Shown here: piece after piece, positions 1 through 64,000 of the stretch
Layout of the letters: each line of letters opens with the position of its first letter
How positions within the stretch are numbered: the stretch's first letter is position 1
Source: Leucoraja ocellata
Lineage: Eukaryota
Reading direction: 5' to 3'
NCBI GenBank assembly: GCA_036785375.1
Contig: JAWMAR010000070.1
Location: 7,378,001 to 7,442,000, forward strand
Length of the DNA: 64,000 nt
Position numbers and translations under genes: made by a program
The notes under the pieces: model-generated
Databases searched by the model: none
Told to the model about the DNA's origin: nothing
Seen by the model: the letters and a program-made list of their open reading frames with translations, nothing else

Positions 1-288
1 CTCACACACACACCCTCACACACACACCCTCANNNNNNNNNNNNNNNNNNNNNNNNNNNNNNNNNNNNNNNNNNNNNNNNNNNNNNNNNNNNNNNNNNNN
101 NNNNNNNNNNNNNNNNNNNNNNNNNNNNNNNNNNNNNNNNNNNNNNNNNNNNNNNNNNNNNNNNNNNNNNNNNNNNNNNNNNNNNNNNNNNNNNNNNNNN
201 NNNNNNNNNNNNNNNNNNNNNNNNNNNNNNNNNNNNNNNNNNNNNNNNNNNNNNNNNNNNNNNNNNNNNNNNNNNNNNNNNNNNNNNN

Positions 289-655
289 GGCCGAGATGGC
301 CGCCGCCACCAGGAGCAGCAACAACACCCACCGCCCCCCCCCCCCCCCCCCGGCCAAACCCAGGCCCGCAGTCGGACACCGAACCCGACTGTACCGGGAC
401 TAGCGGGCGGGGCCGGGACAGAGTCGCTGTCGTCGACCCTCACCGACCCCCCTCCCCCCGGTAATCTATGCTGCTGCCGCCGACGCCGGTCTCTATCTAC
501 GGGCCTCCGCCGACCCGACCCGACCCGACCCGACCCGACCCGACCCGACCCTCCCCCACCGGTCACCGGGGCCGGAGCCGACACTCACCTCACCAGAGGT
601 CCAGGCGCTGCACGAGGCCCGCAACCAACCGCCACGTGGCGGGCAGCACGTGGTC
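289..655. other. CpG-island-like GC-rich segment between two assembly gaps, containing a poly-C run and a (CCCGA)n microsatellite (~510-550)
   Basis: Very high GC and CpG density; ccgacccgacccga... repeat; flanked by N runs. May be the 5' end of a neighbouring gene, but no complete ORF is visible. Confidence 0.5.
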
Positions 656-1175
656 TGTCTCTGCTGGGTCCTAGTGGGTCCTAGTGCCCCCCCTCCACAG
701 GGAACACCCATCAGTAGTGATGTCTCTGCTGGGTCCTAGTNNNNNNNNNNNNNNNNNNNNNNNNNNNNNNNNNNNNNNNNNNNNNNNNNNNNNNNNNNNN
801 NNNNNNNNNNNNNNNNNNNNNNNNNNNNNNNNNNNNNNNNNNNNNNNNNNNNNNNNNNNNNNNNNNNNNNNNNNNNNNNNNNNNNNNNNNNNNNNNNNNN
901 NNNNNNNNNNNNNNNNNNNNNNNNNNNNNNNNNNNNNNNNNNNNNNNNNNNNNNNNNNNNNNNNNNNNNNNNNNNNNNNNNNNNNNNNNNNNNNNNNNNN
1001 NNNNNNNNNNNNNNNNNNNNNNNNNNNNNNNNNNNNNNNNNNNNNNNNNNNNNNNNNNNNNNNNNNNNNNNNTCCATCAGTAGTGATGTCTCTGCTGGGT
1101 CCTAGTGCACCCCCCCCATCTCCCCTATAGGGAAGACAACTCAGTAGTGATTGAAAACCCATCAGTAGTGATGGG
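655..1175. repeat. Minisatellite (unit containing ccatcagtagtgatgtctctgctgggtcctagtg) spanning an N gap
   Basis: The same motif recurs at ~655-740 and ~1074-1175 on either side of the gap. Confidence 0.7.
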
Positions 1176-2029
1176 TCTTCCCCTTCCCCCTCTTTTAATC
1201 AGGTTACCCCGACCACACACCCGCTCGTTAAAATTCCCCATTATTTTGGTGTTTTGTTTACAGGGGTGCCCTCTGGCAGCACTGCACCCCTGGCTATATC
1301 CAACTCTCTCTTGAAGGCATCCGGTGAATTGGCCTCCACTGCCTTCTGTGGCGGAGAATTCCACAGATTCACAACTCTCTGGGTGACGGAGTTTGCACGT
1401 TCTCCCCATGACTGCGTGGGTTTTTCTCCAGGAGCTCCGGTTTCCTCCCACATCCCAAAGTTGCGCAGGGTTGTAGGTTGACAGACCCTCTGTAAATTGC
1501 TCCTCATGTGTAGGTGAGGGTTGGAATCTGGGGAGAACTGATGGGAATGTTGGGGAAAATGAGTGAGGGTCAGGTCTGCACTGAACGGCCTGTCTCCCTG
1601 CTGTATAGCCCCATCACACTTTGGATTATCTCTGATCAGCCTTTGCCTCACACTGAACATTAACCCCTTCATCCTGTATCTGTACACTGTGGGCGGCTGG
1701 ACTGTAATCATGTGTAGTCTTTCCACTGACAGGATAGCACGCAAACAAAAATACTTTTCACTGCACCTCGGTCCACGTGATAATAAACTAAACTAAACTA
1801 GAAACTTTAAAAAAAAAGACGTACTTTAGATATTGTTTTTGATCTGATGTGTAGACATCCTTCCTGGTTGTGAGAATTCTAAGATGATCTTTCTGTTGCA
1901 GACTGCACTCAACAAACAACTGGGAACTTCCACCACCGATCGTTTGTCCATCACAAAGATAATTGTTGCTGTTAAAACAATAAAATAAAGTCATAATTTC
2001 AAGCAGATAACAGCGTACTTTGTGTCTGT

Positions 2030-2440
2030 TCATGTGCATCAGTTTCAGGAGCAGAATTAGGCCATTTGCCCCATCAAGTCTACTCCGCCGTTCAATCATG
2101 GCTGATCTATCTCTCCCTCTCAACGCCATTCTCCTGCCTTCTCCCCATAACCTCTGACACCCGTACTAATCAAGAATCTGTCAATCTCCACTTTAAAAAT
2201 ACCCAATGAGTTGGCCTCCACTGCCATCTGTGGCAATGAATTACAAAGATTCACCACCGTCTGACTAAGGAAATTCCTCCTCATCTCCTTCCTAATGGTA
2301 CTTCCTTTTATTCTGAGGCTGTGCCCTCTTGTCCTGGACTCCGTAAATAATGGAAACATCCGCTCCATATCCACTCTGTCCAGGCCTTTCACTATTCAGT
2401 AAGTTTCAATGAGGTCCTCCTCTCATCCTTCAAAATTCCC
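2030..2440 (-). mobile_element. CR1-type LINE 3' fragment
   Basis: Minus-strand translation KGLDRVDMERMFP...SRTRGHSLRIKG...RNFLSQTVVNLCNSLP matches the CR1 ORF2 C-terminus, followed by the CR1 3'UTR. Confidence 0.85.
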
Positions 2441-3256
2441 CTCATCCTGATAAACAGTTTATCAATTTATGTCAGCAATTTCAGTTGCTATGAATTGAAT
2501 TGAATAAATGCTATTAGCCAAGTATGTATACATACAAGAATTTGCCTTGGTGCTTTGCTCACAAGTTACAACACGATATACAGTTAACAATTAAGAATGA
2601 AACGTTACAATTTAACCAGGTGAAGAATGACATAAAATACCAGCACACAAGAAGGCTACAGACTTCTGGTTGGTTGAGTGGGGCTACTGCTCGTGGAAAA
2701 AAAGCTGTTTTTATGTCTGGTTGTGGAGGCTTTGACAGTCCAGAGTCACCTTCCAGAGGGAAGGAACACATCAGTATGAATGTCACAATCACTTACAGTT
2801 ATTACCTTTCAAGCTTTGGATCATCTTGTTTTCAGAGAGACACAAATAGGTGGAAGGGCAGAGTCTCTACAGGAGGACTTGGGCAGGTTGGGAAAGTGAG
2901 CAGAGAGAGGGGGACCTCACTGAAACATACAGAATAGTGAAAGTCTTGGATAGAGTGGATGTGGAAAGGGTGTATCCACTGGTGGGAAAGTCTAGGACTA
3001 GAGGTCGCAGCCTCAGAATTAAAGGGCGTTCTTTTAGGAAGGAGATTATGCTGTGATAGGGTGAATGCATGGTCAAGGGACAGTAGCAATAGACAGGTCA
3101 GGGGCAGGTCAGCACAAACACCCCATAATGTCTATCATTATAAACGTGACACACTTAGGTCAACACCAAATTTAGGAACAGCATTTTATTTTGTAGTCAC
3201 TGAAGACATCATGCTCCTGTCCCTTGGAAGGGCTTGTGTTGAATCAGTGGGAGGTT

Positions 3257-3772
3257 TCACTGCACTGCCAGCTTGGTGTTTAGTTTACACGGCACGTTAT
3301 TAACCAGCCAAGCGCAGGAATATTTCCCAGCATCTTCCTCTTCCAGCCCCGTCAGGACCAACGAGGCGTCCCGTGTCTCAACCACGTTTGTTTTCATGAA
3401 CTTCCTGCGTCCGGGTGACCCTGGATATTGCGCACCGTTCCTGTCAGTAAACACGGCGATCGTATCTTTTCCTTTTGTCCACAGCACCACAAATTTATCG
3501 GCTGCACCGTCTTCTTTGGGCATTTTGCAGGATAGTTGAGCAGAACCACCCTTACTGGCCGTCACCTCTGTCCATCTCATCTTATCCGGAGCGAGGTTAA
3601 CAGCGCATTGTGGAGTTGGATTTTCGGTGACTTGTCGAGGAGCCCGTGCGTTCCGCCCGGCCAAGTTTGCTTCCTCTCCCCATTCTCTGGAGATCGGACC
3701 TGTTCCAGTTGCGGAGACTTGCCACACCATCTCCACAAGGACCATGAATCCTATCCATTTCTGCAGTCCCAT
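3257..3772 (-). CDS. Secreted single V-set Ig-domain protein, copy A1 (171 aa)
   Basis: ATG at 3772, 4 nt after a CACAG acceptor. Signal peptide MGLQKWIGFMVLVEMVWQVSA; propeptide ending RAPR|Q; V-set hallmarks GGSAQLSC, W, DASLVLTGL..EDAGKYSC; stop right after the G strand; AATAAA (minus) at 3185-3190. Confidence 0.88.
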   Translation of the reverse strand: MGLQKWIGFMVLVEMVWQVSATGTGPISREWGEEANLAGRNARAPRQVTENPTPQCAVNLAPDKMRWTEVTASKGGSAQLSCKMPKEDGAADKFVVLWTKGKDTIAVFTDRNGAQYPGSPGRRKFMKTNVVETRDASLVLTGLEEEDAGKYSCAWLVNNVPCKLNTKLAVQ

Positions 3773-4416
3773 GTTCCTGTGGGTGAAACAATGGGTCACC
3801 TTATTGCAACTCAGTAGGATTCATGATGACATTCCCTGAACCCGCCCAGAGTTGGGGAATCGAGAACCAGAGGACATCGGTTTAAGGCGAGGGGGGGGAA
3901 GATTTAATGGGAAATGAGGGGTGACTTTTTTACACAAAGGGTGGAGGGTGTTTGGAACGAGCTGCAAGAAGAGGTAGTTGAGGCAGGTACTATCACAATG
4001 ATTAAGAAACAGTTAGACAGGTACATTGATAGGACAGGATTAGGGGGGTAAGGGCCAAACGCAGGCAGGTGGGTCTAGTATTGATGGGACACGTTGGTGG
4101 GCGCGGGCAAGTTGGGCCGAAGGTCTCGCTGTGACTCTATGACTCCATCACTTGCCCCACCCCAGTCATTCCTCCTTCTCCCTGGTCCTGTCTAGCAGAA
4201 GGTACAGAAGCTTGAAAGCGCGCACCACCAGACTCAGGAACAGCTTCTTCCCCTCTGCTATCAGGCTTCTGAACTGGGGGAACAGTGAACAGAGACAATC
4301 CCACCCCCATCACTCACAGACACTTGAAGGATCCACAGGGTTGGTTACCAGCTCCGGAGTCTCCACACAGGGTGACGGGGTCGGTCTTGTTCTCATCTCC
4401 TGCCATCGCTCGCTCC

Positions 4417-4615
4417 TTTTATACCGACTCCCGGCTTCTCCTGCCCCTCATTGTCTGCCCTCACGTACATTCAACCAATCACTGCCTCCCACGGAGCATT
4501 GGCCGGAGTCAGCCGCGACCTCTCCACCCTCTGCCAAACGTGTCGTTGCATCAGCCGTTAACGTTTAACAAGAACAACGTCATCCCAGCTGCCAGCGGAC
4601 AACCAGGCGCCCAAC
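4417..4615 (-). promoter_or_regulatory. Promoter of A1: TATAAAA (4417-4423), ERSE (4475-4493), second CCAAT, TGATGCAA element
   Basis: Motifs read directly; block nearly identical in all nine copies and placed upstream of a GTGAGT donor and the CAG acceptor before the ATG. Confidence 0.7.
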
Positions 4616-6019
4616 ACATAGCGCCGTAAGACAACAACACCACCACTGCGCCACTGTGCTGCCCTTGCATTGGCCTCTTGCACAAGTTATAAAAGTATAA
4701 GATTCAGATAGGGTAGACAGTCAGAACCAATGTTCCATGGTGAAAATGCCAAGGACTAGAGGGCAACTCGTCAGGGTGAAAAAGAAAAAAAGGTTACGAT
4801 GTGCGGGGCATGTCTTCTTGGTGGGTGCTTGGAACACACTTGGTTGAAGCAGATACAATAGTTCGGAGGCTTTATCTGAAAAATCTCATGGATATACAGA
4901 GAATGGAGAATTATGGTTCACATGCAGGCAGAGGAGATTAGCTGAACTAGGCATCATGTTCAGCACGGATCTTGTGGGCCGAAGGGCCTGTTCCTGTGCT
5001 GTTCCATGTTCTATGTTACATCATCTTCTCAATCACATCTTGAGAAGAACGTTTTCCAGAGGTGCCCTGGTACCACCAGTGTGACATTCATTGTATCTGC
5101 TGCAGTCAATGAGTGTGTTGTGTAGACAGCCAGAGGAGAAGATGGGATTTATGTGGAGTTTCATTTTGTAATCATTATTTATTTAATGTCATAGTGTAAT
5201 AGAGTCATAGAGTGATACAGCGTGGAAACAGGCCCTTCGGCCCAACTTGCCCACACTGGCCAACATGTCCCAGCTACACTAGTCTCACCTGCCTGTGTTT
5301 GGTCCATATCCCTCCAAACCTGTCCTCTCCATGTACCTGACTCACTGTTCCTTAAACATTGGGATCTAAATGTTGCCTCACCAACACAAGATGACCTCCC
5401 AACCTCTATACTCCATACTGTGACTGATGAAGGCCAAAGTACCAAAAGCCTTTTTGACCACCGTATCTACCTGCAACTGCATCTTCAAGGAACCATGTAC
5501 CTTCTCTCATAGATCCCTCTGCTCTACAACATTCCCCAGAGCCGGACTATTCACTGTGTAGGTCCTGCACATGTTAGACTCCCCAAAACACAACACCTCA
5601 CATTACTCTGTATTAAATTCCATCAACCGTTCCTCAGCCCAACTGGCCAATATTTCAGGATGCTGCTGCAATTTTTCACAACCATCTCCACTATCTGCAA
5701 AACCGCCTACTTTTGTGTCATAGAAACATAGAAAATAGGTGCAGGAGTTGAGGCCATTCAGCCCTTCGAGCCTGCACCGCCATTCAATATGATCATGGAT
5801 GATCATCCAACTCAGTATCCTGTACCTGCCTTCTCTCCATACCCCCTGATCCCTTTAGCCACAAGGGCCACATCTAACTCCCTCTTAAATATAGTCTTTA
5901 CTTTTGTCCCTGTTTTGTTCCTGACAACATTCCCCGTTATTTTTGTTCCTGTTCTCAACATCTGCGGACTCCTGATTTTCCACATGTTGTTCCGTCCCCG
6001 TGTGGTCATGGACAATGTT

Positions 6020-6143
6020 GGACACAGCTCATAGAAGCCGGCGATGTTGCCCGTAGTGAGCAAAAGTTGCACAAAGTTCACACCCAACTCAATGCTGGCG
6101 TACAAAGAATCACTCACACCGGCTGTCTTCAAGAGAGTTTATT
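6020..6143 (-). terminator. Putative polyadenylation signal of A2 (AATAAA 6138-6143) with GT-rich downstream element
   Basis: ~110 bp block conserved downstream of A2, A3 and all B genes. Confidence 0.6.
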
Positions 6144-6536
6144 TCCATTAATGATACATTTACCAATGCAAGCACGATCTGTCCCATTGCACTACATTTG
6201 CCCCATATCCCCCTAAACCTTTCCCTGTCCCAAGTGTGTATTAAATATTGTTACAATTCCCACCCCACCAGACAGTTCTATAAACCCACCGCCCCCTGAG
6301 TGAAAATGTTGCCCCTCAGGTTCCTATTAAATCTTGCCCCTCTAACCTTAAACTTATGTCCCCCTGGTTCTTGATTCCCGTACCCCAGGTAAAAGATGTT
6401 TTGTGTTCACCCCTCTATTCCCCTCATGATGAATTAAGTGACTACAATATAGAATGCTGTTGTTGGCCTAAGTGTGTGAAGTTTATAATGATGGATGTTA
6501 TTGTGTGTTTGTGCTGTCCTGCCACTGCCTGTTGTT

Positions 6537-7052
6537 TCACTTCACTGTCAGCTTGATATTTAGTCTACATTCCTTTTGGCCAGTGAACCAAGCGCAGGAA
6601 TATATCCCAATATCAGTCTCGAGTAAACCTATGATGACCAACGAGGCATCCCGTGTCCCATCCACGTTTGTATTCATGAACCTCCAGCGGCCGACCCCCC
6701 CTGGATAGGTCGCACCATTCCCTTTAGTAAACACGCCCAGTGTCCCGCTCCCTTTACTCCAGGTGATCACAAAATTCGCGGGTCCAGTCTTCCCTGTGGG
6801 TACTTTACAGGGTAGCGTAGCAGAACCACCCCTGCGTGCCGTCACATCCGTGTATTTCATCTTGTTCGCAGCTGGCTTAGCACCGCATTCTGGAGAACTT
6901 TGTTTTTTGACTTGTCGAGGCTCTCGTGCGTTCCACCCGGGCAAGTTTGCTTCCTCTCCCCATTCTCTGGAGATCGGACCTGTTCCAGTTGCGGAGACTT
7001 GCCACACCATCTCCACAAGGACCATGAATCCTATCCATCTCTGCAGTCCCAT
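6537..7052 (-). CDS. Secreted single V-set Ig-domain protein, copy A2 (171 aa)
   Basis: Same leader; REPR|Q; GGSATLPC, ITW, DASLVIIGL..TDIGIYSC, extra G-strand Cys (ECRLNIKLTVK*). Confidence 0.88.
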   Translation of the reverse strand: MGLQRWIGFMVLVEMVWQVSATGTGPISREWGEEANLPGWNAREPRQVKKQSSPECGAKPAANKMKYTDVTARRGGSATLPCKVPTGKTGPANFVITWSKGSGTLGVFTKGNGATYPGGVGRWRFMNTNVDGTRDASLVIIGLLETDIGIYSCAWFTGQKECRLNIKLTVK

Positions 7053-7199
7053 GTTCCTGTGGGTGAAACAATGGGTCACCTTATTGCAACTCAGTAGGAT
7101 TCATGATGACATTCCCTGAAGCTGCTGCCACCACACTGGGCAATGTCGCTGTGCAGCTTCTACAGCTCCCGCCTGGTTTAGTTTAAGTTGCTTTGACCT

Positions 7200-7600
7200 G
7201 TCGTGGACCAACAACATTGAAGTGGCAGCCAAGGAGGCACACCAATGCATCTACTTCCTCAGAGACAGAGGAAATACGACAAGTCTCCAATGTCTCTTAG
7301 AAACTTCTACAGATGCACCACAGAGAGCAGACTGTGGGGTTGCATCACAGCTTGGTTTGGGAACAGCTCTGAGCCCAAGATCACAAGATATTGCAGAGTT
7401 GTGGATGGAGCCCAGTCCATCACACAGACCACACTCCCCACCAGTGACTCCATCTACAACCAAAAAAATCAAAGACTTGTCCCACCCCGGTCATTCCTCC
7501 TTCTCCCTGGTCCTGTCTAGCAGACGGTACAGAAGCTTGAAAGCGCGCACCACCAGACTCAGGAACAGCTTCTTCCCCTCTGCTATCAGGCTTCTGAACT
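7200..7600 (+). mobile_element. Rex1/Babar-like non-LTR retrotransposon 3' fragment inside the A2 intron
   Basis: Translations ..AHQCIYFLR.., ..LRNFYRCTTESRLWGCITAWFGN.., ..RRYRSLKARTTRLRNSFFPSAIRLLN, typical of this LINE clade's C-terminus. Confidence 0.7.
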
Positions 7601-7741
7601 GGGGGAACAGTGAACAGAGACAATCCCACCCCCATCACTCACAGACACTTGAAGGATCCACAGGGTTGGTTACCAGCTCCGGAGTCTCCACACAGGGTGA
7701 CGGGGTCGGTCTTGTTCTCATCTCCTGCCATCGCTCGCTCC

Positions 7742-8014
7742 TTTTATACCGACTCCCGGCTTCTCCTGCCCCTCATTGTCTGCCCTCACGTACATTCAAC
7801 CAATCACTGCCTCCCACGGAGCATTGGCCGGAGTCAGCCGCGACCTCTCCACCCTCTGCCAAACGTGTCGTTGCATCAGCCGTTAACGTTTAACAAGAAC
7901 AACGTCATCCCAGCTGCCAGCGGCCAACCAGGCGCCCCACACATCCTGCTTGTGTCTCCACCACGTCTCGCTTTGGCCACCCATCGGACCAGATGTCCCA
8001 GCCACGCCACGTCA
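7742..8014 (-). promoter_or_regulatory. Promoter of A2: TATA 7742-7748, ERSE 7800-7818, TGATGCAA element, UPRE TGACGTGG (8007-8014)
   Basis: Motifs read directly; conserved with the other copies. Confidence 0.7.
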
Positions 8015-8244
8015 CCACCACAGCCCTTGGCACCTGCGCTGGTTCCACAGTTTATACTCAATCTGAGCCGGCAGCTGGGATGGCGTTGGATCAATTCTTC
8101 CTTCCCAACAACCATCAGGCTGTTGAACACGACACGACACTGAGGTCAACAATGAACATCTATGGAACATCTTTGGTTGCACTAAGGATGTTGGCTTTTC
8201 ACACTAGTATTGTGCTCTCTCATTTATTGAATTCTCTTTGAAAA

Positions 8245-8635
8245 TTGAGGGGGGATCTTATAGAAACTTACAAAATTTGTAAGGGGTTGGACAGGCTAGA
8301 TGCAGGAAGATCGTTGGGGAAGTCCAGGACAAGGGGTCACAGTTTATGGATAAGGGGGAAATCCTTTAGGACCGAGATGAGAAAAAGTTTTTTCACACAG
8401 AGAGTGGTGGATCTCTGGAATTCTCTGCCACAGAAGGTAGTTGAGGCCACAGTTCATTGGCTATATTTAAGAGGGAGTTAGATGTGACCCTTGTGGCTAA
8501 AGAGATCAGGGGGTATGGAGAGAAGGCAGGTACGGGATACTGAGTTGGATGATCAGCCATGATCATGTTGAATGATGGTGCAGGCTCGAAGGGCCGAATG
8601 GCCTACTCCTACACCTATTGTCTATGTTTCTATGA
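8245..8635 (+). mobile_element. CR1-type LINE 3' end
   Basis: RGDLIETYKI.KGLDRLDAG..SRTRGHSL..FFTQRVVDLWNSLPQ plus 3'UTR ending ctatgtttctatg. Confidence 0.85.
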
Positions 8636-8988
8636 AAGCTAGGGCATAGGAAATAGGTAACGTTTCGGGCCGAACCCCTTCGGGATTCGGCCCGAAACGT
8701 TGCCTATTTCCTTCGCTCCATAGCTACTGCTGCACTACTGAGTTGGATGATCAGCCATGATCATATTGAATGATGGTGCAGGCTCGAAGGGCCGAATGGC
8801 CTCTACTCCTGCACCTATTTTCTATGTTTCCATGTTTGTTGCTCGTTACATATTTTGTTGCTTTATTGCTTTTAGTGGTTTATTGCTTAAAAGGCTCCTC
8901 AACAAAGGACACTTTCCAGTCATGGGTTTCCTTCCTGTTCCCCAGGCTCAGTGACTGATGACCAACAACTGTGGAGGAGCCATGGTGT

Positions 8989-9655
8989 TGATGAAGCCGA
9001 ATTTTAGTTAAAAATATAAGAAGATATTAAATTGGCTTCTGGGCTAGCTTACAGCTTATATTTAGTGTCAAATTAAACTTTCCTCAGGTTGCGGGGTGTG
9101 TGAGATAACATTGTCTCCCAAGTGAAGGAGCTAGAGAGATATCTTTGAAAGTAAGATGCCATAAACCAAATGACCAATGTTTATGGGGGAGGAGGCAATA
9201 AAGGAAGAGAGAAATAAACAGTCACATCTTTGTAAACAAATGACCTATGTTTATGAGGGACCAAATGACAGAGGAAGCAGCGAAAAGAGCTAGGGTGGTC
9301 TATTTGGAGATAAGGCAAATGGCCAATGTTTTTAGTATATCTTGTACCATGTAAAAAAAAGGTTTGATGTGATGCATTCTGTGGAAACCTTTTCCAGTAC
9401 CTCTGACCATGACTAATGTCTGTGGAATGTGATAAGGGGACAAAAAAAACCTATTTAAGGCAATGTAATTCTGTTGTTAAGGGGAGGTGGCTGAGCACAG
9501 TCAAGTGTCTGTGTTGGTCACTTGACTGGAGTTCTCGCTCCCTTCCATCGGCTGATGTTAAGTAAAGTTTTGAACTGGTCTACCAAACAGTTTGTGTGGT
9601 GTCTGTTTATTAAGAAGCGAACCTAGTTTAGTAGTTAAGATAAGTAACTTTTTCA
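8989..9655 (+). repeat. LTR 1 (5')
   Basis: TGATGAAGCC...CTTTTTCA, 667 bp, preceded by the TSD. Confidence 0.92.
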
Positions 9656-10668
9656 TTGGCCTAGTTATGCAGGCCTCGCTGGGACCACATCAACGGCTGA
9701 CTGTGCAAGAGGTTGCGGAGGTTGCCGGGATTGGAAGGGAGATAACTGAGCTCTATCGGCCCCCTTGTAAGACCGACTCCCTAGAAACTCCCGGGAACGT
9801 CTGTGATCCTTCATCAGACATTGAATTGGTTCCCTGCCGAGGTTCTTAGCAACAGACAAAGGTCAGACCAGTTGGGCTTTATATGTTTTTTTTAAGAGGG
9901 GATTGTGTATGTATTTTTAAGGCAGCATTGTGCATGTATTTTTAAGAAAGGTCTTATGTATATTGTTAAGAAGGACGTGAGTGGTTCCTCTCTCTCTCTC
10001 TGTCTATCTCTCTTTGTTTTTTTCTCTCTCTACTAAGGGCTCATCAGCCTTGTTGAGATATCCGTGATTTGTCGGGTTGAGATACGGGGGTTGAAGTGTG
10101 TGTCTGGCTTATTGAGACATCCGAAGAGTTGTCGGGTTGAGAAATAAGTGACGTTGTATATTACAGTATTAAGAAGTCTACCAAGTTGAAAAAAACTGGG
10201 GTCTCGGTTAGCGGGTCTGCTTCGTTGAGACACTTGGGTCGTATATTAAAGAGTTAAAAAAGTCAGCCAAATTGAGAAACTGGGGTCTCATTTAGTGGGT
10301 CGGCCTGGTTGATATATTTGGAACGATTCGGAATTAAGAAGTCTGTTTTCTCTCTCTCTCTTTCTATCTATCTATGGGGAATGCTATTGATACCGGTCCT
10401 ATATATGTGTTATTTGAATCCTATGTATAATAAGAAATTTAGAATGTTAAGTTACAAGTTGACCAAATGGTTAGGGGATGAAGCCTGGCCAGTAGGGGGC
10501 ACATGGAATGTTGAGACAATTAAATAAGCAGAGGTGTTGATATGGGAAAGGAAGACAGGAAAGAAATGGAAGAAAGGAATTAAAACATGGAAATCAGGAA
10601 CAGAGGAGAAGCATGAGGAGAGTAGAGTTCGAAGTTGGATGGATACTACATGTAAGAAGGGGATAGAG

Positions 10669-11703
10669 TAGGTATGTTACAAAACTTACCTGAATCGTCA
10701 ATGAGAATCTGCCATCAGGCCGTGTGCGTGATTTTGGCGCTGTTTAGAGGAGACAGGTTTAAAACGAGATTTTTACTAGGCTGTTGCAATCGAAAATGTT
10801 CAGCCTAGTAAATCATTAACGGAGAATCGCTGGGGGACCCCGTCGCAAAGGGTGTTATTGGTTTTTATGGCCTTGTATGGTGGTTGTAGTAGTTTGGAGG
10901 TCACTCTCTAGATCCGCGACCTCTCGCAGGCCCAGGGTTTTATAAAGCAAACAATTAAAGGTATGTACCTTATTTTTACATTAAAAGGGGCTTCTTAAGA
11001 ACCTTAAAGTTTTCTATAGCGAGTAGCTCATTTTGGGCTTTTTATATCCCGCAGTATTTTTCTGGGCATTTGAGGGCACAAATCCAGCGCAATGTGAACG
11101 TTCTAAACCAGCGCATTCACAGGAACCCACTAGAAAGCAGATTTAAAATAGACTTTAATTTACAGCAATTGAACACTAAATTCCTTCCATTTGGCCTATA
11201 AATTGATGTAAATGAGATTTAAAAATCATGTTTTATTGTGAATTATTTGTGACTATTATTTGGACACTTAGGCTATTTAAAAATGTTAATCATTTATTAA
11301 GAAATGGATAGATGTTTGGATCTAGTAATTGAAGTTTGAAATTAGCTACAATTGGGTAACTAACTAATTATATGCTTTAATTTCAGGTCATCCAAGTAAG
11401 ATTATTTTATATTTGTTTCAGAATGCTTCAATCTATGATAACTGAAAATTTCATTCAGTTCTCTTAATTTTTAAGAAGGTTATGGGCTTTTGACTGTCCA
11501 TGATCACAGTTTTTTTGTTATGTCCATAGAAAATCAATAGGGAACAAGATGCTAATTCCCGAGTATGAAAATGGCCATAATTCTTTTATTACTTGAGATA
11601 TGAAAGTGAATTAGGTGTCAAATTAAACTTATTGTTATGCTTTATCTGATGGGATAAATTGCAGACTTGATTTTTTAAATCTCACAATTTTGTAACATTG
11701 CTA
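10669..11703. mobile_element. Non-autonomous TIR DNA transposon (~1035 bp) nested in the ERV gag remnant; second copy at 16352-17386
   Basis: Imperfect terminal inverted repeats TAGGTATGTTACAAAA / TTTTGTAACATTGCTA, flanked by a GATAGAG direct repeat (10662-10668, 11704-11710). Confidence 0.75.
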
Positions 11704-12070
11704 GATAGAGTTAAGAAACAAGGATAGCACTCGGAAAGGATGGAAATTAGTGCAACTAGAATGCCAGTGGGCAGAGGAACAAGAGAATAGAATTAAAAGA
11801 CAGACAGGAGGTGAGAAACAAGTGATGGTTCGTAAAAAATAAACCCAGTACTGGTAAATCCTCTGGAGGAGACTTCATGTCTGGCACGACAACCCTATTT
11901 GGTAATGAAGATGAGGAGTTAGATAATCTTGAGAGATGTCTACCAGTAGCAATGGCATCTTTACCTGGGACAGTTCCGTCAGTAACATCCCTATAACTTG
12001 AAGTTCTGACATTACAAAGCTCCCCAGGATTGGGAGCACGGGAATCCCTTTCTGTGTGTAATTTGTTAAG

Positions 12071-12700
12071 GCATTGATGCTACCAGAACAGCTGGTCATT
12101 ATTAAATGTACTGCACACACTGGTGCTGGGGACCCTATAGCAAAAGGCAATGAGTTGCCGATAGTGTATCCAAACAGGCAGCCTGTACATCCAAATGCAT
12201 AGTGACAGCAGCTAAACAGATGCTAGCAAATAGAACGGTCCTGCCAAACATGAGGGAGGTATGTACATTACAGAGGGACGCCTCTTATATATAAAATAAT
12301 TATGGAAACAAGAGGGCTGTGCCATTAATTCAGCACACCCCGCTTGGACAAGTTGGTGTATACGATACATTTTTACCCGTCTTACCCATGCTGGTAAGGA
12401 GGGAATGATAGGATAACAAAGGAAATGTGGTGGCACAACAGAAAATTTGATAAGAGGCACTGAAGCAGGCCTCTGAATGTAAAATTTGCCAATGAAATAA
12501 TCCAGGCAAACCAATTAGGATACCCTCAGGGGTGACGCCAATGCCATCATGATCGTTTGAATGCATACAGATTGATTTTATTGAGATGCCAAGGGCCCAG
12601 TGTTATAAATATTGCGTATTGATTTTAGATTTATTTAGTAGGTGGAGTGAAGCTCTACCAACCACCAATAATAAGGAAAATGTGCACATTTTAATATCTG
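12071..12700 (+). pseudogene. pol: Retroviral pol remnant (RNase H C-terminus, integrase Zn-finger and core); duplicate at 17754-18383
   Basis: ALMLPEQLVIIKCTAHTGAGDPIAKGN (RNase H), RLTHAGKEGM...ECKICQ (HHCC), IDFIEMPRAQCYKYCVLILDLFSRWSEALPT (integrase core); broken by stops and frameshifts. Confidence 0.85.
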
Positions 12701-14671
12701 ACAGAAATTCACTGTACACACCACCCACTGGTATCTGGGATGGTGGAAAGAGTCAATGGGGATTGCAAAACAAAATTACCCCGGAGGTAAATCCTTTTCC
12801 TGACAAGCAACTATGTTATAAAAATTGGGGATGAAGGAAAATTCAATGGAGAAATGAGGATAGGATAGGGAGACTGAATAGTCAAGGGCAGTCTGACTAA
12901 TCATGATCTGGATCAATGTCCAATTAGGGTTAGGTGACCAGGATTTTGGTCAACAGAAGTCTTGTCAGAAAAAGGGAAAGTAAATTACAAAGAGATGTCT
13001 TTGAAGATGAAATATTATATACTGCTGGTAAAACAATGTTTTTGTATATGTACTGCTTGTAAAACAATGTTTTTTGTATGTGGAATGTGTGAAATTCGAA
13101 GCAATGAGCAAAGTTGTGTGTCGCTTTAAATAGTTTGTCCTTTAAAATGCAAATAGACAAAGTTTATGGTGTGCTCAGTTAAAGAAACAGGCATGAATGG
13201 GGGGGCGGAGCTATACTCGATGATAAAATGTGTTGGTTGATTATAAATCTTTTAAACCAAGTTTTAAAAAAAAGACTCATCCCGATTAAAGTGTTAAATG
13301 AGATTGGAAATGTCAAAATTACAGAGAAAAGAAAATGTATTATTGATTACTGATTCTGAATGAGTTTTTTTGGGAAAGATTGTTTTGATATGATAACAGA
13401 GGTTGTCTTTTAAAATGTAAATGAAGCAAGATTACTGTTTTCAAGCAAACAAAAAGATGTTGCTGTAGCATGTGCTGTGTGAGTGAAATGAAGGTAGATG
13501 AAAAATTGTTTTATGACTTAAAAAAGGGGGTTTGAGGGAACTCACAATGAGGGATGAAAGGTGAGAAGATAAAGTAGATTGGGGAAGAGAACATATTTGG
13601 AGAATTGAATATTTAGGTGGGGAGAGCCTCTTTGGATATAATCGGATTAAAGGATAAATTCACAGGGAAGTGTTAAGAAGGGACTGGAGATACTGGAGGA
13701 TCAAAGGGGGACAAAAGTGCTGGAGAAACAGCTGGTGAACAAGATTCACAACTTTTTATTGATACAGGAAAAGCTGCTCTGTCCACCCCCTGGAGAGTGG
13801 GGGAAAGCCACCTACAGGCCCTGGGCAATTAACTAATTATGTATGGTCGGCAATTAACCCATGTCTTGCCAGATCTACATTCCCAGGTTGGAGGAGTTTT
13901 TGCTGGAAACCAGTGACCAAGGCCATAAAGGCTATACGATGGGGGTGCTGGGACAAGAAGAAATTGAGACTGTTGAAAGAAACAACCAAGTGTTGCTAAC
14001 AACATGAACTGCTGTAAAGATGAAAGATCATCGTCGCTGGATACATTTGATTGACTGTGAACAGTTTGTGGAAACAAGGACGATGGGCTATTGATGCTCC
14101 CTTTATTCTGGGGTAGCCCAGCCCACATGGACTGAACTTTCTTCAGAATGGCAAACTTGCAGACTAACCTACATTTAAAGGATGGTACACACCTCCTTTT
14201 AAAAAAGATTGAAGTCAAACATGACAAGCGCAGCAAAGATACCCTGACTACGGACAGTAAGAGGTCTGCAAAGGCCAGTTAAATCTACCTGTTTTTGCCA
14301 CAACCAAGGCACTGGTGTATATTAAGGAAACAGTATATTTGTGACAGGGCATTGTTATGTTGCAAATGCAGTGCCACACAAGAGAAGCATGAACCAGTTA
14401 CACCAGCACACAGGGAATTCCAAATGAAGCCGAATAAAGGCTGAGCAATTTTTATGAACCTTTTCCTGTCCTATGGTAGTATCTTAGTGTCACATCCGGG
14501 GGAGGTTGGTGGCCATTTAAAATGTTTGGAGGGACTTGTGAAACGATTGTCCACTATGAATTGATTGTGCTACTAGTGTACTATTAATTTGTCTGATGAG
14601 ATGCTTATGGTCTTTCGTATGTACTCAGGAAGGACTGCAGTTGTTATCAAAATTTTGATAAAAGGATGGAA

Positions 14672-15338
14672 TGATGAAGCCGAATTTTAGTTAAAAATAT
14701 AAGAAGATATTAAATTGGCTTCTGGGCTAGCTTACAGCTTATATTTAGTGTCAAATTAAACTTTCCTCAGGTTGCGGGGTGTGTGAGATAACATTGTCTC
14801 CCAAGTGAAGGAGCTAGAGAGATATCTTTGAAAGTAAGATGCCATAAACGAAATGACCAATGTTTATGGGGGAGGAGGCAATAAAGGAAGAGAGAAATAA
14901 ACAGTCACATCTTTGTAAACAAATGACCTATGTTTATGAGGGACCAAATGACAGAGGAAGCAGCGAAAAGAGCTAGGGTGGTCTATTTGGAGATAAGGCA
15001 AATGGCCAATGTTTTTAGTATATCTTGTACCATGTAAAAAAAAGGTTTGATGTGATGCATTCTGTGGAAACCTTTTCCAGTACCTCTGACCATGACTAAT
15101 GTCTGTGGAATGTGATAAGGGGACAAAAAAAACCTATTTAAGGCAATGTAATTCTGTTGTTAAGGGGAGGTGGCTGAGCACAGTCAAGTGTCTGTGTTGG
15201 TCACTTGACTGGAGTTCTCGCTCCCTTCCATCGGCTGATGTTAAGTAAAGTTTTGAACTGGTCTACCAAACAGTTTGTGTGGTGTCTGTTTATTAAGAAG
15301 CGAACCTAGTTTAGTAGTTAAGATAAGTAACTTTTTCA
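14672..15338 (+). repeat. LTR 2 (shared middle LTR)
   Basis: 667 bp, preceded by PPT and followed by PBS-like sequence. Confidence 0.92.
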
Positions 15339-18300
15339 TTGGCCTAGTTATGCAGGCCTCGCTGGGACCACATCAACGGCTGACTGTGCAAGAGGTTGCG
15401 GAGGTTGCCGGGATTGGAAGGGAGATAACTGAGCTCTATCGGCCCCCTTGTAAGACCGACTCCCTAGAAACTCCCGGGAACGTCTGTGATCCTTCATCAG
15501 ACATTGAATTGGTTCCCTGCCGAGGTTCTTAGCAACAGACAAAGGTCAGACCAGTTGGGCTTTATATGTTTTTTTTAAGAGGGGATTGTGTATGTATTTT
15601 TAAGGCAGCATTGTGCATGTATTTTTAAGAAAGGTCTTATGTATATTGTTAAGAAGGACGTGAGTGGTTCCTCTCTCTCTCTCTGTCTATCTCTCTTTGT
15701 TTTTTTCTCTCTCTACTAAGGGCTCATCAGCCTTGTTGAGATATCCGTGATTTGTCGGGTTGAGATACGGGGGTTGAAGTGTGTGTCTGGCTTATTGAGA
15801 CATCCGAAGAGTTGTCGGGTTGAGAAATAAGTGACGTTGTATATTACAGTATTAAGAAGTCTACCAAGTTGAAAAAAACTGGGGTCTCGGTTAGCGGGTC
15901 TGCTTCGTTGAGACACTTGGGTCGTATATTAAAGAGTTAAAAAAGTCAGCCAAATTGAGAAACTGGGGTCTCATTTAGTGGGTCGGCCTGGTTGATATAT
16001 TTGGAACGATTCGGAATTAAGAAGTCTGTTTTCTCTCTCTCTCTTTCTATCTATCTATGGGGAATGCTATTGATACCGGTCCTATATATGTGTTATTTGA
16101 ATCCTATGTATAATAAGAAATTTAGAATGTTAAGTTACAAGTTGACCAAATGGTTAGGGGATGAAGCCTGGCCAGTAGGGGGCACATGGAATGTTGAGAC
16201 AATTAAATAAGCAGAGGTGTTGATATGGGAAAGGAAGACAGGAAAGAAATGGAAGAAAGGAATTAAAACATGGAAATCAGGAACAGAGGAGAAGCATGAG
16301 GAGAGTAGAGTTCGAAGTTGGATGGATACTACATGTAAGAAGGGGATAGAGTAGGTATGTTACAAAACTTACCTGAATCGTCAATGAGAATCTGCCATCA
16401 GGCCGTGTGCGTGATTTTGGCGCTGTTTAGAGGAGACAGGTTTAAAACGAGATTTTTACTAGGCTGTTGCAATCGAAAATGTTCAGCCTAGTAAATCATT
16501 AACGGAGAATCACTGGGGGACCCCGTCGCAAAGGGTGTTATTGGTTTTTATGGCCTTGTATGGTGGTTGTAGTAGTTTGGAGGTCACTCTCTAGATCCGC
16601 GACCTCTCGCAGGCCCAGGGTTTTATAAAGCAAACAATTAAAGGTATGTACCTTATTTTTACATTAAAAGGGGCTTCTTAAGAACCTTAAAGTTTTCTAT
16701 AGCGAGTAGCTCATTTTGGGCTTTTTATATCCCGCAGTATTTTTCTGGGCATTTGAGGGCACAAATCCAGCGCAATGTGAACGTTCTAAACCAGCGCATT
16801 CACAGGAACCCACTAGAAAGCAGATTTAAAATAGACTTTAATTTACAGCAATTGAACACTAAATTCCTTCCATTTGGCCTATAAATTGATGTAAATGAGA
16901 TTTAAAAATCATGTTTTATTGTGAATTATTTGTGACTATTATTTGGACACTTAGGCTATTTAAAAATGTTAATCATTTATTAAGAAATGGATAGATGTTT
17001 GGATCTAGTAATTGAAGTTTGAAATTAGCTACAATTGGGTAACTAACTAATTATATGCTTTAATTTCAGGTCATCCAAGTAAGATTATTTTATATTTGTT
17101 TCAGAATGCTTCAATCTATGATAACTGAAAATTTCATTCAGTTCTCTTAATTTTTAAGAAGGTTATGGGCTTTTGACTGTCCATGATCACAGTTTTTTTG
17201 TTATGTCCATAGAAAATCAATAGGGAACAAGATGCTAATTCCCGAGTATGAAAATGGCCATAATTCTTTTATTACTTGAGATATGAAAGTGAATTAGGTG
17301 TCAAATTAAACTTATTGTTATGCTTTATCTGATGGGATAAATTGCAGACTTGATTTTTTAAATCTCACAATTTTGTAACATTGCTAGATAGAGTTAAGAA
17401 ACAAGGATAGCACTCGGAAAGGATGGAAATTAGTGCAACTAGAATGCCAGTGGGCAGAGGAACAAGAGAATAGAATTAAAAGACAGACAGGAGGTGAGAA
17501 ACAAGTGATGGTTCGTAAAAAATAAACCCAGTACTGGTAAATCCTCTGGAGGAGACTTCATGTCTGGCACGACAACCCTATTTGGTAATGAAGATGAGGA
17601 GTTAGATAATCTTGAGAGATGTCTACCAGTAGCAATGGCATCTTTACCTGGGACAGTTCCGTCAGTAACATCCCTATAACTTGAAGTTCTGACATTACAA
17701 AGCTCCCCAGGATTGGGAGCACGGGAATCCCTTTCTGTGTGTAATTTGTTAAGGCATTGATGCTACCAGAACAGCTGGTCATTATTAAATGTACTGCACA
17801 CACTGGTGCTGGGGACCCTATAGCAAAAGGCAATGAGTTGCCGATAGTGTATCCAAACAGGCAGCCTGTACATCCAAATGCATAGTGACAGCAGCTAAAC
17901 AGATGCTAGCAAATAGAACGGTCCTGCCAAACATGAGGGAGGTATGTACATTACAGAGGGACGCCTCTTATATATAAAATAATTATGGAAACAAGAGGGC
18001 TGTGCCATTAATTCAGCACACCCCGCTTGGACAAGTTGGTGTATACGATACATTTTTACCCGTCTTACCCATGCTGGTAAGGAGGGAATGATAGGATAAC
18101 AAAGGAAATGTGGTGGCACAACAGAAAATTTGATAAGAGGCACTGAAGCAGGCCTCTGAATGTAAAATTTGCCAATGAAATAATCCAGGCAAACCAATTA
18201 GGATACCCTCAGGGGTGACGCCAATGCCATCATGATCGTTTGAATGCATACAGATTGATTTTATTGAGATGCCAAGGGCCCAGTGTTATAAATATTGCGT

Positions 18301-20354
18301 ATTGATTTTAGATTTATTTAGTAGGTGGAGTGAAGCTCTACCAACCACCAATAATAAGGAAAATGTGCACATTTTAATATCTGACAGAAATTCACTGTAC
18401 ACACCACCCACTGGTATCTGGGATGGTGGAAAGAGTCAATGGGGATTGCAAAACAAAATTACCCCGGAGGTAAATCCTTTTCCTGACAAGCAACTATGTT
18501 ATAAAAATTGGGGATGAAGGAAAATTCAATGGAGAAATGAGGATAGGATAGGGAGACTGAATAGTCAAGGGCAGTCTGACTAATCATGATCTGGATCAAT
18601 GTCCAATTAGGGTTAGGTGACCAGGATTTTGGTCAACAGAAGTCTTGTCAGAAAAAGGGAAAGTAAATTACAAAGAGATGTCTTTGAAGATGAAATATTA
18701 TATACTGCTGGTAAAACAATGTTTTTGTATATGTACTGCTTGTAAAACAATGTTTTTTGTATGTGGAATGTGTGAAATTCGAAGCAATGAGCAAAGTTGT
18801 GTGTCGCTTTAAATAGTTTGTCCTTTAAAATGCAAATAGACAAAGTTTATGGTGTGCTCAGTTAAAGAAACAGGCATGAATGGGGGGGCGGAGCTATACT
18901 CGATGATAAAATGTGTTGGTTGATTATAAATCTTTTAAACCAAGTTTTAAAAAAAAGACTCATCCCGATTAAAGTGTTAAATGAGATTGGAAATGTCAAA
19001 ATTACAGAGAAAAGAAAATGTATTATTGATTACTGATTCTGAATGAGTTTTTTTGGGAAAGATTGTTTTGATATGATAACAGAGGTTGTCTTTTAAAATG
19101 TAAATGAAGCAAGATTACTGTTTTCAAGCAAACAAAAAGATGTTGCTGTAGCATGTGCTGTGTGAGTGAAATGAAGGTAGATGAAAAATTGTTTTATGAC
19201 TTAAAAAAGGGGGTTTGAGGGAACTCACAATGAGGGATGAAAGGTGAGAAGATAAAGTAGATTGGGGAAGAGAACATATTTGGAGAATTGAATATTTAGG
19301 TGGGGAGAGCCTCTTTGGATATAATCGGATTAAAGGATAAATTCACAGGGAAGTGTTAAGAAGGGACTGGAGATACTGGAGGATCAAAGGGGGACAAAAG
19401 TGCTGGAGAAACAGCTGGTGAACAAGATTCACAACTTTTTATTGATACAGGAAAAGCTGCTCTGTCCACCCCCTGGAGAGTGGGGGAAAGCCACCTACAG
19501 GCCCTGGGCAATTAACTAATTATGTATGGTCGGCAATTAACCCATGTCTTGCCAGATCTACATTCCCAGGTTGGAGGAGTTTTTGCTGGAAACCAGTGAC
19601 CAAGGCCATAAAGGCTATACGATGGGGGTGCTGGGACAAGAAGAAATTGAGACTGTTGAAAGAAACAACCAAGTGTTGCTAACAACATGAACTGCTGTAA
19701 AGATGAAAGATCATCGTCGCTGGATACATTTGATTGACTGTGAACAGTTTGTGGAAACAAGGACGATGGGCTATTGATGCTCCCTTTATTCTGGGGTAGC
19801 CCAGCCCACATGGACTGAACTTTCTTCAGAATGGCAAACTTGCAGACTAACCTACATTTAAAGGATGGTACACACCTCCTTTTAAAAAAGATTGAAGTCA
19901 AACATGACAAGCGCAGCAAAGATACCCTGACTACGGACAGTAAGAGGTCTGCAAAGGCCAGTTAAATCTACCTGTTTTTGCCACAACCAAGGCACTGGTG
20001 TATATTAAGGAAACAGTATATTTGTGACAGGGCATTGTTATGTTGCAAATGCAGTGCCACACAAGAGAAGCATGAACCAGTTACACCAGCACACAGGGAA
20101 TTCCAAATGAAGCCGAATAAAGGCTGAGCAATTTTTATGAACCTTTTCCTGTCCTATGGTAGTATCTTAGTGTCACATCCGGGGGAGGTTGGTGGCCATT
20201 TAAAATGTTTGGAGGGACTTGTGAAACGATTGTCCACTATGAATTGATTGTGCTACTAGTGTACTATTAATTTGTCTGATGAGATGCTTATGGTCTTTCG
20301 TATGTACTCAGGAAGGACTGCAGTTGTTATCAAAATTTTGATAAAAGGATGGAA

Positions 20355-21021
20355 TGATGAAGCCGAATTTTAGTTAAAAATATAAGAAGATATTAAATTG
20401 GCTTCTGGGCTAGCTTACAGCTTATATTTAGTGTCAAATTAAACTTTCCTCAGGTTGCGGGGTGTGTGAGATAACATTGTCTCCCAAGTGAAGGAGCTAG
20501 AGAGATATCTTTGAAAGTAAGATGCCATAAACCAAATGACCAATGTTTATGGGGGAGGAGGCAATAAAGGAAGAGAGAAATAGACAGTCACATCTTTGTA
20601 AACAAATGACCTATGTTTATGAGGGACCAAATGACAGAGGAAGCAGCGAAAAGAGCTAGGGTGGTCTATTTGGAGATAAGGCAAATGGCCAATGTTTTTA
20701 GTATATCTTGTACCATGTTAAAAAAAGGTTTGATGTGATGCATTCTGTGGAAACCTTTTCCAGTACCTCTGACCATGAATAATGTCTGTGGAATGTGATA
20801 AGGGGACAAAAAAACCCTATTTAAGGCAATGTAATTCTGTTGTTAAGGGGAGGTGGCTGAGGACAGTCAAGTGTCTGTGTTGGTCACTTGACTGGAGTTC
20901 TCCCTCCCTTCCATCGGCCGATGTTAAGTAAAGTTTTGAACTGGTCTACCAAACAGTTTGTGTGGTGTCTGTTTATTAAGAAGCGAACCTGGTTTAGTAG
21001 TTAAGATAAGTAGCTTTTTCA
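20355..21021 (+). repeat. LTR 3 (3')
   Basis: 667 bp, followed by TSD GTGT. Confidence 0.92.
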
Positions 21022-21169
21022 GTGTGGTCTATAGATATTGATGACTTCAGTGGAACAAGATGTAAAGAAGGTGTTTATCCCTCGATCAGCGCATTGAAAT
21101 CCCTCCTCAACATTAACAGTTCGGAACAATTATTATTTGCATCCCAAGTCAAACTGAACTGCCCTCATT

Positions 21170-21412
21170 TGTGTTTAAGAAGGAACTGCAGATGCTGGAA
21201 AATCGAAGGTAGACAAAAGTGCTGGAGAAACTCAGCGGGTGCAGCAACATCTATGGAGCAAAGGAAATAGGCAACGTTTTAGGACGAAACCCTTCCGGGT
21301 TTGGCCCGAAACGTTGCCTATTTCCAGAAGGGTTTTGGGACGAAATGTTGCCTATTTCCTTTGCTCTATAGATGCTGCTGCACCCGCTGAGTTTCTCCAG
21401 CATTTTTGTCTT
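21170..21412. mobile_element. Palindromic repeat, probably Penelope-like element termini; related copies ~8645-8735, 22520-22760, 27295-27400
   Basis: gctggagaaactcagcgggtgcagc...atctatggag...aaataggcaacgttt followed by its reverse complement; cccgaaacgttg motif. Confidence 0.6.
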
Positions 21413-21664
21413 CTCTTACTTGTTCCAATCCAGAATATTTTAACAGGTCTGAGCAGCAAAGATGTGCCATGGAGTTGCCTTTAGCTGAGTTGAGTCGAGT
21501 TGACTTGAGTTTAGTTCAGATTTGTTTAGATTTATACAATGGTATATGGACACACTGATCTGTTCTGTATTTGTGCCTACTATGTTCTGTTGTGCTGAAG
21601 CAAAGCAAGAATTTCATTGTCCTATCAGGGACACATGACAATAATCTCTCTTGAACACTTGAAC

Positions 21665-21905
21665 TTGAGTGATCACCCGTAAACTAGTTCTAACCTACAC
21701 ACAAGGGACAATTTACTGAAGCCAATTAACCTACAAACCCGCACGTCTTTGACATCTGTGAGGAAACTGTAGCACCTGGGAGAAACCCTCACGGTCATAG
21801 GGAAAAAGTACAACCACCGTACAGACAGTACCTACAGTCAGCATTGAACCCGGGTCACTAGCGCTGTACAGCAGCAAGTCTACTGCTGTATCACTGAGCC
21901 TCCCT
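21665..21905 (-). mobile_element. tRNA-derived SINE (HE1/V-SINE-like); homologues in each B unit (e.g. 31345-31585)
   Basis: Recurrent gtgatcaccc...acaatttac...aacctacaaac...cccgggtc...gcagcaactctaccgctgcgccactgt sequence. Confidence 0.65.
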
Positions 21906-21979
21906 TACATTGGCCTCTTGCACAGTTGCAGCAGCTGATTAGAGTCCAGTTTTGACCCTTGTTGGGATTGTGCACAAAC

Positions 21980-22400
21980 ATAGAAAATTGGTGCAGGAGG
22001 AGGCCATTCGGCCCCTCGATCCAGCAGCGCCATTCAATATGATCATGGCTGAACATCCTAAATCACTACCACTTTCCTGCTTTCTCCCCATATCCCTTGA
22101 TTCCGTTAGCACTAAGAGCTTAATCTAACTCTCTCTTGAAAACATCCAGTGAATTGGCCTCCACTGCCTTCTGTGGCAGAGAATTCCACAGATTCACAAT
22201 TCTCTGGGTGAAAATGTTTTTTTCATCTCAGTCCTAAATGGCCGACACCTTATTCTTAAACTGTGTGACCACTGGTTCTGGACTCCCCCAACATCGGGAA
22301 TATTTTTCCTGCACCTATCTAGTCTGTCCGATCCCTTAAGAATTTTATATGTTTTTATAAATATGTTCCAGTCTCATCCTAAATTCCAGTGAATACAAGC
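21980..22400 (-). mobile_element. CR1-type LINE 3' fragment
   Basis: Reverse complement of the CR1 ORF2 end and 3'UTR. Confidence 0.8.
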
Positions 22401-22659
22401 ACAGTCGATCCATTCTTTCGTCATATGTCAGGGGTGGAAGATTGCAACCTTCACGAGGTCCACCCTGTTTCGACTAATGCAATCAATTCGACGTGCACAA
22501 ACGGAAGATCAAATAGAACAAAGGTAGACAAAAATGCTGGAGAGACTCAGCGGGTGCAGCAGCATCTATGTAGCAAAGGAAATAGGCAATGTTTCGGAAC
22601 GAAACCCTTCTGGAAATAGGCAACGTTTCAAGCCAAAACCCGGAAGGGTTTCGGCCCGA

Positions 22660-24070
22660 AACGTTGCCTATTTCCTTCGCTCCATAGATGCTGCTGCACC
22701 CGCTGAGTTTCTCCAGGATTTTTGTGTACCTTCGATTTTCCAGTATCTGCAGTTTCTTCTTCAACATCAAATAGAACAAGTTGTCCTACAACTTTAGGCT
22801 GTGCACGCCACACGAAAGAAGAAGTTGACATGTCAGTCCCGCCATCCCGGGTATTAACCTGGTGAACCTACGTTGCACTCCCTCAATAGCAAGAATGCCC
22901 TTCCTCAAGATGACAGTGAAGGGCCGCCACTACACAGACACCCAGTAGACCTGATAGAATGATATAAAATTATGAGAGGCGTAGATAGCTGAGATAACCT
23001 GAAGCAATTTCCCGAAGGCTTTGGAGACGGTGCAGAAACGGTTCCCCAGAATGATGTCGGGATCGGAGGTTGTTAGTTATATGGACAGGTTGGATAATCT
23101 TGGATTGGTTTCTCTAGAACTTCAGATGTTGAGCGGAGACCTGACAGAAGGTAATAAAATTCTTAAGGGGTTGGACAGGCTAGATGCAGGAACGTTGTTC
23201 CCGATGTTGGGGAAGTCCAGAACAAGGGGTCACAGTTTAAGGATAAGGGGGAAATCTTTTAGGACCGAGATGAGAAAAACATTTTTCACACAGAGAGTGG
23301 TGAATCTGTGGAATTCTCTGCCGCAGAAGGTAGTTGAGGCCACAGTTCATTGGCTTTTTTTAGGAGGGAGATAGATGTGGCCCTTGTGGCTAAAGGGATC
23401 AGGGGGTATGGAGCGAAGGCAGATACAGGATACTGAGTTGGATGATCAGCCATGATCATATTGAATGGCGGTGCAGGCTCGAAGGGCCGAATGGTCAACT
23501 CCTGCACCTATTGTCTATTGTCTATTGAGATAGGAAACATTTAAAGATGTGCGAAGCACAGAGGGTGGTGGGTGCCTGGAACACGATGCTGTGGGTGGTG
23601 GAGGCAGATACAATAGTTCAGAGTCTTTATCTAAAAAATCTCATGGATATGCAGGGAATTGAGATTATGGATCAGGTGCAGGCAGAGGAGATTAGCTGAA
23701 CTTGGCAGCATGTTCAGCACGGACCTTGTGGGCCGAAGGGCCTGTTCCTGTGCTGTTCCATGTTCTATGTTACATAGTCTTCTCAATCACATCTTGAGAA
23801 GAACATTTTCCAGAGGTGCCCTGGTACCACCAGTGTGACATTCATTGTATCTGCTGCAGTCAATGAGTGTGTTGTGTAGACAGCCAGAGGAGAAGATGGG
23901 ATTTATGTGCAGTTTCATTTTGTAATCATTATTTATTTAATGTCATAGTGTAATAGAGTCATAGAGTGATACAGCGTGGAAACAGGCCCTTCGGCCCAAC
24001 TTGCCCACACTGGCCAACATGTCCCAGCTACACTAGTCTCACCTGCCTGTGTTTGGTCCATATCCCTCCA
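22660..24070 (+). repeat. Segmental direct duplicate of ~27295-28670 (mosaic of CR1 fragments)
   Basis: Same order of fragments (METVQK..MMSGSEVVSYMDRLDNLGLVSLE ORF at 23021 and 27658); part also matches ~4840-5330. Confidence 0.8.
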
Positions 24071-24949
24071 CACCTGTCCTCTCCATGTACATGACTCACT
24101 GTTTCTTAAACATTGGGATCTAAATGTTGCCTCACCAACGCAAGATGACCTCCCAACCTCTATACTCCATACTGTGACTGATGAAGGCCAAAGTACCAAA
24201 AGCCTTTTTGACCACCGTATCTACCTGCAACTGCATCTTCAAGGAACCATGTACCTTCACTCATAGATCCCTCTGCTATACAACATTCCCCAGAGCTGGA
24301 CTATTCACTGTGTAGGTCCTGCACATGTTAGAAACATAGAAACATAGAAACTAGGTGCAGGAGTAGGCCATTCAGCCCTTCGAGCCTGCACCGCCATTCA
24401 ATATGATCATGGCTGATCATCCAACACAGTTTCCAGTACCTGCCTTCTCTCCATACCCTCTGATCCCCTTAGCCACAAGGGCCACATCTAACTCCCTCTT
24501 CAATATAGCCATTGAATTGGCCTCGACTACCCTCTGGTTACCCTCTCCCCAAGACTCCCCAAAACACAACATCTCACATTACTCTGTATTAAATTCCATC
24601 AACCGTTCCTCAGCCCAACTGGCCAATATTTCAGGATCCTGCTGCAATTTTTCACAACCATCTCCACTATCTGCAAAACCGCCTACTTTAGTGTCATAGA
24701 AACATAGAAAATGGGTGCAGGAGTAGAGGCCATTCGGCCCTTCGAGCCTGCACCGCTATTCAATATGATCATGGCTGATCATCCAACTCAGTATCCTGTA
24801 CCAGCCTTCTCTCCATACCCCCTGATCCCTTTAGCCACAAGGGCCACATCTAACTCCCTCTTAAATATAGTCATCTGCCTTTACTTCTGTTCCTGTTCTC
24901 AACATTTTCCACATGTTGTTCCGTCCCCGTGTGGTCATGGACAATGTTG

Positions 24950-25072
24950 GACACAGCTCATAGAAGCCGGCGATGTTGCCCGTAGTGAGCAAGAGTTGCA
25001 CAAAGTTCACACCCAACTCAATGCTGGCGTACAAAGAATCACTCACACCGGCTGTCTTCAAGAGAGTTTATT
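24950..25072 (-). terminator. Putative polyadenylation signal of A3 (AATAAA 25067-25072) with GT-rich element
   Basis: Conserved 3' block shared with A2 and the B genes. Confidence 0.6.
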
Positions 25073-25506
25073 TCCATTAATGATACATTTACCAATGCAA
25101 GCACGATCTGTCCCATTGCACTACATTTGCCCCATATCCCCCTAAACCTTTCCCTGTCCCAAGTGTGTATTAAATATTCTTACAATTCCCACCCCACCAG
25201 ATAGTTCTATAAACCCACCGCCCCCTGAGTGAAAATGTTGCCCCTCGGGTTCCTATTAAATCTTGCCCCTCTAACCTTAAACTTATGTCCCCCTGGTTCT
25301 TGATTCCCGTACCCCAGGTAAAAGATGTTTTGTGTTCACCCCTCTATTCCCCTCATGATGAATTAAGTGACTACAATATAGAATGCTGTTGTTGGCCTAA
25401 GTGTGTGAAGTTTATAATGATGGATGTTATTGTGTGTTTGTGCTGTCCTGCCACTGCCTGTTGCTTCTGTGACATGGGGGGGCCTGTGCTGGGTCAGTGT
25501 GAGGTT

Positions 25507-26019
25507 TCACATCACTGTCAGCTTGGTATTTAGTCTACATTCCTCTTTGCCAGTGAACCAAGCGCAGGAATACATCCCAACATCACTCTTCTGTAAACCC
25601 GTGATGACCAACGAGGCATCCCGTGTCCCATCCACGTTTGTTTCCTTGAACGACCAGCGGCCGGCCCCCCCTGGATAGGTCGCACCTTTCCCTTTAGTAA
25701 ACACGGCCAGTGTCCCCTTCCCTTTACTCCAGGTGACAGCAAAGTTGCTGGGTCCATCCTTCCCTGTGGGTACTATACAGGGTAGCGTAGCAGAACCACC
25801 CTTTGCCGTCACATCCGTGAATTTCATCTTGTTCGCAGCTGGCCTAGCACCGCATTCTGGAGTATCTTGTTTGTTGACTTGTCGAGGCTCCCGTGCGTTC
25901 CACCCGGGCAAGTTTGCTTCCTCTCCCCATTCTCTGGAGATCGGACCTGTTCCAGTTGCGGAGACTTGCCACACCATCTCCACAAGGACCATGAATCCTA
26001 TCCATCTCTGCAGTCCCAT
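25507..26019 (-). CDS. Secreted single V-set Ig-domain protein, copy A3 (170 aa)
   Basis: Same leader; REPR|Q; GGSATLPC, VTW, DASLVITGL..SDVGMYSC, ECRLNTKLTVM*. Confidence 0.88.
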   Translation of the reverse strand: MGLQRWIGFMVLVEMVWQVSATGTGPISREWGEEANLPGWNAREPRQVNKQDTPECGARPAANKMKFTDVTAKGGSATLPCIVPTGKDGPSNFAVTWSKGKGTLAVFTKGKGATYPGGAGRWSFKETNVDGTRDASLVITGLQKSDVGMYSCAWFTGKEECRLNTKLTVM

Positions 26020-26668
26020 GTTCCTGTGGGTGAAACAATGGGTCACCTTATTGCAACTCAGTAGGATTCATGATGACATTCCCTGAACCCGCCCAGAGTT
26101 GGGGAATCGAGAACCAGAGGACATCGGTTTAAGGCGAGGGGGGGGGGGAAAGATTTAATGGGAAACTGAGGGGTGACTTTTTTACACAAAGGGTGGAGGG
26201 TGTTTGGAACGAGCTGCCGGAAGAGGTAGTTGGGGCAGGTACTATCACAATGATTAAGAAACAGTTAGACAGGTACATTGATAGGACAGGATTAGAGGGG
26301 TAAGGGCCAAACGCAGGCAGGTGGGTCTAGTATTGATGGGACACGTTGGTGGGCGTGGGCAAGTTGGGCCGAAGGTCTCGCTGTGACTCTATGACTCCAT
26401 CACTTGTCCCACCCCGGTCATTCCTCCTTCTCCCTGGTCCTGTCTAGCAGAAGGTACAGAAGCTTGAAAGCGCGCACCACCAGACTCAGGAACAGCTTCT
26501 TCCCCTCTGCTATCAGGCTTCTGAACTGGGGGAACAGTGAACAGAGACAATCCCACCCCCATCACTCACAGACACTTGAAGGATCCACAGGGTTGGTTAC
26601 CAGCTCCGGAGTCTCCACACAGGGTGACGGGGTCGGTCTTGTTCTCATCTCCTGCCATCGCTCGCTCC

Positions 26669-26941
26669 TTTTATACCGACTCCCGGCTTCTCCTGCCCCT
26701 CATTGTCTGCCCTCACGTACATTCAACCAATCACTGCCTCCCACGGAGCATTGGCCGGAGTCAGCCGCGACCTCTCCACCCTCTGCCAAACGTGTCGTTG
26801 CATCAGCCGTTAACGTTTAACAAGAACAACGTCATCCCAGCTGCCAGCGGCCAACCAGGCGCCCCACACATCCTGCTTGTGTCTCCACCACGTCTCGCTT
26901 TGGCCACCCATCGGACCAGATGTCCCAGCCACGCCACGTCA
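26669..26941 (-). promoter_or_regulatory. Promoter of A3: TATA 26669-26675, ERSE 26727-26745, UPRE 26934-26941
   Basis: Motifs read directly. Confidence 0.7.
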
Positions 26942-28760
26942 CCACCACAGCCCTTGGCACCTGCGCTGGTTCCACAGTTTATACTCAATCTGAGCCGGCA
27001 GCTGGGATGGCGTTGGATCAATTCTTCCTTCCCAACAACCATCAGGCTGTTGAACACGACACGACACTGAGGTCAACGATGAACGTCTATGGAATGTCCA
27101 AGGTTGCACTAATGCCCCTGTCCCACTTAGGAAACCTGAACGGAAACCTCTGGAGACTTAGCGCCCCACCCAAGGTTTCCGTGCGGTTCACGGAGGTTTT
27201 TGTCTGTCTCCCTACCTGCTTCCACTACCTGCAACCTCCGGCAACCACCTGCAACCTCCGGGAACCACCTGCAACCTCCGGGAACCTTCGGGACGAAACG
27301 TTGCCTATTTCCTTCACTCCATAGATGCTGCTGCACCCGCTGAGTTTCTCCAGCATTTTTGTGTACCTTCGATTTTCCAGTATCTGCAGTTTCTTCTTCA
27401 ACATCAAATAGAACAAGTTGTCCTACAACTTTAGGCTGTGCACGCCACACGAAAGAAGAAGTTGACATGTCTGTCCCGCCATCCCGGGTATTAACCTGGT
27501 GAACCTACGTTGCACTCCCTCAATAGCAAGAATGCCCTTCCTCAAAATGACAGTGAAGTGCTGCCTCTACAGAGACACCCAATAGACCTGATAGAATGGT
27601 ATAAAATGATGAGAGGCGTAGATAGCTGAGATAACCTGAAGCAATTTCCCGAAGGCTTTGGAGACGGTGCAGAAGCAGTTCCCCAGAATGATGTCGGGAT
27701 CGGAGGTTGTTAGTTATATGGACAGGTTGGATAATCTTGGATTAGTTTCTCTAGAACTTCAGATGTTGAGCGGAGACCTGACAGAAGGTAATAAAATTCT
27801 TAAGGGGTTGGACAGGCTAGATGCAGGAACGTTGTTCCCGATGTTGGGGAAGTCCAGAACTAGGGGTCACAGTTTAAGGATAAGGGGGAAATCTTTTAGG
27901 ACCGAGATGAGAAAAACATTTTTCACACAGAGAGTGGTGAATGTGGAATTCTCTGCCACAGAAGGTATTTGAGGCCAGTTCATTGGCTATATTTAAGAGG
28001 GAGTTAGATGTGGCCCTTGTGGCTAAAGGGATCAGGGGGTATGGAGAGAAGGCAGGTACTGGATACTGAGTTTGATGATCAGCCATGATCATATTGAATG
28101 GCGGTGCAGGCTCGAAGGGCCGAATGGCCTCTACTCCTGCACCTATTGTCTATTGTCTACTGTCTATTGTCTATTGAGATAGGAAACATTTAAAGATACA
28201 AGTGGAGGTAGTTACAATAGTTCAGAGACTTTATCTAAAAAATCTCATGGTCATGCAGGGAATTGAGATTATGGATCAGGTGCAGGCAGAGGAGATTAGC
28301 TGAACTTGGCATCATGTTCAGCACGGACCATGTGGGCCGAAGGGCCTGTTCCTGTGCTGTTCCATGTTCTATGTTACATAGTCTTCTCAATCACATCTTG
28401 AGAAGAACATTTTCCAGAGGTGCCCTGGTACCACCAGTGTGACATTCATTGTATCTGCTGCAGTCAATGAGTGTGTTGTGTAGACAGCCAGAGGAGAAGA
28501 TGGGATTTATGTGGAGTTTCATTTTGTAATCATTATTTATTTAATGTCATAGTGTAATAGAGTCATATAGTGATACAGTGTGGAAACAGGCCCTTCGGCC
28601 CAACTTGCCCACACTGGCCAACATGTCCCAGCTACACTAGTCCCACCTGCCTGTGTTTGGTCCATATCCTTCTAAATCTGACCTATACCTGTTCCTGTTT
28701 AACTGTTTCTTAAACGTCGGGATAGTTTCTGCCTCAACAGCGATGAGTTGACCAGAACGA

Positions 28761-28986
28761 GACGTGGTGGAGACACAAGCAGGATGTGTGGGGCGCCTGG
28801 TTGGCCGCTGGCAGCTGGGATGACGTTGTTCTTGTTAAACGTTAACGGCTGATGCAACGACACGTTTGGCAGAGGGTGGAGAGGTCGCGGCTGACTCCGG
28901 CCAATGCTCCGTGGGAGGCAGTGATTGGTTGAATGTACGTGAGGGCAGACAATGAGGGGCAGGAGAAGCCGGGAGTCGGTATAAAA
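28761..28986 (+). promoter_or_regulatory. Promoter of B1: GACGTGG 28761, TGATGCAAC 28850, CCAAT 28901, inverted ERSE 28910-28928, TATAAAA 28980-28986
   Basis: Motifs read directly; conserved in nine copies. Confidence 0.72.
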
Positions 28987-29085
28987 GGAGCGAGCGATGG
29001 CAGGAGATGAGAACAAGACCGACCCCGTCACCCTGTGTGGAGACTCCGGAGCTGGTAACCAACCCTGTGGATCCTTCAAGTGTCT

Positions 29086-29628
29086 GTGAGTGATGGGGGT
29101 GGGATTGTCTCTGTTCACTGTTCCCCCAGTTCAGAAGCCTGATAGCAGAGGGGAAGAAGCTGTTCCTGAGTCTGGTGGTGCGCGCTTTCAAGCTTCTGTA
29201 CCGTCTGCTAGACAGGACCAGGAAGAAGGAGGAATGACTGGGGTGGGACAAGTGGTGGAGTCATAGAGTCACAGCGAGACCTTCGGCTCAACTTGCCCGC
29301 GCCCACCAACGTGTCCCCATCAATACTAGACCCACCTGCCTGCGTTTGGCCCTTACCCCCCTAATCCTGTCCTATCAATGTACCTGTCTAACTGTTTCTT
29401 AATCATTGTGACAGTACCTGCCTCAACTACCTCTTCCGGCAGCTCGTTCCAAACACCCTCCACCCTTTGTGTAAAAAAGTCACCCCTCAGTTTCCCATGA
29501 AATCTTTCCCCCCCTCGCCTTAAACCGATGTCCTCTGGTTCTCGATTCCCCAACTCTGGGCGGGTTCAGGGAATGTCATCATGAATCCTACTGAGTTGCA
29601 ATAAGGTGACCCATTGTTTCACCCACAG
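29086..29628 (+). other. Predicted 5'UTR intron of B1 (GTGAGT...ttgtttcacccacAG), containing antisense Rex/Babar and CR1 fragments; homologous intron in all copies
   Basis: Consensus donor ~100 nt after the TATA box; pyrimidine-rich acceptor 4 nt before the ATG. Alternative donor CTG|GTAACC at 29055. Confidence 0.65.
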
Positions 29629-29632
29629 GAAC

Positions 29633-30172
29633 ATGGGACTGCAGAGATGGATAGGATTCATGGTCCTTGTGGAGATGGTGTGGCAAGTCTCCGTAACTGG
29701 AACAGGTCCGATCTCCAGAGAATGGGGAGAGGAAGCAAACTTGGCCGGGCGGAACGCACGGGCGTATTTCAAAGTCACCAATAAACCGCTTCCAAGATGC
29801 ACGAACGAGTCAGATTCTGATGCCATCAGTCATCACCCATCACCGATTAACAAGAAGGTGCTCGTTGCATCTCTGGGCGGTTCTGTTACGTTGCCATGTA
29901 ATATATCCATCCTTAAAAATCATTACAGGTTTGTTGAATGGATAAAAGATGGTGTTGAAATTGCCCATTTCCATGAGAGAGCGTATGCGCATTATACGGG
30001 ATCTGATGTTCACTGGAAGTTCGTTGATCACGACGTCTATGTGACTCAGGACGCCACGTTGCTCCTGACAGGTGTAAAAGAGGAAGATAAAGGGACGTAT
30101 TCCTGTGTTTGGTCCGTGTATAGAGATAGACCGTTTTGTGAATTATTGATGCAGCTGGTGATCTCTCACTGA
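29633..30172 (+). CDS. Secreted single V-set Ig-domain protein, copy B1 (179 aa)
   Basis: Leader; RNAR-AYFK junction; LGGSVTLPC, VEW, DATLLLTGVKEEDKGTYSC, extra Cys PFCELL; stop after the G strand. Confidence 0.9.
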   Translation: MGLQRWIGFMVLVEMVWQVSVTGTGPISREWGEEANLAGRNARAYFKVTNKPLPRCTNESDSDAISHHPSPINKKVLVASLGGSVTLPCNISILKNHYRFVEWIKDGVEIAHFHERAYAHYTGSDVHWKFVDHDVYVTQDATLLLTGVKEEDKGTYSCVWSVYRDRPFCELLMQLVISH

Positions 30173-31016
30173 TTCAGCAGGGCCAGTCCCAGGGTCAGTA
30201 GCAAAGTCTAGTTTAGTTTAGTTCCGTTCAGAGGTACAACAGGGAAACAAGCCCTTCGGCCCACAGAGTCAACGGGGACCAGTGATCACCCCATATACTA
30301 GTACTATCCCACACACTAGATACAATTTACACTGACCAATTAACCTACAAACCTGCACGTCTCTGGGGTGTGGGACGAAACCGGAGCACCCGGATTCCAA
30401 AGAGGAAGGAAGATTCCAAGGGGAGTTAGGGGCGACCGTGGCTGACAAGGGAAGTCAGGGACACTATCACAATAAAAGAGAACAGGTATAACGTTGCAAA
30501 GATGAGCGGAAAGCCAGGGGATTGGGTAACTCTTTTAAAGAGCAACAGAAGATAACTAAAAAAGCAATACGGGGAGAAATGATGAGGTATGAAGGTAAGA
30601 TAGCCAAGAATAGTAAGGAGGATCGTAAAAGCTTCTTTAGATATGTGAAAAAAATTAGTTCAGACTAAAATTGGACCTTTATAGACTAAAAACTTTGGAT
30701 CCGTCTTCACTAAGGAGAACACAAACAATCTCCCTGATGTATTAGTGGTCAGAGGATCTGGGGACAACGGAGAGCCAGTGGATGTAGTGTACCTGGACTT
30801 GCAGGAAGTATTTGATAAGGTCCCACATAGGAGATTAGTGGGCAAAATTAGAGCACATGGTATTGGGGGAAGGGCCTGTTTCCATATTGTTTGACTCTGA
30901 CACTAAGTAGGGAAGAGTAAAGGTATAAAGATGAGCAGCGTGGAAGGTGTGAGCGTGGATCGCATGCAGTGAGGAGAACTGACCTTGCTTGCTCCGGTAA
31001 ATGTACGTTTAATGTA

Positions 31017-31132
31017 AATAAACTTTCTTCTGCCTGCCCTGAAGACAGCCGGTGTGAGTGATTCTTTGTACGCCAGCATTGAGTTGGGTGTGAACTTTGT
31101 GCAACTTTTGCTCACTACGGGCAACATCGCCG
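31017..31132 (+). terminator. Putative polyadenylation signal of B1 (AATAAA 31017-31022) with GT-rich element; homologues at 38153, 44718, 51121, 57636, 63078
   Basis: The only 3' sequence I found shared between subfamilies A and B. Confidence 0.6.
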
Positions 31133-32376
31133 GATTAAAGGGCCTGTCCCACGAGCATGCGACTCCATGCGGCAAGCGCGACCTAACGTGGTCACTTGAG
31201 CCGTACGGCCTCGCGGGGCCGGTCCCACTTTGATCGCCGGAGCCGTATGGAGTTGTGTGGAGCTGGTCCCGACATCGCGCGGGGCTCTGAAAAACTGAAT
31301 ATGTTAGGATATGGAAACAGGTTCTTCGGCCCACCGAGTCTAACCCAACCAGTGATCACCCCTACACTAGTTCTAACCTACACACTACGGACAATTTACT
31401 GAAGCCAATTAACCTACAAATCTACACATCTTTGTAATCTGAAAGGAAACCAGAGCACCCGGAGGAAACCCACGTGGTCACAGGGACAATGTACATACAC
31501 TGTACAGACAGTGCCCGTAGTTACCATCGAAGGCGGGTCTCTAGCGCTGTAAGGCAGCAACTCTACCGCTGCGCCACTGTACCGCCCCTGCATTGCCCTC
31601 GTGCATTGTTAGGGCTGCTGATTAGAGTCCAGTTTTGACCCTCGTTGGGTGTCAATTGTGGTTGTCAAGGAGCTTTCTTACCTCCGTATGGAGCCTGGTC
31701 TTCCAGTTATAGACCCACACCACCCTGGCCACACTCTCGTATCACCACTACTGAGGGGAAAGTACAGGAGCCTGAGAACCGTGAGCTCCAGGTTCAAGAG
31801 CAGCTTCTTCCCAGCAAGCACAAGGTTGTTGAACCAGCCTGCACAACCCCAACCATAACCCTACGCCACTCACCACAACCCTACACAACCCTGATGGACA
31901 CTGCACCACTGGTGATATAAAGTTACTGTGCAGACCAAGTGCAGATCCATTGGGTCTGCTCCCCCAACGCAATATTCCACCACTCACCCGCTCCCCAACA
32001 CTATATTCCACCACTCACTCATAGCCCCCAACTCTGGAGGCGCGGCTCATTTCGCCGCATCCCCTCTTCCTACTCTTCACCCTCCCTCTTCAATACCTAG
32101 AGGGAGAGAGGAGGGGGAGAGAAGGAGAGAGGCAGAGAGAAAGGAGGTAGAGAGAGAGTGGGAAGGGGTAGAGGGAGAAGGAGGGTGGTAGTGGGGGGGG
32201 GGGAGGGATTAAATACATTCTTCTCAAGCTTACCCCCAGTCTAGTTCAGTCAAAAACCACTGAGTCAAGCACTGGAACAACTAATCTTTATTTTTGGATT
32301 GTACATCAAATTCCCCTACACGATACCTAAACCACTGCGGGTTCAATCCTTGTATCTGCTTGGCCAAGCCCTTCAG

Positions 32377-34172
32377 GTCCCTTGCAGTCAGAAGCAAGTG
32401 AATTGATCATGGGGAACAAGGACATGGCAGACCAATTGAATAACTACTTTGGTTCTGTCTTCACTAAGGAAGACATAAATAATCTGCCGGAAATAGCAGG
32501 GGACCGCGGGTCAAATGAGATGGAGGAACTGAGTGAAATCCAGGTTAGCCGGGAAGTGGTGGTAGGTAAATTGAATGAATTAAAAGCCGATAAATCCCCA
32601 GGGCCAGATAGGTTGCATCCCAGAGTACTTAAGGAAGTAGCCCCAGAAATAGTGGATGCATTAGTGATAATTTTTCAAAACTCTTTAGATTTGGAAGTAG
32701 TTCCTGAGGATTGGAGGGTAGCTAATGTAACACCACATTTTAAAAAGAGAGGGAGAGAGAAAATGGGGAATTACAGACCAGTTAGTCTAACGTCGGTAGT
32801 GGGGAAACTGCTAGAATCAGTTATTAAAGATGGGATAGTAGCACATTTGGAAAGTGGTGAAATCATTGGACAAGGTCAGCATGGATTTATGAAGGGTAAA
32901 TCATGTCTGACGAATCTTATAGAATTTTTCGAGGATGTAACTAGTAGAGTGGATAAGGGAGAACCAGTGGATGTGTTGTATCTGGACTTCCAGAAGGCTT
33001 TCAACAAGGTCCCACATAAGAGATTAGTATACAAACTTAAAGCACACGGTATTGGGGGTTCAGTACTGATGTGGATAGAGAACTGGCTGGCAGACAGAAA
33101 GCAAAGAGTAGGAGTAAACGGGTCCTTTTCAGAATGGCAGGCAGTGACTAGTGGGGTACCGCAAGGCTCAGTTCTGGGACCCCAGCTATTTACGGTATAT
33201 ATTAATGATTTGGACGAGGGAATTGAATGCAACATCTCCAAGTTTGCGGATGACACAAAGCTGGGGGCAGTGTTAGCTGTGAGGAGGATGCTAGGAGGCT
33301 GCAAGGTGACTTGGATAGGCTGGGTTGGTGGGCAAATGCATGGCAGATGCAGTATAATGTGGATAAATGTGAGGTTATCCACTTTGGTGGCAAAAACAGG
33401 AAATTAGACTATTATCTGAATGGTGGCCGATTAGGAAAGGGGGAGATGCAACGAGACCTGGGTGTCATGGTACACCAGTCATTAAAAGTAGGCATGCAGG
33501 TGCAGCAGGCAGTGAAGAAGGCGAATGGTATTTTAGCATTCATAGCAAAAGGATTTGAGTATAGGAGAAGGGAGGTTCTACTGCAGTTGTACATGCTCTT
33601 GGTGAGACCACACCTGGAGTATTGCGTACAGTTTGGTCTCTTAATCTGAGGAAAGACATTCTTGCCATAGAGGGAGTACAGAGAAGGCTCACCAGACTGA
33701 TTCCTGGGATGTCAGGACTTTCATATGACGAAAGACTGGATAGACTCGGTTTGTACTCGCTAGAATTTAGAAGATTGAGGGGGGATCTTATAGAAACTTA
33801 CAAAATTCTTAAGGGGTTGGACAGGCTAGATGCAGGAAAATTGGTCCCGATGTTGGGGAAGTCCAGAACAAGGGGTCACAGTTTAAGGATAAGGGGGAAA
33901 TCTTTTGGGGCCGAGATGAGGAAAACTTTTTTCACACAGCGTGGTGAATCTCTGGAACTCTCTGCCACAGAGGGTAGTTGAAGCCAGTTCATTGGCTATA
34001 TTTAAGAGGGAGTTAGATGTGGCCCTTGTGGCTAAATGGATCAGGTGGTATGGAGAGAACGCAGGTACAGGATACTGAGTTGGATGATCTGCCATGATCA
34101 TATTGAATGGCAGTGCAGGCTCGAAGGGCCGAATGGCCTACTCCTGCACCTGTACCTATATATGTTTCTATG
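32377..34172 (+). mobile_element. 5'-truncated CR1 LINE (~1.8 kb, RT domain with frameshifts), unique to the B1 unit
   Basis: [51 protein letters not shown]; TSD TTCAG (32372-32376 and 34173-34177); empty site ccttcagcctcg in three other units. Confidence 0.93.
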
Positions 34173-34842
34173 TTCAGCCTCGTGCAAGCAGAAACACTCC
34201 AAAAGGTCACGCTGTCCCAAGGATTCTTCCAGAAGATCGACAAAGGACCTCGTGGGGGCTGCCTTTTATAAGTCCCCGAACCTTGAGGGGCCGAACTACA
34301 TAGGGGTGGTCTCTTTACAATCCAATCAAACATATTAATTACATCAGTATATTATAGACAGTTCCCCAGACCACTAACAGTCTCCCACACATTGTTTCAG
34401 GAGAAGCTTCTGGAAGATGCTAACTTAACTTGAATAATGCAACATTTACCCTGGAATTCAAACAAACCTGCCAGGGCTCAACACTTTAGCCAATCAACAA
34501 ACAGTAGGATAACTGCCTGGCACATTATGTACAATATTTACAATGCTGTTACAGTAATCTAATCAACCATGCATTTACACTTCATTGGAGGTCATCTCCA
34601 TGCATGGAAATCGGTATCAAAACATGGGGGGGGCACAATTCCATGGCGGCACACATGCACACGCGTGCATGCGGCACACACGCGAGGATTCAGCCATGGG
34701 CCCTGTGGACGGTAACATCGGGAACTGACTTGGTTGGTGACCGACTCCGAACTCCAGCAACAGCAGCTTCGTCCGCCCGGAATCGTGGGGCTTGAATCGG
34801 CCCGTTCGCGGGGCCTTTCATCGCCCGGCGGGGGTTTCAACA

Positions 34843-35588
34843 TTGGTATTGATGTGGATAGAGAACTGGCTGGCAGACAGAAAGCAAAGAGTAGGAGTAA
34901 ACGGGTCCTTTTCAGAATGGCAGACAGTGACTAGTGGGGTACTGCAAGGCTCAGTGCTGGGACCCCAGCTATTTACAATATATATTAATGATTTGAATGA
35001 GGGAGTTGAATGCAACATCTCCAAGTTTGCGGATGACACGAAACTGGGGGGCAGTGTTAGCTGTGAGGAGGACGCTAGGAGGCCGCAAGGTGACTTGGAT
35101 AGGTTGGGTTAGTGGGAAAATGAATGGAAGATGCAGTATAATGTGGATAGATGTGAGGTTATCCATTTTGGTGGCAAAAACAGGAAAGTAGATTATTATC
35201 TGAATGGTGGCCGATTAGGAAAAGGGGAGATGCAACGAGACCTGGGTGTCATGGTACACCGGTCATTAAAAGTGGGCATGCAGGTGCAGCAGGCAGTGAA
35301 GAAAGAGAATGGTATGTTAGCTTTCATTGCAAAAGGATTTGAGTATAAGAGCAGGGAGGTTCTACTGCAGTTGTACAAGGTCTTGGTGAGACCACACCTG
35401 GAGTATTGCGTACAGTTTTGGTCTCATAATCTGAGGAAAGACATTCTTGCCATAGAGAGAGTACAGAGAAAGTTCACCAGACTGATTCCTGGGATGGCAG
35501 GACTTTATGGCATACTGAGTTGGATGATCAGTATAATCATATTAAATGGCAGTGCAGGCTCGAAGGGCCGAATGGCCTACTCCTGCAC
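34843..35588 (+). mobile_element. Internally deleted CR1 fragment amplified with the tandem unit (also ~40323-41087, 46796-47548, 53301-54057, 58676-59441)
   Basis: [13 protein letters not shown]...FADDTK...RPHLEYCVQFWS with the same junctions in five units. Confidence 0.88.
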
Positions 35589-35898
35589 CTATTTTCCATG
35601 TTTCTATGGGAGCCTCGATCGCCTCGATGCAGCAGTTTGATTTTAAGCCGCTTGGGCGCTGAAAGGCCCCGCGAACGGGACGATTCTGCCCATAGAAAGC
35701 GTCTGATAAAGTCCGGAACACAAAACATGGGCGGGGGGGGAATCGTCCCCCACCTCCCAAAGCATAGGGGGACATGCCCCCTGTCCCCCCCCCCCAGGAT
35801 TCCTGCCCATGGCGGTCACGATGTCTCCTTCACCGCCGCAGTCTCGACGCCTCTATGATGGCCGCGAAAAACTCAGATCTCTGGGTTGACCAGAACGA

Positions 35899-36124
35899 GA
35901 CGTGGTGGAGACACAAGCAGGATGTGTGGGGCGCCTGGTTGGCCGCTGGCAGCTGGGATGACGTTGTTCTTGTTAAACGTTAACGGCTGATGCAACGACA
36001 CGTTTGGCAGAGGGTGGAGAGGTCGCGGCTGACTCCGGCCAATGCTCCGTGGGAGGCAGTGATTGGTTGAATGTACGTGAGGGCAGACAATGAGGGGCAG
36101 GAGAAGCCGGGAGTCGGTATAAAA
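35899..36124 (+). promoter_or_regulatory. Promoter of B2 (ERSE 36048-36066, TATA 36118-36124)
   Basis: Same motif block as B1. Confidence 0.7.
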
Positions 36125-36771
36125 GGAGCGAGCGATGGCAGGAGATGAGAACAAGACCGACCCCGTCACCCTGTGTGGAGACTCCGGAGCTGGTAACCAA
36201 CCCTGTGGATCCTTCAAGTGTCTGTGAGTGATGGGGGTGGGATTGTCTCTGTTCACTGTTCCCCCAGTTCAGAAGCCTGATAGCAGAGGGGAAGAAGCTG
36301 TTCCTGAGTCTGGTGGTGCGCGCTTTCAAGCTTCTGTACCTTCTGCTAGACAGGACCAGGGAGAAGGAGGAATGACAGGGGTGGGACAAGTGATGGAGTC
36401 ATAGAGTCACAGCGAGACCTTCGGCCCAACTTGCCCGCGCCCACCAACGTGTCCCCATCAATACTAGACCCACCTGCCTGCGTTTGGCCCTTACCCCTCT
36501 AATCCTGTCCTATCAATGTACCTGTCTAACTGTTTCTTAATCATTGTGATAGTACCTGCCTCAACTACCTCTTCCGGCAGCTCGTTCCAAACACCCTCCA
36601 CCCTTTGTGTAAAAAAAGTCACCCCTCAGTTTCCCATGAAATCTTTCCCCCCCTCACCTTAAACCGATGTCCTCTGGTTCTCGATTCCCCAACTCTGGGC
36701 GGGTTCAGGGAATGTCATCATGAATCCTACTGAGTTGCAATAAGGTGACCCATTGTTTCACCCACAGGAAC

Positions 36772-37308
36772 ATGGGGCTGCAGAGATGGATAGGATTCAT
36801 GGTCCTTGTGGAGATGGTGTGGCAAGTCTCCGTAACTGGAACAGGTCCGATCTCCAGCGAATGGGGAGAGGAAGCAAACTTGGCCGGGTGGAATGCACGG
36901 GCCCCTCGGCAAGTCACCGATGAACAGCTTCCAAGATGCACGGACAAGTCAGATTCTGATGCCATCAGTCATCACCTATCAACGATTAACAAGAAGGTGC
37001 TCGTTGCATCTCTGGGTGGTTCTGTTACGTTGCCATGTAATGTATCCAACGTTGACAATAGTCCCACGGTTACATGGAAAAAAGATGGTGTTGAAATTGC
37101 CTATTTCCATAGTAGAGTGCATGAGCGTTATAAGGGATCTGATGTTCACTGGAAGTTCGTGGAACGAAACGTCCTTTGGAAACAGGACGCCACGTTGCTC
37201 CTGACAGGTGTAAAAGAGGAAGATACAGGGACGTATTCCTGTGTTTGGATCAAGTATCCTAAGAAACCGTTTTGTGAATTATTGATGCAGCTGATGATCT
37301 CTCACTGA
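36772..37308 (+). CDS. Secreted single V-set Ig-domain protein, copy B2 (178 aa)
   Basis: Leader; RAPR|Q; CNVSNVDNSPTVTW; EDTGTYSCVWIKYPKKPFC. Confidence 0.9.
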   Translation: MGLQRWIGFMVLVEMVWQVSVTGTGPISSEWGEEANLAGWNARAPRQVTDEQLPRCTDKSDSDAISHHLSTINKKVLVASLGGSVTLPCNVSNVDNSPTVTWKKDGVEIAYFHSRVHERYKGSDVHWKFVERNVLWKQDATLLLTGVKEEDTGTYSCVWIKYPKKPFCELLMQLMISH

Positions 37309-40300
37309 TTCAGCAGGGCCAGTCCCAGGGTCAGTAACAAAGTCTAGTTTAGTTTAGTTCCGTTCAGAGGTACAACAGGGAAACAAGCCCTTCGGCCCAC
37401 AGAGTCAATGGGGACCAGTGATCACCCCATATACTAGTACTATCCCACACACTAGATACAATTTACACTGACCAATTAACCTACAAACCTGCACGTCTCT
37501 GGGGTGTGGGACGAAACCGGAGCTCCCGGATTCCAAAGAGGAAGGAAGATTCCAAGGGGAGTTAGGGGCGACCGTGGCTGACAAGGGAAGTCAGGGACAC
37601 TATCACAATAAAAGAGAACAGGTATAACGTTGCAAAGATGAGCGGAAAGCCAGGGGATTGGGTAACTCTTTTAAAGAGCAACAGAAGATAACCAAAAAAG
37701 CAATACGGGGAGAAAAGATGAGGTATGAAGGTAAGATAGCCAAGAATAGAAAGGAGGATCGTAAAAGCTTCTTTAGATATGTGAAAAAAATTAGTTCAGA
37801 CTAAAATTGGTCCTTTATAGACTAAAAACTTTGGATCCGTCTTCACTAAGGAGAACACAAACAATCTCCCTGATGTACTAGTGGCCAGAGGATCTGGGGA
37901 CAATGGAGAGCCAGTGGATGTAGTGTACCTGGACTTGCAGGAAGTATTTGATAAGGTCCCACATAGGAGATTAATGGGCAAAATTAGAGCACATGGTATT
38001 GGGGGAAGGGCCTGTTTCCATATTGTTTGACTCTGACACTAAGTAGGGAATAGTAAAGGTATAAAGATGAGCAGCGTGGAAGGTGTGAGCGTGGATCACA
38101 TGCAGTGAGGAGAACTGACCTTGCTTGCACCGGTAAATGTACGTTTAATTTAAATAAACTCTCTTCTGCCTGCCCTGAAGACAGCCGGTGTGAGTGATTC
38201 TTTGTACGCCAGCATTGAGTTGGGTGTGAACTTTGTGCAACTTTTGCTCACTACGGGCAACATCGCCGGATTAAAGGGCCTGTCCCACGAGCATGCGACT
38301 CCATGCGGCAAGCGCGACCTAACGTGGTCACTTGAGCCGTACGGCCTCGCGGGGCCGGTCCCACTTTGATCGCCGGAGCCGTATGGAGTTGTGTGGAGCT
38401 GGTCCCGACATCGCGCGGGGCTCTGAAAAACTGAATATGTTAGGATATGGAAACAGGTTCTTCGGCCCACCGAGTCTAACCCAACCAGTGATCACCCCTA
38501 CACTAGTTCTAACCTACACACTAGGGACAATTTACTGAAGCCAATTAACCATCAAATCTACACGTCTTTGTAATCTGAAAGGGAACCAGAGCACCCGGAG
38601 GAAACCCACATGGTCACAGGGACAATGTACATACACTGTACAGACAGTGCGCGTAGTTACAATCGAAGGCGGGTCTCTAGCGCTGTAAGGCAGCAACTCT
38701 ACCGCTGCGCCACTGTACCGCCCCTGCATTGCCCTCGTGCATTGTTAGGGCTGCTGATTAGAGTCCAGTTTTGACCCTCGTTGGGTGTCAATTGTGGTTG
38801 TCAAGGAGCTTTCTTACCTCCATATGGAGCCTGGTCTTCCAGTTATAGACCCACACCACCCTGGCCACACTCTCTTATCACCACTACTGAGGGGAAGGTA
38901 CAGGAGCCTGAGAACCGTGAGCTCCAGGTTCAAGAGCAGCTTCTTCCCAGCAAGCACAAGGTTGTTGAACCAGCCTGCACAACCCCAACCACAACCCTAC
39001 GCCACTCACCACAACCCTACACAACCCTGATGGACACTGCACCACTGGTGATGCCCCACGTACGTTGTCTTGTACTATCATGGTCTGGTTTACTTGGAAT
39101 AACTGAGACCTTATTGTGTACTTATGGTGTAAGTATATAATCATGATAGGCCAGGGTAGACAGTGGAGGGCTGCCACTACAGAGCCACCCATAGACCTGA
39201 TAGAATTATATAAAGTTACTGTGCAGACCAAGTACAAACCCAACGCAATATTCCACCACTCATCCATTCCCCAACGCTATATTCCACCACTCACTCATAG
39301 CCCCTAATTGTGCAGGAGCGGCTCATTTCTCCGTTTCCCCTCTTCCTCCTCTTCACCCTCCCTCTTCAATACCTAGAGAGGGAGGAGGGGTAGAGGGAGG
39401 GCGTAGAGAGGGAGAGAGGCAGAGAGAAAGGGGGTAGAGAGAGAGTGGGAAGGGGTAGAGGGTGAGGGGGGGGGTAGAGTGGGGTGGAGGGATTAAATAC
39501 ATTATTTTCAAGCTTACCCCCAGTCTAGTTCAGTCAAAAACCACTGAGTCAAGCACTGGAACAATTAATCTTTATTTTTGGATTGTACATCTAATTCAAC
39601 TACACGATACCTAAACCACTGCGGGTTCAATCCTTGTATCTGCTTGGCCAAACCCTTCAGCCTCGTGCAAGCAGAAACACTCCAAAAGGTCACGCTGTCC
39701 CAAGGATTCTTCCAGAAGATCGACAAAGGACCTCGTGGGGGCTGCCTTTTATAAGTCCCCGAACCTTGAGGGGCCGAACTACATAGGGGTGGTCTCTTTA
39801 CAATCCAATCAAACATATTAATTACATCAGTATATTATAGACAGTTCCCCAGACCACTAACAGATCCCATACATTGTTTCAGGAGAAGCTTCTGGAAGAT
39901 GCTAACTTAACTTGAATAATGCAACATTTACCCTGGAATTCAAACAAACCTGCCAGTGCTCAACACTTTAGCCAATCAACAAACAGTAGGATAACTGCCT
40001 GGCACATTATATACAATATTTACAATGCTGTTGCAGTAATCCAATCAACCATGCATTTACACTTCATTGGAGGTCATCTCCTTGCACGGAAATCGGCATC
40101 AAAACATGGGGGTGCACAATTCCATGGCGGCACACATGCACACGTGTGCATGCGGCACACACGCGAGGATTCGGCCATGGGCCCTGTGGACGGTAACATC
40201 GGGAGCTGACTTGGTTGGTGACCGACTCCGAACTCCAGCAACAGCAGCTTCGTCCGCCCGGAATCGTGAGGCTTGAATCGGCCCGTTCGCGGGGCCTTTC

Positions 40301-42405
40301 ATCGCCCGACGGGGGTTTCAACATTGGTATTGATGTGGATAGAGAACTGGCTGGCAGACAGAAAGCAAAGAGTAGGAGTAAACGGGTCCTTTTCAGAATG
40401 GCAGGCAGTGACTAGTGGGGTACTGCAAGACTCAGTGCTGGGACCCCAGCTATTTACGATATATATTAATGATCTGGATGAGGGAGTTGAATGCAACATC
40501 TCCAAGTTTGCAGATGACACGAAATGGGGGGCAGTGTTAGCTGTGAGGAGGATGCTAGGAGGCTGCAAGGTGACTTGGATATGTTGGGTGAGTGGGCAAA
40601 TGCATGGAAGATGCAGTATAATGTGGATAAATGTGAGGTTATCCATTTTGGTGTAAAAAACAGGAAAGTAGATTATTATCTGAATGGTGGCCGATTAGGA
40701 AAAGGGGAGATGCAACGAGACCTGGGTGTCATGGTACACCAGTCATTAAAAGTGGGCATGCAGGTGCAGCAGGCAGTGAAGAAAGAGAATGGTATGTTAG
40801 CATTCATAGCAAAAGGATTTGAGTATAAGAGCAGGGAGGTTCTACTGCAGTTGTACAGGGTCTTGGTGAGACCACACCTGGAGTATTGCGTACAGTTTTG
40901 GTCTCCTAATCTGAGGAAGGACATTCTTGCCATAGAGGGAGTACAGAGAAGGTTCACCAGACTGATTCCTGGGATGTCAGGACTTTATGGCATACTGAGT
41001 TGGATGATCAGTATAATCATATTAAATGGCAGTGCAGGCTCGAAGGGCCGAATGGCCTACTCCTGCACCTATTTTCTACGTTTCTATGGGAGCCTCGATC
41101 GCCTCGATGCAGCAGTTTGATTTTAAGCCGCTCGGGCGCTGAAAGGCCCCGCGAACGGGACGATTCTGCCCATAGAAAGCGTCTGATAAAGTCCGGAACA
41201 CAAAACATGGGCGGGGGGGGGAATCGTCCCCACCTCCCAAAGCATAGGAGACGTGCCCCCTGTCCCCCCCCCCAGGATTTCTGCCCATGGCGGTGACGAT
41301 ATCTCCTTCACCGCCGCAGTCTCGACGCCTCTTTGATGGGCGCGAAAAACCCCATGTGGGGCGTAGAAGGCCGGGTCGGATAAAGCGGAAAGTTACTTTC
41401 AATGAGGTCCTCCCCCTGACATCACTGGAAGCTGCTGGTCAACCACTCCCCCTTTGTGACATCACTCGAAGCGGGGTGAAGGTTTGCCGTTTAATAAGTT
41501 GGTTTTCACTATTTTTAAAACGCTATAACTTGTGAACTACAGCATGTAATGTGAAGTGGAGCAGTTTATTTTGTCAAAGGGGTTAATGTGATTAATAATG
41601 TGCGGAGGAGGGGAGGAGGAGAGGGGAGAGAAGGAGGAGGGTAAAGACGAGGGGGAGGGAGTGTAAGAGACTCGCCTGCGCAGTTGTGGGGTATGGGTGA
41701 GTGGTGGAATATTACGTTGGGGGGACGGGTACATCGCAAAGGAATCTCATTTAGATTTCTTGGGAGGAGGCTTTTCATTGTGGGGGGTGGAATTGCTGAG
41801 AGGTTTCATTTACTCCTTATTTATAAAATAATTACGATTGTGGGGAGGGGTGGGTTGGGGGCGGGGGCTCCCCGTTTCATTGTGGGGGGGTGGAGTAAGA
41901 GAGAGGTTTCATTTCCAGAATTTTCCTTGCTAGGGGATGGGGTGAGTATTGTGGGGTATGGGTGAGTGGTGGAATATTACGTTGGGGGAACGGGGCCCAA
42001 CGGGTCCCACTTGGTCTAGTTATCATTATTTATTTAATGTTTCACGTTTACACCAATCTCTCCACCACCACGAACAAGCAGCACAAGACGCAACAAGACA
42101 GACACCATTTTATGCAGATGCCGAGAAGTGTGATCAGCTCTGGCTGAACAACTAATCTTGTGTGTGGATTCGATAAGCAGAAGATTTAATGTCATAGTGT
42201 TATACAGTCATAGAGTGATACAGCATGGAAACAGGCCCTTTGGCCCAACTTGCCCACATTGGACAACATGTCCCAGCTACACTAGTCCCACCTGTCCACG
42301 TTTGGTCCATATCCCTCCAAATCTGACCTATCCCTGTTCCTGTCTAGCAGTTTCTTAAACGTCGGGATAGTTTCTGCCTCAACTGCGATGGGTTGACCAG
42401 AACGA

Positions 42406-42631
42406 GACGTGGTGGAGACACAAGCAGGATGTGTGGGGCGCCTGGTTGGCCGCTGGCAGCTGGGATGACGTTGTTCTTGTTAAACGTTAACGGCTGATGC
42501 AACGACACGTTTGGCAGAGGGTGGAGAGGTCGCGGCTGACTCCGGCCAATGCTCCGTGGGAGGCAGTGATTGGTTGAATGTACGTGAGGGCAGACAATGA
42601 GGGGCAGGAGAAGCCGGGAGTCGGTATAAAA
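42406..42631 (+). promoter_or_regulatory. Promoter of B3 (ERSE 42555-42573, TATA 42625-42631)
   Basis: Same motif block. Confidence 0.7.
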
Positions 42632-43281
42632 GGAGCGAGCGATGGCAGGAGATGAGAACAAGACCGACCCCGTCACCCTGTGTGGAGACTCCGGAGCTGG
42701 TAACCAACCCTGTGGATCCTTCAAGTGTCTGTGAGTGATGGGGGTGGGATTGTCTCTGTTCGCTGTTCCCCCAGTTCAGAAGCCTGATAGCAGAGGGGAA
42801 GAAGCTGTTCCTGAGTCTGGTGGTGCGCGCTTTCAAGCTTCTGTACCTTCTGCTAGAGAGGACCAGGGAGAAGGAGGAATGACCGTGGGTGGGACAAGTG
42901 ATGGAGTCATAGAGTCACAGCGAGACCTTCGGCCCAACTTGCCCGCGCCCACCAACGTGTCCCCATCAATACTAGACCCACCTGCCTGCGTTTGGCCCTT
43001 ACCCCTCTAATCCTGTCCTATCAATGTACCTGTCTAACTGTTTCTTAATCATTGTGATAGTACCTGCCTCAACTACCTCTTCCGGCAGCTCGTTCCAAAC
43101 ACCCTCCACCCTTTGTGTAAAAAAGTCACCCCTCAGTTTCCCATGAAATCTTTCCCCCCCCCCTCGCCTTAAACCGATGTCCTCTGGTTCTCGATTCCCC
43201 AACTCTGGGCGGGTTCAGGGAATGTCATCATGAATCCTACTGAGTTGCAATAAGGTGACCCATTGTTTCACCCACAGGAAC

Positions 43282-43818
43282 ATGGGACTGCAGAGATGGA
43301 TAGGATTCATGGTCCTTGTGGAGATGGTGTGGCAAGTCTCCGCAACTGGAACAGGTCCGATCTCCAGAGAATGGGGAGAGGAAGCAAACTTGGCCGGGCG
43401 GAACGCACGGGCTCCTCGACAAGTCACCAATGAAACGCTTCCAAGATGCACGAACGAGTCAGATTCTGATGCCATCAGTCATCACCTATCAACGATTAAC
43501 AAGAAGGTGCTCGTTGCATCTCTGGGTGGTTCTGTTACTTTGCCATGTAATGTATCCAACGTTGACAATAGTCCCGAGGTTACATGGAATAAAGATGGTG
43601 TTGAAATTGCCTATTTCCATAGTAGAGTGCATGAGCGTTATACAGGATCTGATGTTCACTGGAAGTTCGTGCAACGAAACGTCCTTTGGGAACAGGACGC
43701 CACGTTGCTCCTGACAGGTGTAAAAGAGGAAGATAAAGGGACGTATTCCTGTGTTTGGATCAAGTATCGTCAGAAACCGGTTTGTGAATTATTGATGCAG
43801 CTGATGATCTCTCACTGA
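43282..43818 (+). CDS. Secreted single V-set Ig-domain protein, copy B3 (178 aa)
   Basis: Leader; RAPR|Q; CNVSNVDNSPEVTW; EDKGTYSCVWIKYRQKPVC. Confidence 0.9.
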   Translation: MGLQRWIGFMVLVEMVWQVSATGTGPISREWGEEANLAGRNARAPRQVTNETLPRCTNESDSDAISHHLSTINKKVLVASLGGSVTLPCNVSNVDNSPEVTWNKDGVEIAYFHSRVHERYTGSDVHWKFVQRNVLWEQDATLLLTGVKEEDKGTYSCVWIKYRQKPVCELLMQLMISH

Positions 43819-46800
43819 TTCAGCAGGGCCAGTCCCAGGGTCAGTAACAAAGTCTAGTTTAGTTTAGTTTAGTTCCGTTCAGAGGTACAACAGGGAAACA
43901 AGCCCTTCGGCCACAGAGTCAATGGGGACCAGTGATCACCCCATATACTAGTACTATCCCACACACTAGATACAATTTACACTGACCAATTAACCTACAA
44001 ACCTGCACGTCTCTGGGGTGTGGGACGAAACCGGAGCTCCCGGATTCCAAAGAGGAAGGAAGAGTTAGGGGCGACCGTGGCTGACAAGGGAAGTCAGGGA
44101 CACTATCACAAATGCATTTCGTTGTCTCTGTTCTGTACACTGACAATGACAATTAAATTGAATCTGAATCTGATAAAAGTGAACAGGTATAACGTTGCAA
44201 AGATGAGCGGAAAGCCAGGGGATTAGGTAACTCTTTTAAAGAGCAACAGAAGATAACTAAAAAAGCAATACGGGGAGAAAAGATGAGGTATGAAGGTAAG
44301 ATAGCCAAGAATAGAAAGGAGGATCGTAAAAGCTTCTTTAGATATGTGAAAAAAATTAGTTCAGACTAAAATTGGTCCTTTATAGACTAAAAACTTTGGA
44401 TCCGTCTTCACTAAGGAGAACACAAACAATCTCCCTGATGTACTAGTGGCCAGAGGATCTGGGGACAACGGAGAGCCAGTGGATGTAGTGTACCTGGACT
44501 TGCAGGAAGTATTTGATAAGGTCCCACATAGGAGATTAGTGGGCAAAATTAGAGCACATGGTATTGGGGGAAGGGCCTGTTTCCATATTGTTTGACTCTG
44601 ACACTAAGTAGGGAATAGTAAAGGTATAAAGATGAGCAGCGTGGAAGGTGTGAGCGTGGATCGCCTGCAGTGAGGAGAACTGACCTTGCTTGCACCGGTA
44701 AATGTACGTTTAATTTAAATAAACTTTCCTCTGCCTGCCCTGAAGACAGCCGGTGTGAGTGATTCTTTGTACGCCAGCATTGAGTTGGGTGTGAACTTTG
44801 TGCAACTTTTGCTCACTACGGGCAACATCGCCGGATTAAAGGGCCTGTCCCACGAGCATGCGACTCCATGCGGCAAGCGCGACCTAACGTGGTCACTTGA
44901 GCCGTACGGCCTCGCGGGGCCGGTCCCACTTTGATCGCCGGAGCCGTATGGAGTTGTGTGGAGCTGGTCCCGACATCGCGCGGGGCTCTGAAAAACTGAA
45001 TATGTTAGGATATGGAAACAGGTTCTTCGGCCCACCGAGTCTAACCCAACCAGTGATCACCCCTACACTAGTTCTAACCTACCCACTAGGGACAATTTAC
45101 TGAAGCCAATTAACCATCAAATCTACACGTCTTTGCAATCTGAAAGGGAACCAGAGCACCCGGAGGAAACCCACATGGTCCCAGGGACAATGTACATACA
45201 CTGTACAGACAGTGCCCGTAGTTACCATCGAAGGCGGGTCTCTAGCGCTGTAAGGCAGCAACTCTACCGCTGCGCCACTGTACCGCCCCTGCATTGCCCT
45301 CGTGCATTGTTAGGGCTGCTGATTAGAGTCCAGTTTTGACCCTCGTTGGGTGTCAATTGTGGTTGTCAAGGAGCTTTCTTACCTCCGTATGGAGCCTGGT
45401 CTTCCAGTTATAGACCCACACCACCCTGGCCACACTCTCTTATCACCACTACTGAGGGGAAGGTACAGGAGCCTGAGAACCGTGAGCTCCAGGTTCAAGA
45501 GCAGCTTCTTCCCAGCAAGCACAAGGTTGTTGAACCAGCCTGCACAACCCCAACCACAACCCTACGCCACTCACCACAACCCTACACAACCCTGATGGAT
45601 ACTGCACCACTGGTGATGCCCCACGTACGTTGTCTTGTACTATCATGGTCTGGTTTACTTGGAATAACTGAGACCTTATTGTGTACTTATGGTGTAAGTA
45701 TATAATCATGATAGGCCAGGGTAGACAGTGGAGGGCTGCCACTACAGAGCCACCCATAGACCTGATAGAATTATATAAAGTTACTGTGCAGACCAAGACC
45801 AACGGCTCATTTCTCCGTTTCCCCTCTTCCTCCTCTTCACCCTCCCTCTTCAATACCTAGAGAGGGAGGAGGGGTAGAGAGGGAGAGAGGCAGAGAGAAA
45901 GGGGGTAGAGAGAGAGTGGGAAGGGGTAGAGGGAGAAGGAGGGTGGTAGTGGGGGGGTGGAGGGATTAAATACATTCTTCTCAAGCTTACCCCCAGTCTA
46001 GTTCAGTCAAAAACCACTGAGTCAAGCACTGGAACAATTAATCTTTATTTTTGGACTGTACATCTAATTCAACTACACGATACCTAAACCACTGCGGGTT
46101 CAATCCTTGTATCTGCTTGGCCAAACCCTTCAGCCTCGTGCAAGCAGAAACACTCCAAAAGGTCACGCTGTCCCAAGGATTCTTCCAGAAGATCGACAAA
46201 GGACCTCGTGGGGGCTGCCTTTTATAAGTCCCCGAACCTTGAGGGGCCGAACTACATAGGGGTGGTCTCTTTACAATCCAATCAAACATATTAATTACAT
46301 CAGTATATTATAGACAGTTCCCCAGACCACTAACAGATCCCATACATTGTTTCAGGAGAAGCTTCTGGAAGATACTAACTTAACTTGAATAATGCAACAT
46401 TTACCCTGGAATTCAAACAAACCTGCCAGGGCTCAACACTTTAGCCAATCAACAAACAGTAGGATAACTGCCTGGCACATTATATACAATATTTACAATG
46501 CTGTTGCAGTAATCCAATCAACCATGCATTTACACTTCATTGGAGGTCATCTCCTTGCACGGAAATCGGCATCAAAACATGGGGGTGCACAATTCCATGG
46601 CGGCACACATGCACACGCGTGCATGCGGCACACACGCGAGGATTCGGCCGTGGGCCCTGTGGACGGTAACATCGGGAGCTGACTTGGTTGGTGACCGACT
46701 CCGAACTCCAGCAACAGCAGCTTCGTCCGCCCGGAATCGTGAGGCTTGAATCGGCCCGTTCGCGGGGCCTTTCATCGCCCGACGGGGGTTTCAACATTGG

Positions 46801-48865
46801 TATTGATGTGGATAGAGAACTGGCTGGCAGACAGAAAGCAAAGAGTAGGAGTAAACGGGTCCTTTTCAGAATGGCAGGCAGTGACTAGTGGGGTACTGCA
46901 AGACTCAGTGCTGGGACCCCAGCTATTTACGATATATATTAATGATCTGGATGAGGGAGTTGAATGCAACATCTCCAAGTTTGCAGATGACACGAAATGG
47001 GGGGCAGTGTTAGCTGTGAGGAGGATGCTAGGAGGCTGCAAGGTGACTTGGATAGGCTGGGTGAGTAGGCAAATGCATGGAAGATGCAGTATAATGTGGA
47101 TAAATGTGAAGTTATCCATTTTGGTGTAAAAAACAGGAAAGTAGGTTATTATCTGAACGGTGGCCGATTAGGAAAAGGGGAGATGCAGCGAGACCTGGGT
47201 GTCATGGTACACCGGTCATTAAAAGTGGGCATGCAGGTGCAGCAGGCAGTGAAGAAAGAGAATGGTATGTTAACATTCATAGCAAAAGTAGCAGGGAGGT
47301 TCTACTGCAGTTGTACAGGGTCTTGGTGAGACCACACCTGGAGTATTGCGTACAGTTTTGGTCTGATAATCTGAGGAAAGACATTCTTGCCATAGAGAGA
47401 GTACAGAGAAAGTTCACCAGACTGATTCCTGGGATGTCAGGACTTTATGGCATACTGAGTTGGATGATCAGTATAATCATATTAAATGGCAGTGCAGGCT
47501 CGAAGGGCCGAATGGCCTACTCCTTCACCTATTTTCTATGTTTCTATGGGAGCCTCGATCGCCTCGATGCAGCAGTTTGATTTTAAGCCGCTCGGGCGCT
47601 GAAAGGCCCCGCGAACGGGACGATTCTGCCCATAGAAAGCGTCTGATAAAGTCCGGAACACAAAACATGGGCGGGGGGGGAATCGTCCCCCACCTCCCAA
47701 AGCATAGGGAGACGTGCCCCATGTCCCCCCCCCAGGATTTCCGCCCATGGCGGTCACGATATCTCCTTCACCGCTGCAGTCTCGACGCCTCTTTGATGGC
47801 CGCGAAAAACCCCATGTGGGGCGTAGAAGGCCGGATCGGATAAAGCGGAAAGTTAATTTCAATGAGGTCCTCCCCCTGACATCACTGGAAGCTGCTGGTC
47901 GACCACTCCCCCTTTGTGACATCACTCGAAGCGGGGTGAAGGTTTGCCGTTTAATAAGTTGGTTTTCACTATTTTTAAAACGCTATAACTTGTGAACTAC
48001 AGCATGTAATGTGAAGTGGAGCAGTTTATTTTGTCAAAGGGGTTAATGTGATTAATAATGTGCAGAGGAGGGGAGGAGGAGAGGGGAGAGAAGGAGGAGG
48101 GTGTAGACGAGGGGGAGGGAGTGTAAGAGACTCGCCTGCGCAGTTGTGGGGTATGGGTGAGTGGTGGAATATTACGTTGGGGGGACGGGTACATCGCAAA
48201 GGAATCTCATTTAGATTTCTTGGGAGGAGGCTTTTCATTGTGGGGGGTGGAATTGCTGAGAGGTTTCATTTACTCCTTATTTATAAAATAATTACGATTG
48301 TGGGGAGGGGTGGGTTGGGGGCGGGGGCTCCCCGTTTCATTGTGGGGGGGTGGAGTAAGAGAGAGGTTTCATTTCCAGAATTTTCCTTGCTAGGGGATGG
48401 GGTGAGTATTGTGGGGTATGGGTGAGTGGTGGAATATTACGTTGGGGGAACGGGACCCAACGGGTCCCACTTGGTCTAGTTATCATTATTTATTTAATGT
48501 TTCACGTTTACACCAATCTCTCCACCACCACGAACAAGCAGCACAAGACGCGACAAGACAGACACCATTTTATGCAGATGCCGAGAAGTGTGATCAGCTC
48601 TGGCTGAACAACTAATCTTGTGTGTGGATTCGATAAGCAGAAGATTTAATGTCATAGTGTTATACAGTCATAGAGTGATACAGCATGGAAACAGGCCCTT
48701 TGGCCCAACTTGCCCACATTGGACAACATGTCCCAGCTACACTAGTCCCACCTGTCCACGTTTGGTCCATATCCCTCCAAATCTGACCTATCCCTGTTCC
48801 TGTCTAGCTGTTTCTTAAACGTCGGGATAGTTTCTGCCTCAACTGCGATGGGTTGACCAGAACGA

Positions 48866-49091
48866 GACGTGGTGGAGACACAAGCAGGATGTGTGGGGCG
48901 CCTGGTTGGCCGCTGGCAGCTGGGATGACGTTGTTCTTGTTAAACGTTAACGGCTGATGCAACGACATGTTTGGCAGAAGGTGGAGAGGTCGCGGCTGAC
49001 TCCGGCCAATGCTCCGTGGGAGGCAGTGATTGGTTGAATGTACGTGAGGGCAGACAATGAGGGGCAGGAGAAGCCGGGAGTCGGTATAAAA
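48866..49091 (+). promoter_or_regulatory. Promoter of B4 (ERSE 49015-49033, TATA 49085-49091)
   Basis: Same motif block. Confidence 0.7.
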
Positions 49092-49740
49092 GGAGCGAGC
49101 GATGGCAGGAGATGAGAACAAGACCGACCCCGTCACCCTGTGTGGAGACTCCGGAGCTGGTAACCAACCCTGTGGATCCTTCAAGTGTCTGTGAGTGATG
49201 GGGGTGGGATTGTCTCTGTTCACTGTTCCCCCAGTTCAGAAGCCTGATAGCAGAGGGGAAGAAGCTGTTCCTGAGTCTGGTGGTGCGCGCTTTCAAGCTT
49301 CTGTACCTTCTGCTAGAGAGGACCAGGGAGAAGGAGGAATGACCGTGGGTGGGACAAGTGATGGAGTCATAGAGTCACAGCGAGACCTTTGGCCCAACTT
49401 GCCCGCGCCCACCAACGTGTCCCCATCAATACTAGACCCACCTGCCTGCGTTTGGCCCTTACCCCTCTAATCCTGTCCTATCAATGTACCTGTCTAACTG
49501 TTTCTTAATCATTGTGATAGTACCTGCCTCAACTACCTCTTCCGGCAGCTCGTTCCAAACACCCTCCACCCTTTGTGTAAAAAAGTCACCCCTCAGTTTT
49601 CCATGAAATCTTTCCCCCCCCCTCGCCTTAAACCGATGTCCTCTGGTTCTCGATTCCCCAACTCTGGGCGGGTTCAGGGAATGTCATCATGAATCCTACT
49701 GAGTTGCAATAAGGTGACCCATTGTTTCACCCACAGGAAC

Positions 49741-50280
49741 ATGGGACTGCAGAGATGGATAGGATTCATGGTCCTTGTGGAGATGGTGTGGCAAGTCTCC
49801 GCAACTGGAACAGGTCCGATCTCCAGAGAATGGGGAGAGGAAGCAAACTTGGCCGGGCGGAACACACGGGCGTATTTCAAAGTCACCAATGAACCGCTTC
49901 CAAGATGCACGAACGAGTCAGATTCTGATGCCATCAGTCATCACCCATCACCGATTAACAAGAAGGTGCTCGTTGCATCTCTGGGTGGTTCTGTTACGTT
50001 GCCATGTAATATATCCATCCTTAAAAATCATTACAGGGTTGTTCAATGGAAAAAAGATGGTGTTCAAATTGCCAGTTTCCATGAGAGAGCGTATGCGCGT
50101 TATACGGGGTCTGATGTTCACTGGAAGTTCGTTGATCACGACGTCTATATGGCTCAGGACGCCACGTTGCTCCTGACAGGTGTAAAAGAGGAAGATACAG
50201 GGACGTATTCCTGTGTTTGGTTCCATTATAGAGATAGACCGTTTTGTGAATTATTGATGCAGCTGATGATCTCTCACTGA
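49741..50280 (+). CDS. Secreted single V-set Ig-domain protein, copy B4 (179 aa, B1-type)
   Basis: Leader; RNTR-AYFK; CNISILKNHYRVVQW; EDTGTYSCVWFHYRDRPFC. Confidence 0.9.
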   Translation: MGLQRWIGFMVLVEMVWQVSATGTGPISREWGEEANLAGRNTRAYFKVTNEPLPRCTNESDSDAISHHPSPINKKVLVASLGGSVTLPCNISILKNHYRVVQWKKDGVQIASFHERAYARYTGSDVHWKFVDHDVYMAQDATLLLTGVKEEDTGTYSCVWFHYRDRPFCELLMQLMISH

Positions 50281-53200
50281 TTCAGCAGGGCCAGTCCCAG
50301 GGTCAGTAGCAAAGTCTAGTTTAGTTTAGTTCCGTTCAGAGGTACAACAGGGAAACAAGCCCTTCGGCCCACAGAGTCAACGGGGACCAGTGATCACCCC
50401 ATATACTAGTTCTATCCCACACACTAGATACAATTTACACTGACCAATTAACCTACAAACCTGCACGTCTCTGGGGTGTGGGACGAAACCGGAGCACCCG
50501 GATTCCAAAGAGGAAGGAAGATTCCAAGGGGAGTTAGGGGCGACCGTGGCTGACAAGGGAAGTCAGGGACACTATCAAAATAAAAGAGAACAGGTATAAC
50601 GTTGCAAAGATGAGCGGAAAGCCAGGGGATTAGGTAACTCTTTTAAAGAGCAACAGAAGATAACTAAAAAAGCAATACGGGGAGAAAAGATGAGGTATGA
50701 AGGTAAGATAGCCAAGAATAGAAAGGAGGATCGTAAAAGCTTCTTTAGATATGTGAAAAAAATTAGTTCAGACTAAAATTGGACCTTTATAGACTAAAAA
50801 CTTTGGATCCGTCTTCACTAAGGAGAACACAAACAATCTCCCTGATGTACTAGTGGCCAGAGGATCTGGGGACAATGGAGAGCCAGTGGATGTAGTGTAC
50901 CTGGACTTGCAGGAAGTATTTGATAAGGTCCCACATAGGAGATTAATGGGCAAAATTAGAGCACATGGTATTGGGGGAAGGGCCTGTTTCCATATTGTTT
51001 GACTCTGACACGAAGTAGGGAATAGTAAAGGTATAAAGATGAGCAGCGTGGAAGGTGTGAGCGTGGATCGCATGCAGTGAGGAGAACTGACCTTGCACTG
51101 GTAAATGTACGTTTAATTTAAATAAACTTTCTTCTGCCTGCCCTGAAGACAGCCGGTGTGAGTGATTCTTTGTACGCCAGCATTGAGTTGGGTGTGAACT
51201 TTGTGCAACTTTTGCTCACTACGGGCAACATCGCCGGATTAAAGGGCCTGTCCCACGAGCATGCGACTCCATGCGGCAAGCGCGACCTAACGTGGTCACT
51301 TGAGCCGTACGGCCTCGCGGGGCCGGTCCCACTTTGATCGCCGGAGCCGTATGGAGTTGTGTGGAGCTGGTCCCGACATCGCGCGGGGCTCTGAAAAACT
51401 GAATATGTTAGGATATGGAAACAGGTTCTTCGGCCCACCGAGTCTAACCCAACCAGTGATCACCCCTACACTAGTTCTAACCTACACACTAGGGACAATT
51501 TACTGAAGCCAATTAACCATCAAATCTACACGTCTTTGTAATCTGAAAGGGAACCAGAGCACCCGGAGGAAACCCACATGGTCCCAGGGACAATGTACAT
51601 ACACTGTACAGACAGTGCCCGTAGTTACCATCGAAGGCGGGTCTCTAGCGCTGTAAGGCAGCAACTCTACCGCTGCGCCACTGTACCGCCCCTGCATTGC
51701 CCTCGTGCATTGTTAGGGCTGCTGATTAGAGTCCAGTTTTGACCCTCGTTGGGTGTCAATTGTGGTTGTCAAGGAGCTTTCTTACCTCCGTATGGAGCCT
51801 GGTCTTCCAGTTATAGACCCACACCACCCTGGCCACACTCTCTTATCACCACTACTGAGGGGAAGGTACAGGAGCCTGAGAACCGTGAGCTCCAGGTTCA
51901 AGAGCAGCTTCTTCCCAGCAAGCACAAGGTTGTTGAACCAGCCTGCACAACCCCAACCACAACCCTACGCCACTCACCACAACCCTACACAACCCTGATG
52001 GACACTGCACCACTGGTGATGCCCCACGTACGTTGTCTTGTACTATCATGGTCTGGTTTACTTGGAATAACTGAGACCTTATTGTGTACTTATGGTGTAA
52101 GTATATAATCATGATAGGCCAGGGTAGACAGTGGAGGGCTGCCACTACAGAGCCGCCCATAGACCTGATAGAATTATATAAAGTTACTGTGCAGACCAAG
52201 TACAAACCCAACGCAATATTCCACCACTCACCCATTCCCCAACGCTATATATTCCACCACTCACTCATAGCCCCTAATTGTGCAGGAGCGGCTCATTTCT
52301 CCGTTTCCCCTCTTCCTCCTCTTCACCCTCCCTCTTCAATACCTAGAGAGGGAGGAGGGGTAGAGGGAGGGCGTAGAGAGGGAGAGAGGCAGAGAGAAAG
52401 GGGGTAGAGAGAGAGTGGGAAGGGGTAGAGGGTGAGGGAGGGGGGGGGGGGGTAGAGTGGGGTGGAGGGATTAAATACATTATTTTCAAGCTTACCCCCA
52501 TTCTAGTTCAGTCAAAAACCACTGAGTCAAGCACTGGAACAATTAATCTTTATTTTTGGACTGTACATCTAATTCAACTACACGATACCTAAACCACTGC
52601 GGGTTCAATCCTTGTATCTGCTTGGCCAAACCCTTCAGCCTCGTGCAAGCAGAAACACTCCAAAAGGTCACGCTGTCCCAAGGATTCTTCCAGAAGATCG
52701 ACAAAGGACCTCGTGGGGGCTGCCTTTTATAAGTCCCCGAACCTTGAGGGGCCGAACTACATAGGGGTGGTCTCTTTACAATCCAATCAAACATATTAAT
52801 TACATCAGTATATTATAGACAGTTCCCCAGACCACTAATAGATCCCATACATTGTTTCAGGAGAAGCTTCTGGAAGATGCTAACTTAACTTGAATAATGC
52901 AACATTTACCCTGGAATTCAAACAAACCTGCCAGGGCTCAATACTTTAGCCAATCAACAAACAGTAGGATAACTGCCTGGCACATTATATACAATATTTA
53001 CAATGCTGTTGCAGTAATCCAATCAACCATGCATTTACACTTCATTGGAGGTCATCTCCTTGCACGGAAATCGGTATCAAAACATGGGGGTGCACAATTC
53101 CATGGCGGCACACATGCACACGTGTGCATGCGGCACACACGCGAGGATTCGGCCATGGGCCCTGTGGACGGTAACATCGGGAGCTGACTTGGTTGGTGAC

Positions 53201-55373
53201 CGACTCCGAACTCCAGCAACAGCAGCTTCGTCCGCCCGGAATCGTGAGGCTTGAATCGGCCCGTTCGCGGGGCCTTTCATCGCCCGACGGGGGTTTCAAC
53301 ATTGGTATTGATGTGGATAGAGAACTGGCTGGCAGACAGAAAGCAAAGAGTAGGAGTAAACGGGTCCTTTTCAGAATGGCAGGCAGTGACTAGTGGGGTA
53401 CTGCAAGACTCAGTGCTGGGACCCCAGCTATTTACGATATATATTAATGATCTGGATGAATGCAACATCTCCAAGTTTGCAGATGACACGAAATGGGGGG
53501 CAGTGTTAGCTGTGAGGAGGATGCTAGGAGGCTGCAAGGTGACTTGGATATGTTGGGTGAGTGGGCAAATGCATGGAAGATGCAGTATAATGTGGATAAA
53601 TGTGAGGTTATCCATTTTGGTGTAAAAAACAGGAAAGTAGATTATTATCTGAATGGTGGCCGATTAGGAAAAGGGGAGATGCAACGAGACCTGGGTGTCA
53701 TGGTACACCAGTCATTAAAAGTGGGCATGCAGGTGCAGCAGGCAGTGAAGAAAGAGAATGGTATGTTAACATTCATAGCAAAAGGATTTGAGTATAAGAG
53801 CAGGGAGGTTCTACTACAGTTGTACAGGGTCTTGGTGAGACCACACCTGGAGTATTGCGTACAGTTTTGGTCTCCTAATCTGAGGAAGGACATTATTGCC
53901 ATAGAGGGAGTACAGAGAAAGTTCACCAGACTGATTCCTGGGATGTCAGGACTTTATGGCATACTGAGTTGGATGATCAGTATAATCATATTAAATGGCA
54001 GTGCAGGCTCGAAGGGCCGAATGGCCTACTCCTGCACCTATTTTCTATGTTTCTATGGGAGCCTCGATCGCCTCGATGCAGCAGTTTGATTTTAAGCCGC
54101 TCGGGCGCTGAAAGGCCCCGCGAACGGGACGATTCTGCCCATAGAAAGCGTCTGATAAAGTCCGGAACACAAAACATGGGCGGGGGGGGAATCGTCCCCC
54201 ACCTCCCAAAGCATAGGGAGACATGCCCCCTGTCCCCCCCCAGGATTTCCGCCCATGGCGGTCACGATATCTCCTTCACCGCCGCAGTCTCGACGCCTCT
54301 TTGATGGGCGCGAAAAACCCCATGTGGGGCGTAGAAGGCCGGGTCGGATAAAGCGGAAAGTTAATTTCAATGAGGTCCTCCCCCTGACGTCACTGGAAGC
54401 TGCTGGTCGACCACTCCCCCTTTGTGACATCACTCGAAGGGGGGTGAAGGTTTGCCGTTTAATAAGTTGGTTTTCACTATTTTTAAAACGCTATAACTTG
54501 TGAACTACAGCATGTAATGTGAAGTGGAGCAGTTTATTTTGTCAAAGGGGTTAATGTGATTAATAATGTGCGGAGGAGGGGAGGAGGAGAGGGGAGAGAA
54601 GGAGGAGGGTGTAGACGAGGGGGAGGGAGTGTAAGAGACTCGCCTGCGCAGTTGTGGGGTATGGGTGAGTGGTGGAATATTACGTTGGGGGGACGGGTAC
54701 ATCGCAAAGGAATCTCATTTAGATTTCTTGGGAGGAGGCTTTTCATTGTGGGGGGTGGAATTGCTGAGAGGTTTCATTTACTCCTTATTTATAAAATAAT
54801 TACGATTGTGGGGAGGGGTGGGTTGGGGGCGGGGGCTCCCCGTTTCATTGTGGGGGGGTGGAGTAAGAGAGAGGTTTCATTTCCAGAATTTTCCTTGCTA
54901 GGGGATGGGGTGAGTATTGTGGGGTATGGGTGAGTGGTGGAATATTACGTTGGGGGAACGGGACCCAACGGGTCCCACTTGGTCTAGTTATCATTATTTA
55001 TTTAATGTTTCACGTTTACACCAATCTCTCCACCACCACGAACAAGCAGCACAAGACGCGACAAGACAGACACCATTGTATGCAGATGCCGAGAAGTGTG
55101 ATCAGCTCTGGCTGAACAACTAATCTTGTGTGTGGATTCGATAAGCAGAAGATTTAATGTCATAGTGTTATACAGTCATAGAGTGATACAGCATGGAAAC
55201 AGGCCCTTTGGCCCAACTTGCCCACATTGGACAACATGTCCCAGCTACACTAGTCCCACCTGTCCACGTTTGGTCCATATCCCTCCAAATCTGACCTATC
55301 CCTGTTCCTGTCTAGCAGTTTCTTAAACGTCGGGATAGTTTCTGCCTCAACTGCGATGGGTTGACCAGAACGA

Positions 55374-55599
55374 GACGTGGTGGAGACACAAGCAGGATGT
55401 GTGGGGCGCCTGGTTGGCCGCTGGCAGCTGGGATGACGTTGTTCTTGTTAAACGTTAACGGCTGATGCAACGACACGTTTGGCAGAGGGTGGAGAGGTCG
55501 CGGCTGACTCCGGCCAATGCTCCGTGGGAGGCAGTGATTGGTTGAATGTACGTGAGGGCAGACAATGAGGGGCAGGAGAAGCCGGGAGTCGGTATAAAA
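55374..55599 (+). promoter_or_regulatory. Promoter of B5 (ERSE 55523-55541, TATA 55593-55599)
   Basis: Same motif block. Confidence 0.7.
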
Positions 55600-56250
55600 G
55601 GAGCGAGCGATGGCAGGAGATGAGAACAAGACCGACCCCGTCACCCTGTGTGGAGACTCCGGAGCTGGTAACCAACCCTGTGGATCCTTCAAGTGTCTGT
55701 GAGTGATGGGGGTGGGATTGTCTCTGTTCGCTGTTCCCCCAGTTCAGAAGCCTGATAGCAGAGGGGAAGAAGCTGTTCCTGAGTCTGGTGGTGCGCGCTT
55801 TCAAGCTTCTGTATCTTCTGCTAGACAGGACCAGGGAGAAGGAGGAATGACCGGGGTGGGACAAGTGATGGAGTCATAGAGTCACAGCGAGACCTTCGGC
55901 CCAACTTGCCCGCGCCCACCAACGTGTCCCCATCAATACTAGACCCACCTGCCTGCGTTTGGCCCTTACCCCTCTAATCCTGTCCTATCAATGTACCTGT
56001 CTAACTGTTTCTTAATCATTGTGATAGTACCTGCCTCAACTACCTCTTCCGGCAGCTCGTTCCAAACACCCTCCACCCTTTGTGTAAAAAAGTCACCCAT
56101 CAGTTTCACATTAAATCTTTCCCCCCCCCCCCTCGCCTTAAACCGATGCCCTCTGGTTCTCGATTCCCCAACTCTGGGCGGGTTCAGGGAATGTCATCAT
56201 GAATCCTACTGAGTTGCAATAAGGTGACCCATTGTTTCACCCACAGGAAC

Positions 56251-56787
56251 ATGGGACTGCAGAGATGGATAGGATTCATGGTCCTTGTGGAGATGGTGTG
56301 GCAAGTCTCCGCAACTGGAACAGGTCCGATCTCCAGAGAATGGGGAGAGGAAGCAAACTTGGCCGGGCGGAACGCACGGGCCCCTCGGCAAGTCACCAAT
56401 GAAACGCTTCCAAGATGCACGAACGAGTCAGATTCTGATGCCATCAGTCATCACCTATCAACGATTAACAAGAAGGTGCTCGTTGCATCTCTGGGTGGTT
56501 CTGTTACTTTGCCATGTAATGTATCCAACGTTGACAATAGTCCCGAGGTTACATGGAATAAAGATGGTGTTGAAATTGCCTATTTCCATAGTAGAGTGCA
56601 TGAGCGTTATAAGGGATCTGATGTTCACTGGAAGTTCGTGCAACGAAACGTCCTTTGGGAACAGGACGCCACGTTGCTCCTGACAGGTGTAAAAGAGGAA
56701 GATAAAGGGACGTATTCCTGTGTTTGGATCAAGTATCGTCAGAAACCGGTTTGTGAATTATTGATGCAGCTGATGATCTCTCACTGA
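56251..56787 (+). CDS. Secreted single V-set Ig-domain protein, copy B5 (178 aa)
   Basis: Differs from B3 by one residue (RYKG vs RYTG). Confidence 0.9.
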   Translation: MGLQRWIGFMVLVEMVWQVSATGTGPISREWGEEANLAGRNARAPRQVTNETLPRCTNESDSDAISHHLSTINKKVLVASLGGSVTLPCNVSNVDNSPEVTWNKDGVEIAYFHSRVHERYKGSDVHWKFVQRNVLWEQDATLLLTGVKEEDKGTYSCVWIKYRQKPVCELLMQLMISH

Positions 56788-59700
56788 TTCAGCAGGGCCA
56801 GTCCCAGGGTCAGTAACAAAGTCTAGTTTAGTTTAGTTTAGTTCCGTTCAGAGGTACAACAGGGAAACAGGCCCTTCGGCCACAGAGTCAATGGGGACCA
56901 GTGATCACCCCATATACTAGTTCTATCCCACACACTAGATACAATTTACACTGACCAATTAACCTACAAACCTGCACGTCTCTGGGGTGTGGGACGAAAC
57001 CGGAGCTCCCGGATTCCAAAGAGGAAGGAAGATTCCAAGGGGAGTTAGGGGCGACCGTGGCTGACAAGGGAAGTCAGGGACACTATCACAATAAAAGAGA
57101 ACAGGTATAACGTTGCAAAGATGAGCGGAAAGCCAGGGGATTAGGTAACTCTTTTAAAGAGCAACAGAAGATAACCAAAAAAGCAATACGGGGAGAAAAG
57201 ATGAGGTATGAAGGTAAGATAGCCAAGAATAGAAAGGAGGATCGTAAAAGCTTCTTTAGATATGTGAAAAAAATTAGTTCAGACTAAAATTGGTCCTTTA
57301 TAGACTAAAAACTTTGGATCCGTCTTCACTAAGGAGAACACAAACAATCTCCCTGATGTACTAGTGGCCAGAGGATCTGGGGACAATGGAGAGCCAGTGG
57401 ATGTAGTGTACCTGGACTTGCAGGAAGTATTTGATAAGGTCCCACATAGGAGATTAATGGGCAAAATTAGAGCACATGGTATTGGGGGAAGGGCCTGTTT
57501 CCATATTGTTTGACTCTGACACTAAGTAGGGAATAGTAAAGGTATAAAGATGAGCAGCGTGGAAGGTGTGAGCGTGGATCACATGCAGTGAGGAGAACTG
57601 ACCTTGCTTGCACCGGTAAATGTACGTTTAATTTAAATAAACTCTCTTCTGCCTGCCCTGAAGACAGCCGGTGTGAGTGATTCTTTGTACGCCAGCATTG
57701 AGTTGGGTGTGAACTTTGTGCAACTTTTGCTCACTACGGGCAACATCGCCGGATTAAAGGGCCTGTCCCACGAGCATGCGACTCCATGCGGCAAGCGCGA
57801 CCTAACGTGGTCACTTGAGCCGTACGGCCACGCGGGGCCGGTCCCACTTTGATCGCCGGAGCCGTATGGAGTTGTGTGGAGCTGGTCCCGACATCGTGTG
57901 GAGCTGGTCCCAACATCGCATATGTTAGGATATGGAAACAGGTTCTTCGGCCCACCGAGTCCAACCCAACCAGTGATCACCCCTACACTAGTTCTAACCT
58001 ACACACTAGGGACAATTTACTGAAGCCAATTAACCATCAAATCTACACGTCTTTGCAATCTGAAAGGAAACCAGAGCACCCGGAGGAAACCCACATGGTC
58101 ACAGGGACAATGTACATACACTGTACAGACAGTGCCCGTAGTTACCATCGAAGGCGGGTCTCTAGCGCTGTAAGGCAGCAACTCTACCGCTGCGCCACTG
58201 TACCGCACCTGCATTGCCCTCGTGCATTGTAGGGCTGCTGATTAGAGTCCAGTTTTGACCCTCGTTGCGTGTCAATTGTGGTTGTCAAGGAGCTTTCTTA
58301 CCTCCGTATGGAGCCTGGTCTTCCAGTTATAGACCCACACCACCCTGGCCACAAACAGTAGGATAACTGCCTGGCACATTATATACAATATTTACAATGC
58401 TGTTGCAGTAATCTAATCAACCATGCATTTACACTTCCTTGGAGGTCATCTCCTTGCACGGAAATCGGCATCAAAACATGGGGGGCCACAATTCCATGGC
58501 GGCACACATGCACACGCGAGGATTCGGCCGTGGGCCCTGTGGACGGTAACATCGGGAGCTGACTTGGTTGGTGACCGACTCCGAACTCCAGCAACAGCAG
58601 CTTCGTCCGCCCCGAATCGTGAGGCTTGAATCGGCCCGTTCGCGGGGCCTTTCATCGCCCGGCGGTGGTTTCAACATTGGTATTGATGTGGATAGAGAAC
58701 TGGCTGGCAGACAGAAAGCAAAGAGTAGGAGTAAACGGGTCCTTTTCAGAATGGCAGGCAGTGACTAGTGGGGTACTGCAAGACTCAGTGCTGGGACCCC
58801 AGCTATTTACGATATATATTAATGATCTGGATGAGGGAGTTGAATGCAACATCTCCAAGTTTGCAGATGACACGAAATGGGGGGCAGTGTTAGCTGTGAG
58901 CAGGATGCTAGGAGGCTGCAAGGTGACTTGGATAGGTTGGGTGAGTGGGCAAATGCATGGAAGATGCAGTATAATGTGGATAAATGTGAAGTTATCCATT
59001 TTGGTGGCAAAAACAGGAAAGTAGATTATTATCTGAATGGTGGCCGATTAGGAAAAGTGGAGATGCAACGAGACCTGTGTGTCATGGTACACCGGTCATT
59101 AAAAGTAGGCATGCAGGTGCAGCAGGCAGTGAAGAAAGAGAATGGTATGTTAGCATTCATAGCAAAAGGATTTGAGTATAAGAGCAGGGAGGTTCTACTG
59201 CAGTTGTACAGGGTTTTGGTGAGACCACACCTGGAGTATTGCGTACAGTTTTGGTCTCCTAATCTGAGGACAGACATTCTTGCCATAGAGAGAGTACAGA
59301 GAAAGTTCACCAGACTGATTCCTGGGATGTCAGGACTTTATGGCATACTGAGTTGGATGATCAGTATAATCATATTAAATGGCAGTGCAGGCTCGAAGGG
59401 CCGAATGGCCTACTCCTGCACCTATTTTCTATGTTTCTATGGGAGCCTCGATCGCCTCGATGCAGCAGTTTGATTTTAAGCCGCTCGGGCGCTGAAAGGC
59501 CCCGCGAACGGGACGATTCTGCCCATAGAAAGCGTCTGATAAAGTCCGGAACACAAAACATGGGCGGGGGGGAATCGTCCCCCACCTCCCAAAGCATAGG
59601 GAGACGTGCCCCATGTCCCCCCCCAGGATTTCCGCCCATGGCGGTCACGATATCTCCTTCACCGCCGCAGTCTCGACGCCTCTTTGATGGCCGCGAAAAA

Positions 59701-60756
59701 CCCCATGTGGGGCGTAGAAGGCCGGGTCGGATAAAGCGGAAAGTTAATTTCAATGAGGTCCTCCCCCTGACATCACTGGAAGCTGCTGGTCGACCACTCC
59801 CCCTTTGTGACATCACTCGAAGGGGGGTGAAGGTTTGCCGTTTAATAAGTTGGTTTTCACTATTTTTAAAACGCTATAACTTGTGAACTACAGCATGTAA
59901 TGTGAAGTGGAGCAGTTTATTTTGTCAAAGGGGTTAATGTGATTAATAATGTGCGGAGGAGGGGAGGAGGAGAGGGGAGAGAAGGAGGAGGGTGTAGACG
60001 AGGGGGAGGGAGTGTAAGAGACTCGCCTGCGCAGTTGTGGGGTATGGGTGAGTGGTGGAATATTACGTTGGGGGGACGGGTACATCGCAAAGGAATCTCA
60101 TTTAGATTTCTTGGGAGGAGGCTTTTCATTGTGGGGGGTGGAATTGCTGAGAGGTTTCATTTACTCCTTATTTATAAAATAATTACGATTGTGGGGAGGG
60201 GTGGGTTGGGGGCGGGGGCTCCCCGTTTCATTGTGGGGGGGTGGAGTAAGAGAGAGGTTTCATTTCCAGAATTTTCCTTGTGGGAGGGTGGGGTGAGTAT
60301 TGTGGGGTATGGGTGAGTGGTGGAATATTACGTTGGGGGAACGGGACCCAACGGGTCCCACTTGGTCTAGTTATCATTATTTATTTAATGTTTCACGTTT
60401 ACACCAATCTCTCCACCACCACGAACAAGCAGCACAAGACGCAACAAGACAGACACCATTGTATGCAGATGCCGAGAAGTGTGATCAGCTCTGGCTGAAC
60501 AACTAATCTTGTGTGTGGATTCGATAAGCAGAAGATTTAATGTCATAGTGTTATACAGTCATAGAGTGATATAGCATGGAAACAGGCCCTTTGGCCCAAC
60601 TTGCCCGCATTGGACAACATGTCCCAGCTACAATAGTCCCACCTGTCCACGTTTGGTCCATATCCCTCCAAATCTGACCTATCCCTGTTCCTGTCTAGCT
60701 GTTTCTTAAACGTCGGGATAGTTTCTGCCTCAACTGCGATGGGTTGACCAGAACGA

Positions 60757-60982
60757 GACGTGGTGGAGACACAAGCAGGATGTGTGGGGCGCCTGGTTGG
60801 CCGCTGGCAGCTGGGATGACGTTGTTCTTGTTAAACGTTAACGGCTGATGCAACGACACGTTTGGCAGAGGGTGGAGAGGTCGCGGCTGACTCCGGCCAA
60901 TGCTCCGTGGGAGGCAGTGATTGGTTGAATGTACGTGAGGGCAGACAATGAGGGGCAGGAGAAGCCGGGAGTCGGTATAAAA
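60757..60982 (+). promoter_or_regulatory. Promoter of B6 (ERSE 60906-60924, TATA 60976-60982)
   Basis: Same motif block. Confidence 0.7.
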
Positions 60983-61630
60983 GGAGCGAGCGATGGCAGG
61001 AGATGAGAACAAGACCGACCCCGTCACCCTGTGTGGAGACTCCGGAGCTGGTAACCAACCCTGTGGATCCTTCAAGTGTCTGTGAGTGATGGGGGTGGGA
61101 TTGTCTCTGTTCACTGTTCCCCCAGTTCAGAAGCGTGATAGCAGAGGGGAAGAAGCTGTTCCTGAGTCTGGTGGTGCGCGCTTTCAAGCTTCTGTACCTT
61201 CTGCTAGACAGGACCAGGGAGAAGGAGGAATGACCGGGGTGGGACAAGTGATGGAGTCATAGAGTCACAGCGAGACCTTTGGCCCAACTTGCCCGCGCCC
61301 ACCAACGTGTCCCCATCAATACTAGACCCACCTGCCTGCGTTTGGCCCTTACCCCCCTAATCCTGTCCTATCAATGTACCTGTCTAACTGATTCTTAATC
61401 ATTGTGATAGTACCTGCCTCAACTACCTCTTCCGGCAGCTCGTTCCAAACACCCTCCACCCTTTGTGTAAAAAAGTCACCCCTCAGTTTCCCATGAAATC
61501 TTTCCCCCCCCCTCGCCTTAAACCGATGTCCTCTGGTTCTCGATTCCCCAACTCTGGGCGGGTTCAGGGAATGTCATCATGAATCCTACTGAGTTGCAAT
61601 AAGGTGACCCATTGTTTCACCCACAGGAAC

Positions 61631-62167
61631 ATGGGACTGCAGAGATGGATAGGATTCATGGTCCTTGTGGAGATGGTGTGGCAAGTCTCCGCAACTGGAA
61701 CAGGTCCGATCTCCAGAGAATGGGGAGAGGAAGCAAACTTGGCCGGGCGGAACGCACGGGCTCCTCGACAAGTCACCAATGAAACGCTTCCAAGATGCAC
61801 GAACGAGTCAGATTCTGATGCCATCAGTCATCACCTATCAACGATTAACAAGAAGGTGCTCGTTGCATCTCTGGGTGGTTCTGTTACTTTGCCATGTAAT
61901 GTATCCAACGTTGACAATAGTCCCGAGGTTACATGGAATAAAGATGGTGTTGAAATTGCCTATTTCCATAGTAGAGTGCATGAGCGTTATACAGGATCTG
62001 ATGTTCACTGGAAGTTCGTGCAACGAAACGTCCTTTGGGAACAGGACGCCACGTTGCTCCTGACAGGTGTAAAAGAGGAAGATAAAGGGACGTATTCCTG
62101 TGTTTGGATCAAGTATCGTCAGAAACCGGTATGTGAATTATTGATGCAGCTGATGATCTCTCACTGA
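61631..62167 (+). CDS. Secreted single V-set Ig-domain protein, copy B6 (178 aa)
   Basis: Protein identical to B3; a synonymous GTT/GTA difference near the end. Confidence 0.9.
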   Translation: MGLQRWIGFMVLVEMVWQVSATGTGPISREWGEEANLAGRNARAPRQVTNETLPRCTNESDSDAISHHLSTINKKVLVASLGGSVTLPCNVSNVDNSPEVTWNKDGVEIAYFHSRVHERYTGSDVHWKFVQRNVLWEQDATLLLTGVKEEDKGTYSCVWIKYRQKPVCELLMQLMISH

Positions 62168-64000
62168 TTCAGCAGGGCCAGTCCCAGGGTCAGTAACAAA
62201 GTCTAGTTTAGTTTAGTTTAGTTCCGTTCAGAGGTACAACAGGGAAACAAGCCCTTCGGCCACAGAGTCAATGGGGACCAGTGATCACCCCATATACTAG
62301 TACTATCCCACACACTAGATACAATTTACACTGACCAATTAACCTACAAACCTGCACGTCTCTGGGGTGTGGGACGAAACCGGAGCTCCCGGATTCCAAA
62401 GAGGAAGGAAGATTCCAAGGGGAGTTAGGGGCGACCGTGGCTGACAAGGGAAGTCAGGGACACTATCACAAATGCATTTCGTTGTCTCTGTTCTGTACAC
62501 TGACAATGACAATTAAATTGAATCTGAATCTGATAAAAGTGAACAGGTATAACGTTGCAAAGATGAGCGGAAAGCCAGGGGATTAGGTAACTCTTTTAAA
62601 GAGCAACAGAAGATAACTAAAAAAGCAATACGGGGAGAAAAGATGAGGTATGAAGGTAAGATAGCCAAGAATAGAAAGGAGGATCGTAAAAGCTTCTTTA
62701 GATATGTGAAAAAAATTAGTTCAGACTAAAATTGGTCCTTTATAGACTAAAAACTTTGGATCCGTCTTCACTAAGGAGAACACAAACAATCTCCCTGATG
62801 TACTAGTGGCCAGAGGATCTGGGGACAACGGAGAGCCAGTGGATGTAGTGTACCTGGACTTGCAGGAAGTATTTGATAAGGTCCCACATAGGAGATTAGT
62901 GGGCAAAATTAGAGCACATGGTATTGGGGGAAGGGCCTGTTTCCATATTGTTTGACTCTGACACTAAGTAGGGAATAGTAAAGGTATAAAGATGAGCAGC
63001 GTGGAAGGTGTGAGCGTGGATCGCCTGCAGTGAGGAGAACTGACCTTGCTTGCACCGGTAAATGTACGTTTAATTTAAATAAACTTTCCTCTGCCTGCCC
63101 TGAAGACAGCCGGTGTGAGTGATTCTTTGTACGCCAGCATTGAGTTGGGTGTGAACTTTGTGCAACTTTTGCTCACTACGGGCAACATCGCCGGATTAAA
63201 GGGCCTGTCCCACGAGCATGCGACTCCATGCGGCAAGCGCGACCTAACGTGGTCACTTGAGCCGTACGGCCTCGCGGGGCCGGTCCCACTTTGATCGCCG
63301 GAGCCGTATGGAGTTGTGTGGAGCTGGTCCCGACATCGCGCGGGGCTCTGAAAAACTGAATATGTTAGGATATGGAAACAGGTTCTTCGGCCCACCGAGT
63401 CTAACCCAACCAATGATCACCCCTACACTAGTTCTAACCTACCCACTAGGGACAATTTACTGAAGCCAATTAACCATCAAATCTACACGTCTTTGCAATC
63501 TGAAAGGGAACCAGAGCACCCGGAGGAAACCCACATGGTCCCAGGGACAATGTACATACACTGTACAGACAGTGCCCGTAGTTACCATCGAAGGCGGGTC
63601 TCTAGCGCTGTAAGGCAGCAACTCTACCGCTGCGCCACTGTACCGCCCCTGCATTGCCCTCGTGCATTGTTAGGGCTGCTGATTAGAGTCCAGTTTTGAC
63701 CCTCGTTGGGTGTCAATTGTGGTTGTCAAGGAGCTTTCTTACCTCCGTATGGAGCCTGGTCTTCCAGTTATAGACCCACACCACCCTGGCCACACTCTCT
63801 TATCACCACTACTGAGGGGAAGGTACAGGAGCCTGAGAACCGTGAGCTCCAGGTTCAAGAGCAGCTTCTTCCCAGCAAGCACAAGGTTGTTGAACCAGCC
63901 TGCACAACCCCAACCACAACCCTACGCCACTCACCACAACCCTACACAACCCTGATGGATACTGCACCACTGGTGATGCCCCACGTACGTTGTCTTGTAC

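Follow-up and report, generated by a model that had tools for sequence, protein, structure and literature searches.

A tandem array of nectin-type V-domain genes in the skate Leucoraja ocellata, probably encoding secreted, diversifying binders

The VCBPs of amphioxus and Ciona are secreted proteins of gut immunity whose V domains are diversified in the germline; they comprise two V domains and a chitin-binding domain. Pregnancy-specific glycoproteins and their CEACAM relatives are secreted derivatives of membrane-bound adhesion and pathogen-receptor proteins of the immunoglobulin superfamily (IgSF), encoded in tandem and fast evolving. Precursors of venom peptides such as conotoxins, and of antimicrobial peptides, combine a signal and pro region that hardly varies and contains a convertase-type site with a hypervariable mature part. 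In cartilaginous fish, Ig clusters occur in germline-joined form. The SITRs of carp and zebrafish form a germline multigene IgSF family without TM or signalling motifs and are secreted on stimulation (PMC3031540). In the nectin, nectin-like and PVR group, which includes TIGIT, CD226 and CD96, the named members are all anchored in the membrane, either as V-C-C followed by TM or as V followed by TM and a signalling tail. Known partners of nectin/PVR D1 (the first domain) include adhesion receptors, immune receptors and attachment proteins of viruses (PMC2777377).

The locus described here lies in a window of 64,000 nt from Leucoraja ocellata (GCA_036785375.1, contig JAWMAR010000070.1, positions 7,378,001-7,442,000, forward strand), which was analysed as a whole and carries nine genes, g1 to g9. 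Like the VCBPs, their predicted products are secreted, germline-diversified V-type domains, but VCBPs have two V domains and a chitin-binding domain, and no chitin-binding domain is present in the window proteins. The design of tandem, fast-evolving, secreted IgSF derivatives is that of the pregnancy-specific glycoproteins; these, however, are placental proteins of mammals, with more than one Ig domain and an origin in CEACAM, not nectin. Conotoxin-type precursors show the same gene-family design, but their mature part is short and disulfide-rich whereas that of the skate is a 110-residue Ig domain, and the skate array homogenises even intron and promoter. SITRs are likewise a germline multigene IgSF family without TM, but they have two Ig domains and a CD300-like V and occur in another lineage. 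The V-set fold is common to Ig, TCR and IgNAR V segments and to NITRs, the last also germline-encoded, but the skate genes are without RSS, FGxG, split leader, and C or TM exon. The best match, by sequence profile and by predicted fold (a nine-strand V-type domain), is to the nectin/PVR group. Unlike its named members, the skate genes encode one V followed by a stop; they also differ by two additional Cys, by the long disordered linker ahead of the domain and by tandem diversification.

Nine intact ORFs of 170-179 aa, reported in the initial annotation, were confirmed (Table 1); lengths are counted from an ATG that is the 10th codon of every listed ORF. Subfamily A comprises three genes on the minus strand (g1-g3) and subfamily B six on the plus strand (g4-g9), with g3 and g4 oriented head-to-head. 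The repeat unit is about 6.5 kb, each with its own promoter and poly(A) module. Every ORF is open, and tblastn with skate proteins gave nine V matches at E<=0.01 and no broken extra copy, in keeping with the proposal of a multigene, intact family. LINE fragments are abundant around the array. Eight of the nine proteins are distinct, because g6 and g9 are identical. Since no more than about five V types in the window are clearly distinct, the earlier description as a "nanobody-like repertoire" is too strong; moreover, no specific likeness to antibody, VHH or VNAR V domains was found.

Table 1. Coordinates of the nine V-domain genes in the window (position 1 is its first base). ORF, listed open reading frame; bits, Pfam V-set score.
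Feature	Span	Strand	Details
g1 gene (A)	3185..4493	-	ERSE 4475-4493; TATAAAA starts 4423; exon-1 ATG 4406; last exon-1 base 4318, then GTGAGT; last intron base 3777; nearest AATAAA 3190
g1 CDS	3257..3772	-	171 aa + stop; ORF 3257-3799; 36.9 bits
g2 gene (A), promoter to 3' module	6037..7818	-	ERSE 7800-7818; TATA 7748; exon-1 end 7643; last intron base 7057; AATAAA 6143; exact 40-mer 6088-6127
g2 CDS	6537..7052	-	171 aa + stop; ORF 6537-7079; 32.6 bits
g3 gene (A), promoter to 3' module	24966..26745	-	ERSE 26727-26745; TATA 26675; exon-1 end 26570; last intron base 26024; AATAAA 25072; 40-mer 25017-25056
g3 CDS	25507..26019	-	170 aa + stop; ORF 25507-26046; 39.8 bits
g4 gene (B), promoter to 3' module	28910..31134	+	ERSE 28910-28928; TATA 28980; exon-1 end 29085; last intron base 29628; AATAAA 31017; 40-mer 31044-31083
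g4 CDS	29633..30172	+	179 aa + stop; ORF 29606-30172; 33.9 bits
g5 gene (B)	36048..38270	+	ERSE 36048-36066; TATA 36118; exon-1 end 36223; last intron base 36767; AATAAA 38153; 40-mer 38180-38219
g5 CDS	36772..37308	+	178 aa + stop; ORF 36745-37308; 41.2 bits
g6 gene (B), read base by base	42555..44835	+	ERSE 42555-42573; TATAAAA 42625-42631; exon-1 ATG 42642; exon 1 ends 42730; donor GTGAGT 42731-42736; acceptor AG 43276-43277; exon 2 from 43278; AATAAA 44718; 95-nt core 44741-44835
g6 CDS	43282..43818	+	178 aa + stop; ORF 43255-43818; 40.7 bits
g7 gene (B)	49015..51238	+	ERSE 49015-49033; TATA 49085; exon-1 end 49190; last intron base 49736; AATAAA 51121; 40-mer 51148-51187
g7 CDS	49741..50280	+	179 aa + stop; ORF 49714-50280; 34.5 bits
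g8 gene (B)	55523..57753	+	ERSE 55523-55541; TATA 55593; exon-1 end 55698; last intron base 56246; AATAAA 57636; 40-mer 57663-57702
g8 CDS	56251..56787	+	178 aa + stop; ORF 56224-56787; 41.0 bits
g9 gene (B)	60906..63195	+	ERSE 60906-60924; TATA 60976; exon-1 end 61081; last intron base 61626; AATAAA 63078; 40-mer 63105-63144
g9 CDS	61631..62167	+	178 aa + stop; ORF 61604-62167; V-set; 0 non-synonymous differences from g6

Each gene has two exons: an ERSE and TATA promoter precedes a short 5' exon and an intron of about 545 nt, and a single V-bearing exon follows. The ERSE (ER-stress element, CCAAT-N9-CCACG) stands about 70 nt upstream of the TATA box, and nine matches were observed against 0.13 expected. 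Promoter, donor and acceptor motifs are present in all nine genes; the middle part of intron 1 of g2 is unlike the other copies. A conserved AATAAA with a 95-nt core lies downstream of eight of the genes and is the only downstream element common to both subfamilies, g1 being the sole gene without it (its nearest AATAAA is 66 nt past the stop). The initial annotation had overlooked both this 3' module and the non-coding-looking 5' exon. The distance from TATA box to exon-1 ATG is only 17 nt, and exon 1 is probably untranslated, the transcription start being a prediction. The Leucoraja RefSeq models begin at the exon-1 ATG. The resulting N-terminal extension is not conserved in a related protein of the electric ray Narcine, whereas the hydrophobic leader is; were the exon-1 ATG used, this hydrophobic segment would be internal and its cleavage less certain.

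Exon 2 alone carries the predicted signal peptide, a disordered linker (RxxR) and the V domain, so that the leader is not split. All nine proteins score above the Pfam V-set gathering threshold (32.6-41.2 bits; cut-off 26), and all of them share, without variation, the B-strand Cys, C-strand Trp, D-A-x-L and D-x-G-x-Y-S-C. AlphaFold models g6 with low confidence over residues 1-68 and places the V domain at 70-177; the G strand reaches residue 177 of 178, so the stop follows it directly, and neither the model nor a sequence scan shows a C-terminal tail beyond it. Four Cys are invariant in 16/16 sequences; two of these form an extra, family-specific pair, between the N-terminal segment and the G strand, that may make a second disulfide. 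The signal peptide and "propeptide" are predictions from the protein sequences. A 19-residue Kyte-Doolittle scan gave no TM-like segment outside the Ig strands, and among 609 stop-to-stop pieces 50 aa or longer the crude Ig hallmark C..W..[YF]xC matched the nine ORFs and one chance ORF only, which reveals no further Ig exon in the 64 kb. No RSS with a 12- or 23-spacer was matched in the window at up to 3 mismatches, and the nine proteins are without FGxG. The earlier reading of these genes as non-rearranging, multigene, single-V units that lack TM and C exons within the window and stop directly after the G strand thus stands; what does not is the statement that they could not be assigned to a named family.

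By sequence profile and predicted fold, the V domain is nearest to domain 1 of nectin/PVR (CD155) and is not antigen-receptor-like. The best solved relative by sequence profile is CD155 D1 (E 7.7e-10), with nectin-2, CD226 and TIGIT also matched; by fold, the best are the D1 domains of nectin-1, CD155 and nectin-2 (E 3.8e-9; 27-29% identity to CD155). Antibody V domains rank below the CD155 and nectin D1 domains. Only eight full-length relatives were found, seven "uncharacterized" skate proteins and the Narcine protein, which NCBI names "nectin-1-like"; the family is seen in two skate genera and an electric ray, so far in batoids only. The g1 protein is 98.8% identical to L. erinacea LOC129708945 and g4 92% to LOC129708939, and in seven of seven skate RefSeq models the protein ends at this position or 15 residues beyond it, without adding a domain. 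The AX6G "lock" and T(Y/F)P "key" are the PVR lock-and-key motifs as defined in PMC10486284. The Narcine protein retains the lock as well as the key, the latter as TYP. The lock is kept in g1, g3 and 3/8 relatives; its loss in seven of the nine window copies, together with that of the TYP key in all nine, makes canonical nectin-type docking doubtful.

The two subfamilies combine a conserved cassette with a divergent V exon. About 1 kb at the 5' side is about 98-99% identical between A and B (98.3-98.4% by blastn over -896 to +148), whereas their V domains differ at about 45% of bases; their 3' flanks are unalignable. Within subfamily B, the V exon is 12.9-14.1% divergent against 0.7-2.2% for the flanks. 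V-region dN/dS is 3.1 for g2-g3 (one-sided Fisher p 0.026) and 2.0-3.6 across g4/g7 versus g5/g6/g8/g9 (p 0.003-0.056, the upper value belonging to one pair, which is not significant); three shallow pairs give p 0.13-0.25. As the B pairs share one deep branch, these amount to only about two independent contrasts. Change is centred on the loops (dN about 0.31, against about 0.10 in strands), with the most variable columns in BC, C'C'', DE and FG. Since dS is also raised in the V loops (0.13-0.17 versus 0-0.04 in strands), part of the V "island" may stem not from new mutations but from small conversion tracts, or from old divergence that outlasted homogenisation of the flanks. In deep comparisons dN/dS is 0.6-1.0, which taken alone would also fit relaxed constraint. 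Together, the dN/dS ratios, the loop-centred change and the divergence of V exon versus flanks support selection of the V domain for diversity.

We consider it probable that these genes form a tandem family in batoids, whose products are secreted and diversifying V domains of nectin type that serve as soluble binders or decoys. Exon 2 would encode a cleavable signal peptide, a disordered linker or propeptide of about 45 residues with RxxR, and then the V domain, derived from the adhesion and virus-receptor V domains of nectin/PVR (CD155) type. The product would be a free-standing V domain of about 110-130 residues with the canonical B-F disulfide. Its exon would evolve as that of an arms-race binder, by mostly amino-acid-altering changes in the four loops named above, while the parts for expression and export (promoter, exon 1, intron 1, the signal and pro region, and the poly(A) module) are near-identical across subfamilies, most likely by gene conversion. 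Candidate targets are ligands that ordinarily bind D1 domains of nectin type, for example viral or microbial attachment proteins, or the animal's own nectin/PVR-family receptors.

A small secreted protein, a tandem array, dN/dS >1 and a conserved prepro cassette would also fit secretions of glands or the reproductive system (the jelly or capsule of eggs, clasper or seminal fluid, gel of the skin or ampullae), their fast evolution then being due to sexual or gamete-recognition selection and not to pathogens. An ERSE promoter would suit a heavy-duty secretory cell, and no result here ties the genes to immune tissue; the parent fold, however, is nectin/PVR D1, with partners of the kinds given in PMC2777377, and we regard this reading as unlikely. 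It is improbable that the V domains are not free and are instead held at the membrane or in a complex, through an undetected exon or a disulfide from the extra Cys to a partner. The two extra invariant Cys and a weak GT in g3 (ACA|GTGATG) just before the stop would allow it, but the even Cys count is compatible with two internal disulfides, and the B-subfamily ORFs are without GT in their last 20 nt. The stop after the G strand in 9/9 genes, the lack of another Ig exon in 64 kb, the AATAAA module as sole shared downstream element and the RefSeq models of seven skate genes, which add no downstream coding exon, all argue against it as well.

The array might also be silent or decaying DNA, copied with the surrounding repeats and intact only through recent duplication. 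Depth on two ORFs was zero in two small possible-RNA runs (14 and 18 million letters), the remaining sequencing runs behaving as DNA; g6, g8 and g9 are nearly identical, deep dN/dS is near 1 and the region is full of LINE fragments. Yet, despite the difference of about 45% in V bases between A and B, 9/9 genes and 8/8 relatives keep the frame and every Ig core residue. Substitutions cluster in the loops, two skate genera and an electric ray have retained the family, and few if any copies have a damaged promoter, splice site or poly(A) module, which makes such decay very improbable. Antigen-receptor V genes joined in the germline (of Ig light-chain, TCR or NAR type) with C exons outside the window have a precedent in the Ig clusters of cartilaginous fish, and the domain does include the G strand. 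This is scarcely credible, being contradicted by the RSS, FGxG, leader, C-exon and best-match tests: there is no FGxG and no RSS, the leader is unsplit within the signal peptide, and the frame closes with a stop after the G strand. Every 6.5-kb unit is equipped with a promoter and a poly(A) module, no C exon lies between the units, and the V domains match CD155 and nectin D1 better than antibody V domains.

If the reading as secreted nectin-type V domains is true, the array would represent a germline family of soluble binders derived from nectin-type D1.

All nine open reading frames (ORFs) that the initial annotation placed in the array are present and intact at the coordinates it assigned, as recovered in an ORF listing of the window; in every mechanically listed ORF the start ATG is the 10th codon. 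Counted from that ATG, the proteins of g1 to g9, the genes numbered in window order, are 171, 171, 170, 179, 178, 178, 179, 178 and 178 aa long; g6 and g9 encode the same protein, from which that of g8 is one residue away. The two subfamilies, A and B, meet head to head at g3 and g4. Each of the nine proteins exceeds the Pfam V-set gathering score (26), at 32.6-41.2 bits, which bears out the assigned fold, and across their alignment there is no variation in the leader, the B- and F-strand Cys, the C-strand Trp, D-A-x-L or D-x-G-x-Y-S-C. Residues 1-20 look like a signal peptide, with a basic start, a 12-residue hydrophobic core and V-S-A ahead of the predicted cut. In the predicted structure, this core is modelled as a helix (residues 7-15), residues ~21-68 are disordered (pLDDT below 50), and residues 70-177 form a V domain of nine strands, with pLDDT of 68-92 in 10-residue blocks, mostly ~80-90. 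An RxxR motif lies within the disordered segment in 16/16 sequences of the family alignment, and a convertase cut at this putative site is therefore possible. Also as claimed, translation ends directly after the G strand, the stop falling one residue past it in both alignment and model, and a Kyte-Doolittle scan of 19 residues finds no transmembrane (TM)-like stretch outside the Ig strands; nor is there a GPI-signal tail, the proteins ending without one. Four Cys positions show no variation across the 16 sequences, that of the electric ray Narcine included: the canonical pair, one ahead of strand A and one opening strand G. The extra pair (candidate Cys56-Cys168 of the model) likely forms a second internal disulfide.

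RefSeq models of the skate homologues carry an N-terminal extension of 31 residues; in tblastn the first 30 of these match, at 100% identity, a site ~550-600 bp ahead of every one of the nine ORFs. The promoter and splice features read there in g6 are listed in the table; the TATA, donor and acceptor strings are identical in 9/9 copies. The sole intron sits 4 nt 5' of the ORF ATG, such that the whole signal peptide and the V domain are in exon 2. Every TATA box is preceded, at a distance of ~70 nt and on the opposite strand, by a perfect ER-stress element (ERSE, CCAAT-N9-CCACG); the window holds nine matches to this element against 0.13 expected, every one at a promoter. The nine were copied from one block and therefore count once, as a single event in evolution. 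Just 17 nt separate the exon-1 ATG from the TATA box, closer than the usual transcription start, and the extension modelled for the Narcine relative is unrelated to the skate one, with the hydrophobic leader kept. From this spacing and the unrelated extension, we infer that exon 1 is untranslated and that translation begins at MGLQ.

Coordinates of array features and repeats in the window
Feature	Position	Strand	Remark
Subfamily A, g1-g3	g1 coding 3257-3772	minus	
Subfamily B, g4-g9	g9 coding 61631-62167	plus	
g6 TATAAAA	42625	+	base-by-base reading
g6 exon-1 ATG	42642	+	base-by-base reading
g6 exon 1 end	42730	+	followed by consensus GTGAGT donor
g6 acceptor (cacccacAG)	ends 43277	+	base-by-base reading
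g6 ORF ATG	43282	+	strong context
95-nt core copies	6037-6131, 24966-25060, 31040-31134, 38176-38270		
95-nt core copies, continued	44741-44835, 51144-51238, 57659-57753, 63101-63195		
AT-rich spacer g2-g3	8989-~24000		tandem repeat, period 5,683 bp
~150-nt element, g6 unit	42237-42384, 42926-43074		~76% identity
LINE-type RT fragments	32382-33407, 35131-35640, 40524-41120, 53493-54089, 58877-59473		among subfamily B genes
145-aa stop-to-stop piece	24708-25142	+	opposite g3 3' end

At the other end of the genes, subfamilies A and B have in common an AATAAA followed by a GT-rich core of 95 nt; the remaining 3' flanks cannot be aligned between them. A 40-mer from the core has eight exact copies in the window, one after each of g2-g9 in gene orientation and none elsewhere, ~390-430 nt past the stop in A and ~870 nt past it in B. 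The module is absent downstream of g1. Over the genes aligned (g2-g7), the core has a single-base difference between A and B. We read AATAAA plus core as a putative poly(A)/termination module. When 151 translated pieces from the g1-g3 3' flanks were compared with the subfamily B flanks in search of downstream exons, nearly all of the 254 matches were multi-copy repeats in both orientations, and the sole colinear, family-specific element was this module. The module is no structured RNA (z -0.38), and Rfam has no match anywhere in the window. The core is kept identical even though it would be placed beyond the cleavage site.

A block that spans -896 to +148, counted from the ATG, is 98.3-98.4% identical between A and B; it takes in the promoter, exon 1, the repeat-bearing intron 1 and the codons of the signal and pro region, and its 3' edge falls a few codons from the RxxR site. 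Past it, ~45% of aligned bases in the V domain differ between the subfamilies and the flanks look random. Since the identity extends through the intron, gene conversion is favoured over protein-level constraint; the alignments thus argue for a block homogenised by conversion. Within subfamilies, the V exon stands out against its surroundings: it differs by 9.9% between g2 and g3 (flanks 1.0-2.5%) and by 12.9-14.1% when, in subfamily B, the g4/g7 type is set against the g5/g6/g8/g9 type (flanks 0.7-2.2%). In the V region, g2 and g3 give a dN/dS (Nei-Gojobori) of 3.1, and pairs that straddle the B split give 2.0-3.6, with one-sided Fisher p values of 0.026 for g2-g3 and 0.003, 0.007, 0.018 and 0.056 for the four B pairs tested; the B pairs lie on one common branch, so these amount to about two independent contrasts. 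Three shallower pairs are not significant by the same test. Loop codons change threefold faster than strand codons (dN ~0.31 and ~0.10), but loop dS is likewise elevated, so that part of the pattern may stem from old divergence that was preserved, or from conversion over short tracts. Among 15 skate sequences, the most variable columns are in the BC, C'C'', DE and FG loops. In deep comparisons dN/dS is 0.6-1.0; frame and core residues are nonetheless kept in every copy.

Rearranging Ig, TCR and IgNAR V segments carry a recombination signal (RSS), a heptamer-spacer-nonamer, after the V exon, an intron near the end of the leader, and FGxG in the J segment or G strand. The array had been claimed to have neither RSS nor FGxG, and both claims hold: patterns with 12- and 23-nt spacers gave 0 matches in the 64 kb with up to 3 mismatches allowed, and the G strand opens with C-x-L. 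Moreover, unlike in those segments, the array leader is unsplit and lies entirely in exon 2. With RSS and FGxG missing and no C exon in the window, we reject the reading of the array as antigen-receptor V genes. VCBPs and PSGs are further secreted, germline-diversified families of the Ig superfamily (IgSF). VCBPs consist of two V domains then a chitin-binding domain, and the mismatch to this layout noted earlier stands as well; each array protein has one V-set stretch, with otherwise only overlapping Ig models above the Pfam threshold. A screen for the GH18 motif DxxDxDxE, covering every piece of 30 aa or longer in the window, gave one chance match and no chitinase. Teleost SITRs are another secreted, germline-diversified IgSF family; they combine a pair of Ig domains, of which the C-proximal is CD300-like (PMC3031540). 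The array proteins, in contrast, are single-domain, and among solved structures CD155 and the nectins stand closest to them. No CD300 entry occurs among the 60 PDB sequence matches listed or among the Foldseek matches listed.

The initial annotation could not assign the proteins to a named family, but their V domain can be placed: by structure prediction and Foldseek, the D1 (N-terminal IgV) domains of nectin-1, CD155 (PVR) and nectin-2 take the top ranks. Identity to CD155 D1 in these matches is 27-29%, and 2B4, PD-L1, CAR and CD96 are runners-up close behind. Likewise, the top eight matches of the family profile to PDB are all CD155 entries (E 7.7e-10 to 1.7e-8), and CD155 D1 is followed by MXRA8, nectin-2, JAML and CD226, with TIGIT further down. 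The protein atlas returned generic V-set clusters only, one labelled OX-2/CD200-like. Nectins, Necls, PVR, TIGIT, CD226 and CD96 are type I membrane proteins with a V-C-C, V or V-V ectodomain, a TM helix and a cytoplasmic tail. In contrast, the array proteins have no TM-like segment, and the window has no further Ig exon. Thus, the V domain descends from a nectin/PVR-type D1, and the proteins themselves are not nectins because the membrane-anchored multi-domain layout, a defining feature, is absent. In the PVR family, docking uses a lock, AX6G, situated in C'-C'', and a key, T(Y/F)P, carried by the FG loop (PMC10486284). The lock is present in 2/9 window proteins (g1 and g3 only) and 3/8 relatives, and the key in 0/9 and 1/8, the latter being the Narcine protein, which holds both together. 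In these motifs, an apparently ancestral nectin/PVR signature is visible, yet mostly lost among skates.

A HMMER scan against 1.84 billion representatives gave 1234 proteins at E<=0.001. Among the best 150 of the 1234, two full-length single-stretch matches were found, the skate cluster and a Narcine bancroftii protein of 218 aa labelled 'nectin-1-like' by NCBI, and the others were multi-Ig. Word-index searches returned seven skate proteins (six from Leucoraja erinacea, one from Rhinoraja longicauda), all annotated 'uncharacterized', and the Narcine one, with no others. In a tree of the mature regions, A and B each form a clade, alongside a third one absent from the window that unites two Leucoraja genes with that of Rhinoraja; Narcine falls outside. 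One Leucoraja erinacea protein shares 98.8% identity with that of g1, and the best matches of the other genes share 79-92%; the window thus stems from this species or one closely related to it. None of six LOC identifiers appears in any paper, and no description of the family was found in searches on nectin, PVR, V-set or IgSF in skates and cartilaginous fish. A secreted stand-alone nectin-type V domain, tandemly multiplied, whose prepro and control modules show toxin-like conservation, is thus undescribed in the literature searched, supplementary files excepted. The genes already exist as RefSeq 'uncharacterized' or 'nectin-1-like' models; hence the sequences are not new but the reading is.

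Several repeats accompany the array. Within the AT-rich g2-g3 spacer, each of three 300-nt probes recurs with 100% identity at a spacing of 5683, and three ORF sets share the offset; identity this perfect over such long copies may mean that the duplication is very recent or that the assembly is at fault. The ~150-nt element, probably an interspersed repeat, is present twice in the g6 unit and in all others but g2: one copy directly precedes the conserved 5' cassette and the second lies inside intron 1. The central part of the g2 intron 1 (region 7222-7435) cannot be aligned with the other eight copies, and the cassette match is interrupted between unit positions 2118 and 2433. The LINE-type fragments, the first of which matches RVT_1 at E 3e-27, were duplicated along with the subfamily B genes. 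The 145-aa piece opposite the g3 3' end is a chance match to a crude Ig hallmark pattern; inspection of its sequence by eye found no other Ig feature.

Four of five sequencing runs were mapped to the stretch 25000-30999. Reads of runs X1 and X2, both of unknown kind, cover 30/30 and 29/30 of its bins, intergenic DNA included, and therefore behave as DNA. Their contigs differ from the g4 V exon (29838-30118) by other letters (e.g., at 29838, 29843, 30041, 30044, 30090, 30112, 30116 and 30118) and two 1-base indels; these variants are alleles or further close paralogues outside the window. X4 and X5 are small and were taken as possible RNA runs; neither covers the ORF bins 25400-25999 and 29600-30199 at all, their depth being confined to repeat bins, from which nothing firm follows about expression. 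The exon 1-exon 2 junction of the RefSeq models hints at transcript support.

At the level of anatomy, the array on the best-supported view probably encodes nectin-type V domains that are secreted in free form, with binding loops driven to diversify and conversion keeping the expression and export modules uniform. Under this model, conversion would hold those modules alike across the copies, and the binding loops of the free domains would be pushed to diversify. The same data are consistent with a reproductive or glandular secretion shaped by sexual selection, which we consider unlikely; that would still be a new family, of narrower interest. Tethering through an unseen exon or an interchain disulfide is weakened by the stop after the G strand and the lack of a further Ig exon in the window, and seems to us highly improbable. 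Slighter still is the chance that the array is silent, a proposal weakened by specific tests, and, with no RSS, FGxG or C exon, we give next to no weight to antigen-receptor V genes.

What secreted nectin-type V domains would do can be guessed from their relatives. Viral attachment proteins, and D1 domains themselves, bind the CC'FG face and tip of nectin/PVR D1 (PMC2777377). Because both dock there, a natural guess, as to target as well as role, is that the array proteins act as soluble decoys or modulators of nectin/PVR D1 contacts. More speculatively, and with considerable doubt, the array might serve germline humoral recognition in batoids, as a set of secreted single-V decoys, perhaps dozens, with pathogen-driven loops and a converted cassette that keeps the variants expressed and exported. 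That cassette would comprise the ERSE/TATA promoter, the signal and pro region, and the poly(A) module. It has been proposed that soluble nectin/JAM-type pathogen receptors can act as neutralising humoral factors that predate antibodies (PMC2777377); if true, the humoral reading would supply a living example of this soluble-receptor-before-antibody proposal.

The homogenised control modules and the V exon that escapes homogenisation provide a clean natural case in which to study how conversion and diversifying selection divide up one gene. Small, stable, naturally soluble V domains with two disulfides could also serve as binder scaffolds. Nectin- and JAM-type V domains are the usual docking sites of viruses and the proposed stock of antigen receptors, with soluble forms as an intermediate step (PMC2777377). 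A secreted, tandem, positively selected family of nectin-type D1 domains, if true, would make this idea of antigen-receptor origin testable in a living animal, and would be a new kind of innate humoral factor in elasmobranch immunity.

Follow-up and report, generated by a model that had tools for sequence, protein, structure and literature searches.

The window, by which we mean the whole 64,000-nucleotide stretch of skate DNA analysed here, contains a cluster of nine two-exon genes, arranged as an A array on the minus strand and a B array on the plus strand (Table 1). Their products are batoid prepro-proteins that lack annotation; each has a single Ig V domain and four cysteines but no membrane anchor. 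No description of the gene family was found. Each of them (9/9) is fronted by a cassette of ~1 kb that comprises the promoter, exon 1, a repeat-derived intron and the codons for the signal and pro-peptide. In B1, the promoter and exon 1 have a GC content of 58% (promoter CpG o/e 0.96). The in-frame ATG of exon 1, which is used by public gene models, adds 31 codons. An Rfam scan of positions 23000-32000 returned 0 matches. Two RNA runs of unspecified tissue yielded no exon reads (X9) and about one read pair (X13); a run search with A1 exon 2 listed no RNA run, a result that carries no weight on expression.

Table 1. Genes and other features of the skate cluster, in positions of the window
Feature	Position	Strand	Remarks
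Gene A1	3257..4619	-	Cassette ~3626-4619; 5' edge ~26 nt shorter than other copies
Gene A2	6537..7970	-	Cassette homogenised at both ends
A2-specific intron block	7121..7479	-	No homology to the remaining eight introns
A3 exon 2, encoding the signal peptide, a pro-segment (R-x-x-R) and one Ig V-set domain up to the stop	25507..26023	-	V-set E 5.7e-10
A3 ORF	26019-25507	-	170 aa; mature part basic, pI ~9.4
A3 arm (left) of inverted repeat, from the promoter through exon 1 and the intron to the codons for signal and pro-peptide	25890..26897	-
A3 intron, mostly interspersed-repeat fragments	26024..26569	-	GT-AG, 546 nt
A3 TATA box and exon 1	26570..26675	-	TATA 26675-26669; upstream in-frame ATG at 26658
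Upstream flank specific to A2/A3	26898..27112	-	96.7% to 7971-8185; no relation to DNA upstream of B genes
A-array spacer block, here in front of B1	27287..28654	+	92% to 22650-24119; right part recurs at 4843-5365
Chimeric repeat fragment upstream of B1	28539..28740	.	Matches the A-array spacer copy as far as 28654 and, from 28677 on, the copy upstream of B3-B6
B1 arm (right) of inverted repeat, same cassette content	28758..29762	+
B1 TATA box and exon 1	28980..29085	+	TATA 28980-28986; upstream in-frame ATG at 28997
B1 intron	29086..29628	+	GT-AG, 543 nt
B1 exon 2, encoding the signal peptide, a pro-segment and one Ig V-set domain up to the stop	29629..30172	+
B1 ORF	29633-30172	+	179 aa; Cys 56, 89, 158, 169; mature pI ~6.3
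Gene B2 with cassette	35896..37308	+	Own upstream flank
Gene B3 with cassette	42403..43818	+
Gene B4 with cassette	48863..50280	+	B1-like V domain
Gene B5 with cassette	55371..56787	+
Gene B6 with cassette	60754..62167	+

The Pfam V-set family (PF07686) scored above its cut-off in all four proteins tested, and the domain has the other marks of a V-set: cysteines in the B and F strands, a tryptophan in the C strand, and a V fold according to both the structural model and Foldseek. The reading frames stop after the V domain with no membrane anchor, and the public models and a spliced Logan product (P0010) end at the same place. The proteins are probably secreted. Residues 7-17 form a hydrophobic core (mean 2.06 over 11 residues, only 1.2-1.3 over 19). 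This core and the R-x-x-R motif of the pro-segment, which like the four cysteines is kept in 20/20 aligned proteins, are suggestive of a signal peptide and convertase processing, judging by sequence. Cleavage would occur at R-x-x-R, the A and B genes could be co-expressed, and an extra disulfide may link Cys56 to Cys169. A predicted A3/B1 heterodimer scored 0.01 in a run without alignments, which has no weight either way. Among the best 150 matches of a profile search against 1.84 billion representatives, only P0001 and P0043 matched the whole profile; the others matched part of it and were mostly multi-domain Ig proteins. A search with P0043 returned only P0043, and the ESM Atlas gave generic V-set clusters only. 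A rearranging Ig or TCR V segment was considered and rejected: the stop follows the G strand, and no recombination signal was found behind V on either strand at up to 1+2 mismatches to the motif.

A3 and B1 lie head to head. As an earlier note on this DNA had observed, their cassettes form a near-perfect inverted repeat, whose arms are 1.86 kb apart and align over 1009 columns with 13 mismatches and 5 gap columns (BLAST, 97.8% over 1026 columns). The content it had described, a promoter, exon 1, a repeat-filled intron and the leader, was recovered in full, with a TATA box in each arm; the inner edges that it gave (26897 and 28758) are exact, and at the A3 arm the outer edge moves from 25910 to 25890. 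The first difference between the arms falls at 29203, so that the innermost 445 bases are identical. Outside the cassette, the A and B genes are barely alignable, also as first described: the mature regions of A3 and B1 differ at 47.6% of aligned bases, their V domains share 39/123 residues (32%) with a dS of 0.83, and the A-B 3' flanks, at 53-56% difference, are unalignable.

The emphasis that the earlier note placed on the head-to-head inversion is not supported. A3 and B1 differ at 13/973 cassette sites, which ties for the most distant of the seven pairs that include A3, whereas A3 differs from B2 to B6 at only 7-11 sites (7 for B3). Conversion from arm to arm of the A3/B1 palindrome could have bridged the cassette between the two arrays, considering the proximity of the arms, their identical inner bases and three minor intron variants that B1 has in common with A1 or A2. 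However, the inverted partners are not the most alike, and a 343-nt promoter-exon stretch is identical in 7/9 copies, not in A3 and B1 alone; this explanation is very unlikely. The inversion was in all likelihood a separate rearrangement and not the cause of the cassette likeness. The junction of the two arrays lies within or at the end of the chimeric repeat fragment, and the head-to-head orientation is that of the assembly.

Collapsed or mis-joined repeats could also have placed one cassette before different V exons, or flipped an array, and the window does contain N gaps as well as a tandem duplicate of 5.7 kb that is near-perfect. However, the cassette copies carry private differences (6-16 per pair), and public Leucoraja models that differ in sequence carry one and the same leader ahead of four V types. 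In P0010, exon 1 is spliced to an A-type V, which demonstrates the splice for an A-type paralogue, and a contig from a related species (organism B) agrees with the leader over 113 nt, after which it no longer resembles B1. Because of these models, the spliced product and the contig, we regard mis-assembly of the cassette-to-V joins as unlikely; that an assembly artefact explains the whole pattern is extremely improbable.

Conversion was assessed by site-compatibility counts and trees. A2 was excluded from the cassette counts and DNA trees owing to its foreign intron block. The cassette has 37 variable sites, 29 of which are singletons; none of the eight informative sites splits A from B, and 11 of the 28 pairs of informative sites are incompatible. 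Separate trees, as the earlier note had proposed, disagree: the cassette tree is a star with 0/5 inner branches supported, and A and B separate at 100/100 in the mature-region tree. A grouping of A1 with A3 is not rejected by the cassette tree (23/0). Some informative cassette sites are CpG and could recur. For GC-biased substitution in the converted tract, only 31 sites were usable.

The intron serves as a marker. In contigs of a relative, word depth is ~2e4 to 1.5e6 in bins 29091-29576, compared with ~170-380 over the promoter and exon 1, and we therefore call the intron repeat-derived. Pfam returned no family for its repeat reading frame, and its LINE/SINE family names are presumptive. Intron difference is 0.9-2.0% (12 A1/A3-B pairs). 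An A-B synonymous divergence in V as low as this would have counted against conversion according to the earlier note; instead, mature-region dS is 0.63-1.00 in 18/18 A-B pairs, 30-100 times the intron divergence, which supports recurrent gene conversion. Neutral sites are thus alike in one region while adjacent synonymous sites are far apart, as in concerted evolution.

Among close paralogues, dN exceeds dS: A2 and A3 have a mature-region dN of 0.134 and a dS of 0.040, and the pN-pS intervals lie above zero in 6/8 comparisons of B1 or B4 with other B genes (pairs that are not independent). Purifying selection by itself could hold the cassette, with positive selection by itself accounting for the V domains; the dN excess fits this, and so does the scarcity of differences between species in the promoter and exon 1 (2/354 vs 8/249 in the spacer). 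The latter contrast indicates that purifying selection contributes at the promoter and exon 1. As a full explanation, however, selection alone is highly improbable and largely refuted by the synonymous divergence; moreover, the intron is repeat-derived, A2 does without its middle, and the leader is not conserved with respect to Narcine, where the homologue matches 13-16/43 prepro residues, no better than V (26-35%).

The cassette edges are ragged. The 5' edges lie at -197, -223 and -234 from the TATA box, the 3' edges at nt 131-147 of the ORF, and the tract common to the copies ends at the R-x-x-R motif. Both flanks are subfamily-specific, the 3' flanks being alike only within B and within A2/A3. 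A tract bracketed by lineage-specific DNA, together with the disagreement between region-specific trees, points to conversion. That both flanks are subfamily-specific disfavours a single-crossover form of the cassette shuffling that the earlier note had offered as an alternative. In A2, a foreign intron middle lies between homogenised ends; the reading frame of the repeat fragment that the copies share runs on into this block, which is probably the older state. One recent replacement of the cassette through unequal exchange and tandem duplication, followed by little conversion, would also yield a star-shaped tree dominated by singletons, and the B array is indeed a young tandem expansion (periods of 5.4-7.1 kb, 3' flanks ~99% identical). 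However, the subfamily-specific flanks would require two exchanges per gene, and the A2 intron middle escaped and the edges are ragged. We consider such a single episode unlikely, also in view of organism B, in which a species-specific variant in a collapsed contig argues for homogenisation after the species split.

In organism B, a single 354-nt promoter contig has a depth of 169, compared with 15-43 for the V-side contigs (contig depth does not equal copy number), and it carries a substitution throughout its depth at 28959, where 9/9 window copies have G. The corresponding contrast in organism C is weak (13.8 vs 10 on the spacer). The Leucoraja protein P0005 has a prepro region identical (43/43) to that of paralogues with only 29-32% V identity. 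Its nearest V relative, Rhinoraja P0003 (V identity 59%, support 93/95), matches it at 39/43 prepro residues; only one Rhinoraja gene was found, and the four changes in its leader may be specific to that lineage. For this one gene and the contig data, paralogues within a species are thus closer than orthologues between species.

We consider it probable that this skate cluster comprises nine two-exon secreted single-V genes whose cassettes were homogenised by conversion and whose mature domains were shaped by diversifying selection. We infer conversion as the process from the observed gene anatomy, mosaic pattern, high dS and dN above dS. Cluster-wide non-allelic gene conversion would keep the kilobase from promoter to pro-peptide alike in any orientation. 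On the upstream side it would halt where the homology is broken by differing repeat insertions, and on the downstream side at the processing motif; past that motif, diversifying selection may have driven the mature domains so far apart that they can no longer convert. Retention of the cassette to keep expression and processing uniform is plausible. Alternatively, the likeness may be a by-product, the cassette being the last stretch similar enough to convert, and this fits as well. A more elaborate reading, which taken as a whole seems rather doubtful, is that of a constant cassette and a variable effector: the CpG-rich promoter would start conversion in a co-expressed, non-rearranging batoid germline system of secreted single-V recognition proteins parallel to antibodies, with regulatory and processing changes sweeping all copies while the mature domains diversify and exchange small patches. 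As for function, soluble recognition proteins that bind microbes or microbial products at a presumed body surface would be the most likely role, with about an even chance; a reproductive or signalling secretion is somewhat less probable, and a defensive secretion is improbable.

The pattern itself is known from insect saliva genes. According to the report on Hessian fly SSSGP-1, these are clustered tandem and inverted genes for small secreted proteins, with a conserved promoter, 5' UTR, signal-peptide region and intron and a diverged mature region (dN/dS above 1), for which short-tract conversion was proposed (PMC2955719). SSSGP-1 is, on that description, the closest precedent, likewise combining a conserved promoter, 5' exon, intron and signal with a diversified mature region and dN > dS. 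It differs in being insect salivary and lacking an Ig fold, and in that its 3' UTRs are conserved too, and its conservation scores are 80-98 (PMC2955719). The skate cassettes are ~99% identical, precede a pro-segment and an Ig V domain, and contain neutral repeat fragments as markers, and the 3' flanks are not shared between A and B. In the human red/green opsins, introns are homogenised within species and the selected exon is the divergence peak (PMC3924837). The same profile is seen in B1 vs B3 and A2 vs A3, although the opsins involve two genes and few sites, compared with nine or more genes and near-saturated A-B synonymous divergence in the skate.

Within the Ig superfamily, two reports describe SIGLEC11/SIGLEC16, head to head ~9 kb apart and alike over ~3 kb (PMC5701461), and conversion affecting the N-domains of primate CEACAMs (PMC8860441). 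These are membrane receptors that have 5' conversion in common with the skate genes, but there conversion copies the ligand-binding V-set domain, whereas in the skate it would halt just before V. VCBPs have two V domains and a chitin-binding domain. Carp SITRs are secreted with two Ig domains and skate MDIRs are activating or inhibitory receptors (PMC3031540). All three are germline multigene Ig families like the skate genes, compared here by description only. The skate genes differ in having a single V domain (and no second Ig domain), an exon that encodes leader and V together, and a pro-segment; their ORFs end after V, unlike the anchored and tailed receptors of the MDIR/CD300 or nectin type. 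MDIR sequences were absent among the named matches of our sequence searches. The best matches were the D1 domains of nectin, CD155 and CD226 (Foldseek E 9e-9 to 1e-7, 18-24% identity; phmmer E 6e-5), and the Narcine homologue is automatically named nectin-1-like; this likeness is generic to V-sets, and the skate genes lack further Ig domains and a membrane anchor. The findings point to an unannotated, fast-evolving secreted Ig V family in skates and rays that is a candidate for an immune or reproductive recognition system of cartilaginous fish not recognised before. The cluster would be a clean vertebrate case of conversion halting at a protein processing site, the opposite of what Siglec and CEACAM show. 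With its neutral repeat fragments as markers, it offers a test that the SSSGP genes did not settle: whether selection for shared expression or mere leftover homology keeps such tracts.

The near-perfect inverted repeat that the earlier note described between A3 and B1, the head-to-head members of the two Ig V subfamilies, is real. When the window is compared with itself, the core arms (table below) differ by 13 mismatches and 5 gap columns in 1009 columns, and their inner 445 bases are without any difference. Both arms contain a TATA box, a short exon 1, a GT-AG intron of 543-546 nt and exon 2 codons 1-43. The V domains and 3' flanks are, as also claimed, barely alignable: 47.6% of bases differ between the mature regions (39/123 residues identical), and no alignment of the A3 and B1 3' flanks could be obtained. 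The intron is mostly high-copy repeat, reaching a word depth of ~2e4 to 1.5e6 in contigs of a relative; the promoter and exon 1 have a depth of ~170-380 in the same contigs.

Features of the window and the basis of their identification
Feature	Position	Strand	Basis
A3 arm	25890-26897	minus	self-comparison of window
B1 arm	28758-29762	plus	self-comparison of window
Stretch from exon-1 ATG (eight equivalents elsewhere)	28997-29085		
Decayed LTR-retroelement-like region, between A2 and A3	8989-21024		
LINE reverse-transcriptase fragment	32409-33407		Pfam RVT_1, E 3e-27
N gap	33-288		
N gap	741-1072		

As assembled, the window contains nine intact genes (A1-A3, minus strand; B1-B6, plus strand) and is otherwise free of copies. 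All nine have the same exon 1 sequence, seven share an invariant 343-nt promoter-exon stretch, and pairs among eight genes (A2 excluded) differ at 6-16 sites over 973 columns of the cassette, the shared 5' part of ~1 kb. The head-to-head pair is not the special case it was taken for, since A3 and B1 differ at 13 of these columns and A3 and B2 to B6 at only 7-11. The observation is real and larger than first noted: a cluster-wide, probably converted cassette from promoter to pro-peptide. The A3-B1 spacer is a copy of the block separating A genes (92% to 22650-24119), and the repeat fragment before B1 agrees with the A-block copy as far as 28654 and, from 28677 on, with the copy at B3-B6. The junction of the A and B arrays lies inside this fragment or at its end; it may stem from repeat-to-repeat exchange or from an earlier break that conversion altered afterwards.

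Recurrent conversion, as first proposed, survives a comparison of synonymous divergence. In each of the 18 A-B pairs the mature dS lies within 0.63-1.00, with no bootstrap bound of pS under 0.32. The prepro codons (signal plus pro-segment) show 0-3 differences among ~30 synonymous sites and the introns 0.9-2.0% difference, and these values largely refute constraint in place of conversion. The cassette tree is star-shaped, none of its branches having support, and the mature tree supports the A/B split at 100/100; none of 8 informative cassette sites separates A from B, and 11/28 site pairs are incompatible. Four kinds of upstream DNA, unrelated to one another, occur: one at A1, one at A2 and A3, one at B2 and one at the remaining B genes. 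The DNA downstream likewise goes with the subfamily. Because both flanks are lineage-specific, a single crossover per gene could not yield the cassette pattern.

The 5' edges of the cassette are ragged (-197, -223 and -234 relative to the TATA box), and its 3' edges lie at reading-frame nt 131-147, at or slightly beyond the R-x-x-R codons. A2 carries a 359-nt intron block that is unique in the window and flanked by ends ~99% shared; it is probably the older state, because the shared repeat fragment has a reading frame that carries on through it. A3 has the common intron, though it is the sister of A2 by V domain and both flanks. The pro-segment variants (ORF nt 112-139 of each gene; also P0001, P0008 and P0010) are shuffled without regard to the type of V domain: A1 has the B-like form, the Leucoraja relative P0005 has the A2/A3 form, and B2 and another relative, P0010, have mixed forms. 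B genes of L. erinacea combine pieces of the B1 type and the B2/B3 type of the window.

In other species, the P0005 prepro matches at 43/43 residues paralogues with V identity of 29-32%, versus 39/43 for its nearest V relative in Rhinoraja (V 59%, support 93/95), where a single gene is known. Against the Narcine homologue, the prepro is no better kept than the V domain. Organism B, a relative, has a single 354-nt contig over 28805-29158 at depth 169 and V-side contigs at 15-43; contig depth is not copy number, and the contrast is weak in organism C. The contig of organism B has T at 28959 throughout its depth and organism C has G at 28858, both absent from all nine window copies. One sweep of the cassette through the copies also fits, 29 of 37 variable cassette sites being singletons, and counted against conversion is a cassette tree compatible with an A group. 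Alongside conversion, the 2/354 differences between species in the promoter and exon 1, versus 8/249 in the spacer, argue that selection contributes too at promoter and exon 1.

In the mature domain, A2 and A3 differ by dN 0.134 versus dS 0.040, with flanks at 99-100%, and B1/B4 differ from other B genes by dN ~0.18-0.20 and dS ~0.07-0.10 (interval above zero in 6/8 pairs, which are non-independent). The two B allotypes are 14-15% apart in the mature part and ~1% in the flanks, and B3, B5 and B6 proteins are near-identical. In comparisons of A with B, dN roughly matches dS or falls below it. In array order the allotypes alternate (B1, B4 versus B2, B3, B5, B6).

Exon 2 codes for a hydrophobic N-terminus, then a pro-segment and a single Ig V-set domain that ends in a stop, with Pfam V-set above cut-off in all four proteins tested. 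The AlphaFold prediction for B1 has a mean pLDDT of 66, with most of the V domain at 80-92. It resembles the D1 domains of nectin, CD155 and CAR in a generic way (identity 15-26%); an extra Cys56-Cys169 bond would be compatible with its higher-confidence island at residues 53-57, which has a beta-bridge. Both searches returned the same seven relatives: one in Rhinoraja longicauda and six, all uncharacterised, in Leucoraja erinacea. Two more Leucoraja proteins and one Logan product came from a cluster look-up, and a profile search yielded a homologue in an electric ray, Narcine bancroftii, that is distant but full-length; family members among the matches listed are from batoids only. Four cysteines and the pro-segment R-x-x-R are kept in 20/20 aligned proteins. 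A types are basic (pI 7.8-9.9) and B types near neutral; N-glycosylation motifs number none in basic A-type mature proteins and 1-3 in B types. No recombination signals were found in the window. Two further L. erinacea V types (P0002 and P0005, with P0003 from Rhinoraja) are missing from this window, so the cluster probably continues beyond it.

Spliced transcripts exist, since in P0010, which derives from a Logan contig of 900 nt, exon 1 and an A-type exon 2 are connected in the predicted manner. In two RNA runs of unspecified tissue, of each of which 5-6% was read, the exons drew no reads in X9 and roughly one read pair in X13. The in-frame ATG of exon 1, where public models start, sits 17 nt past the TATA start. 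It would add 31 residues with three cysteines, the same in 9/9 copies, and could yield a longer or membrane-held isoform. The second ATG is presumably the conserved start, because the N-terminal extension of the Narcine model is apparently unrelated and the Rhinoraja model has none.

In the LTR-like region a 670-nt terminal repeat occurs three times, along with two internal copies, the 5683-nt units differing at only 2 bases, which indicates either very recent duplication or an assembly duplicate. A 65-codon stretch within it weakly matches an integrase core (E 7e-5, below cut-off). Fragments related to the LINE recur in later B tandem units and spacers.

We propose that diversifying selection drove the mature domains of old duplicates apart and that repeat insertions destroyed upstream homology, which would leave the intervening kilobase as the sole stretch alike in every copy, where conversion continues. 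Conversions entering the mature domain would be purged by selection, or would now fail through lost homology; common regulation and processing would be a likely consequence of the shared cassette. Given the predicted-secreted V fold and the arms-race signature, we infer that a role in surface-defence recognition is most likely.

The family is undescribed in the accessible literature, including by locus and accession numbers, although expression tables of skate genome papers may list the loci; the accessible text of a fish-immunity review (PMC6795676) does not mention it. The domain composition of SITR and MDIR is different (PMC3031540), SIGLEC11/16 are head-to-head genes with 5' conversion (PMC5701461) and CEACAM genes shuffle N-domains (PMC8860441); in both of the latter, unlike in the skate genes, conversion copies the binding domain. 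Rodent Esp genes have short conversions close to the beginning of the secreted part (PMC3477143), and PMC5519329 is relevant to the idea of a promoter hotspot. The skate cluster has the pattern of the SSSGP genes of the Hessian fly (PMC2955719) and of the divergence peak in opsins (PMC3924837). The kind of process, conversion, is already known; what is new is a batoid single-V, putatively secreted family, the Ig setting, and a conversion stop at the processing site.

What the first reader, a model, noticed from the sequence alone, without database searches (positions are those of the whole stretch)
28761..28986. Every copy has an unfolded-protein-response / secretory-cell type promoter
Seen: about 52-70 bp upstream of TATAAAA all nine copies carry an exact CCAAT-N9-CCACG (CCAATcactgcctcCCACG, antisense to the gene), plus a second CCAAT, TGATGCAAC and TGACGT; GACGTGG is present in all but A1. 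A2 and A3 also keep an exact TGACGTGG (8007-8014, 26934-26941). Known: CCAAT-N9-CCACG is the ERSE bound by NF-Y with ATF6/XBP1; TGACGTGG is the UPRE bound by XBP1s/CREB3-family factors; TGATG-AA is the C/EBP-ATF4 element. Inference: the genes are tied to all three UPR arms or to a professional secretory cell programme (plasma-cell-like or exocrine), rather than to an Ig octamer promoter. Caveat: the copies are recent duplicates, so their identity is not independent evidence of function.
Basis: partly seen in the sequence, partly recalled or inferred. Interest (0 to 1): 0.8.

Follow-up and report, generated by a model that had tools for sequence, protein, structure and literature searches.

The report
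ER-stress-type promoter on skate V-genes
Nine copies of a skate gene for a small secreted antibody-like domain each carry an exact match to the DNA switch that normally turns on protein-folding helpers under secretory stress, but whether that switch works here is still untested.

Summary
All nine copies carry the identical CCAATCACTGCCTCCCACG, antisense to the gene and 52-70 bp upstream of TATAAAA. All nine also have a second CCAAT, TGATGCAAC and TGACGT. GACGTGG is in 8 of 9 and TGACGTGG in 2 of 9.

For one ancestral promoter this is more than chance. The ERSE arises in 0.12% of shuffles. Two or more of four published UPR motif classes arise in 25 of 100,000 shuffles and in 0 of 2,131 background windows.

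The nine copies still count as about one observation, but not because they are recent duplicates. V exons of the two subfamilies differ by dS of about 0.9-1.06, while a roughly 1-kb 5' unit is 98-100% identical. That unit holds the promoter, exon 1, a transposon-bearing intron and the signal/pro region, so it is homogenised.

Function is untested:
- The single RNA run laid had no reads on the exons.
- The TSS is unmapped.

'All three UPR arms' overreaches. An NF-Y/ATF6-XBP1-type ERSE promoter is my leading reading, at about 0.4.

First readers noted the same ERSE promoter in neighbouring windows of this genome (s1-884933, s1-884931).

The parts
28784..29754 (+). Homogenised 5' unit of copy c4. 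It holds the proximal promoter, exon 1, intron 1 and the first 126 bp of exon 2 (short UTR, signal peptide, start of the pro-region). It is 98-100% identical among the copies.
   Evidence: With c2 left out, variable sites are 4/196 in the promoter, 0/106 in TATA plus exon 1, 25/517 in the intron and 6/150 in the exon-2 5' part.
28910..28928 (-). Exact ERSE-I, CCAAT-N9-CCACG, antisense to the gene. It reads CGTGG-N9-ATTGG on the sense strand.
28901..28905 (+). Second CCAAT box, in sense orientation, 4 bp from the CGTGG of the ERSE.
28849..28858 (+). CTGATGCAAC, an exact match to the published ATF4/C/EBP-ATF consensus (A/C)TGA(T/C)GCAA(T/C).
   Evidence: consensus taken from passages of PMC10700025.
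28821..28826 (+). TGACGT, a CRE half-site.
   Evidence: Found in 15% of shuffles, so it carries little weight.
28761..28767 (+). GACGTGG, the UPRE core without its first T. It lies at the upstream edge of the shared cassette and is absent from c1.
28937..28941 (+). ACGTG core, 8 bp downstream of the ATTGG.
28980..28986 (+). TATAAAA box.
   Evidence: Found in 0.175% of shuffles.
28987..29085 (+). Exon 1. Its 5' end is unmapped; the TATA box predicts a TSS near 29009-29015. It is probably non-coding. The donor GTGAGT starts at 29086.
   Evidence: NCBI skate models join this exon to exon 2.
29629..30172 (+). Exon 2 with the whole 179-aa ORF (ATG 29633, stop 30170-30172): signal peptide, pro-region and V-set Ig domain.
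4475..4493 (+). ERSE of copy c1 (gene on the - strand).
7800..7818 (+). ERSE of copy c2 (gene on the - strand).
26727..26745 (+). ERSE of copy c3 (gene on the - strand).
36048..36066 (-). ERSE of copy c5.
42555..42573 (-). ERSE of copy c6.
49015..49033 (-). ERSE of copy c7.
55523..55541 (-). ERSE of copy c8.
60906..60924 (-). ERSE of copy c9.
8007..8014 (-). Exact UPRE TGACGTGG of c2, upstream of the shared cassette.
26934..26941 (-). Exact UPRE TGACGTGG of c3, upstream of the shared cassette.

Best explanation
Each gene of this skate array encodes a secreted, stand-alone, nectin/PVR-like V-set Ig domain. Each is driven by the same compact proximal promoter of about 200 bp with a TATA box. That promoter is kept uniform across the array as part of a roughly 1-kb 5' unit that is homogenised, most likely by gene conversion.

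The promoter core is an NF-Y-type CCAAT box that forms an exact reverse-oriented ERSE-I with a CCACG nine bases away. A C/EBP-ATF (ATF4-type) site and a CRE half-site lie upstream.

Proposed mechanism (inferred, not shown): NF-Y sits on the CCAAT. When the secretory pathway is loaded or a secretory cell differentiates, an ER-membrane-derived bZIP docks on the adjacent CCACG. That factor could be ATF6(N), XBP1s or a tissue-specific CREB3L relative. Transcription of the whole family would then rise together with ER capacity. Which tissue opens the locus must be set by other inputs, namely chromatin, the C/EBP site or distal elements.

Shown: the motifs, their geometry, their non-random co-occurrence, the homogenised cassette and the secreted nature of the product. 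Inferred: factor binding, UPR responsiveness and the TSS.
For: - The ERSE is exact in 9 of 9 copies, 52-70 bp upstream of TATAAAA.
- The ERSE arises in 0.12% of 20,000 shuffles.
- Two or more of four externally defined UPR motif classes arise in 25 of 100,000 shuffles and in 0 of 2,131 background windows. In the whole window these classes occur only at these promoters.
- The orientation equals that of the validated Creld2 ERSE, whose product is also secreted on ER stress (PMC10018036 passages). ERSEs act bidirectionally (PMC3672785 passage).
- ATF6 binds CCACG only when NF-Y holds the CCAAT, and XBP1s also binds it (PMC8301375 passages).
- The CCAAT flank is CCAATCA, which fits the consensus CCAAT(c/g)a (PMC4982600 passage).
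- The promoter is CpG-island-like: CpG o/e 0.91 and GC 58%, against 0.49 and 46% in the background.
- The product has an N-terminal hydrophobic leader and a V-set Ig fold, with no KDEL-type end.
- ER-bound bZIPs are known to drive cargo genes directly, for example CREB3L3 with ATF6 on CRP and SAP (PMC6616197 passage).
- The cassette is present with 0 differences over 401 bp in a contig of a run labelled as another organism, X5. A contig of a third label, X6, has 2 differences over 354 bp.
Against: - There is no functional or expression evidence. The only RNA run laid (X7, poly(A), about 7.3 million records read, about 6% of the run) had zero depth on exon 1 and exon 2.
- The TSS is unmapped. 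NCBI's Leucoraja models start their CDS at the ATG at 28997, only 17 nt after the first T of the TATA box. If that rests on RNA evidence, it conflicts with a TATA-directed start.
- The nine copies are one observation. The promoter is not significantly less variable than the adjacent transposon-bearing intron (4/196 against 25/517, p=0.13). Nothing therefore shows selection on the motifs themselves.
- Most exact ERSEs in a genome are probably chance. The human genome holds 535 (PMC5890977 passage).
- There is a single ERSE here, whereas chaperone promoters have several (PMC5890977 passage).
- The second CCAAT lies 18 bp from the first. Two NF-Y trimers are said to need at least three helical turns (PMC4982600 passage), so it could compete with the ERSE complex.
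- Known ERSE genes are mostly ER-resident machinery, not cargo.
- The motif family was chosen after inspection.
Confidence: 0.4

Rival explanations
1. This is an ordinary tissue-specific CCAAT/TATA promoter. NF-Y, a C/EBP factor (on TGATGCAAC) and a CREB/ATF factor (on TGACGT) drive it in one tissue, for example liver or gut. The CCACG nine bases from the CCAAT is fortuitous or serves another CGTGG/ACGTG binder. The genes do not respond to the UPR.
For: - CCAAT, CRE half-sites and C/EBP sites are generic. TGACGT arises in 15% of shuffles, GACGTGG in 9.5% and two CCAATs in 8%.
- TGATGCAAC reads equally well as a C/EBP site (my knowledge).
- A 13-bp palindrome GTTAAACGTTAAC next to it (28834-28846, 9 of 9 copies) resembles an HNF1 site; that consensus is recalled and was not tested.
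- The genes encode cargo, unlike most ERSE genes.
- The absence of RNA reads in the one run laid fits strict tissue restriction.
- Most exact ERSEs genome-wide are unlikely to be functional (535 in human, PMC5890977 passage).
Against: - An exact 10-base ERSE at the right distance from a TATA box arises in 0.12% of shuffles.
- Its co-occurrence with an exact ATF4 consensus is rarer still: two or more classes in 25 of 100,000 shuffles.
- If NF-Y binds this CCAAT, ATF6(N) would be expected to dock on a CCACG at N9 whenever it is active (PMC8301375 passage).
Confidence: 0.38
2. The motifs hitch-hike. The 28760-28990 segment is carried along in a gene-converted unit, and the real start of transcription or the controlling element lies elsewhere. 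That could be an upstream start that includes the ATG at 28997, or a distal enhancer or locus control region. On this reading TATAAAA and the ERSE have no role.
For: - The whole 1-kb unit is homogenised, including intron pieces that have other transposon-like copies in the window and very high read depth. Identity therefore says nothing about function.
- NCBI models begin their CDS 17 nt after the TATA box.
Against: - The upstream edge of the shared unit (about 28760-28784) leaves only about 200 bp for a common promoter, and upstream flanks differ between copies.
- TATAAAA arises in 0.175% of shuffles.
- The exon-1 reading frame is not conserved in the Narcine homologue, and the Rhinoraja model starts at MGLQ. 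The 28997 ATG is therefore probably an annotation extension.
- Promoter plus exon 1 are less variable than the intron (4/302 against 25/517, p=0.0097).
Confidence: 0.12
3. The family is wired to all three UPR arms at once: ATF6 and XBP1 through the ERSE, XBP1s/CREB3 through a UPRE, and PERK-ATF4 through TGATGCAAC.
For: - The ERSE and the ATF4 consensus are exact in 9 of 9 copies. A UPRE is exact in c2 and c3.
- If the TSS lies at or upstream of 29007, exon 1 also carries a 26-codon upstream ORF that would end at the exon junction 2 nt before the main ATG (with read by eye). Upstream ORFs of this kind are typical of genes under eIF2alpha control (my knowledge).
Against: - The UPRE is missing in 7 of 9 copies and lies outside the shared cassette.
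- GACGTGG is not the full UPRE.
- The ATF4 site is single and ambiguous with a C/EBP site.
- The upstream ORF depends on an unmapped TSS.
Confidence: 0.08

Closest known systems
ERSE-I promoters of ER chaperone genes (Hspa5/GRP78, Hsp90b1/GRP94, Calr)
   Same: Exact CCAAT-N9-CCACG in a proximal CCAAT/TATA promoter. The definition and the NF-Y/ATF6/XBP1s binding logic come from passages of PMC8301375.
   Different: There is one ERSE per promoter rather than several. The product is a secreted V-domain without an ER-retention ending, not ER machinery. It is a multigene array rather than a single conserved gene. Inducibility is untested.
Creld2 promoter ERSE
   Same: The same reversed orientation, written CGTGG-N9-ATTGG. 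It sits in a CpG-rich promoter, and the product is secreted and induced by ER stress through ATF6 (PMC10018036 passages).
   Different: CRELD2 is a ubiquitous, conserved, single-copy gene whose ERSE is conserved across species. Here cross-species conservation could not be checked and expression appears restricted.
CREB3L3 (CREBH)/ATF6-driven acute-phase cargo genes (CRP, SAP)
   Same: Secreted cargo genes activated directly by ER-membrane bZIP factors (PMC6616197 passage).
   Different: I did not verify the element type of those genes in the passages read. The tissue and the factor are unknown here.
C/EBP-ATF response element (ATF4 site) of integrated-stress-response genes
   Same: CTGATGCAAC fits (A/C)TGA(T/C)GCAA(T/C) exactly (PMC10700025 passage).
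   Different: It is a single site that may simply be a C/EBP site. There is no evidence of ATF4 dependence.
Ig/TCR V-gene promoters with octamer plus TATA
   Same: A TATA-containing promoter in front of a leader and V-domain gene.
   Different: There is no octamer, even with one mismatch, within +-220 bp of the ERSE in 0 of 9 copies (the octamer letters are recalled). Leader and V domain share one exon behind a separate first exon.

Membership tests
ERSE-I (ER stress response element) | Sequence CCAAT-N9-CCACG with exactly nine spacer bases | tested here: met
   Present in 9 of 9 copies as an identical 19-mer.
ERSE-I (ER stress response element) | Lies in the proximal promoter, upstream of the transcription start | tested here: inconclusive
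   It lies 52-70 bp upstream of TATAAAA. The TSS is not mapped: the RNA run X7 gave zero depth, and NCBI models start their CDS at 28997.
ERSE-I (ER stress response element) | CCAAT bound by NF-Y | not testable with these tools
   Only the flank CCAATCA could be compared with CCAAT(c/g)a (PMC4982600 passage).
ERSE-I (ER stress response element) | CCACG bound by ATF6(N)/XBP1s, with transcription induced by ER stress | not testable with these tools
   This needs reporter, EMSA/ChIP or stress RNA-seq experiments.
ERSE-I (ER stress response element) | Conserved in orthologous promoters | not tested
Contigs of runs under three organism labels show the cassette: one carries the whole element with 0 differences over 401 bp, one covers only part of it with 0 differences, and one has 2 differences over 354 bp, one of which I could not place. 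How far those organisms are from the window's is unknown.
ERSE-II | ATTGG-N-CCACG | tested here: not met
   0 matches in the window.
UPRE (XBP1s element) | TGACGTGG/A, equivalent to (C/A)CACGTCA | tested here: not met
   Exact in only 2 of 9 copies (c2, c3), about 265 bp upstream of TATA and outside the shared cassette. The other copies have only GACGTGG.
ATF4 / C/EBP-ATF response element | (A/C)TGA(T/C)GCAA(T/C) | tested here: met
   CTGATGCAAC is present in 9 of 9 copies. It arises in 0.38% of 100,000 shuffles. Binding was not tested.
Ig octamer V-gene promoter | ATGCAAAT a few tens of bp upstream of TATA | tested here: not met
   0 of 9 copies have it, with up to 1 mismatch, within +-220 bp of the ERSE.
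V-set Ig domain (gene product) | Pfam V-set match and an Ig V fold | tested here: met
   PF07686 at E=4e-8 and 33.9 bits, against a cut-off of 26. The AF2 model has block pLDDT means of 66-92, mostly 76 or more, over about residues 71-179. Best folds are the D1 domains of CD155, nectins and TIGIT, at E=6e-9.

The most novel reading that the evidence does not exclude
A large germline array of fast-diversifying, secreted single-V-domain genes in batoid fishes is run by one homogenised promoter cassette. The array would hold tens of copies over more than 300 kb if the neighbouring first-reader notes hold. The cassette would plug the whole repertoire directly into the ATF6/XBP1 secretory-capacity programme. 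This would be a non-rearranging, plasma-cell-like or exocrine 'cargo follows ER capacity' design, with gene conversion keeping the regulatory half uniform while selection diversifies the binding half.
Probability: 0.15. Interest if true: 0.7.

Novelty: new member of a known kind. Interest (0 to 1): 0.42.

Why it matters
ERSEs are known mainly from genes for ER machinery. A working ERSE on every member of a diversifying, secreted V-domain family would show cargo genes wired directly to the secretory-capacity pathway in a cartilaginous fish. It would also hint at the cell type that makes these undescribed proteins.

The hypothesis can be tested cheaply with 5'-RACE, a reporter carrying ERSE point mutations, and two orthologous upstream sequences.

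If the ERSE proves inert, the finding reduces to a tidy CCAAT/TATA promoter inside a gene-converted cassette. The more interesting object is then the gene family itself: old V exons, dN greater than dS, and a homogenised 5' unit.

Tried and rejected
Steps that led nowhere:
- Expression and TSS. The look-up of sequencing runs listed no holder on record as RNA. Of the four runs laid, X1, X5 and X6 behaved as DNA: their contigs cover promoter and intron, and no exon-exon joint is among the 15 of 745 joints listed. The poly(A) RNA run X7 had zero depth on the exons.
- A metagenome scan with the motif arrangement found nothing.
- Literature on the gene family. Two searches returned 0 papers. Two searches for ERSE with cartilaginous-fish terms listed nothing relevant. 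In one search, the 8 papers listed of 3,695 do not hold ERSE. In one search, the 8 listed of 43 are about skiing, and I did not see the other 35.
- The classic ERSE paper PMC148335 is not held.
- A within-window test for selection on the motifs has no power. Only 4 variable sites lie in 196 promoter columns, none in a named motif, and the chance of that is about 0.4 by my arithmetic.

Readings considered and rejected:
- The cassette is a transposon or LTR promoter. There are nine cassettes for nine genes in the window. Read depth is only about 5-13 times the flank, against 10^5-10^7 for the neighbouring SINE bins.
- An MHC-type S-X-Y module. The spacing does not fit; this rests on recalled knowledge and was not tested.
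- A pseudogene array. All nine ORFs are open, and dN exceeds dS.

Limits to note:
- The first identity profile of the intron was inflated by a deletion in copy c2. I repeated it without c2, so 8 of 9 copies were used.
- Supplements were closed. The tables of PMC5890977 and PMC10700025, which may say how many promoter-proximal ERSEs respond to stress, were not seen.
The protein searched is the single-exon ORF of exon 2.

Full report
**What is there**

The window holds nine copies of one gene. Copies c3 and c4 lie head to head.

The copy under the finding, c4, is built as follows:
- TATAAAA at 28980-28986.
- A first exon ending at 29085, followed by the donor GTGAGT.
- A 543-bp intron.
- A second exon from 29629 that carries a complete 179-aa ORF, with ATG at 29633 and stop at 30170-30172.

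The ORF begins with a hydrophobic leader (MGLQRWIGFMVLVEMVW...). A stretch predicted as disordered follows, and then a V-set Ig domain:
- Pfam PF07686 matches at E=4e-8, above its cut-off.
- The AlphaFold model has block pLDDT means of 66-92, mostly 76 or more, over about residues 71-179, and below 50 for residues 1-53 and 60-71.
- The best structural matches are the D1 IgV domains of CD155/PVR, nectins, TIGIT and CD226, from E=6e-9.

All nine ORFs are open, at 170-179 aa.

Relatives with the same architecture were found only in batoid fishes:
- Seven proteins in all: six 'uncharacterized' proteins of Leucoraja erinacea and one of Rhinoraja longicauda.
- A 29%-identical 'nectin-1-like' protein of Narcine bancroftii.
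- No window copy is identical to an annotated Leucoraja protein; the best matches are 94.5% and 88%.
- I found no paper on the family.

**The observation**

- The 19-mer CCAATCACTGCCTCCCACG occurs nine times, against 0.13 expected and at most 2 in 100 shuffles.
- It is always antisense to the gene, and it ends 52 bp and starts 70 bp upstream of TATAAAA.
- A sense CCAAT, TGATGCAAC and TGACGT are in 9 of 9 copies.
- GACGTGG is in 8 of 9, missing only from c1.
- TGACGTGG is in 2 of 9, at 8007-8014 and 26934-26941.

**Is it more than chance?**

The nine copies cannot be counted as nine trials, so I asked about one 251-bp promoter (28740-28990).
- The ERSE arises in 0.12% of 20,000 dinucleotide-preserving shuffles.
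- TATAAAA arises in 0.175%, TGATGCAAC in 0.28%, GACGTGG in 9.5% and TGACGT in 15%.
- All four reader motifs together arise in 0 of 20,000.
- The other 56,041 bp of the window contain no ERSE and no GACGTGG.

These are ERSE-I, ERSE-II, UPRE (C/A)CACGTCA and ATF4 (A/C)TGA(T/C)GCAA(T/C).
- Copy c4 holds two classes: ERSE-I, and CTGATGCAAC at 28849-28858. Two or more classes arise in 25 of 100,000 shuffles.
- Copy c2 holds three classes, which arise in 0 of 100,000 shuffles.
- None of 2,131 background windows holds any class.
- In the whole window these classes occur only at these promoters.

The co-occurrence is therefore not trivial. The motif family was still chosen after looking at the sequence.

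**Why nine copies are still one observation**

That is not what the sequence shows.
- Between the A and B subfamilies, the V-region synonymous divergence is 0.88-1.06. Between c1 and c2 it is 0.42.
- The first 42 codons have dS = 0 in most pairs.
- The stretch 28784-29754 is 98-100% identical among copies.

With c2 left out because of an intron deletion, the variable sites are:

| Segment | Variable sites |
|---|---|
| Promoter | 4 of 196 |
| TATA plus exon 1 | 0 of 106 |
| Intron | 25 of 517 |
| 5' part of exon 2 | 6 of 150 |

The intron carries pieces with other, diverged copies in the window. It also shows read depths 10^2-10^3 times those of the cassette, so these pieces are transposon-derived. 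They are nearly as uniform as the promoter. The promoter alone against the intron gives p=0.13; promoter plus exon 1 against the intron gives p=0.0097.

The simplest reading is concerted evolution, that is gene conversion, of a roughly 1-kb 5' unit placed in front of old, diversifying V exons. The unit's higher GC (57% against 46%) would fit GC-biased conversion; that is an inference. Identity therefore gives no site-level evidence that the motifs are selected.

**Evidence from elsewhere**

The sequencing-run search listed no holder on record as RNA. I laid four runs.
- Three behaved as DNA (X1, X5, X6).
- A 477-letter contig of X5 (organism C) lies on 28758-29158 with 0 differences over 401 letters.
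- A contig of X6 (organism D) lies on 28805-29158 with 2 differences. One is listed, G>T at 28959. The other is not among the rows shown.
- X1 (organism A) matches c4's V exon exactly over 132 letters, so it is probably the window's own species.
- Cassette depth is about 5-13 times that of the unique flank. This argues against a dispersed repeat.
- I do not know how far organisms C and D are from the window's species, so this is weak support at best.
- The poly(A) RNA run X7 (about 7.3 million records, about 6% of the run) gave zero depth on exon 1 and on exon 2. The family is not broadly or constitutively expressed in that sample. The TSS remains unmapped.

**How it most likely works**

The geometry is that of a classical ERSE promoter.
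- ATF6(N) binds CCACG only when NF-Y holds the CCAAT nine bases away, and XBP1s binds the same CCACG (PMC8301375 passages).
- ERSEs act in both orientations (PMC3672785 passage).
- The validated Creld2 element is written CGTGG-N9-ATTGG, exactly the sense-strand reading here. CRELD2 is itself secreted on ER stress (PMC10018036 passages).
- The CCAAT flank CCAATCA fits CCAAT(c/g)a (PMC4982600 passage).
- ER-membrane bZIPs can drive cargo genes directly, as CREB3L3 with ATF6 does on CRP and SAP (PMC6616197 passage).

I therefore commit, at about 0.4, to the following reading. This is a compact NF-Y/TATA promoter whose ERSE lets ATF6, XBP1s or a CREB3L relative raise the whole family together with secretory capacity. 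Tissue choice is set elsewhere.

**What speaks against it**

- No binding or induction has been shown.
- There is a single ERSE, whereas chaperone genes have several (PMC5890977 passage).
- Most exact ERSEs in a genome are probably inert; the human genome has 535 (same paper).
- The second CCAAT (28901-28905) is only 18 bp from the first. Two NF-Y trimers are said to need three helical turns, so it may compete with the ERSE complex.
- NCBI's Leucoraja models begin their CDS at the ATG at 28997, only 17 nt after the TATA box.

I think that ATG is an annotation extension:
- The Rhinoraja model starts at MGLQ.
- The Narcine N-terminus is unrelated.
- A leader peptide would normally be N-terminal.

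This is inference only.

'All three arms' is too strong:
- The exact UPRE is in 2 of 9 copies, outside the shared cassette.
- GACGTGG is not the full element.
- TGATGCAAC may simply be a C/EBP site.

**Comparison with what is known, and verdict**

As a sequence element this is a canonical ERSE-I, so it is a new member of a known kind. What is unusual is its host: a multigene family of secreted, positively selected V domains rather than ER machinery.

The octamer reading is excluded (0 of 9 copies).

The finding is real and gives a clean, cheap hypothesis. Its functional claim rests on motif matching alone, so I score interest at 0.42. The gene family and its homogenised 5' unit are the more remarkable objects. 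First readers noted the same promoter in neighbouring windows of this genome (s1-884933, s1-884931; not tested here).

Noticed in passing
window 29755-30172 and the matching V regions of c1-c9: Within subfamilies the V region has dN greater than dS: c4-c5 0.193/0.068, c2-c3 0.132/0.052, c7-c8 0.181/0.081. Between subfamilies dS is about 0.9-1.06, while the first 42 codons have dS=0 in most pairs. This points to diversifying selection on an old V exon behind a homogenised leader.
   Followed up: partly
window 28834-28846 (and the same place in all nine copies): A perfect 13-bp palindrome, GTTAAACGTTAAC, sits 2 bp upstream of the ATF4/C/EBP site. It resembles an HNF1-type site (consensus recalled, not tested). 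A CAGCTG E-box lies at 28812-28817.
   Followed up: no
window 28997-29085 and 29007-29084: Exon 1 is open in two frames. One is the frame NCBI uses (MAGDENK...). The other is a 26-codon frame from the ATG at 29007. It is a possible upstream ORF if the TSS lies at or before 29007.
   Followed up: partly
window 7120-7475 (copy c2): Copy c2 lacks most of the intron that the other eight copies share. BLAST homology jumps from 7475 to 7120.
   Followed up: no
window 28560-28740, 29140-29600, 30200-30600: SINE-like and other repeat pieces flank and interrupt the unit. Their bins reach depths of about 10^5-10^7 in the two deep DNA runs, X1 and X6. They also draw reads on both strands in the RNA run.
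   Followed up: no
window 32382-33404 (+), with related fragments at 34792-35640: A LINE-type reverse-transcriptase ORF lies between gene copies (PF00078, E=3e-27).
   Followed up: partly
window 28901-28928: Two CCAAT boxes in opposite orientation bracket the CGTGG, as CCAAT-N4-CGTGG-N9-ATTGG. They are 18 bp apart, which is closer than the three helical turns reported as needed for two NF-Y trimers (PMC4982600 passage).
   Followed up: no
   Followed up: no
window 28959: G>T is the only promoter difference listed in the other runs. It is fixed in the X6 contig (168.9 of 168.9) and minor in X1 (59.1 of 3762.8). It lies between the ERSE and the TATA box. 138 further rows were not shown.
   Followed up: no

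Follow-up and report, generated by a model that had tools for sequence, protein, structure and literature searches.

A tandem family of single V-domain genes in the skate Leucoraja ocellata with positive selection on a predicted binding face

Results

Organization of the locus and of its genes

The window analyzed here, a 64,000-nucleotide stretch of the Leucoraja ocellata genome, carries six copies of an immunoglobulin-type gene on the forward strand (B1-B6) and the paralogues A1-A3 on the reverse strand (Table 1). They are part of a tandem cluster on C70 that comprises 57 copies, 51 of them intact, in which A and B genes are arranged head-to-head. A further copy, unlinked to this cluster, lies on C16; 59 copies were recovered in all, and leaving out the 7 broken ones gives a set of 52 intact copies (51 on C70). 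The C70 cluster is present twice, on either side of an assembly gap, and its copies likely represent two haplotypes of 32 and 25, which suggests copy-number polymorphism inside one animal. Chitinase genes carrying CBM14 both flank the cluster and are interleaved with it (in the flanking regions Pfam was run on 150 of the 304 frames free of repeats, namely the longest ones), a linkage that may be accidental.

Table 1. Positions, within the window, of the gene copies and of the features mapped around B1
Feature	Position	Strand	Remarks
B1 coding sequence, ISIL lineage	29633..30172	+	Pfam V-set E 4e-8
B2 coding sequence, VSNV lineage	36772..37308	+	
B3 coding sequence, VSNV lineage	43282..43818	+	residue-numbering reference; structure modelled
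B4 coding sequence, ISIL lineage	49741..50280	+	
B5 coding sequence	56251..56787	+	1 residue different from B3
B6 coding sequence	61631..62167	+	protein identical to B3
A1 paralogue	3257..3772	-	architecture as B copies; V domain divergent
A2 paralogue	6537..7052	-	mature protein cationic, net +11
A3 paralogue	25507..26019	-	head-to-head with B1
B1 5' cassette, homogenised, ~1 kb	28740..29770 (ends approximate)	+	promoter, exon 1, 543-nt intron, signal/propeptide codons
B1 CCAAT (28901), ATTGG (28924), TATAAAA (28980) and exon 1	28901..29085	+	putative promoter, judged from its motifs
B1 exon 1 donor	GT after 29085	+	
B1 upstream in-frame ATG	28997	+	
B1 exon 2, acceptor to stop	29629..30172	+	leader and V domain; no leader intron

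Within a single exon, each copy encodes a likely signal peptide (assigned by pattern only, and with a Glu inside its hydrophobic stretch), a propeptide with an RxxR site and a single Ig domain of the V-set type, after which the frame ends in a stop. In B1 the putative signal peptide spans residues 1-21 and precedes the propeptide with its RxxR, an N-terminal linker with a Cys, the V-set domain and the stop codon. The RxxR is found in 52/52 intact copies, and PRQV is kept in an electric ray relative. Pfam placed the V-set domain above its cut-off in 4/4 proteins and found CBM14 in none of the four, each of which ends after its one V domain. C89, W102, D151, Y155 and C157 (B3 numbering) are invariant, and the predicted model displays C' and C'' strands. 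An in-frame stop follows strand G, a transmembrane segment is absent, and no 19-residue window with a hydropathy above 1.3 occurs in the 2 proteins checked. Mature proteins of the A type carry a positive charge of +3 to +13. The signal peptide would be cleaved and the propeptide removed at RxxR, and the N-terminal Cys may form a second disulfide with a Cys of strand G.

The analogy with antibodies drawn in the preliminary description is misplaced, also as regards gene structure. Neither a recombination signal sequence 3' of the V exon (searched from -90 to +120 of the stop with at most 3 mismatches to the consensus) nor a J motif of the form F/W-G-x-G was found in any of the 52 intact copies, and leader and V domain lie in one open frame, undivided by an intron.

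A homogenised 5' cassette joined to divergent V domains

A cassette running from the promoter to the signal and propeptide codons is repeated at every gene. Among 9 C70 paralogues, promoter and exon 1 are 98.9-100% identical while V-domain DNA is 52-87% identical, and over 1275 pairs of copies the mean DNA distance is 0.038 in the prepro region and 0.317 in the mature region. The C16 copy, when compared with type F, reaches 77% in the V domain and only 90% in the promoter. The cassette intron is derived from a repeat, and the conservation of the prepro region reaches across it and across the promoter, so that conversion, rather than the encoded protein, explains that conservation. Gene conversion thus likely keeps promoter, exon 1 and leader nearly identical among paralogues; it would hold the cassette uniform while selection keeps the V domains apart, and the paralogues might be co-expressed from a common promoter. 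Capture of this promoter from a chitinase gene was considered and set aside, as no chitinase-linked promoter match beyond chance level occurs in 610 kb.

The preliminary description had overlooked this contrast, in which promoter, exon 1 and leader are 99-100% identical among paralogues and the V-domain DNA is not. It includes a sharp split inside one exon, whose 5' part is homogenised and whose 3' part is kept apart.

In four RNA runs of unstated tissue from a related organism, with 3-25% of each run read, depth over the coding exon was 0 in three and did not exceed 1 in the remaining one, which indicates that the genes are not broadly expressed. No RNA run was listed as containing a match to the A1 stretch. 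A 900-base Logan contig encodes the protein that reads through from exon 1 to exon 2, and likely represents a spliced mRNA; the junction of these exons in B1 finds indirect support in P0159.

Positive selection on the V domain

The motifs and loop variants quoted in the preliminary description are all present in the six forward-strand copies, and the one-codon indel it placed in the BC loop is real. These copies are nonetheless not six independent variants, given the near-identity of B3, B5 and B6, and what separates their BC loops is one deep divergence, that of the ISIL and VSNV lineages. Between B1 and B4, for which some 15 replacements against some 2 silent changes had been counted by eye, we find 15 amino-acid differences, with Nd 17.5, Sd 2.5 and a dN/dS of 2.0 (NG86); by itself, this pair does not reach significance (Fisher p 0.27).

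Codon models, run in our own implementation with sites assigned by naive empirical Bayes, were fitted to 19 of the 24 B genes, the 5 with duplicate mature DNA being dropped. For these 19 distinct sequences, M0 yields an omega of 2.57 against 1 (p 0.00016), the M1a/M2a and M8a/M8 comparisons give a 2dL of 77.8 and 77.6, and omega is about 10 at 27% of sites. The window copies B1-B6 behave alike (M0 omega 3.5 against 1, p 0.001; M1a/M2a 2dL 40.6). The A clade is also under selection (2dL 30.9), 6 of its 20 genes having been dropped for duplicate mature DNA. A model-free comparison of 0-fold and 4-fold variability gives a weak signal, with p 0.16 across the V domain as a whole and 0.04 when confined to the front span.

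The copies recombine (PHI-like p 0.0015). With four segment-specific trees the 2dL of the B genes is 51.4, and neutral recombining simulations (n=7) reach at most 11.6, which excludes recombination as the cause of the selection signal. Nor does relaxed constraint explain it, since relaxation cannot produce the omega above 1 seen under M0. Positive selection is real, the omega above 1 surviving the recombination controls.

Location of the selected sites

Residues were assigned to faces from an alignment with PVR and from DSSP applied to the predicted model, rather than from atomic coordinates. The front C-C'-C''-F-G span holds 14/17 of the selected V-domain sites, which amounts to 14/40 of its positions as opposed to 3/69 elsewhere (p 4e-5). 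The proposal that variable sites gather on one surface is thus borne out, with 0/49 positions selected on the A/B/D/E side; off the front face, the selected sites comprise L135-E137 (three sites in the DE loop) and T52. Variability had been attributed to CDR-like loops, and these loops are indeed variable, but they account for only 8/17 selected V-domain sites. The near-invariance claimed for the frameworks likewise applies to inward-facing and back-sheet residues but not to outward positions of strands C, C', F and G, where T101, N103, E108, Y111, I160 and V167 (B3 numbering) are among the most variable residues. Along strand C variability alternates, as a surface face would.

Positions equivalent to nectin motifs, whose numbering follows two secondary papers, are selected in 7/14 cases (p 0.0012); according to one of these papers, poliovirus engages the same residues in PVR (PMC12945842). 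The evidence supports the view that the selected surface is the predicted ligand-binding face, on the front side used by nectins and PVR, as had been proposed in general terms for a ligand-binding surface under positive selection.

Fold and relatives

Domain 1 of nectin-1 is the top match by fold (Foldseek E 3e-9; Z 15.9, rmsd 1.9, 106 aligned), with CAR and myelin P0 about 1 Z unit below it and VCBP3 D1 in 34th place (Z 13.2), and the best sequence match is domain 1 of PVR. The fold is hence predicted to be nectin/PVR-like, the close scores of CAR and P0 leaving nectin ancestry unestablished. The nectin motif AX6G is present in 14/52 copies and an aromatic residue equivalent to F128 in 26/52, never together in one skate copy: A types have the lock (AX6G in 14/20, GX6G in 6/20) without the aromatic key, and B types have the aromatic key (24/24) and lack the lock Gly. 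No skate copy unites all three nectin motifs (AX6G, T(F/Y)P and (V/I)(S/T)Q), which likewise weighs against treating nectin ancestry as established. By inspection, the relative in the electric ray Narcine bancroftii has AX6G and TYP; VSQ was not seen.

Proteins alike in family and architecture are annotated in Leucoraja erinacea (LOC129708937-42/45/46), Rhinoraja longicauda (LOC144605155) and N. bancroftii (XP_069798310), all of them automatic models termed 'uncharacterized' or, for XP_069798310, 'nectin-1-like'. The little-skate models begin at the upstream ATG and correspond to 8 distinct gene IDs, fewer annotated copies than found here; A1 has a counterpart there that differs by 2 residues, and another A type one that differs by 4. 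A profile search recovered 8 proteins, all of them from batoids and none from sharks, although a shark member could be unannotated, and a search with the electric ray protein matched only itself. Among the best 150 matches in a library of 1.84 billion, P0007 and P0075 are the sole full-length single-stretch ones, the remainder being multi-Ig proteins, and a shark member could rank lower. The clusters matched in the ESM Atlas were all generic ones (V-set, CD200 and nectin). From these sequence comparisons the family seems confined to skates and rays. It also appears to be undescribed so far: no account of it was found in the literature searched, which did not extend to subscription papers and supplements that could hold expression data. 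A viral origin of the leader-plus-V exon is unsupported, the BFVD matches being generic Ig folds at 9-20% identity.

Discussion

We are highly confident in the description of the family and in its positive selection. An omega of about 10 on one face is among the clearer signals of selection, and the genes likely make up a repertoire of recognition molecules that is inherited and distinct from antibodies, with defence as its probable role. At a body surface the proteins may serve as soluble binders of, or decoys for, microbes or viruses that change fast, and this would likely be why the front face is under positive selection. The complete explanation, in which secreted V-type nectin/PVR-like binders with a selected front face serve as such decoys, stands in our judgement at even chances, and defence as the driver of diversification at slightly less than that.

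Known systems provide a frame for this reading. Nectin/PVR proteins have a V-C2-C2 ectodomain, a transmembrane segment and a tail. Domain 1 of nectins, PVR (CD155), TIGIT and CD226 is closest to the skate proteins in fold and sequence, and the skate selected sites fall on its lock-and-key face. In contrast to nectins and PVR, the skate proteins have a single domain without C2, anchor or tail, add a prepro region and an extra Cys pair, and are encoded by dozens of tandem copies whose motifs have been partly lost and diversified. With antibody, TCR and IgNAR V domains they share the V-set fold and a variability that includes the BC, C'C'' and FG loops, but they lack recombination signals, J motif, leader intron and constant domain, and, as opposed to that of antibodies, the diversity seen among the copies is encoded in the germline and has its centre on the front sheet. 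Skate MDIRs and fish NITRs and DICPs are also diversified non-rearranging V-domain multigene families, whose members are mostly multi-exon genes for membrane receptors that carry a signalling tail; our searches turned up none of them among the relatives. Such families bear on how immune recognition can be built outside antibodies.

The VCBPs of amphioxus and Ciona are germline-encoded V-domain proteins that are secreted and act on bacteria of the gut (PMC4757023, PMC4008424). The skate genes resemble them in encoding apparently secreted germline V domains and are interleaved with CBM14-bearing chitinases, but have one V domain and no chitin-binding domain, where VCBPs have two and a C-terminal chitin-binding domain. 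A bolder scenario would make the family a second inherited repertoire, in which a nectin-derived V domain left the membrane, multiplied within a chitinase cluster under one conversion-kept cassette and diversified its virus-receptor face to yield secreted decoys or mucosal agglutinins. We regard it as doubtful; if true, it would provide a vertebrate counterpart of VCBPs with chitin-handling enzymes encoded alongside.

An unlikely alternative is that the proteins are reproductive secretions (seminal, clasper-gland, oviducal or egg-jelly) that diversified through sexual selection or the recognition of gametes. An architecture for secretion, together with strong selection and changes in copy number, is typical of reproductive proteins, and near silence in the four RNA runs, together with one common promoter, amounts to a tissue-restricted pattern. 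Several paralogues, however, have close little-skate counterparts, so that the diversity lies mainly among old, co-kept paralogues rather than between species, and this speaks more for a repertoire than for recognition specific to a species.

Less probable still, the proteins could be soluble ligands or a pairing code, directed at skate nectin/TIGIT/CD226-like receptors or at each other, with paralogues diverging toward partners of their own as the pregnancy-specific glycoproteins (PSGs) did from CEACAMs. The location of selected sites on the nectin lock-and-key face, the division of lock and key between A and B types and their head-to-head arrangement speak for it. On the other hand, an omega of about 10 at a quarter of sites would be hard to sustain against host receptors that evolve slowly, and the 610 kb examined contain no expanded receptor family. 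CEACAM/PSG genes are described as a secreted branch of the Ig superfamily that has expanded in particular lineages and varies in copy number (PMC3628338). The skate family is similarly an apparently secreted, lineage-expanded member of the Ig superfamily, but its locus is a chitinase cluster and no CEACAM appears among the listed matches. PSGs retain constant-type domains and separate exons.

That the skin or a gland secretes these proteins as toxin-like or membrane-active agents, comparable to conotoxins or frog skin peptides, whose prepro region is conserved and whose disulfide-rich mature part is hypervariable, is very improbable: a prepro region far less divergent than the mature one, the universal RxxR and the cationic A types recall such systems, but conversion accounts for the prepro conservation, no toxin family or fold is among the listed matches and, to our knowledge, skates have no sting. 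We give almost no credence to the idea that the selection signal is an artefact of relaxed constraint combined with tracts of conversion and duplication in the assembly, for all that the copies recombine, the cluster appears twice across an assembly gap and the codon models are our own with naive empirical Bayes, because omega is beyond what relaxation can yield, segment-wise trees and simulations rule out recombination, 51/57 C70 copies are intact and strand C varies in alternation like a surface face. The family offers targets open to direct testing, in its tissue and its ligand, and a natural small binding scaffold that is presumably disulfide-stabilised.

Positive selection on the front face of a nectin-like V domain

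The genes analyzed here constitute a real batoid family of nectin-like single V domains, likely secreted, with strong positive selection on their front face. All the motifs quoted in the preliminary description are present in the six plus-strand copies of the window (B1 to B6, spaced 5.4-7.1 kb apart), and its count by eye for B1 and B4, of about 15 amino acid against about two synonymous changes, is borne out by 15 residue differences and by 17.5 replacement vs 2.5 silent nucleotide changes, even if this pair on its own is compatible with neutrality (p 0.27). Since B3, B5 and B6 encode nearly the same protein, the six copies amount to four distinct surfaces in two lineages, ISIL (B1, B4) and VSNV (the others). 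Three minus-strand paralogues in the window (A1 to A3) share the N-terminus of the B copies.

Codon models were fitted with our own GY94/F3x4 implementation to the 19 distinct mature sequences of 24 B genes. M0 yielded an omega of 2.57 (p 0.00016 against 1), M2a assigned an omega of 9.8 to 27% of sites (2dL 77.8 over M1a), and M8 vs M8a gave 77.6. Recombination was detected among these sequences (PHI-like p 0.0015); with four segment-specific trees 2dL was still 51.4, and seven neutral simulations on these conflicting trees reached at most 11.6, with M0 omega values of 0.86 or less. The window's six copies by themselves gave an omega of 3.5 (p 0.001), and the A clade (14 distinct sequences of 20) a 2dL of 30.9. 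The model-free signal is weaker than the codon-model signal: in the front span, 33/79 0-fold positions vary vs 2/14 4-fold positions (p 0.04), and over the whole domain the difference is non-significant (p 0.16).

Selected sites (posterior >0.95, naive empirical Bayes) number 18, all but one in the V domain. With p values that are descriptive, because the region sets were chosen after data inspection, they make up 8/23 positions in IMGT-like CDR equivalents vs 9/86 elsewhere (p 0.008), and 14/40 in the C-C'-C'' and F-G span vs 3/69 elsewhere (p 4e-5). Three fall in the DE loop and none among 49 A/B/D/E-side positions. On strand C (B3 numbering), variable E99, T101 and N103 alternate with invariant V100, W102 and K104, the pattern expected of a single exposed face. 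PVR has three binding motifs, at 61-63, 76-83 and 127-129 (PMC12945842, PMC10486284), and 7 of the 14 skate positions aligned with them are selected. Among the matches listed, nectin-1 D1 is the best fold match, with CAR and P0 close behind, and PVR D1 the best single-domain match by sequence. Of the antibody-like positive selection proposed earlier, the selection is real and concentrated on one face; the antibody likeness does not stand, as most of the sites occupy the front sheet and neither RSS nor J motif was found in the 52 intact copies. What emerges is the pattern of a V domain of the adhesion or receptor type under diversifying selection. Defence at a body surface is our best guess for its driver, tentatively held, and a reproductive role, the main rival, seems rather unlikely.

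Gene structure and relatives

In every gene, CCAAT and TATA motifs precede a short exon 1 and an intron of 541-586 nt. The second exon encodes what is likely a signal peptide, an RxxR-containing acidic propeptide (RxxR in 52/52 intact copies), a one-Cys linker and a V-set domain with an additional Cys on the G strand, followed by a stop; two proteins checked contain no transmembrane stretch. In the structure model (mean pLDDT 77), the V domain includes both a C' and a C'' strand, and residues near the linker Cys are more ordered than flanking ones, a soft hint that this Cys may form a second disulfide. An in-frame ATG 17 nt past the TATA box is the start codon in the NCBI little-skate models. 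A 900-base Logan contig encodes exon 1 reading through into exon 2, a span that would need >1,100 genomic bases, and thus likely represents spliced mRNA. Coding-exon RNA depth in a related organism (tissues not given) was 0 in three of four runs and at most 1 in the fourth; the strong depth on intron and 3' flank in these runs is repeat sequence. A-type mature proteins are cationic (+3 to +13) and lack His; B-type proteins are close to neutral and contain 6-9 His residues and 0-3 sequons for N-glycosylation.

Among the matches listed, relatives come only from two skates (little skate and Rhinoraja) and one electric ray, Narcine, and all annotated relatives are automatic gene models. The Narcine protein shares the leader pattern and PRQV, together with four Cys, AX6G and TYP. 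No published description was found in a search covering neither supplements nor most subscription papers, and the family is apparently undescribed. An open frame on contig C1288, weakly matched by the Narcine V domain, may represent a long Ig gene with a single exon that is related to the source of this family.

Uniformity of the 5' cassette

The preliminary description missed the uniformity of the 5' region against the divergence of the V domains. Among B copies, divergence over the 880 nt upstream is 0.5-1.5%, against silent V-domain divergence of 6-11% between B lineages. Promoter and exon 1 are 98.9-100% identical across nine paralogues on the window's contig (C70), whose V-domain DNA is 52-87% identical; 31 of 40 scored full matches in the 5' region are identical over 291 nt, and in most paralogues the uniform block takes in the repeat-derived intron. 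An unlinked copy on contig C16, with a V domain closest to type F (77%), has a promoter identity of just 90%. The simplest reading would be ongoing gene conversion of a 1-kb cassette ending within the coding exon, which would imply joint expression of all paralogues.

Genomic organization

The genome carries 57 copies on C70 (6.99-7.52 Mb) and two on C16, 52 of the 59 intact. The C70 array is present twice, in the same order and at ~99.4% identity over 43-46 kb blocks, its halves (32 vs 25 copies) split by an assembly gap at 7,312,930; these likely represent two haplotypes, duplicated in the assembly. The head-to-head A/B arrangement recurs six times. Chitinase genes lie on the array flanks and once inside each half, their GH18 exons extending over C70 6.93-7.96 Mb; the exon tested is nearest acidic mammalian chitinase.

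Locations of features in the window and genome (G000)
Feature	Location	Remarks
A3 and B1 cassettes	window 25871-26913, 28741-29762	head-to-head; 98% inverted repeat
AT-rich 5.7-kb unit	window 8989-21024	tandem duplication, 99.8% identity; no V gene or cassette motif
LINE-like reverse-transcriptase fragments	e.g. window 32331-33649	within each repeated B unit; recognized by eye
Array halves	G000:C70:6985005-7312929 vs 7313130 onward	internal copy number differs
Chitinase gene within V-gene array	L070/L071, G000:C70:7365786-7376440	just left of window; GH18 with DxxDxDxE; CBM14-like last exon
Cassettes without nearby coding exon anchor	G000:C70:7260715-7261068, 7512132-7512485	promoter/exon 1
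Split cassette fragments	C70 7035114-7036486, 7351382-7352754	
Weak Narcine V-domain match	G000:C1288:252001-252345	E 1.2e-4; inside 459-residue open frame
Unlinked C16 locus	L084:4984, L085:6230	two copies, one truncated; leader residues in common with Rhinoraja protein; escaped homogenization
Further V type	L045:9380, L054:7103, L072:6113	three copies; early stop at 149 residues, before F-strand Cys

Follow-up and report, generated by a model that had tools for sequence, protein, structure and literature searches.

A skate gene family for likely secreted proteins with one V-set immunoglobulin domain, in which a near-identical 5′ block adjoins divergent mature domains

This analysis of a 64-kb stretch of Leucoraja ocellata DNA (64,000 nucleotides, hereafter the window) found that a ~1-kb 5′ block, 98% identical, is joined inside one coding exon to divergent immunoglobulin (Ig) domains, and both the gene family that carries it and the conservation of the block are far above chance level. 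Based on these findings, we propose, with a probability of roughly 0.55, that these genes are a multigene family of skates, each encoding one V-set Ig domain in a likely secreted protein; in this reading, the binding face would be under diversifying selection, gene conversion would be the likely reason why the block from promoter to linker stays near-identical, and the linker is predicted to be cut by a furin-type convertase. Counter-evidence to this explanation includes Glu14, which makes the signal peptide atypical.

The gene family and its V-set Ig domain

The open reading frame at 36772-37308 of the plus strand encodes 178 aa, with codons 1-48 at 36772-36915. It belongs to a set of nine family copies in the window, three on the minus strand (A) and six on the plus strand (B), each of which encodes, in a single coding exon, a hydrophobic leader followed by a linker of 23 aa and a lone V-set Ig domain. 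The features of this gene and its paralogues in the window are as follows.

35884..36916, plus strand: near-identical 5′ block, probably homogenised, of ~1.04 kb, from the promoter through exon 1 and the intron to codon 48; A and B genes agree here at ~98%
36048..36066, minus strand: CCAAT-N9-CCACG, which we take to be the ERSE consensus; 9 window matches versus 0.13 expected, present in 59/59 copies
36118..36223, plus strand: TATA box and exon 1, with an ATG at 36135, 17 nt from the TATA box, that shares the frame of the main ATG in 55/59 copies
36224..36767, plus strand: intron of 544 nt, GT-AG, with a Y-type middle, mostly interspersed repeat
36772..36840, plus strand: predicted signal peptide, residues 1-23, with the hydropathy peak at residues 9-16 and the atypical Glu14 in the hydrophobic core
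36841..36909, plus strand: linker or putative propeptide, residues 24-46, predicted disordered, with R43-A-P-R46 at 36898-36909
36910..37308, plus strand: putative mature V-set Ig domain from Gln47 (Pfam V-set, E 2.1e-10; AF2; Foldseek)
3257..3772, minus strand: paralogue A1, subfamily 5; RNAR and RAPR-Q
6537..7052, minus strand: paralogue A2, subfamily 2, X intron; REPR-Q
25507..26019, minus strand: paralogue A3, subfamily 2, Y intron; REPR-Q
29633..30172, plus strand: paralogue B1; RNAR-AYFK only
43282..43818, plus strand: paralogue B3; RNAR and RAPR-Q
49741..50280, plus strand: paralogue B4; RNTR-AYFK only
56251..56787, plus strand: paralogue B5; RNAR and RAPR-Q
61631..62167, plus strand: paralogue B6; RNAR and RAPR-Q

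Across the genome, a 25-nt leader pattern had 59 matches versus 0 for the reversed control; a search with the mature domain likewise gave 59 matches, every one inside the leader-pattern set, and found no Ig domain of the family without the leader. These copies, of which 57 lie in C70:6.99-7.52 Mb and two on contig C16, were all inspected, and 52 are intact and 7 broken. The intact copies, which like all family counts here are assembled copies and not independent events, encode 37 distinct proteins in 7 subfamilies with a mature identity of 28-51% between subfamilies. The C70 array comprises two collinear units, one of 32 copies (C70:6,984,805-7,313,129) bounded by 200-N gaps and one of 25 (7,313,130-7.56 Mb), and eight consecutive gene pairs across them are 99.6-100% identical over 2.7 kb. 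The units are probably two haplotypes placed in tandem by the assembly; therefore, the true family size is likelier 25-32 genes plus the 2 on C16, and copy number probably differs between the haplotypes (32 versus 25).

Several copies stand apart from this pattern. Those on C16 (L001 and L002, at 1.775 and 1.786 Mb) are diverged, with linker deletions of 10 and 7 residues, one being intact and the other truncated in the Ig domain. One subfamily is known from broken copies only (L016, L022, L027, L040 and L046), the frame being lost in the E strand or earlier, and Gln replaces R46 in L022 and L027. Two orphan fragments, 98% identical, consist of promoter, exon 1 and intron start (L071:2216-2657 and L072:2133-2574); no Ig exon was found beside them in a 7-kb stretch, where unrelated DNA follows.

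The closest proteins are uncharacterised RefSeq entries from Leucoraja erinacea and Rhinoraja longicauda, and P0005 matches window copy A1 at 124/125 mature residues. In a profile search of 1.84 billion representatives, P0001 was the sole single-domain full-length match among the best 150 of 4513, below which single-domain relatives under 89 bits would fall; within the same 150, the best per-domain score outside skates was 45 bits versus 152-188 for 7 skate proteins. Among the matches listed in the database and profile searches, no close relatives were found outside skates, and a search for longer or fused forms, limited to 7999 candidates, returned chance-level matches to Robo3 and Dscam only, which is weak evidence. 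The database members are all “uncharacterized LOC” entries, and no description of the family was found among the listings of the open literature; the family is apparently undescribed.

The mature part shows the invariant C, W, D and Y of a V-set domain, C′ and C″ strands in the model, a Pfam V-set match above the cut-off and matches to IgV structures. Cys89-Cys157 is the canonical pair, Cys56 and Cys168 would form a second disulfide, and the four cysteines are kept in 51/52 intact copies. The AF2 model, made for one copy, has a confident Ig core (block pLDDT 80-93) and a linker that is not docked on the Ig domain. The best Foldseek matches, at 17-29% identity, were the IgV domains of nectin-1 (5b21, E 2.3e-8), PD-L1 (6sru), PVR and CD226/CD96, and they represent generic V-set likeness, not orthology. 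An origin from TMIGD3/CD300, considered through synteny with the mammalian CHIA region, was not supported, as the ATP5PB-family matches lie on other contigs and the cysteine pattern differs. By hydropathy no transmembrane segment was found, the maximum 19-aa value of the window copy being 1.27 and no 19-mer of the family copies exceeding 1.54 after residue 30, and the copies end at the G strand or shortly after it; the proteins are thus predicted as likely secreted.

Mature-domain omega was 2.52 in subfamily 1 (19 distinct sequences, p 2e-4) and 2.09 in subfamily 2 (13 sequences, p 3e-4), both computed with recombination ignored, which inflates omega. The variable sites cluster on strands C, C′ and C″ and on loops BC, DE and FG, where V domains usually bind their ligands, which suggests that the binding face may be under diversifying selection. 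The net charge of the mature part ranges from -6 to +13 by subfamily, and subfamilies 1, 3, 6 and 7 are neutral or acidic. Subfamily 2 mature parts (window 6537-7052 and 25507-26019) are strongly cationic, +5 to +13; should any member be antimicrobial or polyanion-binding, these would be the first to consider.

The near-identical and probably homogenised 5′ block

The preliminary description reported the prepro region as almost invariant across A and B, and indeed the nine window copies agree at 87-100% over residues 1-46, whereas after residue 46 the identity between A and B is 29-38%. However, the conserved stretch does not start at the signal peptide but ~890 nt upstream of the ATG. Self-BLAST aligned 25875-26909 with 36916-35884 at 97.8% identity, and the A-B match spans ~-896 to +148 nt relative to the ATG at 98%. 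Over 840 between-subfamily pairs, the p-distance was 0.007 in the promoter, 0.004 in exon 1 and 0.004-0.017 in the intron parts, and most of the family intron is interspersed repeat, yet 98-99% conserved. These per-part values supersede the first intron distances, which were confounded by two intron types.

Silent changes follow the same division. Comparing 6 subfamily representatives in 15 pairs, we found differences at 0/260 fourfold silent sites in codons 1-37, 21/114 in codons 38-55 and 71/291 in the Ig domain, counts that replace an NG86 mature dS of 0.66 inflated by multi-hit codons. Codon models gave an omega of 0.98 for codons 1-46 (p 0.7 versus omega=1) and of 1.13 for codons 24-46, which is not different from 1. 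The 3′ flanks of subfamilies 1, 3 and 6 are only 84-90% alike, and therefore the genes far predate their 5′ blocks; between A and B the 3′ flank has no match beyond a 42-48-nt piece with subfamily 6.

The middle of the intron occurs in two unrelated types, X in 12 copies (both C16 genes included) and Y in 47, and no significant match was found between Y and X. The Y intron is present on subfamilies 1, 3, 4, 5 and part of 2 and needs 3 changes on the Ig tree, a single Y clade being rejected by the AU test (p 2e-21; 39 rows after merging identical sequences), while the 5′ tree is nearly a star, with a length of 0.21 versus 2.96 for the mature tree. The near-identity of the prepro region is hence likely to stem from gene conversion of the whole 5′ block and not from toxin-style constraint. 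Since the non-coding DNA is equally invariant and the prepro dN/dS is ~1, the likeness of the copies cannot be counted as separate evidence that the propeptide is functional. We regard it as highly probable that conversion between clustered copies would homogenise the 5′ block and fade at codons 38-52, where selected divergence would begin.

The boundary itself is not sharp at the R-x-x-R motif, contrary to what had been described, but forms a ramp from codon 38 to ~52 that runs through it. Per-codon divergence between subfamilies, at most 0.27 nt per pair up to codon 37, reaches 0.67 at codon 38, 1.35 at codon 44, 1.23 at codon 46 and 2.3 at codon 52, and R43 (0.08), V48 (0.04), and also P54 and C56, are spared inside the ramp. 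The claimed collapse of identity past the motif holds for A versus B, where DNA identity ends at +144 to +148 nt (codons 48-50), but not among the B copies, whose mature parts are 72-100% identical.

Leader, linker and the readings of the precursor

The choice of a signal-peptide cut is governed by the -3/-1 rule, and the 21-aa signal assigned earlier gives way to a predicted one of 23 residues, since Val21 occurs in 8/52 intact copies and a cut after residue 23 fits all 52 better. This 23-aa leader, with a hydrophobic core of ~12 residues that contains a Glu, would very probably direct secretion of the protein from a restricted cell type, one promoter being common to all copies. The linker has an acidic EWGEE patch and a whole-linker net charge of +1. 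In the copy at 36772 it reads ISSEW, not the claimed ISREW, and this copy also carries Val21; B1 (29633) and B4 (49741) have RNAR-AYFK and RNTR-AYFK exactly as claimed.

The motif R-x-x-R, known as the furin recognition motif (PMC5280213), is found in the linker of 52/52 intact copies. Its conservation in relatives, on which the claim of proteolytic maturation had been made to depend, extends to 10/10 database relatives. The count of 52/52 is weak evidence, as the copies are not independent, and the motif itself is weak, arising in 17-64% of shuffles of the same linker. Among the 51 intact C70 copies, 19 carry R40, R43 and R46, 22 carry R43 and R46, and 10 carry R40 and R43; R43 is present in all 51, with silent change only, none has R43 alone, and none is without both R40 and R46. 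The C16 copies, whose linkers are shortened by 7 and 10 residues, keep RVPR-Q, which is also found in Rhinoraja P0003, and loss of R46 probably arose only 1-2 times. An optimal furin site, R-X-K/R-R, has a basic P2; here that position holds Pro, Ala or Thr in every motif listed and never Lys or Arg. The site lies in a segment predicted to be flexible (precursor residues 24-51, pLDDT < 50 in the AF2 model of one copy), and Gln follows it directly in 43/52 copies. To our knowledge, few lone Ig domains carry a cleavable prosegment.

The layout of leader, linker and variable Ig domain, the R-x-x-R in all copies and the pLDDT below 50 together make proteolytic maturation plausible, and we somewhat favour cleavage of the linker by a convertase. 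The cut would follow R46, and R43 in the 10 copies that lack R46, and would release a ~125-130-aa domain, the N-terminal Gln of which, in 43/52 copies, could cyclise; both steps of this proposal we hold with the same modest preference. Of the proteolytically matured Ig-domain effector proposed in the preliminary description, the layout and the motif thus stand, and a prepro region held as in toxins or defensins is not supported, given its dN/dS of 0.98 and equally invariant non-coding DNA. The absence of R-x-x-R from the mature domain (0/52 after Cys56) was discarded as support, its chance presence being just 4-42% per subfamily and RFPR standing directly before Cys56 (residues 52-55) in 5 intact copies (L005, L006, L035, L036 and L037).

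The most serious competitor, which we consider clearly less probable than cleavage, keeps the same family and its homogenisation and dispenses with maturation: R-x-x-R would be incidental and residues 24-55 would stay as a flexible N-terminal tail. The frequency of the motif in shuffled linkers (17-64%), the linker omega of 1.13, the never basic P2, and the variation of R40 and of R46 are all compatible with such a tail, and R43 could be conserved merely by its position in the converted zone. Nevertheless, the motif is absent from 0/52 intact copies and 0/10 database relatives, R43 and V48 stay constant where neighbouring codons vary, and two in-frame deletions on C16 spare the motif, all of which speaks against such an incidental tail.

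As to function, the array lies among chitinase genes. Exons of GH18 chitinases occur across C70:6.93-7.96 Mb; grouped, they make up roughly 16 genes, of which some are duplicated with the array. Four chitinase genes are inside the Ig array, and the nearest, which ends ~1.6 kb left of the window, has an intact DxDxE motif and a chitin-binding-type last exon. Among the flanking ORFs, 1/146 non-repeat ORFs matches Pfam, and it is a chitinase exon. The chitinase-Ig link may be positional only, and capture of the promoter from a chitinase gene was rejected, the 60 promoter-pattern matches being 58 family genes and 2 orphan 5′ fragments, with 0 at chitinases. The window further contains a tandem duplication at 8989-21024 (5683-nt period, 99.8% identity, no family gene inside) and a LINE-like reverse-transcriptase fragment at 32331-33407 (PF00078, E 3.6e-27).

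Expression was followed in 8 of 12 RNA runs, covering ~1-32% of each, which may be of another species than the window; depth over the coding exon was zero in 7/8, and run X13 did not exceed 1x (36754-36997). The 8 runs showed neither a splice joint nor a start site, the two single-cell or short-read types among them may miss expression of the family, and repeat-derived reads pile up on the intron at 36224-36767 in every run mapped.

With about even odds, the released domains could together form a germline-encoded set of soluble proteins that bind the surfaces of microbes or parasites in a mucosal secretion, where the neighbouring chitinases might plausibly act beside them. It is rather unlikely that the secreted variants serve reproduction or signalling instead of defence, be it in oviducal, clasper or alkaline-gland secretion, gamete recognition or pheromone-like codes. 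Positive selection is equally typical of reproductive proteins, and the selection on the mature domain, the restriction of close relatives to skates among the matches listed and the zero coding-exon depth in 7/8 RNA runs would all suit that role, but the probable haplotype difference in copy number, the pseudogenes and the nearby chitinases are more in keeping with a defence cluster.

We consider very unlikely an effector of toxin or defensin type in which selection on the peptide would hold the prepro region invariant, for example as an inhibitory propiece. The precursor layout matches such effectors, as would the cationic charge of the subfamily 2 mature parts (+5 to +13) and the acidic EWGEE patch of the linker. 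However, the prepro omega is 0.98, intron and promoter are conserved as much as the prepro region, the whole linker is of net charge +1 and subfamilies 1, 3, 6 and 7 are neutral or acidic, and AF2 places the linker off a domain whose fold is IgV. Nothing in the sequence and structure analysis points to toxic or antimicrobial activity.

The start site bears on whether the leader is a signal peptide at all. In 59/59 copies a TATA box and a short exon 1 are followed by a GT-AG intron that ends 4 nt before the ATG, with one broken copy shifted by a base. The RefSeq proteins point to this splice as well, and so does P0164, which comes from a 900-nt contig and spans the exon junction, and so implies a spliced transcript. 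P0164 and the 9 Leucoraja RefSeq proteins retrieved start at the exon-1 ATG, adding 31 residues (36135-36223). We take the exon-2 ATG as the main start, and the exon-1 extension is probably 5′ UTR. Translation from exon 1, which would leave the hydrophobic stretch uncleaved as a type II anchor and have a convertase shed the Ig domain from it, is very unlikely, for although the frame is open in 55/59 copies and the extended database proteins mean that some RNA contains that ATG, it lies 17 nt from the TATA box, upstream of the usual start site at ~30 nt, its frame is broken in 4/59 copies, 2 of them otherwise intact, the Rhinoraja model begins at MGLQ without the 31 residues, and a ~12-residue core with a Glu is poor for an anchor.

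Comparison with known systems

The closest parallel to the homogenised family of likely secreted V domains proposed here is the Hessian fly SSSGP-1 family, for which the same conservation pattern and a proposed explanation by concerted homogenisation are published (PMC2955719). There, clustered tandem and inverted copies conserve the promoter, 5′ UTR, intron and signal region, and the mature region is positively selected; the SSSGP-1 3′ UTR is highly conserved as well (PMC2955719). The skate 3′ flank is 84-90% alike in subfamilies 1, 3 and 6 and not common to A and B. The likeness is one of pattern and not of homology, as the skate family is vertebrate, has the Ig fold and carries an extra linker with R-x-x-R. 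Conotoxins resemble it in their signal, pro and hypervariable, positively selected mature parts, but these parts are encoded on separate exons, with poorly conserved introns and a short Cys-rich product (PMC3862624). The skate genes have the boundary within a single exon and a probably homogenised intron, and they encode an Ig domain of ~125 aa. A conserved-prepro and variable-mature pattern can arise without detectable selection on the prepro region, which calls for caution in toxin-mining by architecture.

Regional conversion between clustered Ig-superfamily genes is also described for SIGLEC11/SIGLEC16, in which the ligand-binding exon is converted, while in the skate family that part is excluded (PMC5701461). 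With a boundary of homogenised and diversifying DNA inside one exon, dozens of copies and an intron marker for tracing conversion, the skate array offers a clean vertebrate case. The best fold and profile matches are nectin, PVR, PD-L1 (B7), CD226 and JAML, and the variable residues lie on the same front face, although those are membrane receptors without such a linker or the N-to-G-strand disulfide suggested here. CD300, pIgR, TMIGD3 and the skate MDIR receptors have a transmembrane segment and a second, C-C′ disulfide; the skate family lacks these features, having no transmembrane-level hydropathy and its extra cysteines at 56 and 168, with none in C-C′.

The VCBPs of amphioxus and Ciona form a secreted V-domain multigene family of soluble binders in the gut with a link to chitin, and they have two V domains and a fused chitin-binding domain (PMC4008424). 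The skate proteins differ in having one V domain, a stop after the G strand and no chitin-binding domain, the chitinases being just neighbours. We suggest, speculatively and as a rather improbable extension of our reading, that skates may possess a lineage-specific germline repertoire of protease-matured single-V-domain recognition proteins, with one interchangeable promoter-leader-propeptide cassette spread by conversion, which together with the interleaved chitinases might constitute a split VCBP-like mucosal defence of a jawed vertebrate. If a ligand is found, V domains that are small and soluble, have two disulfides and vary naturally on one face would be of interest to comparative immunology.
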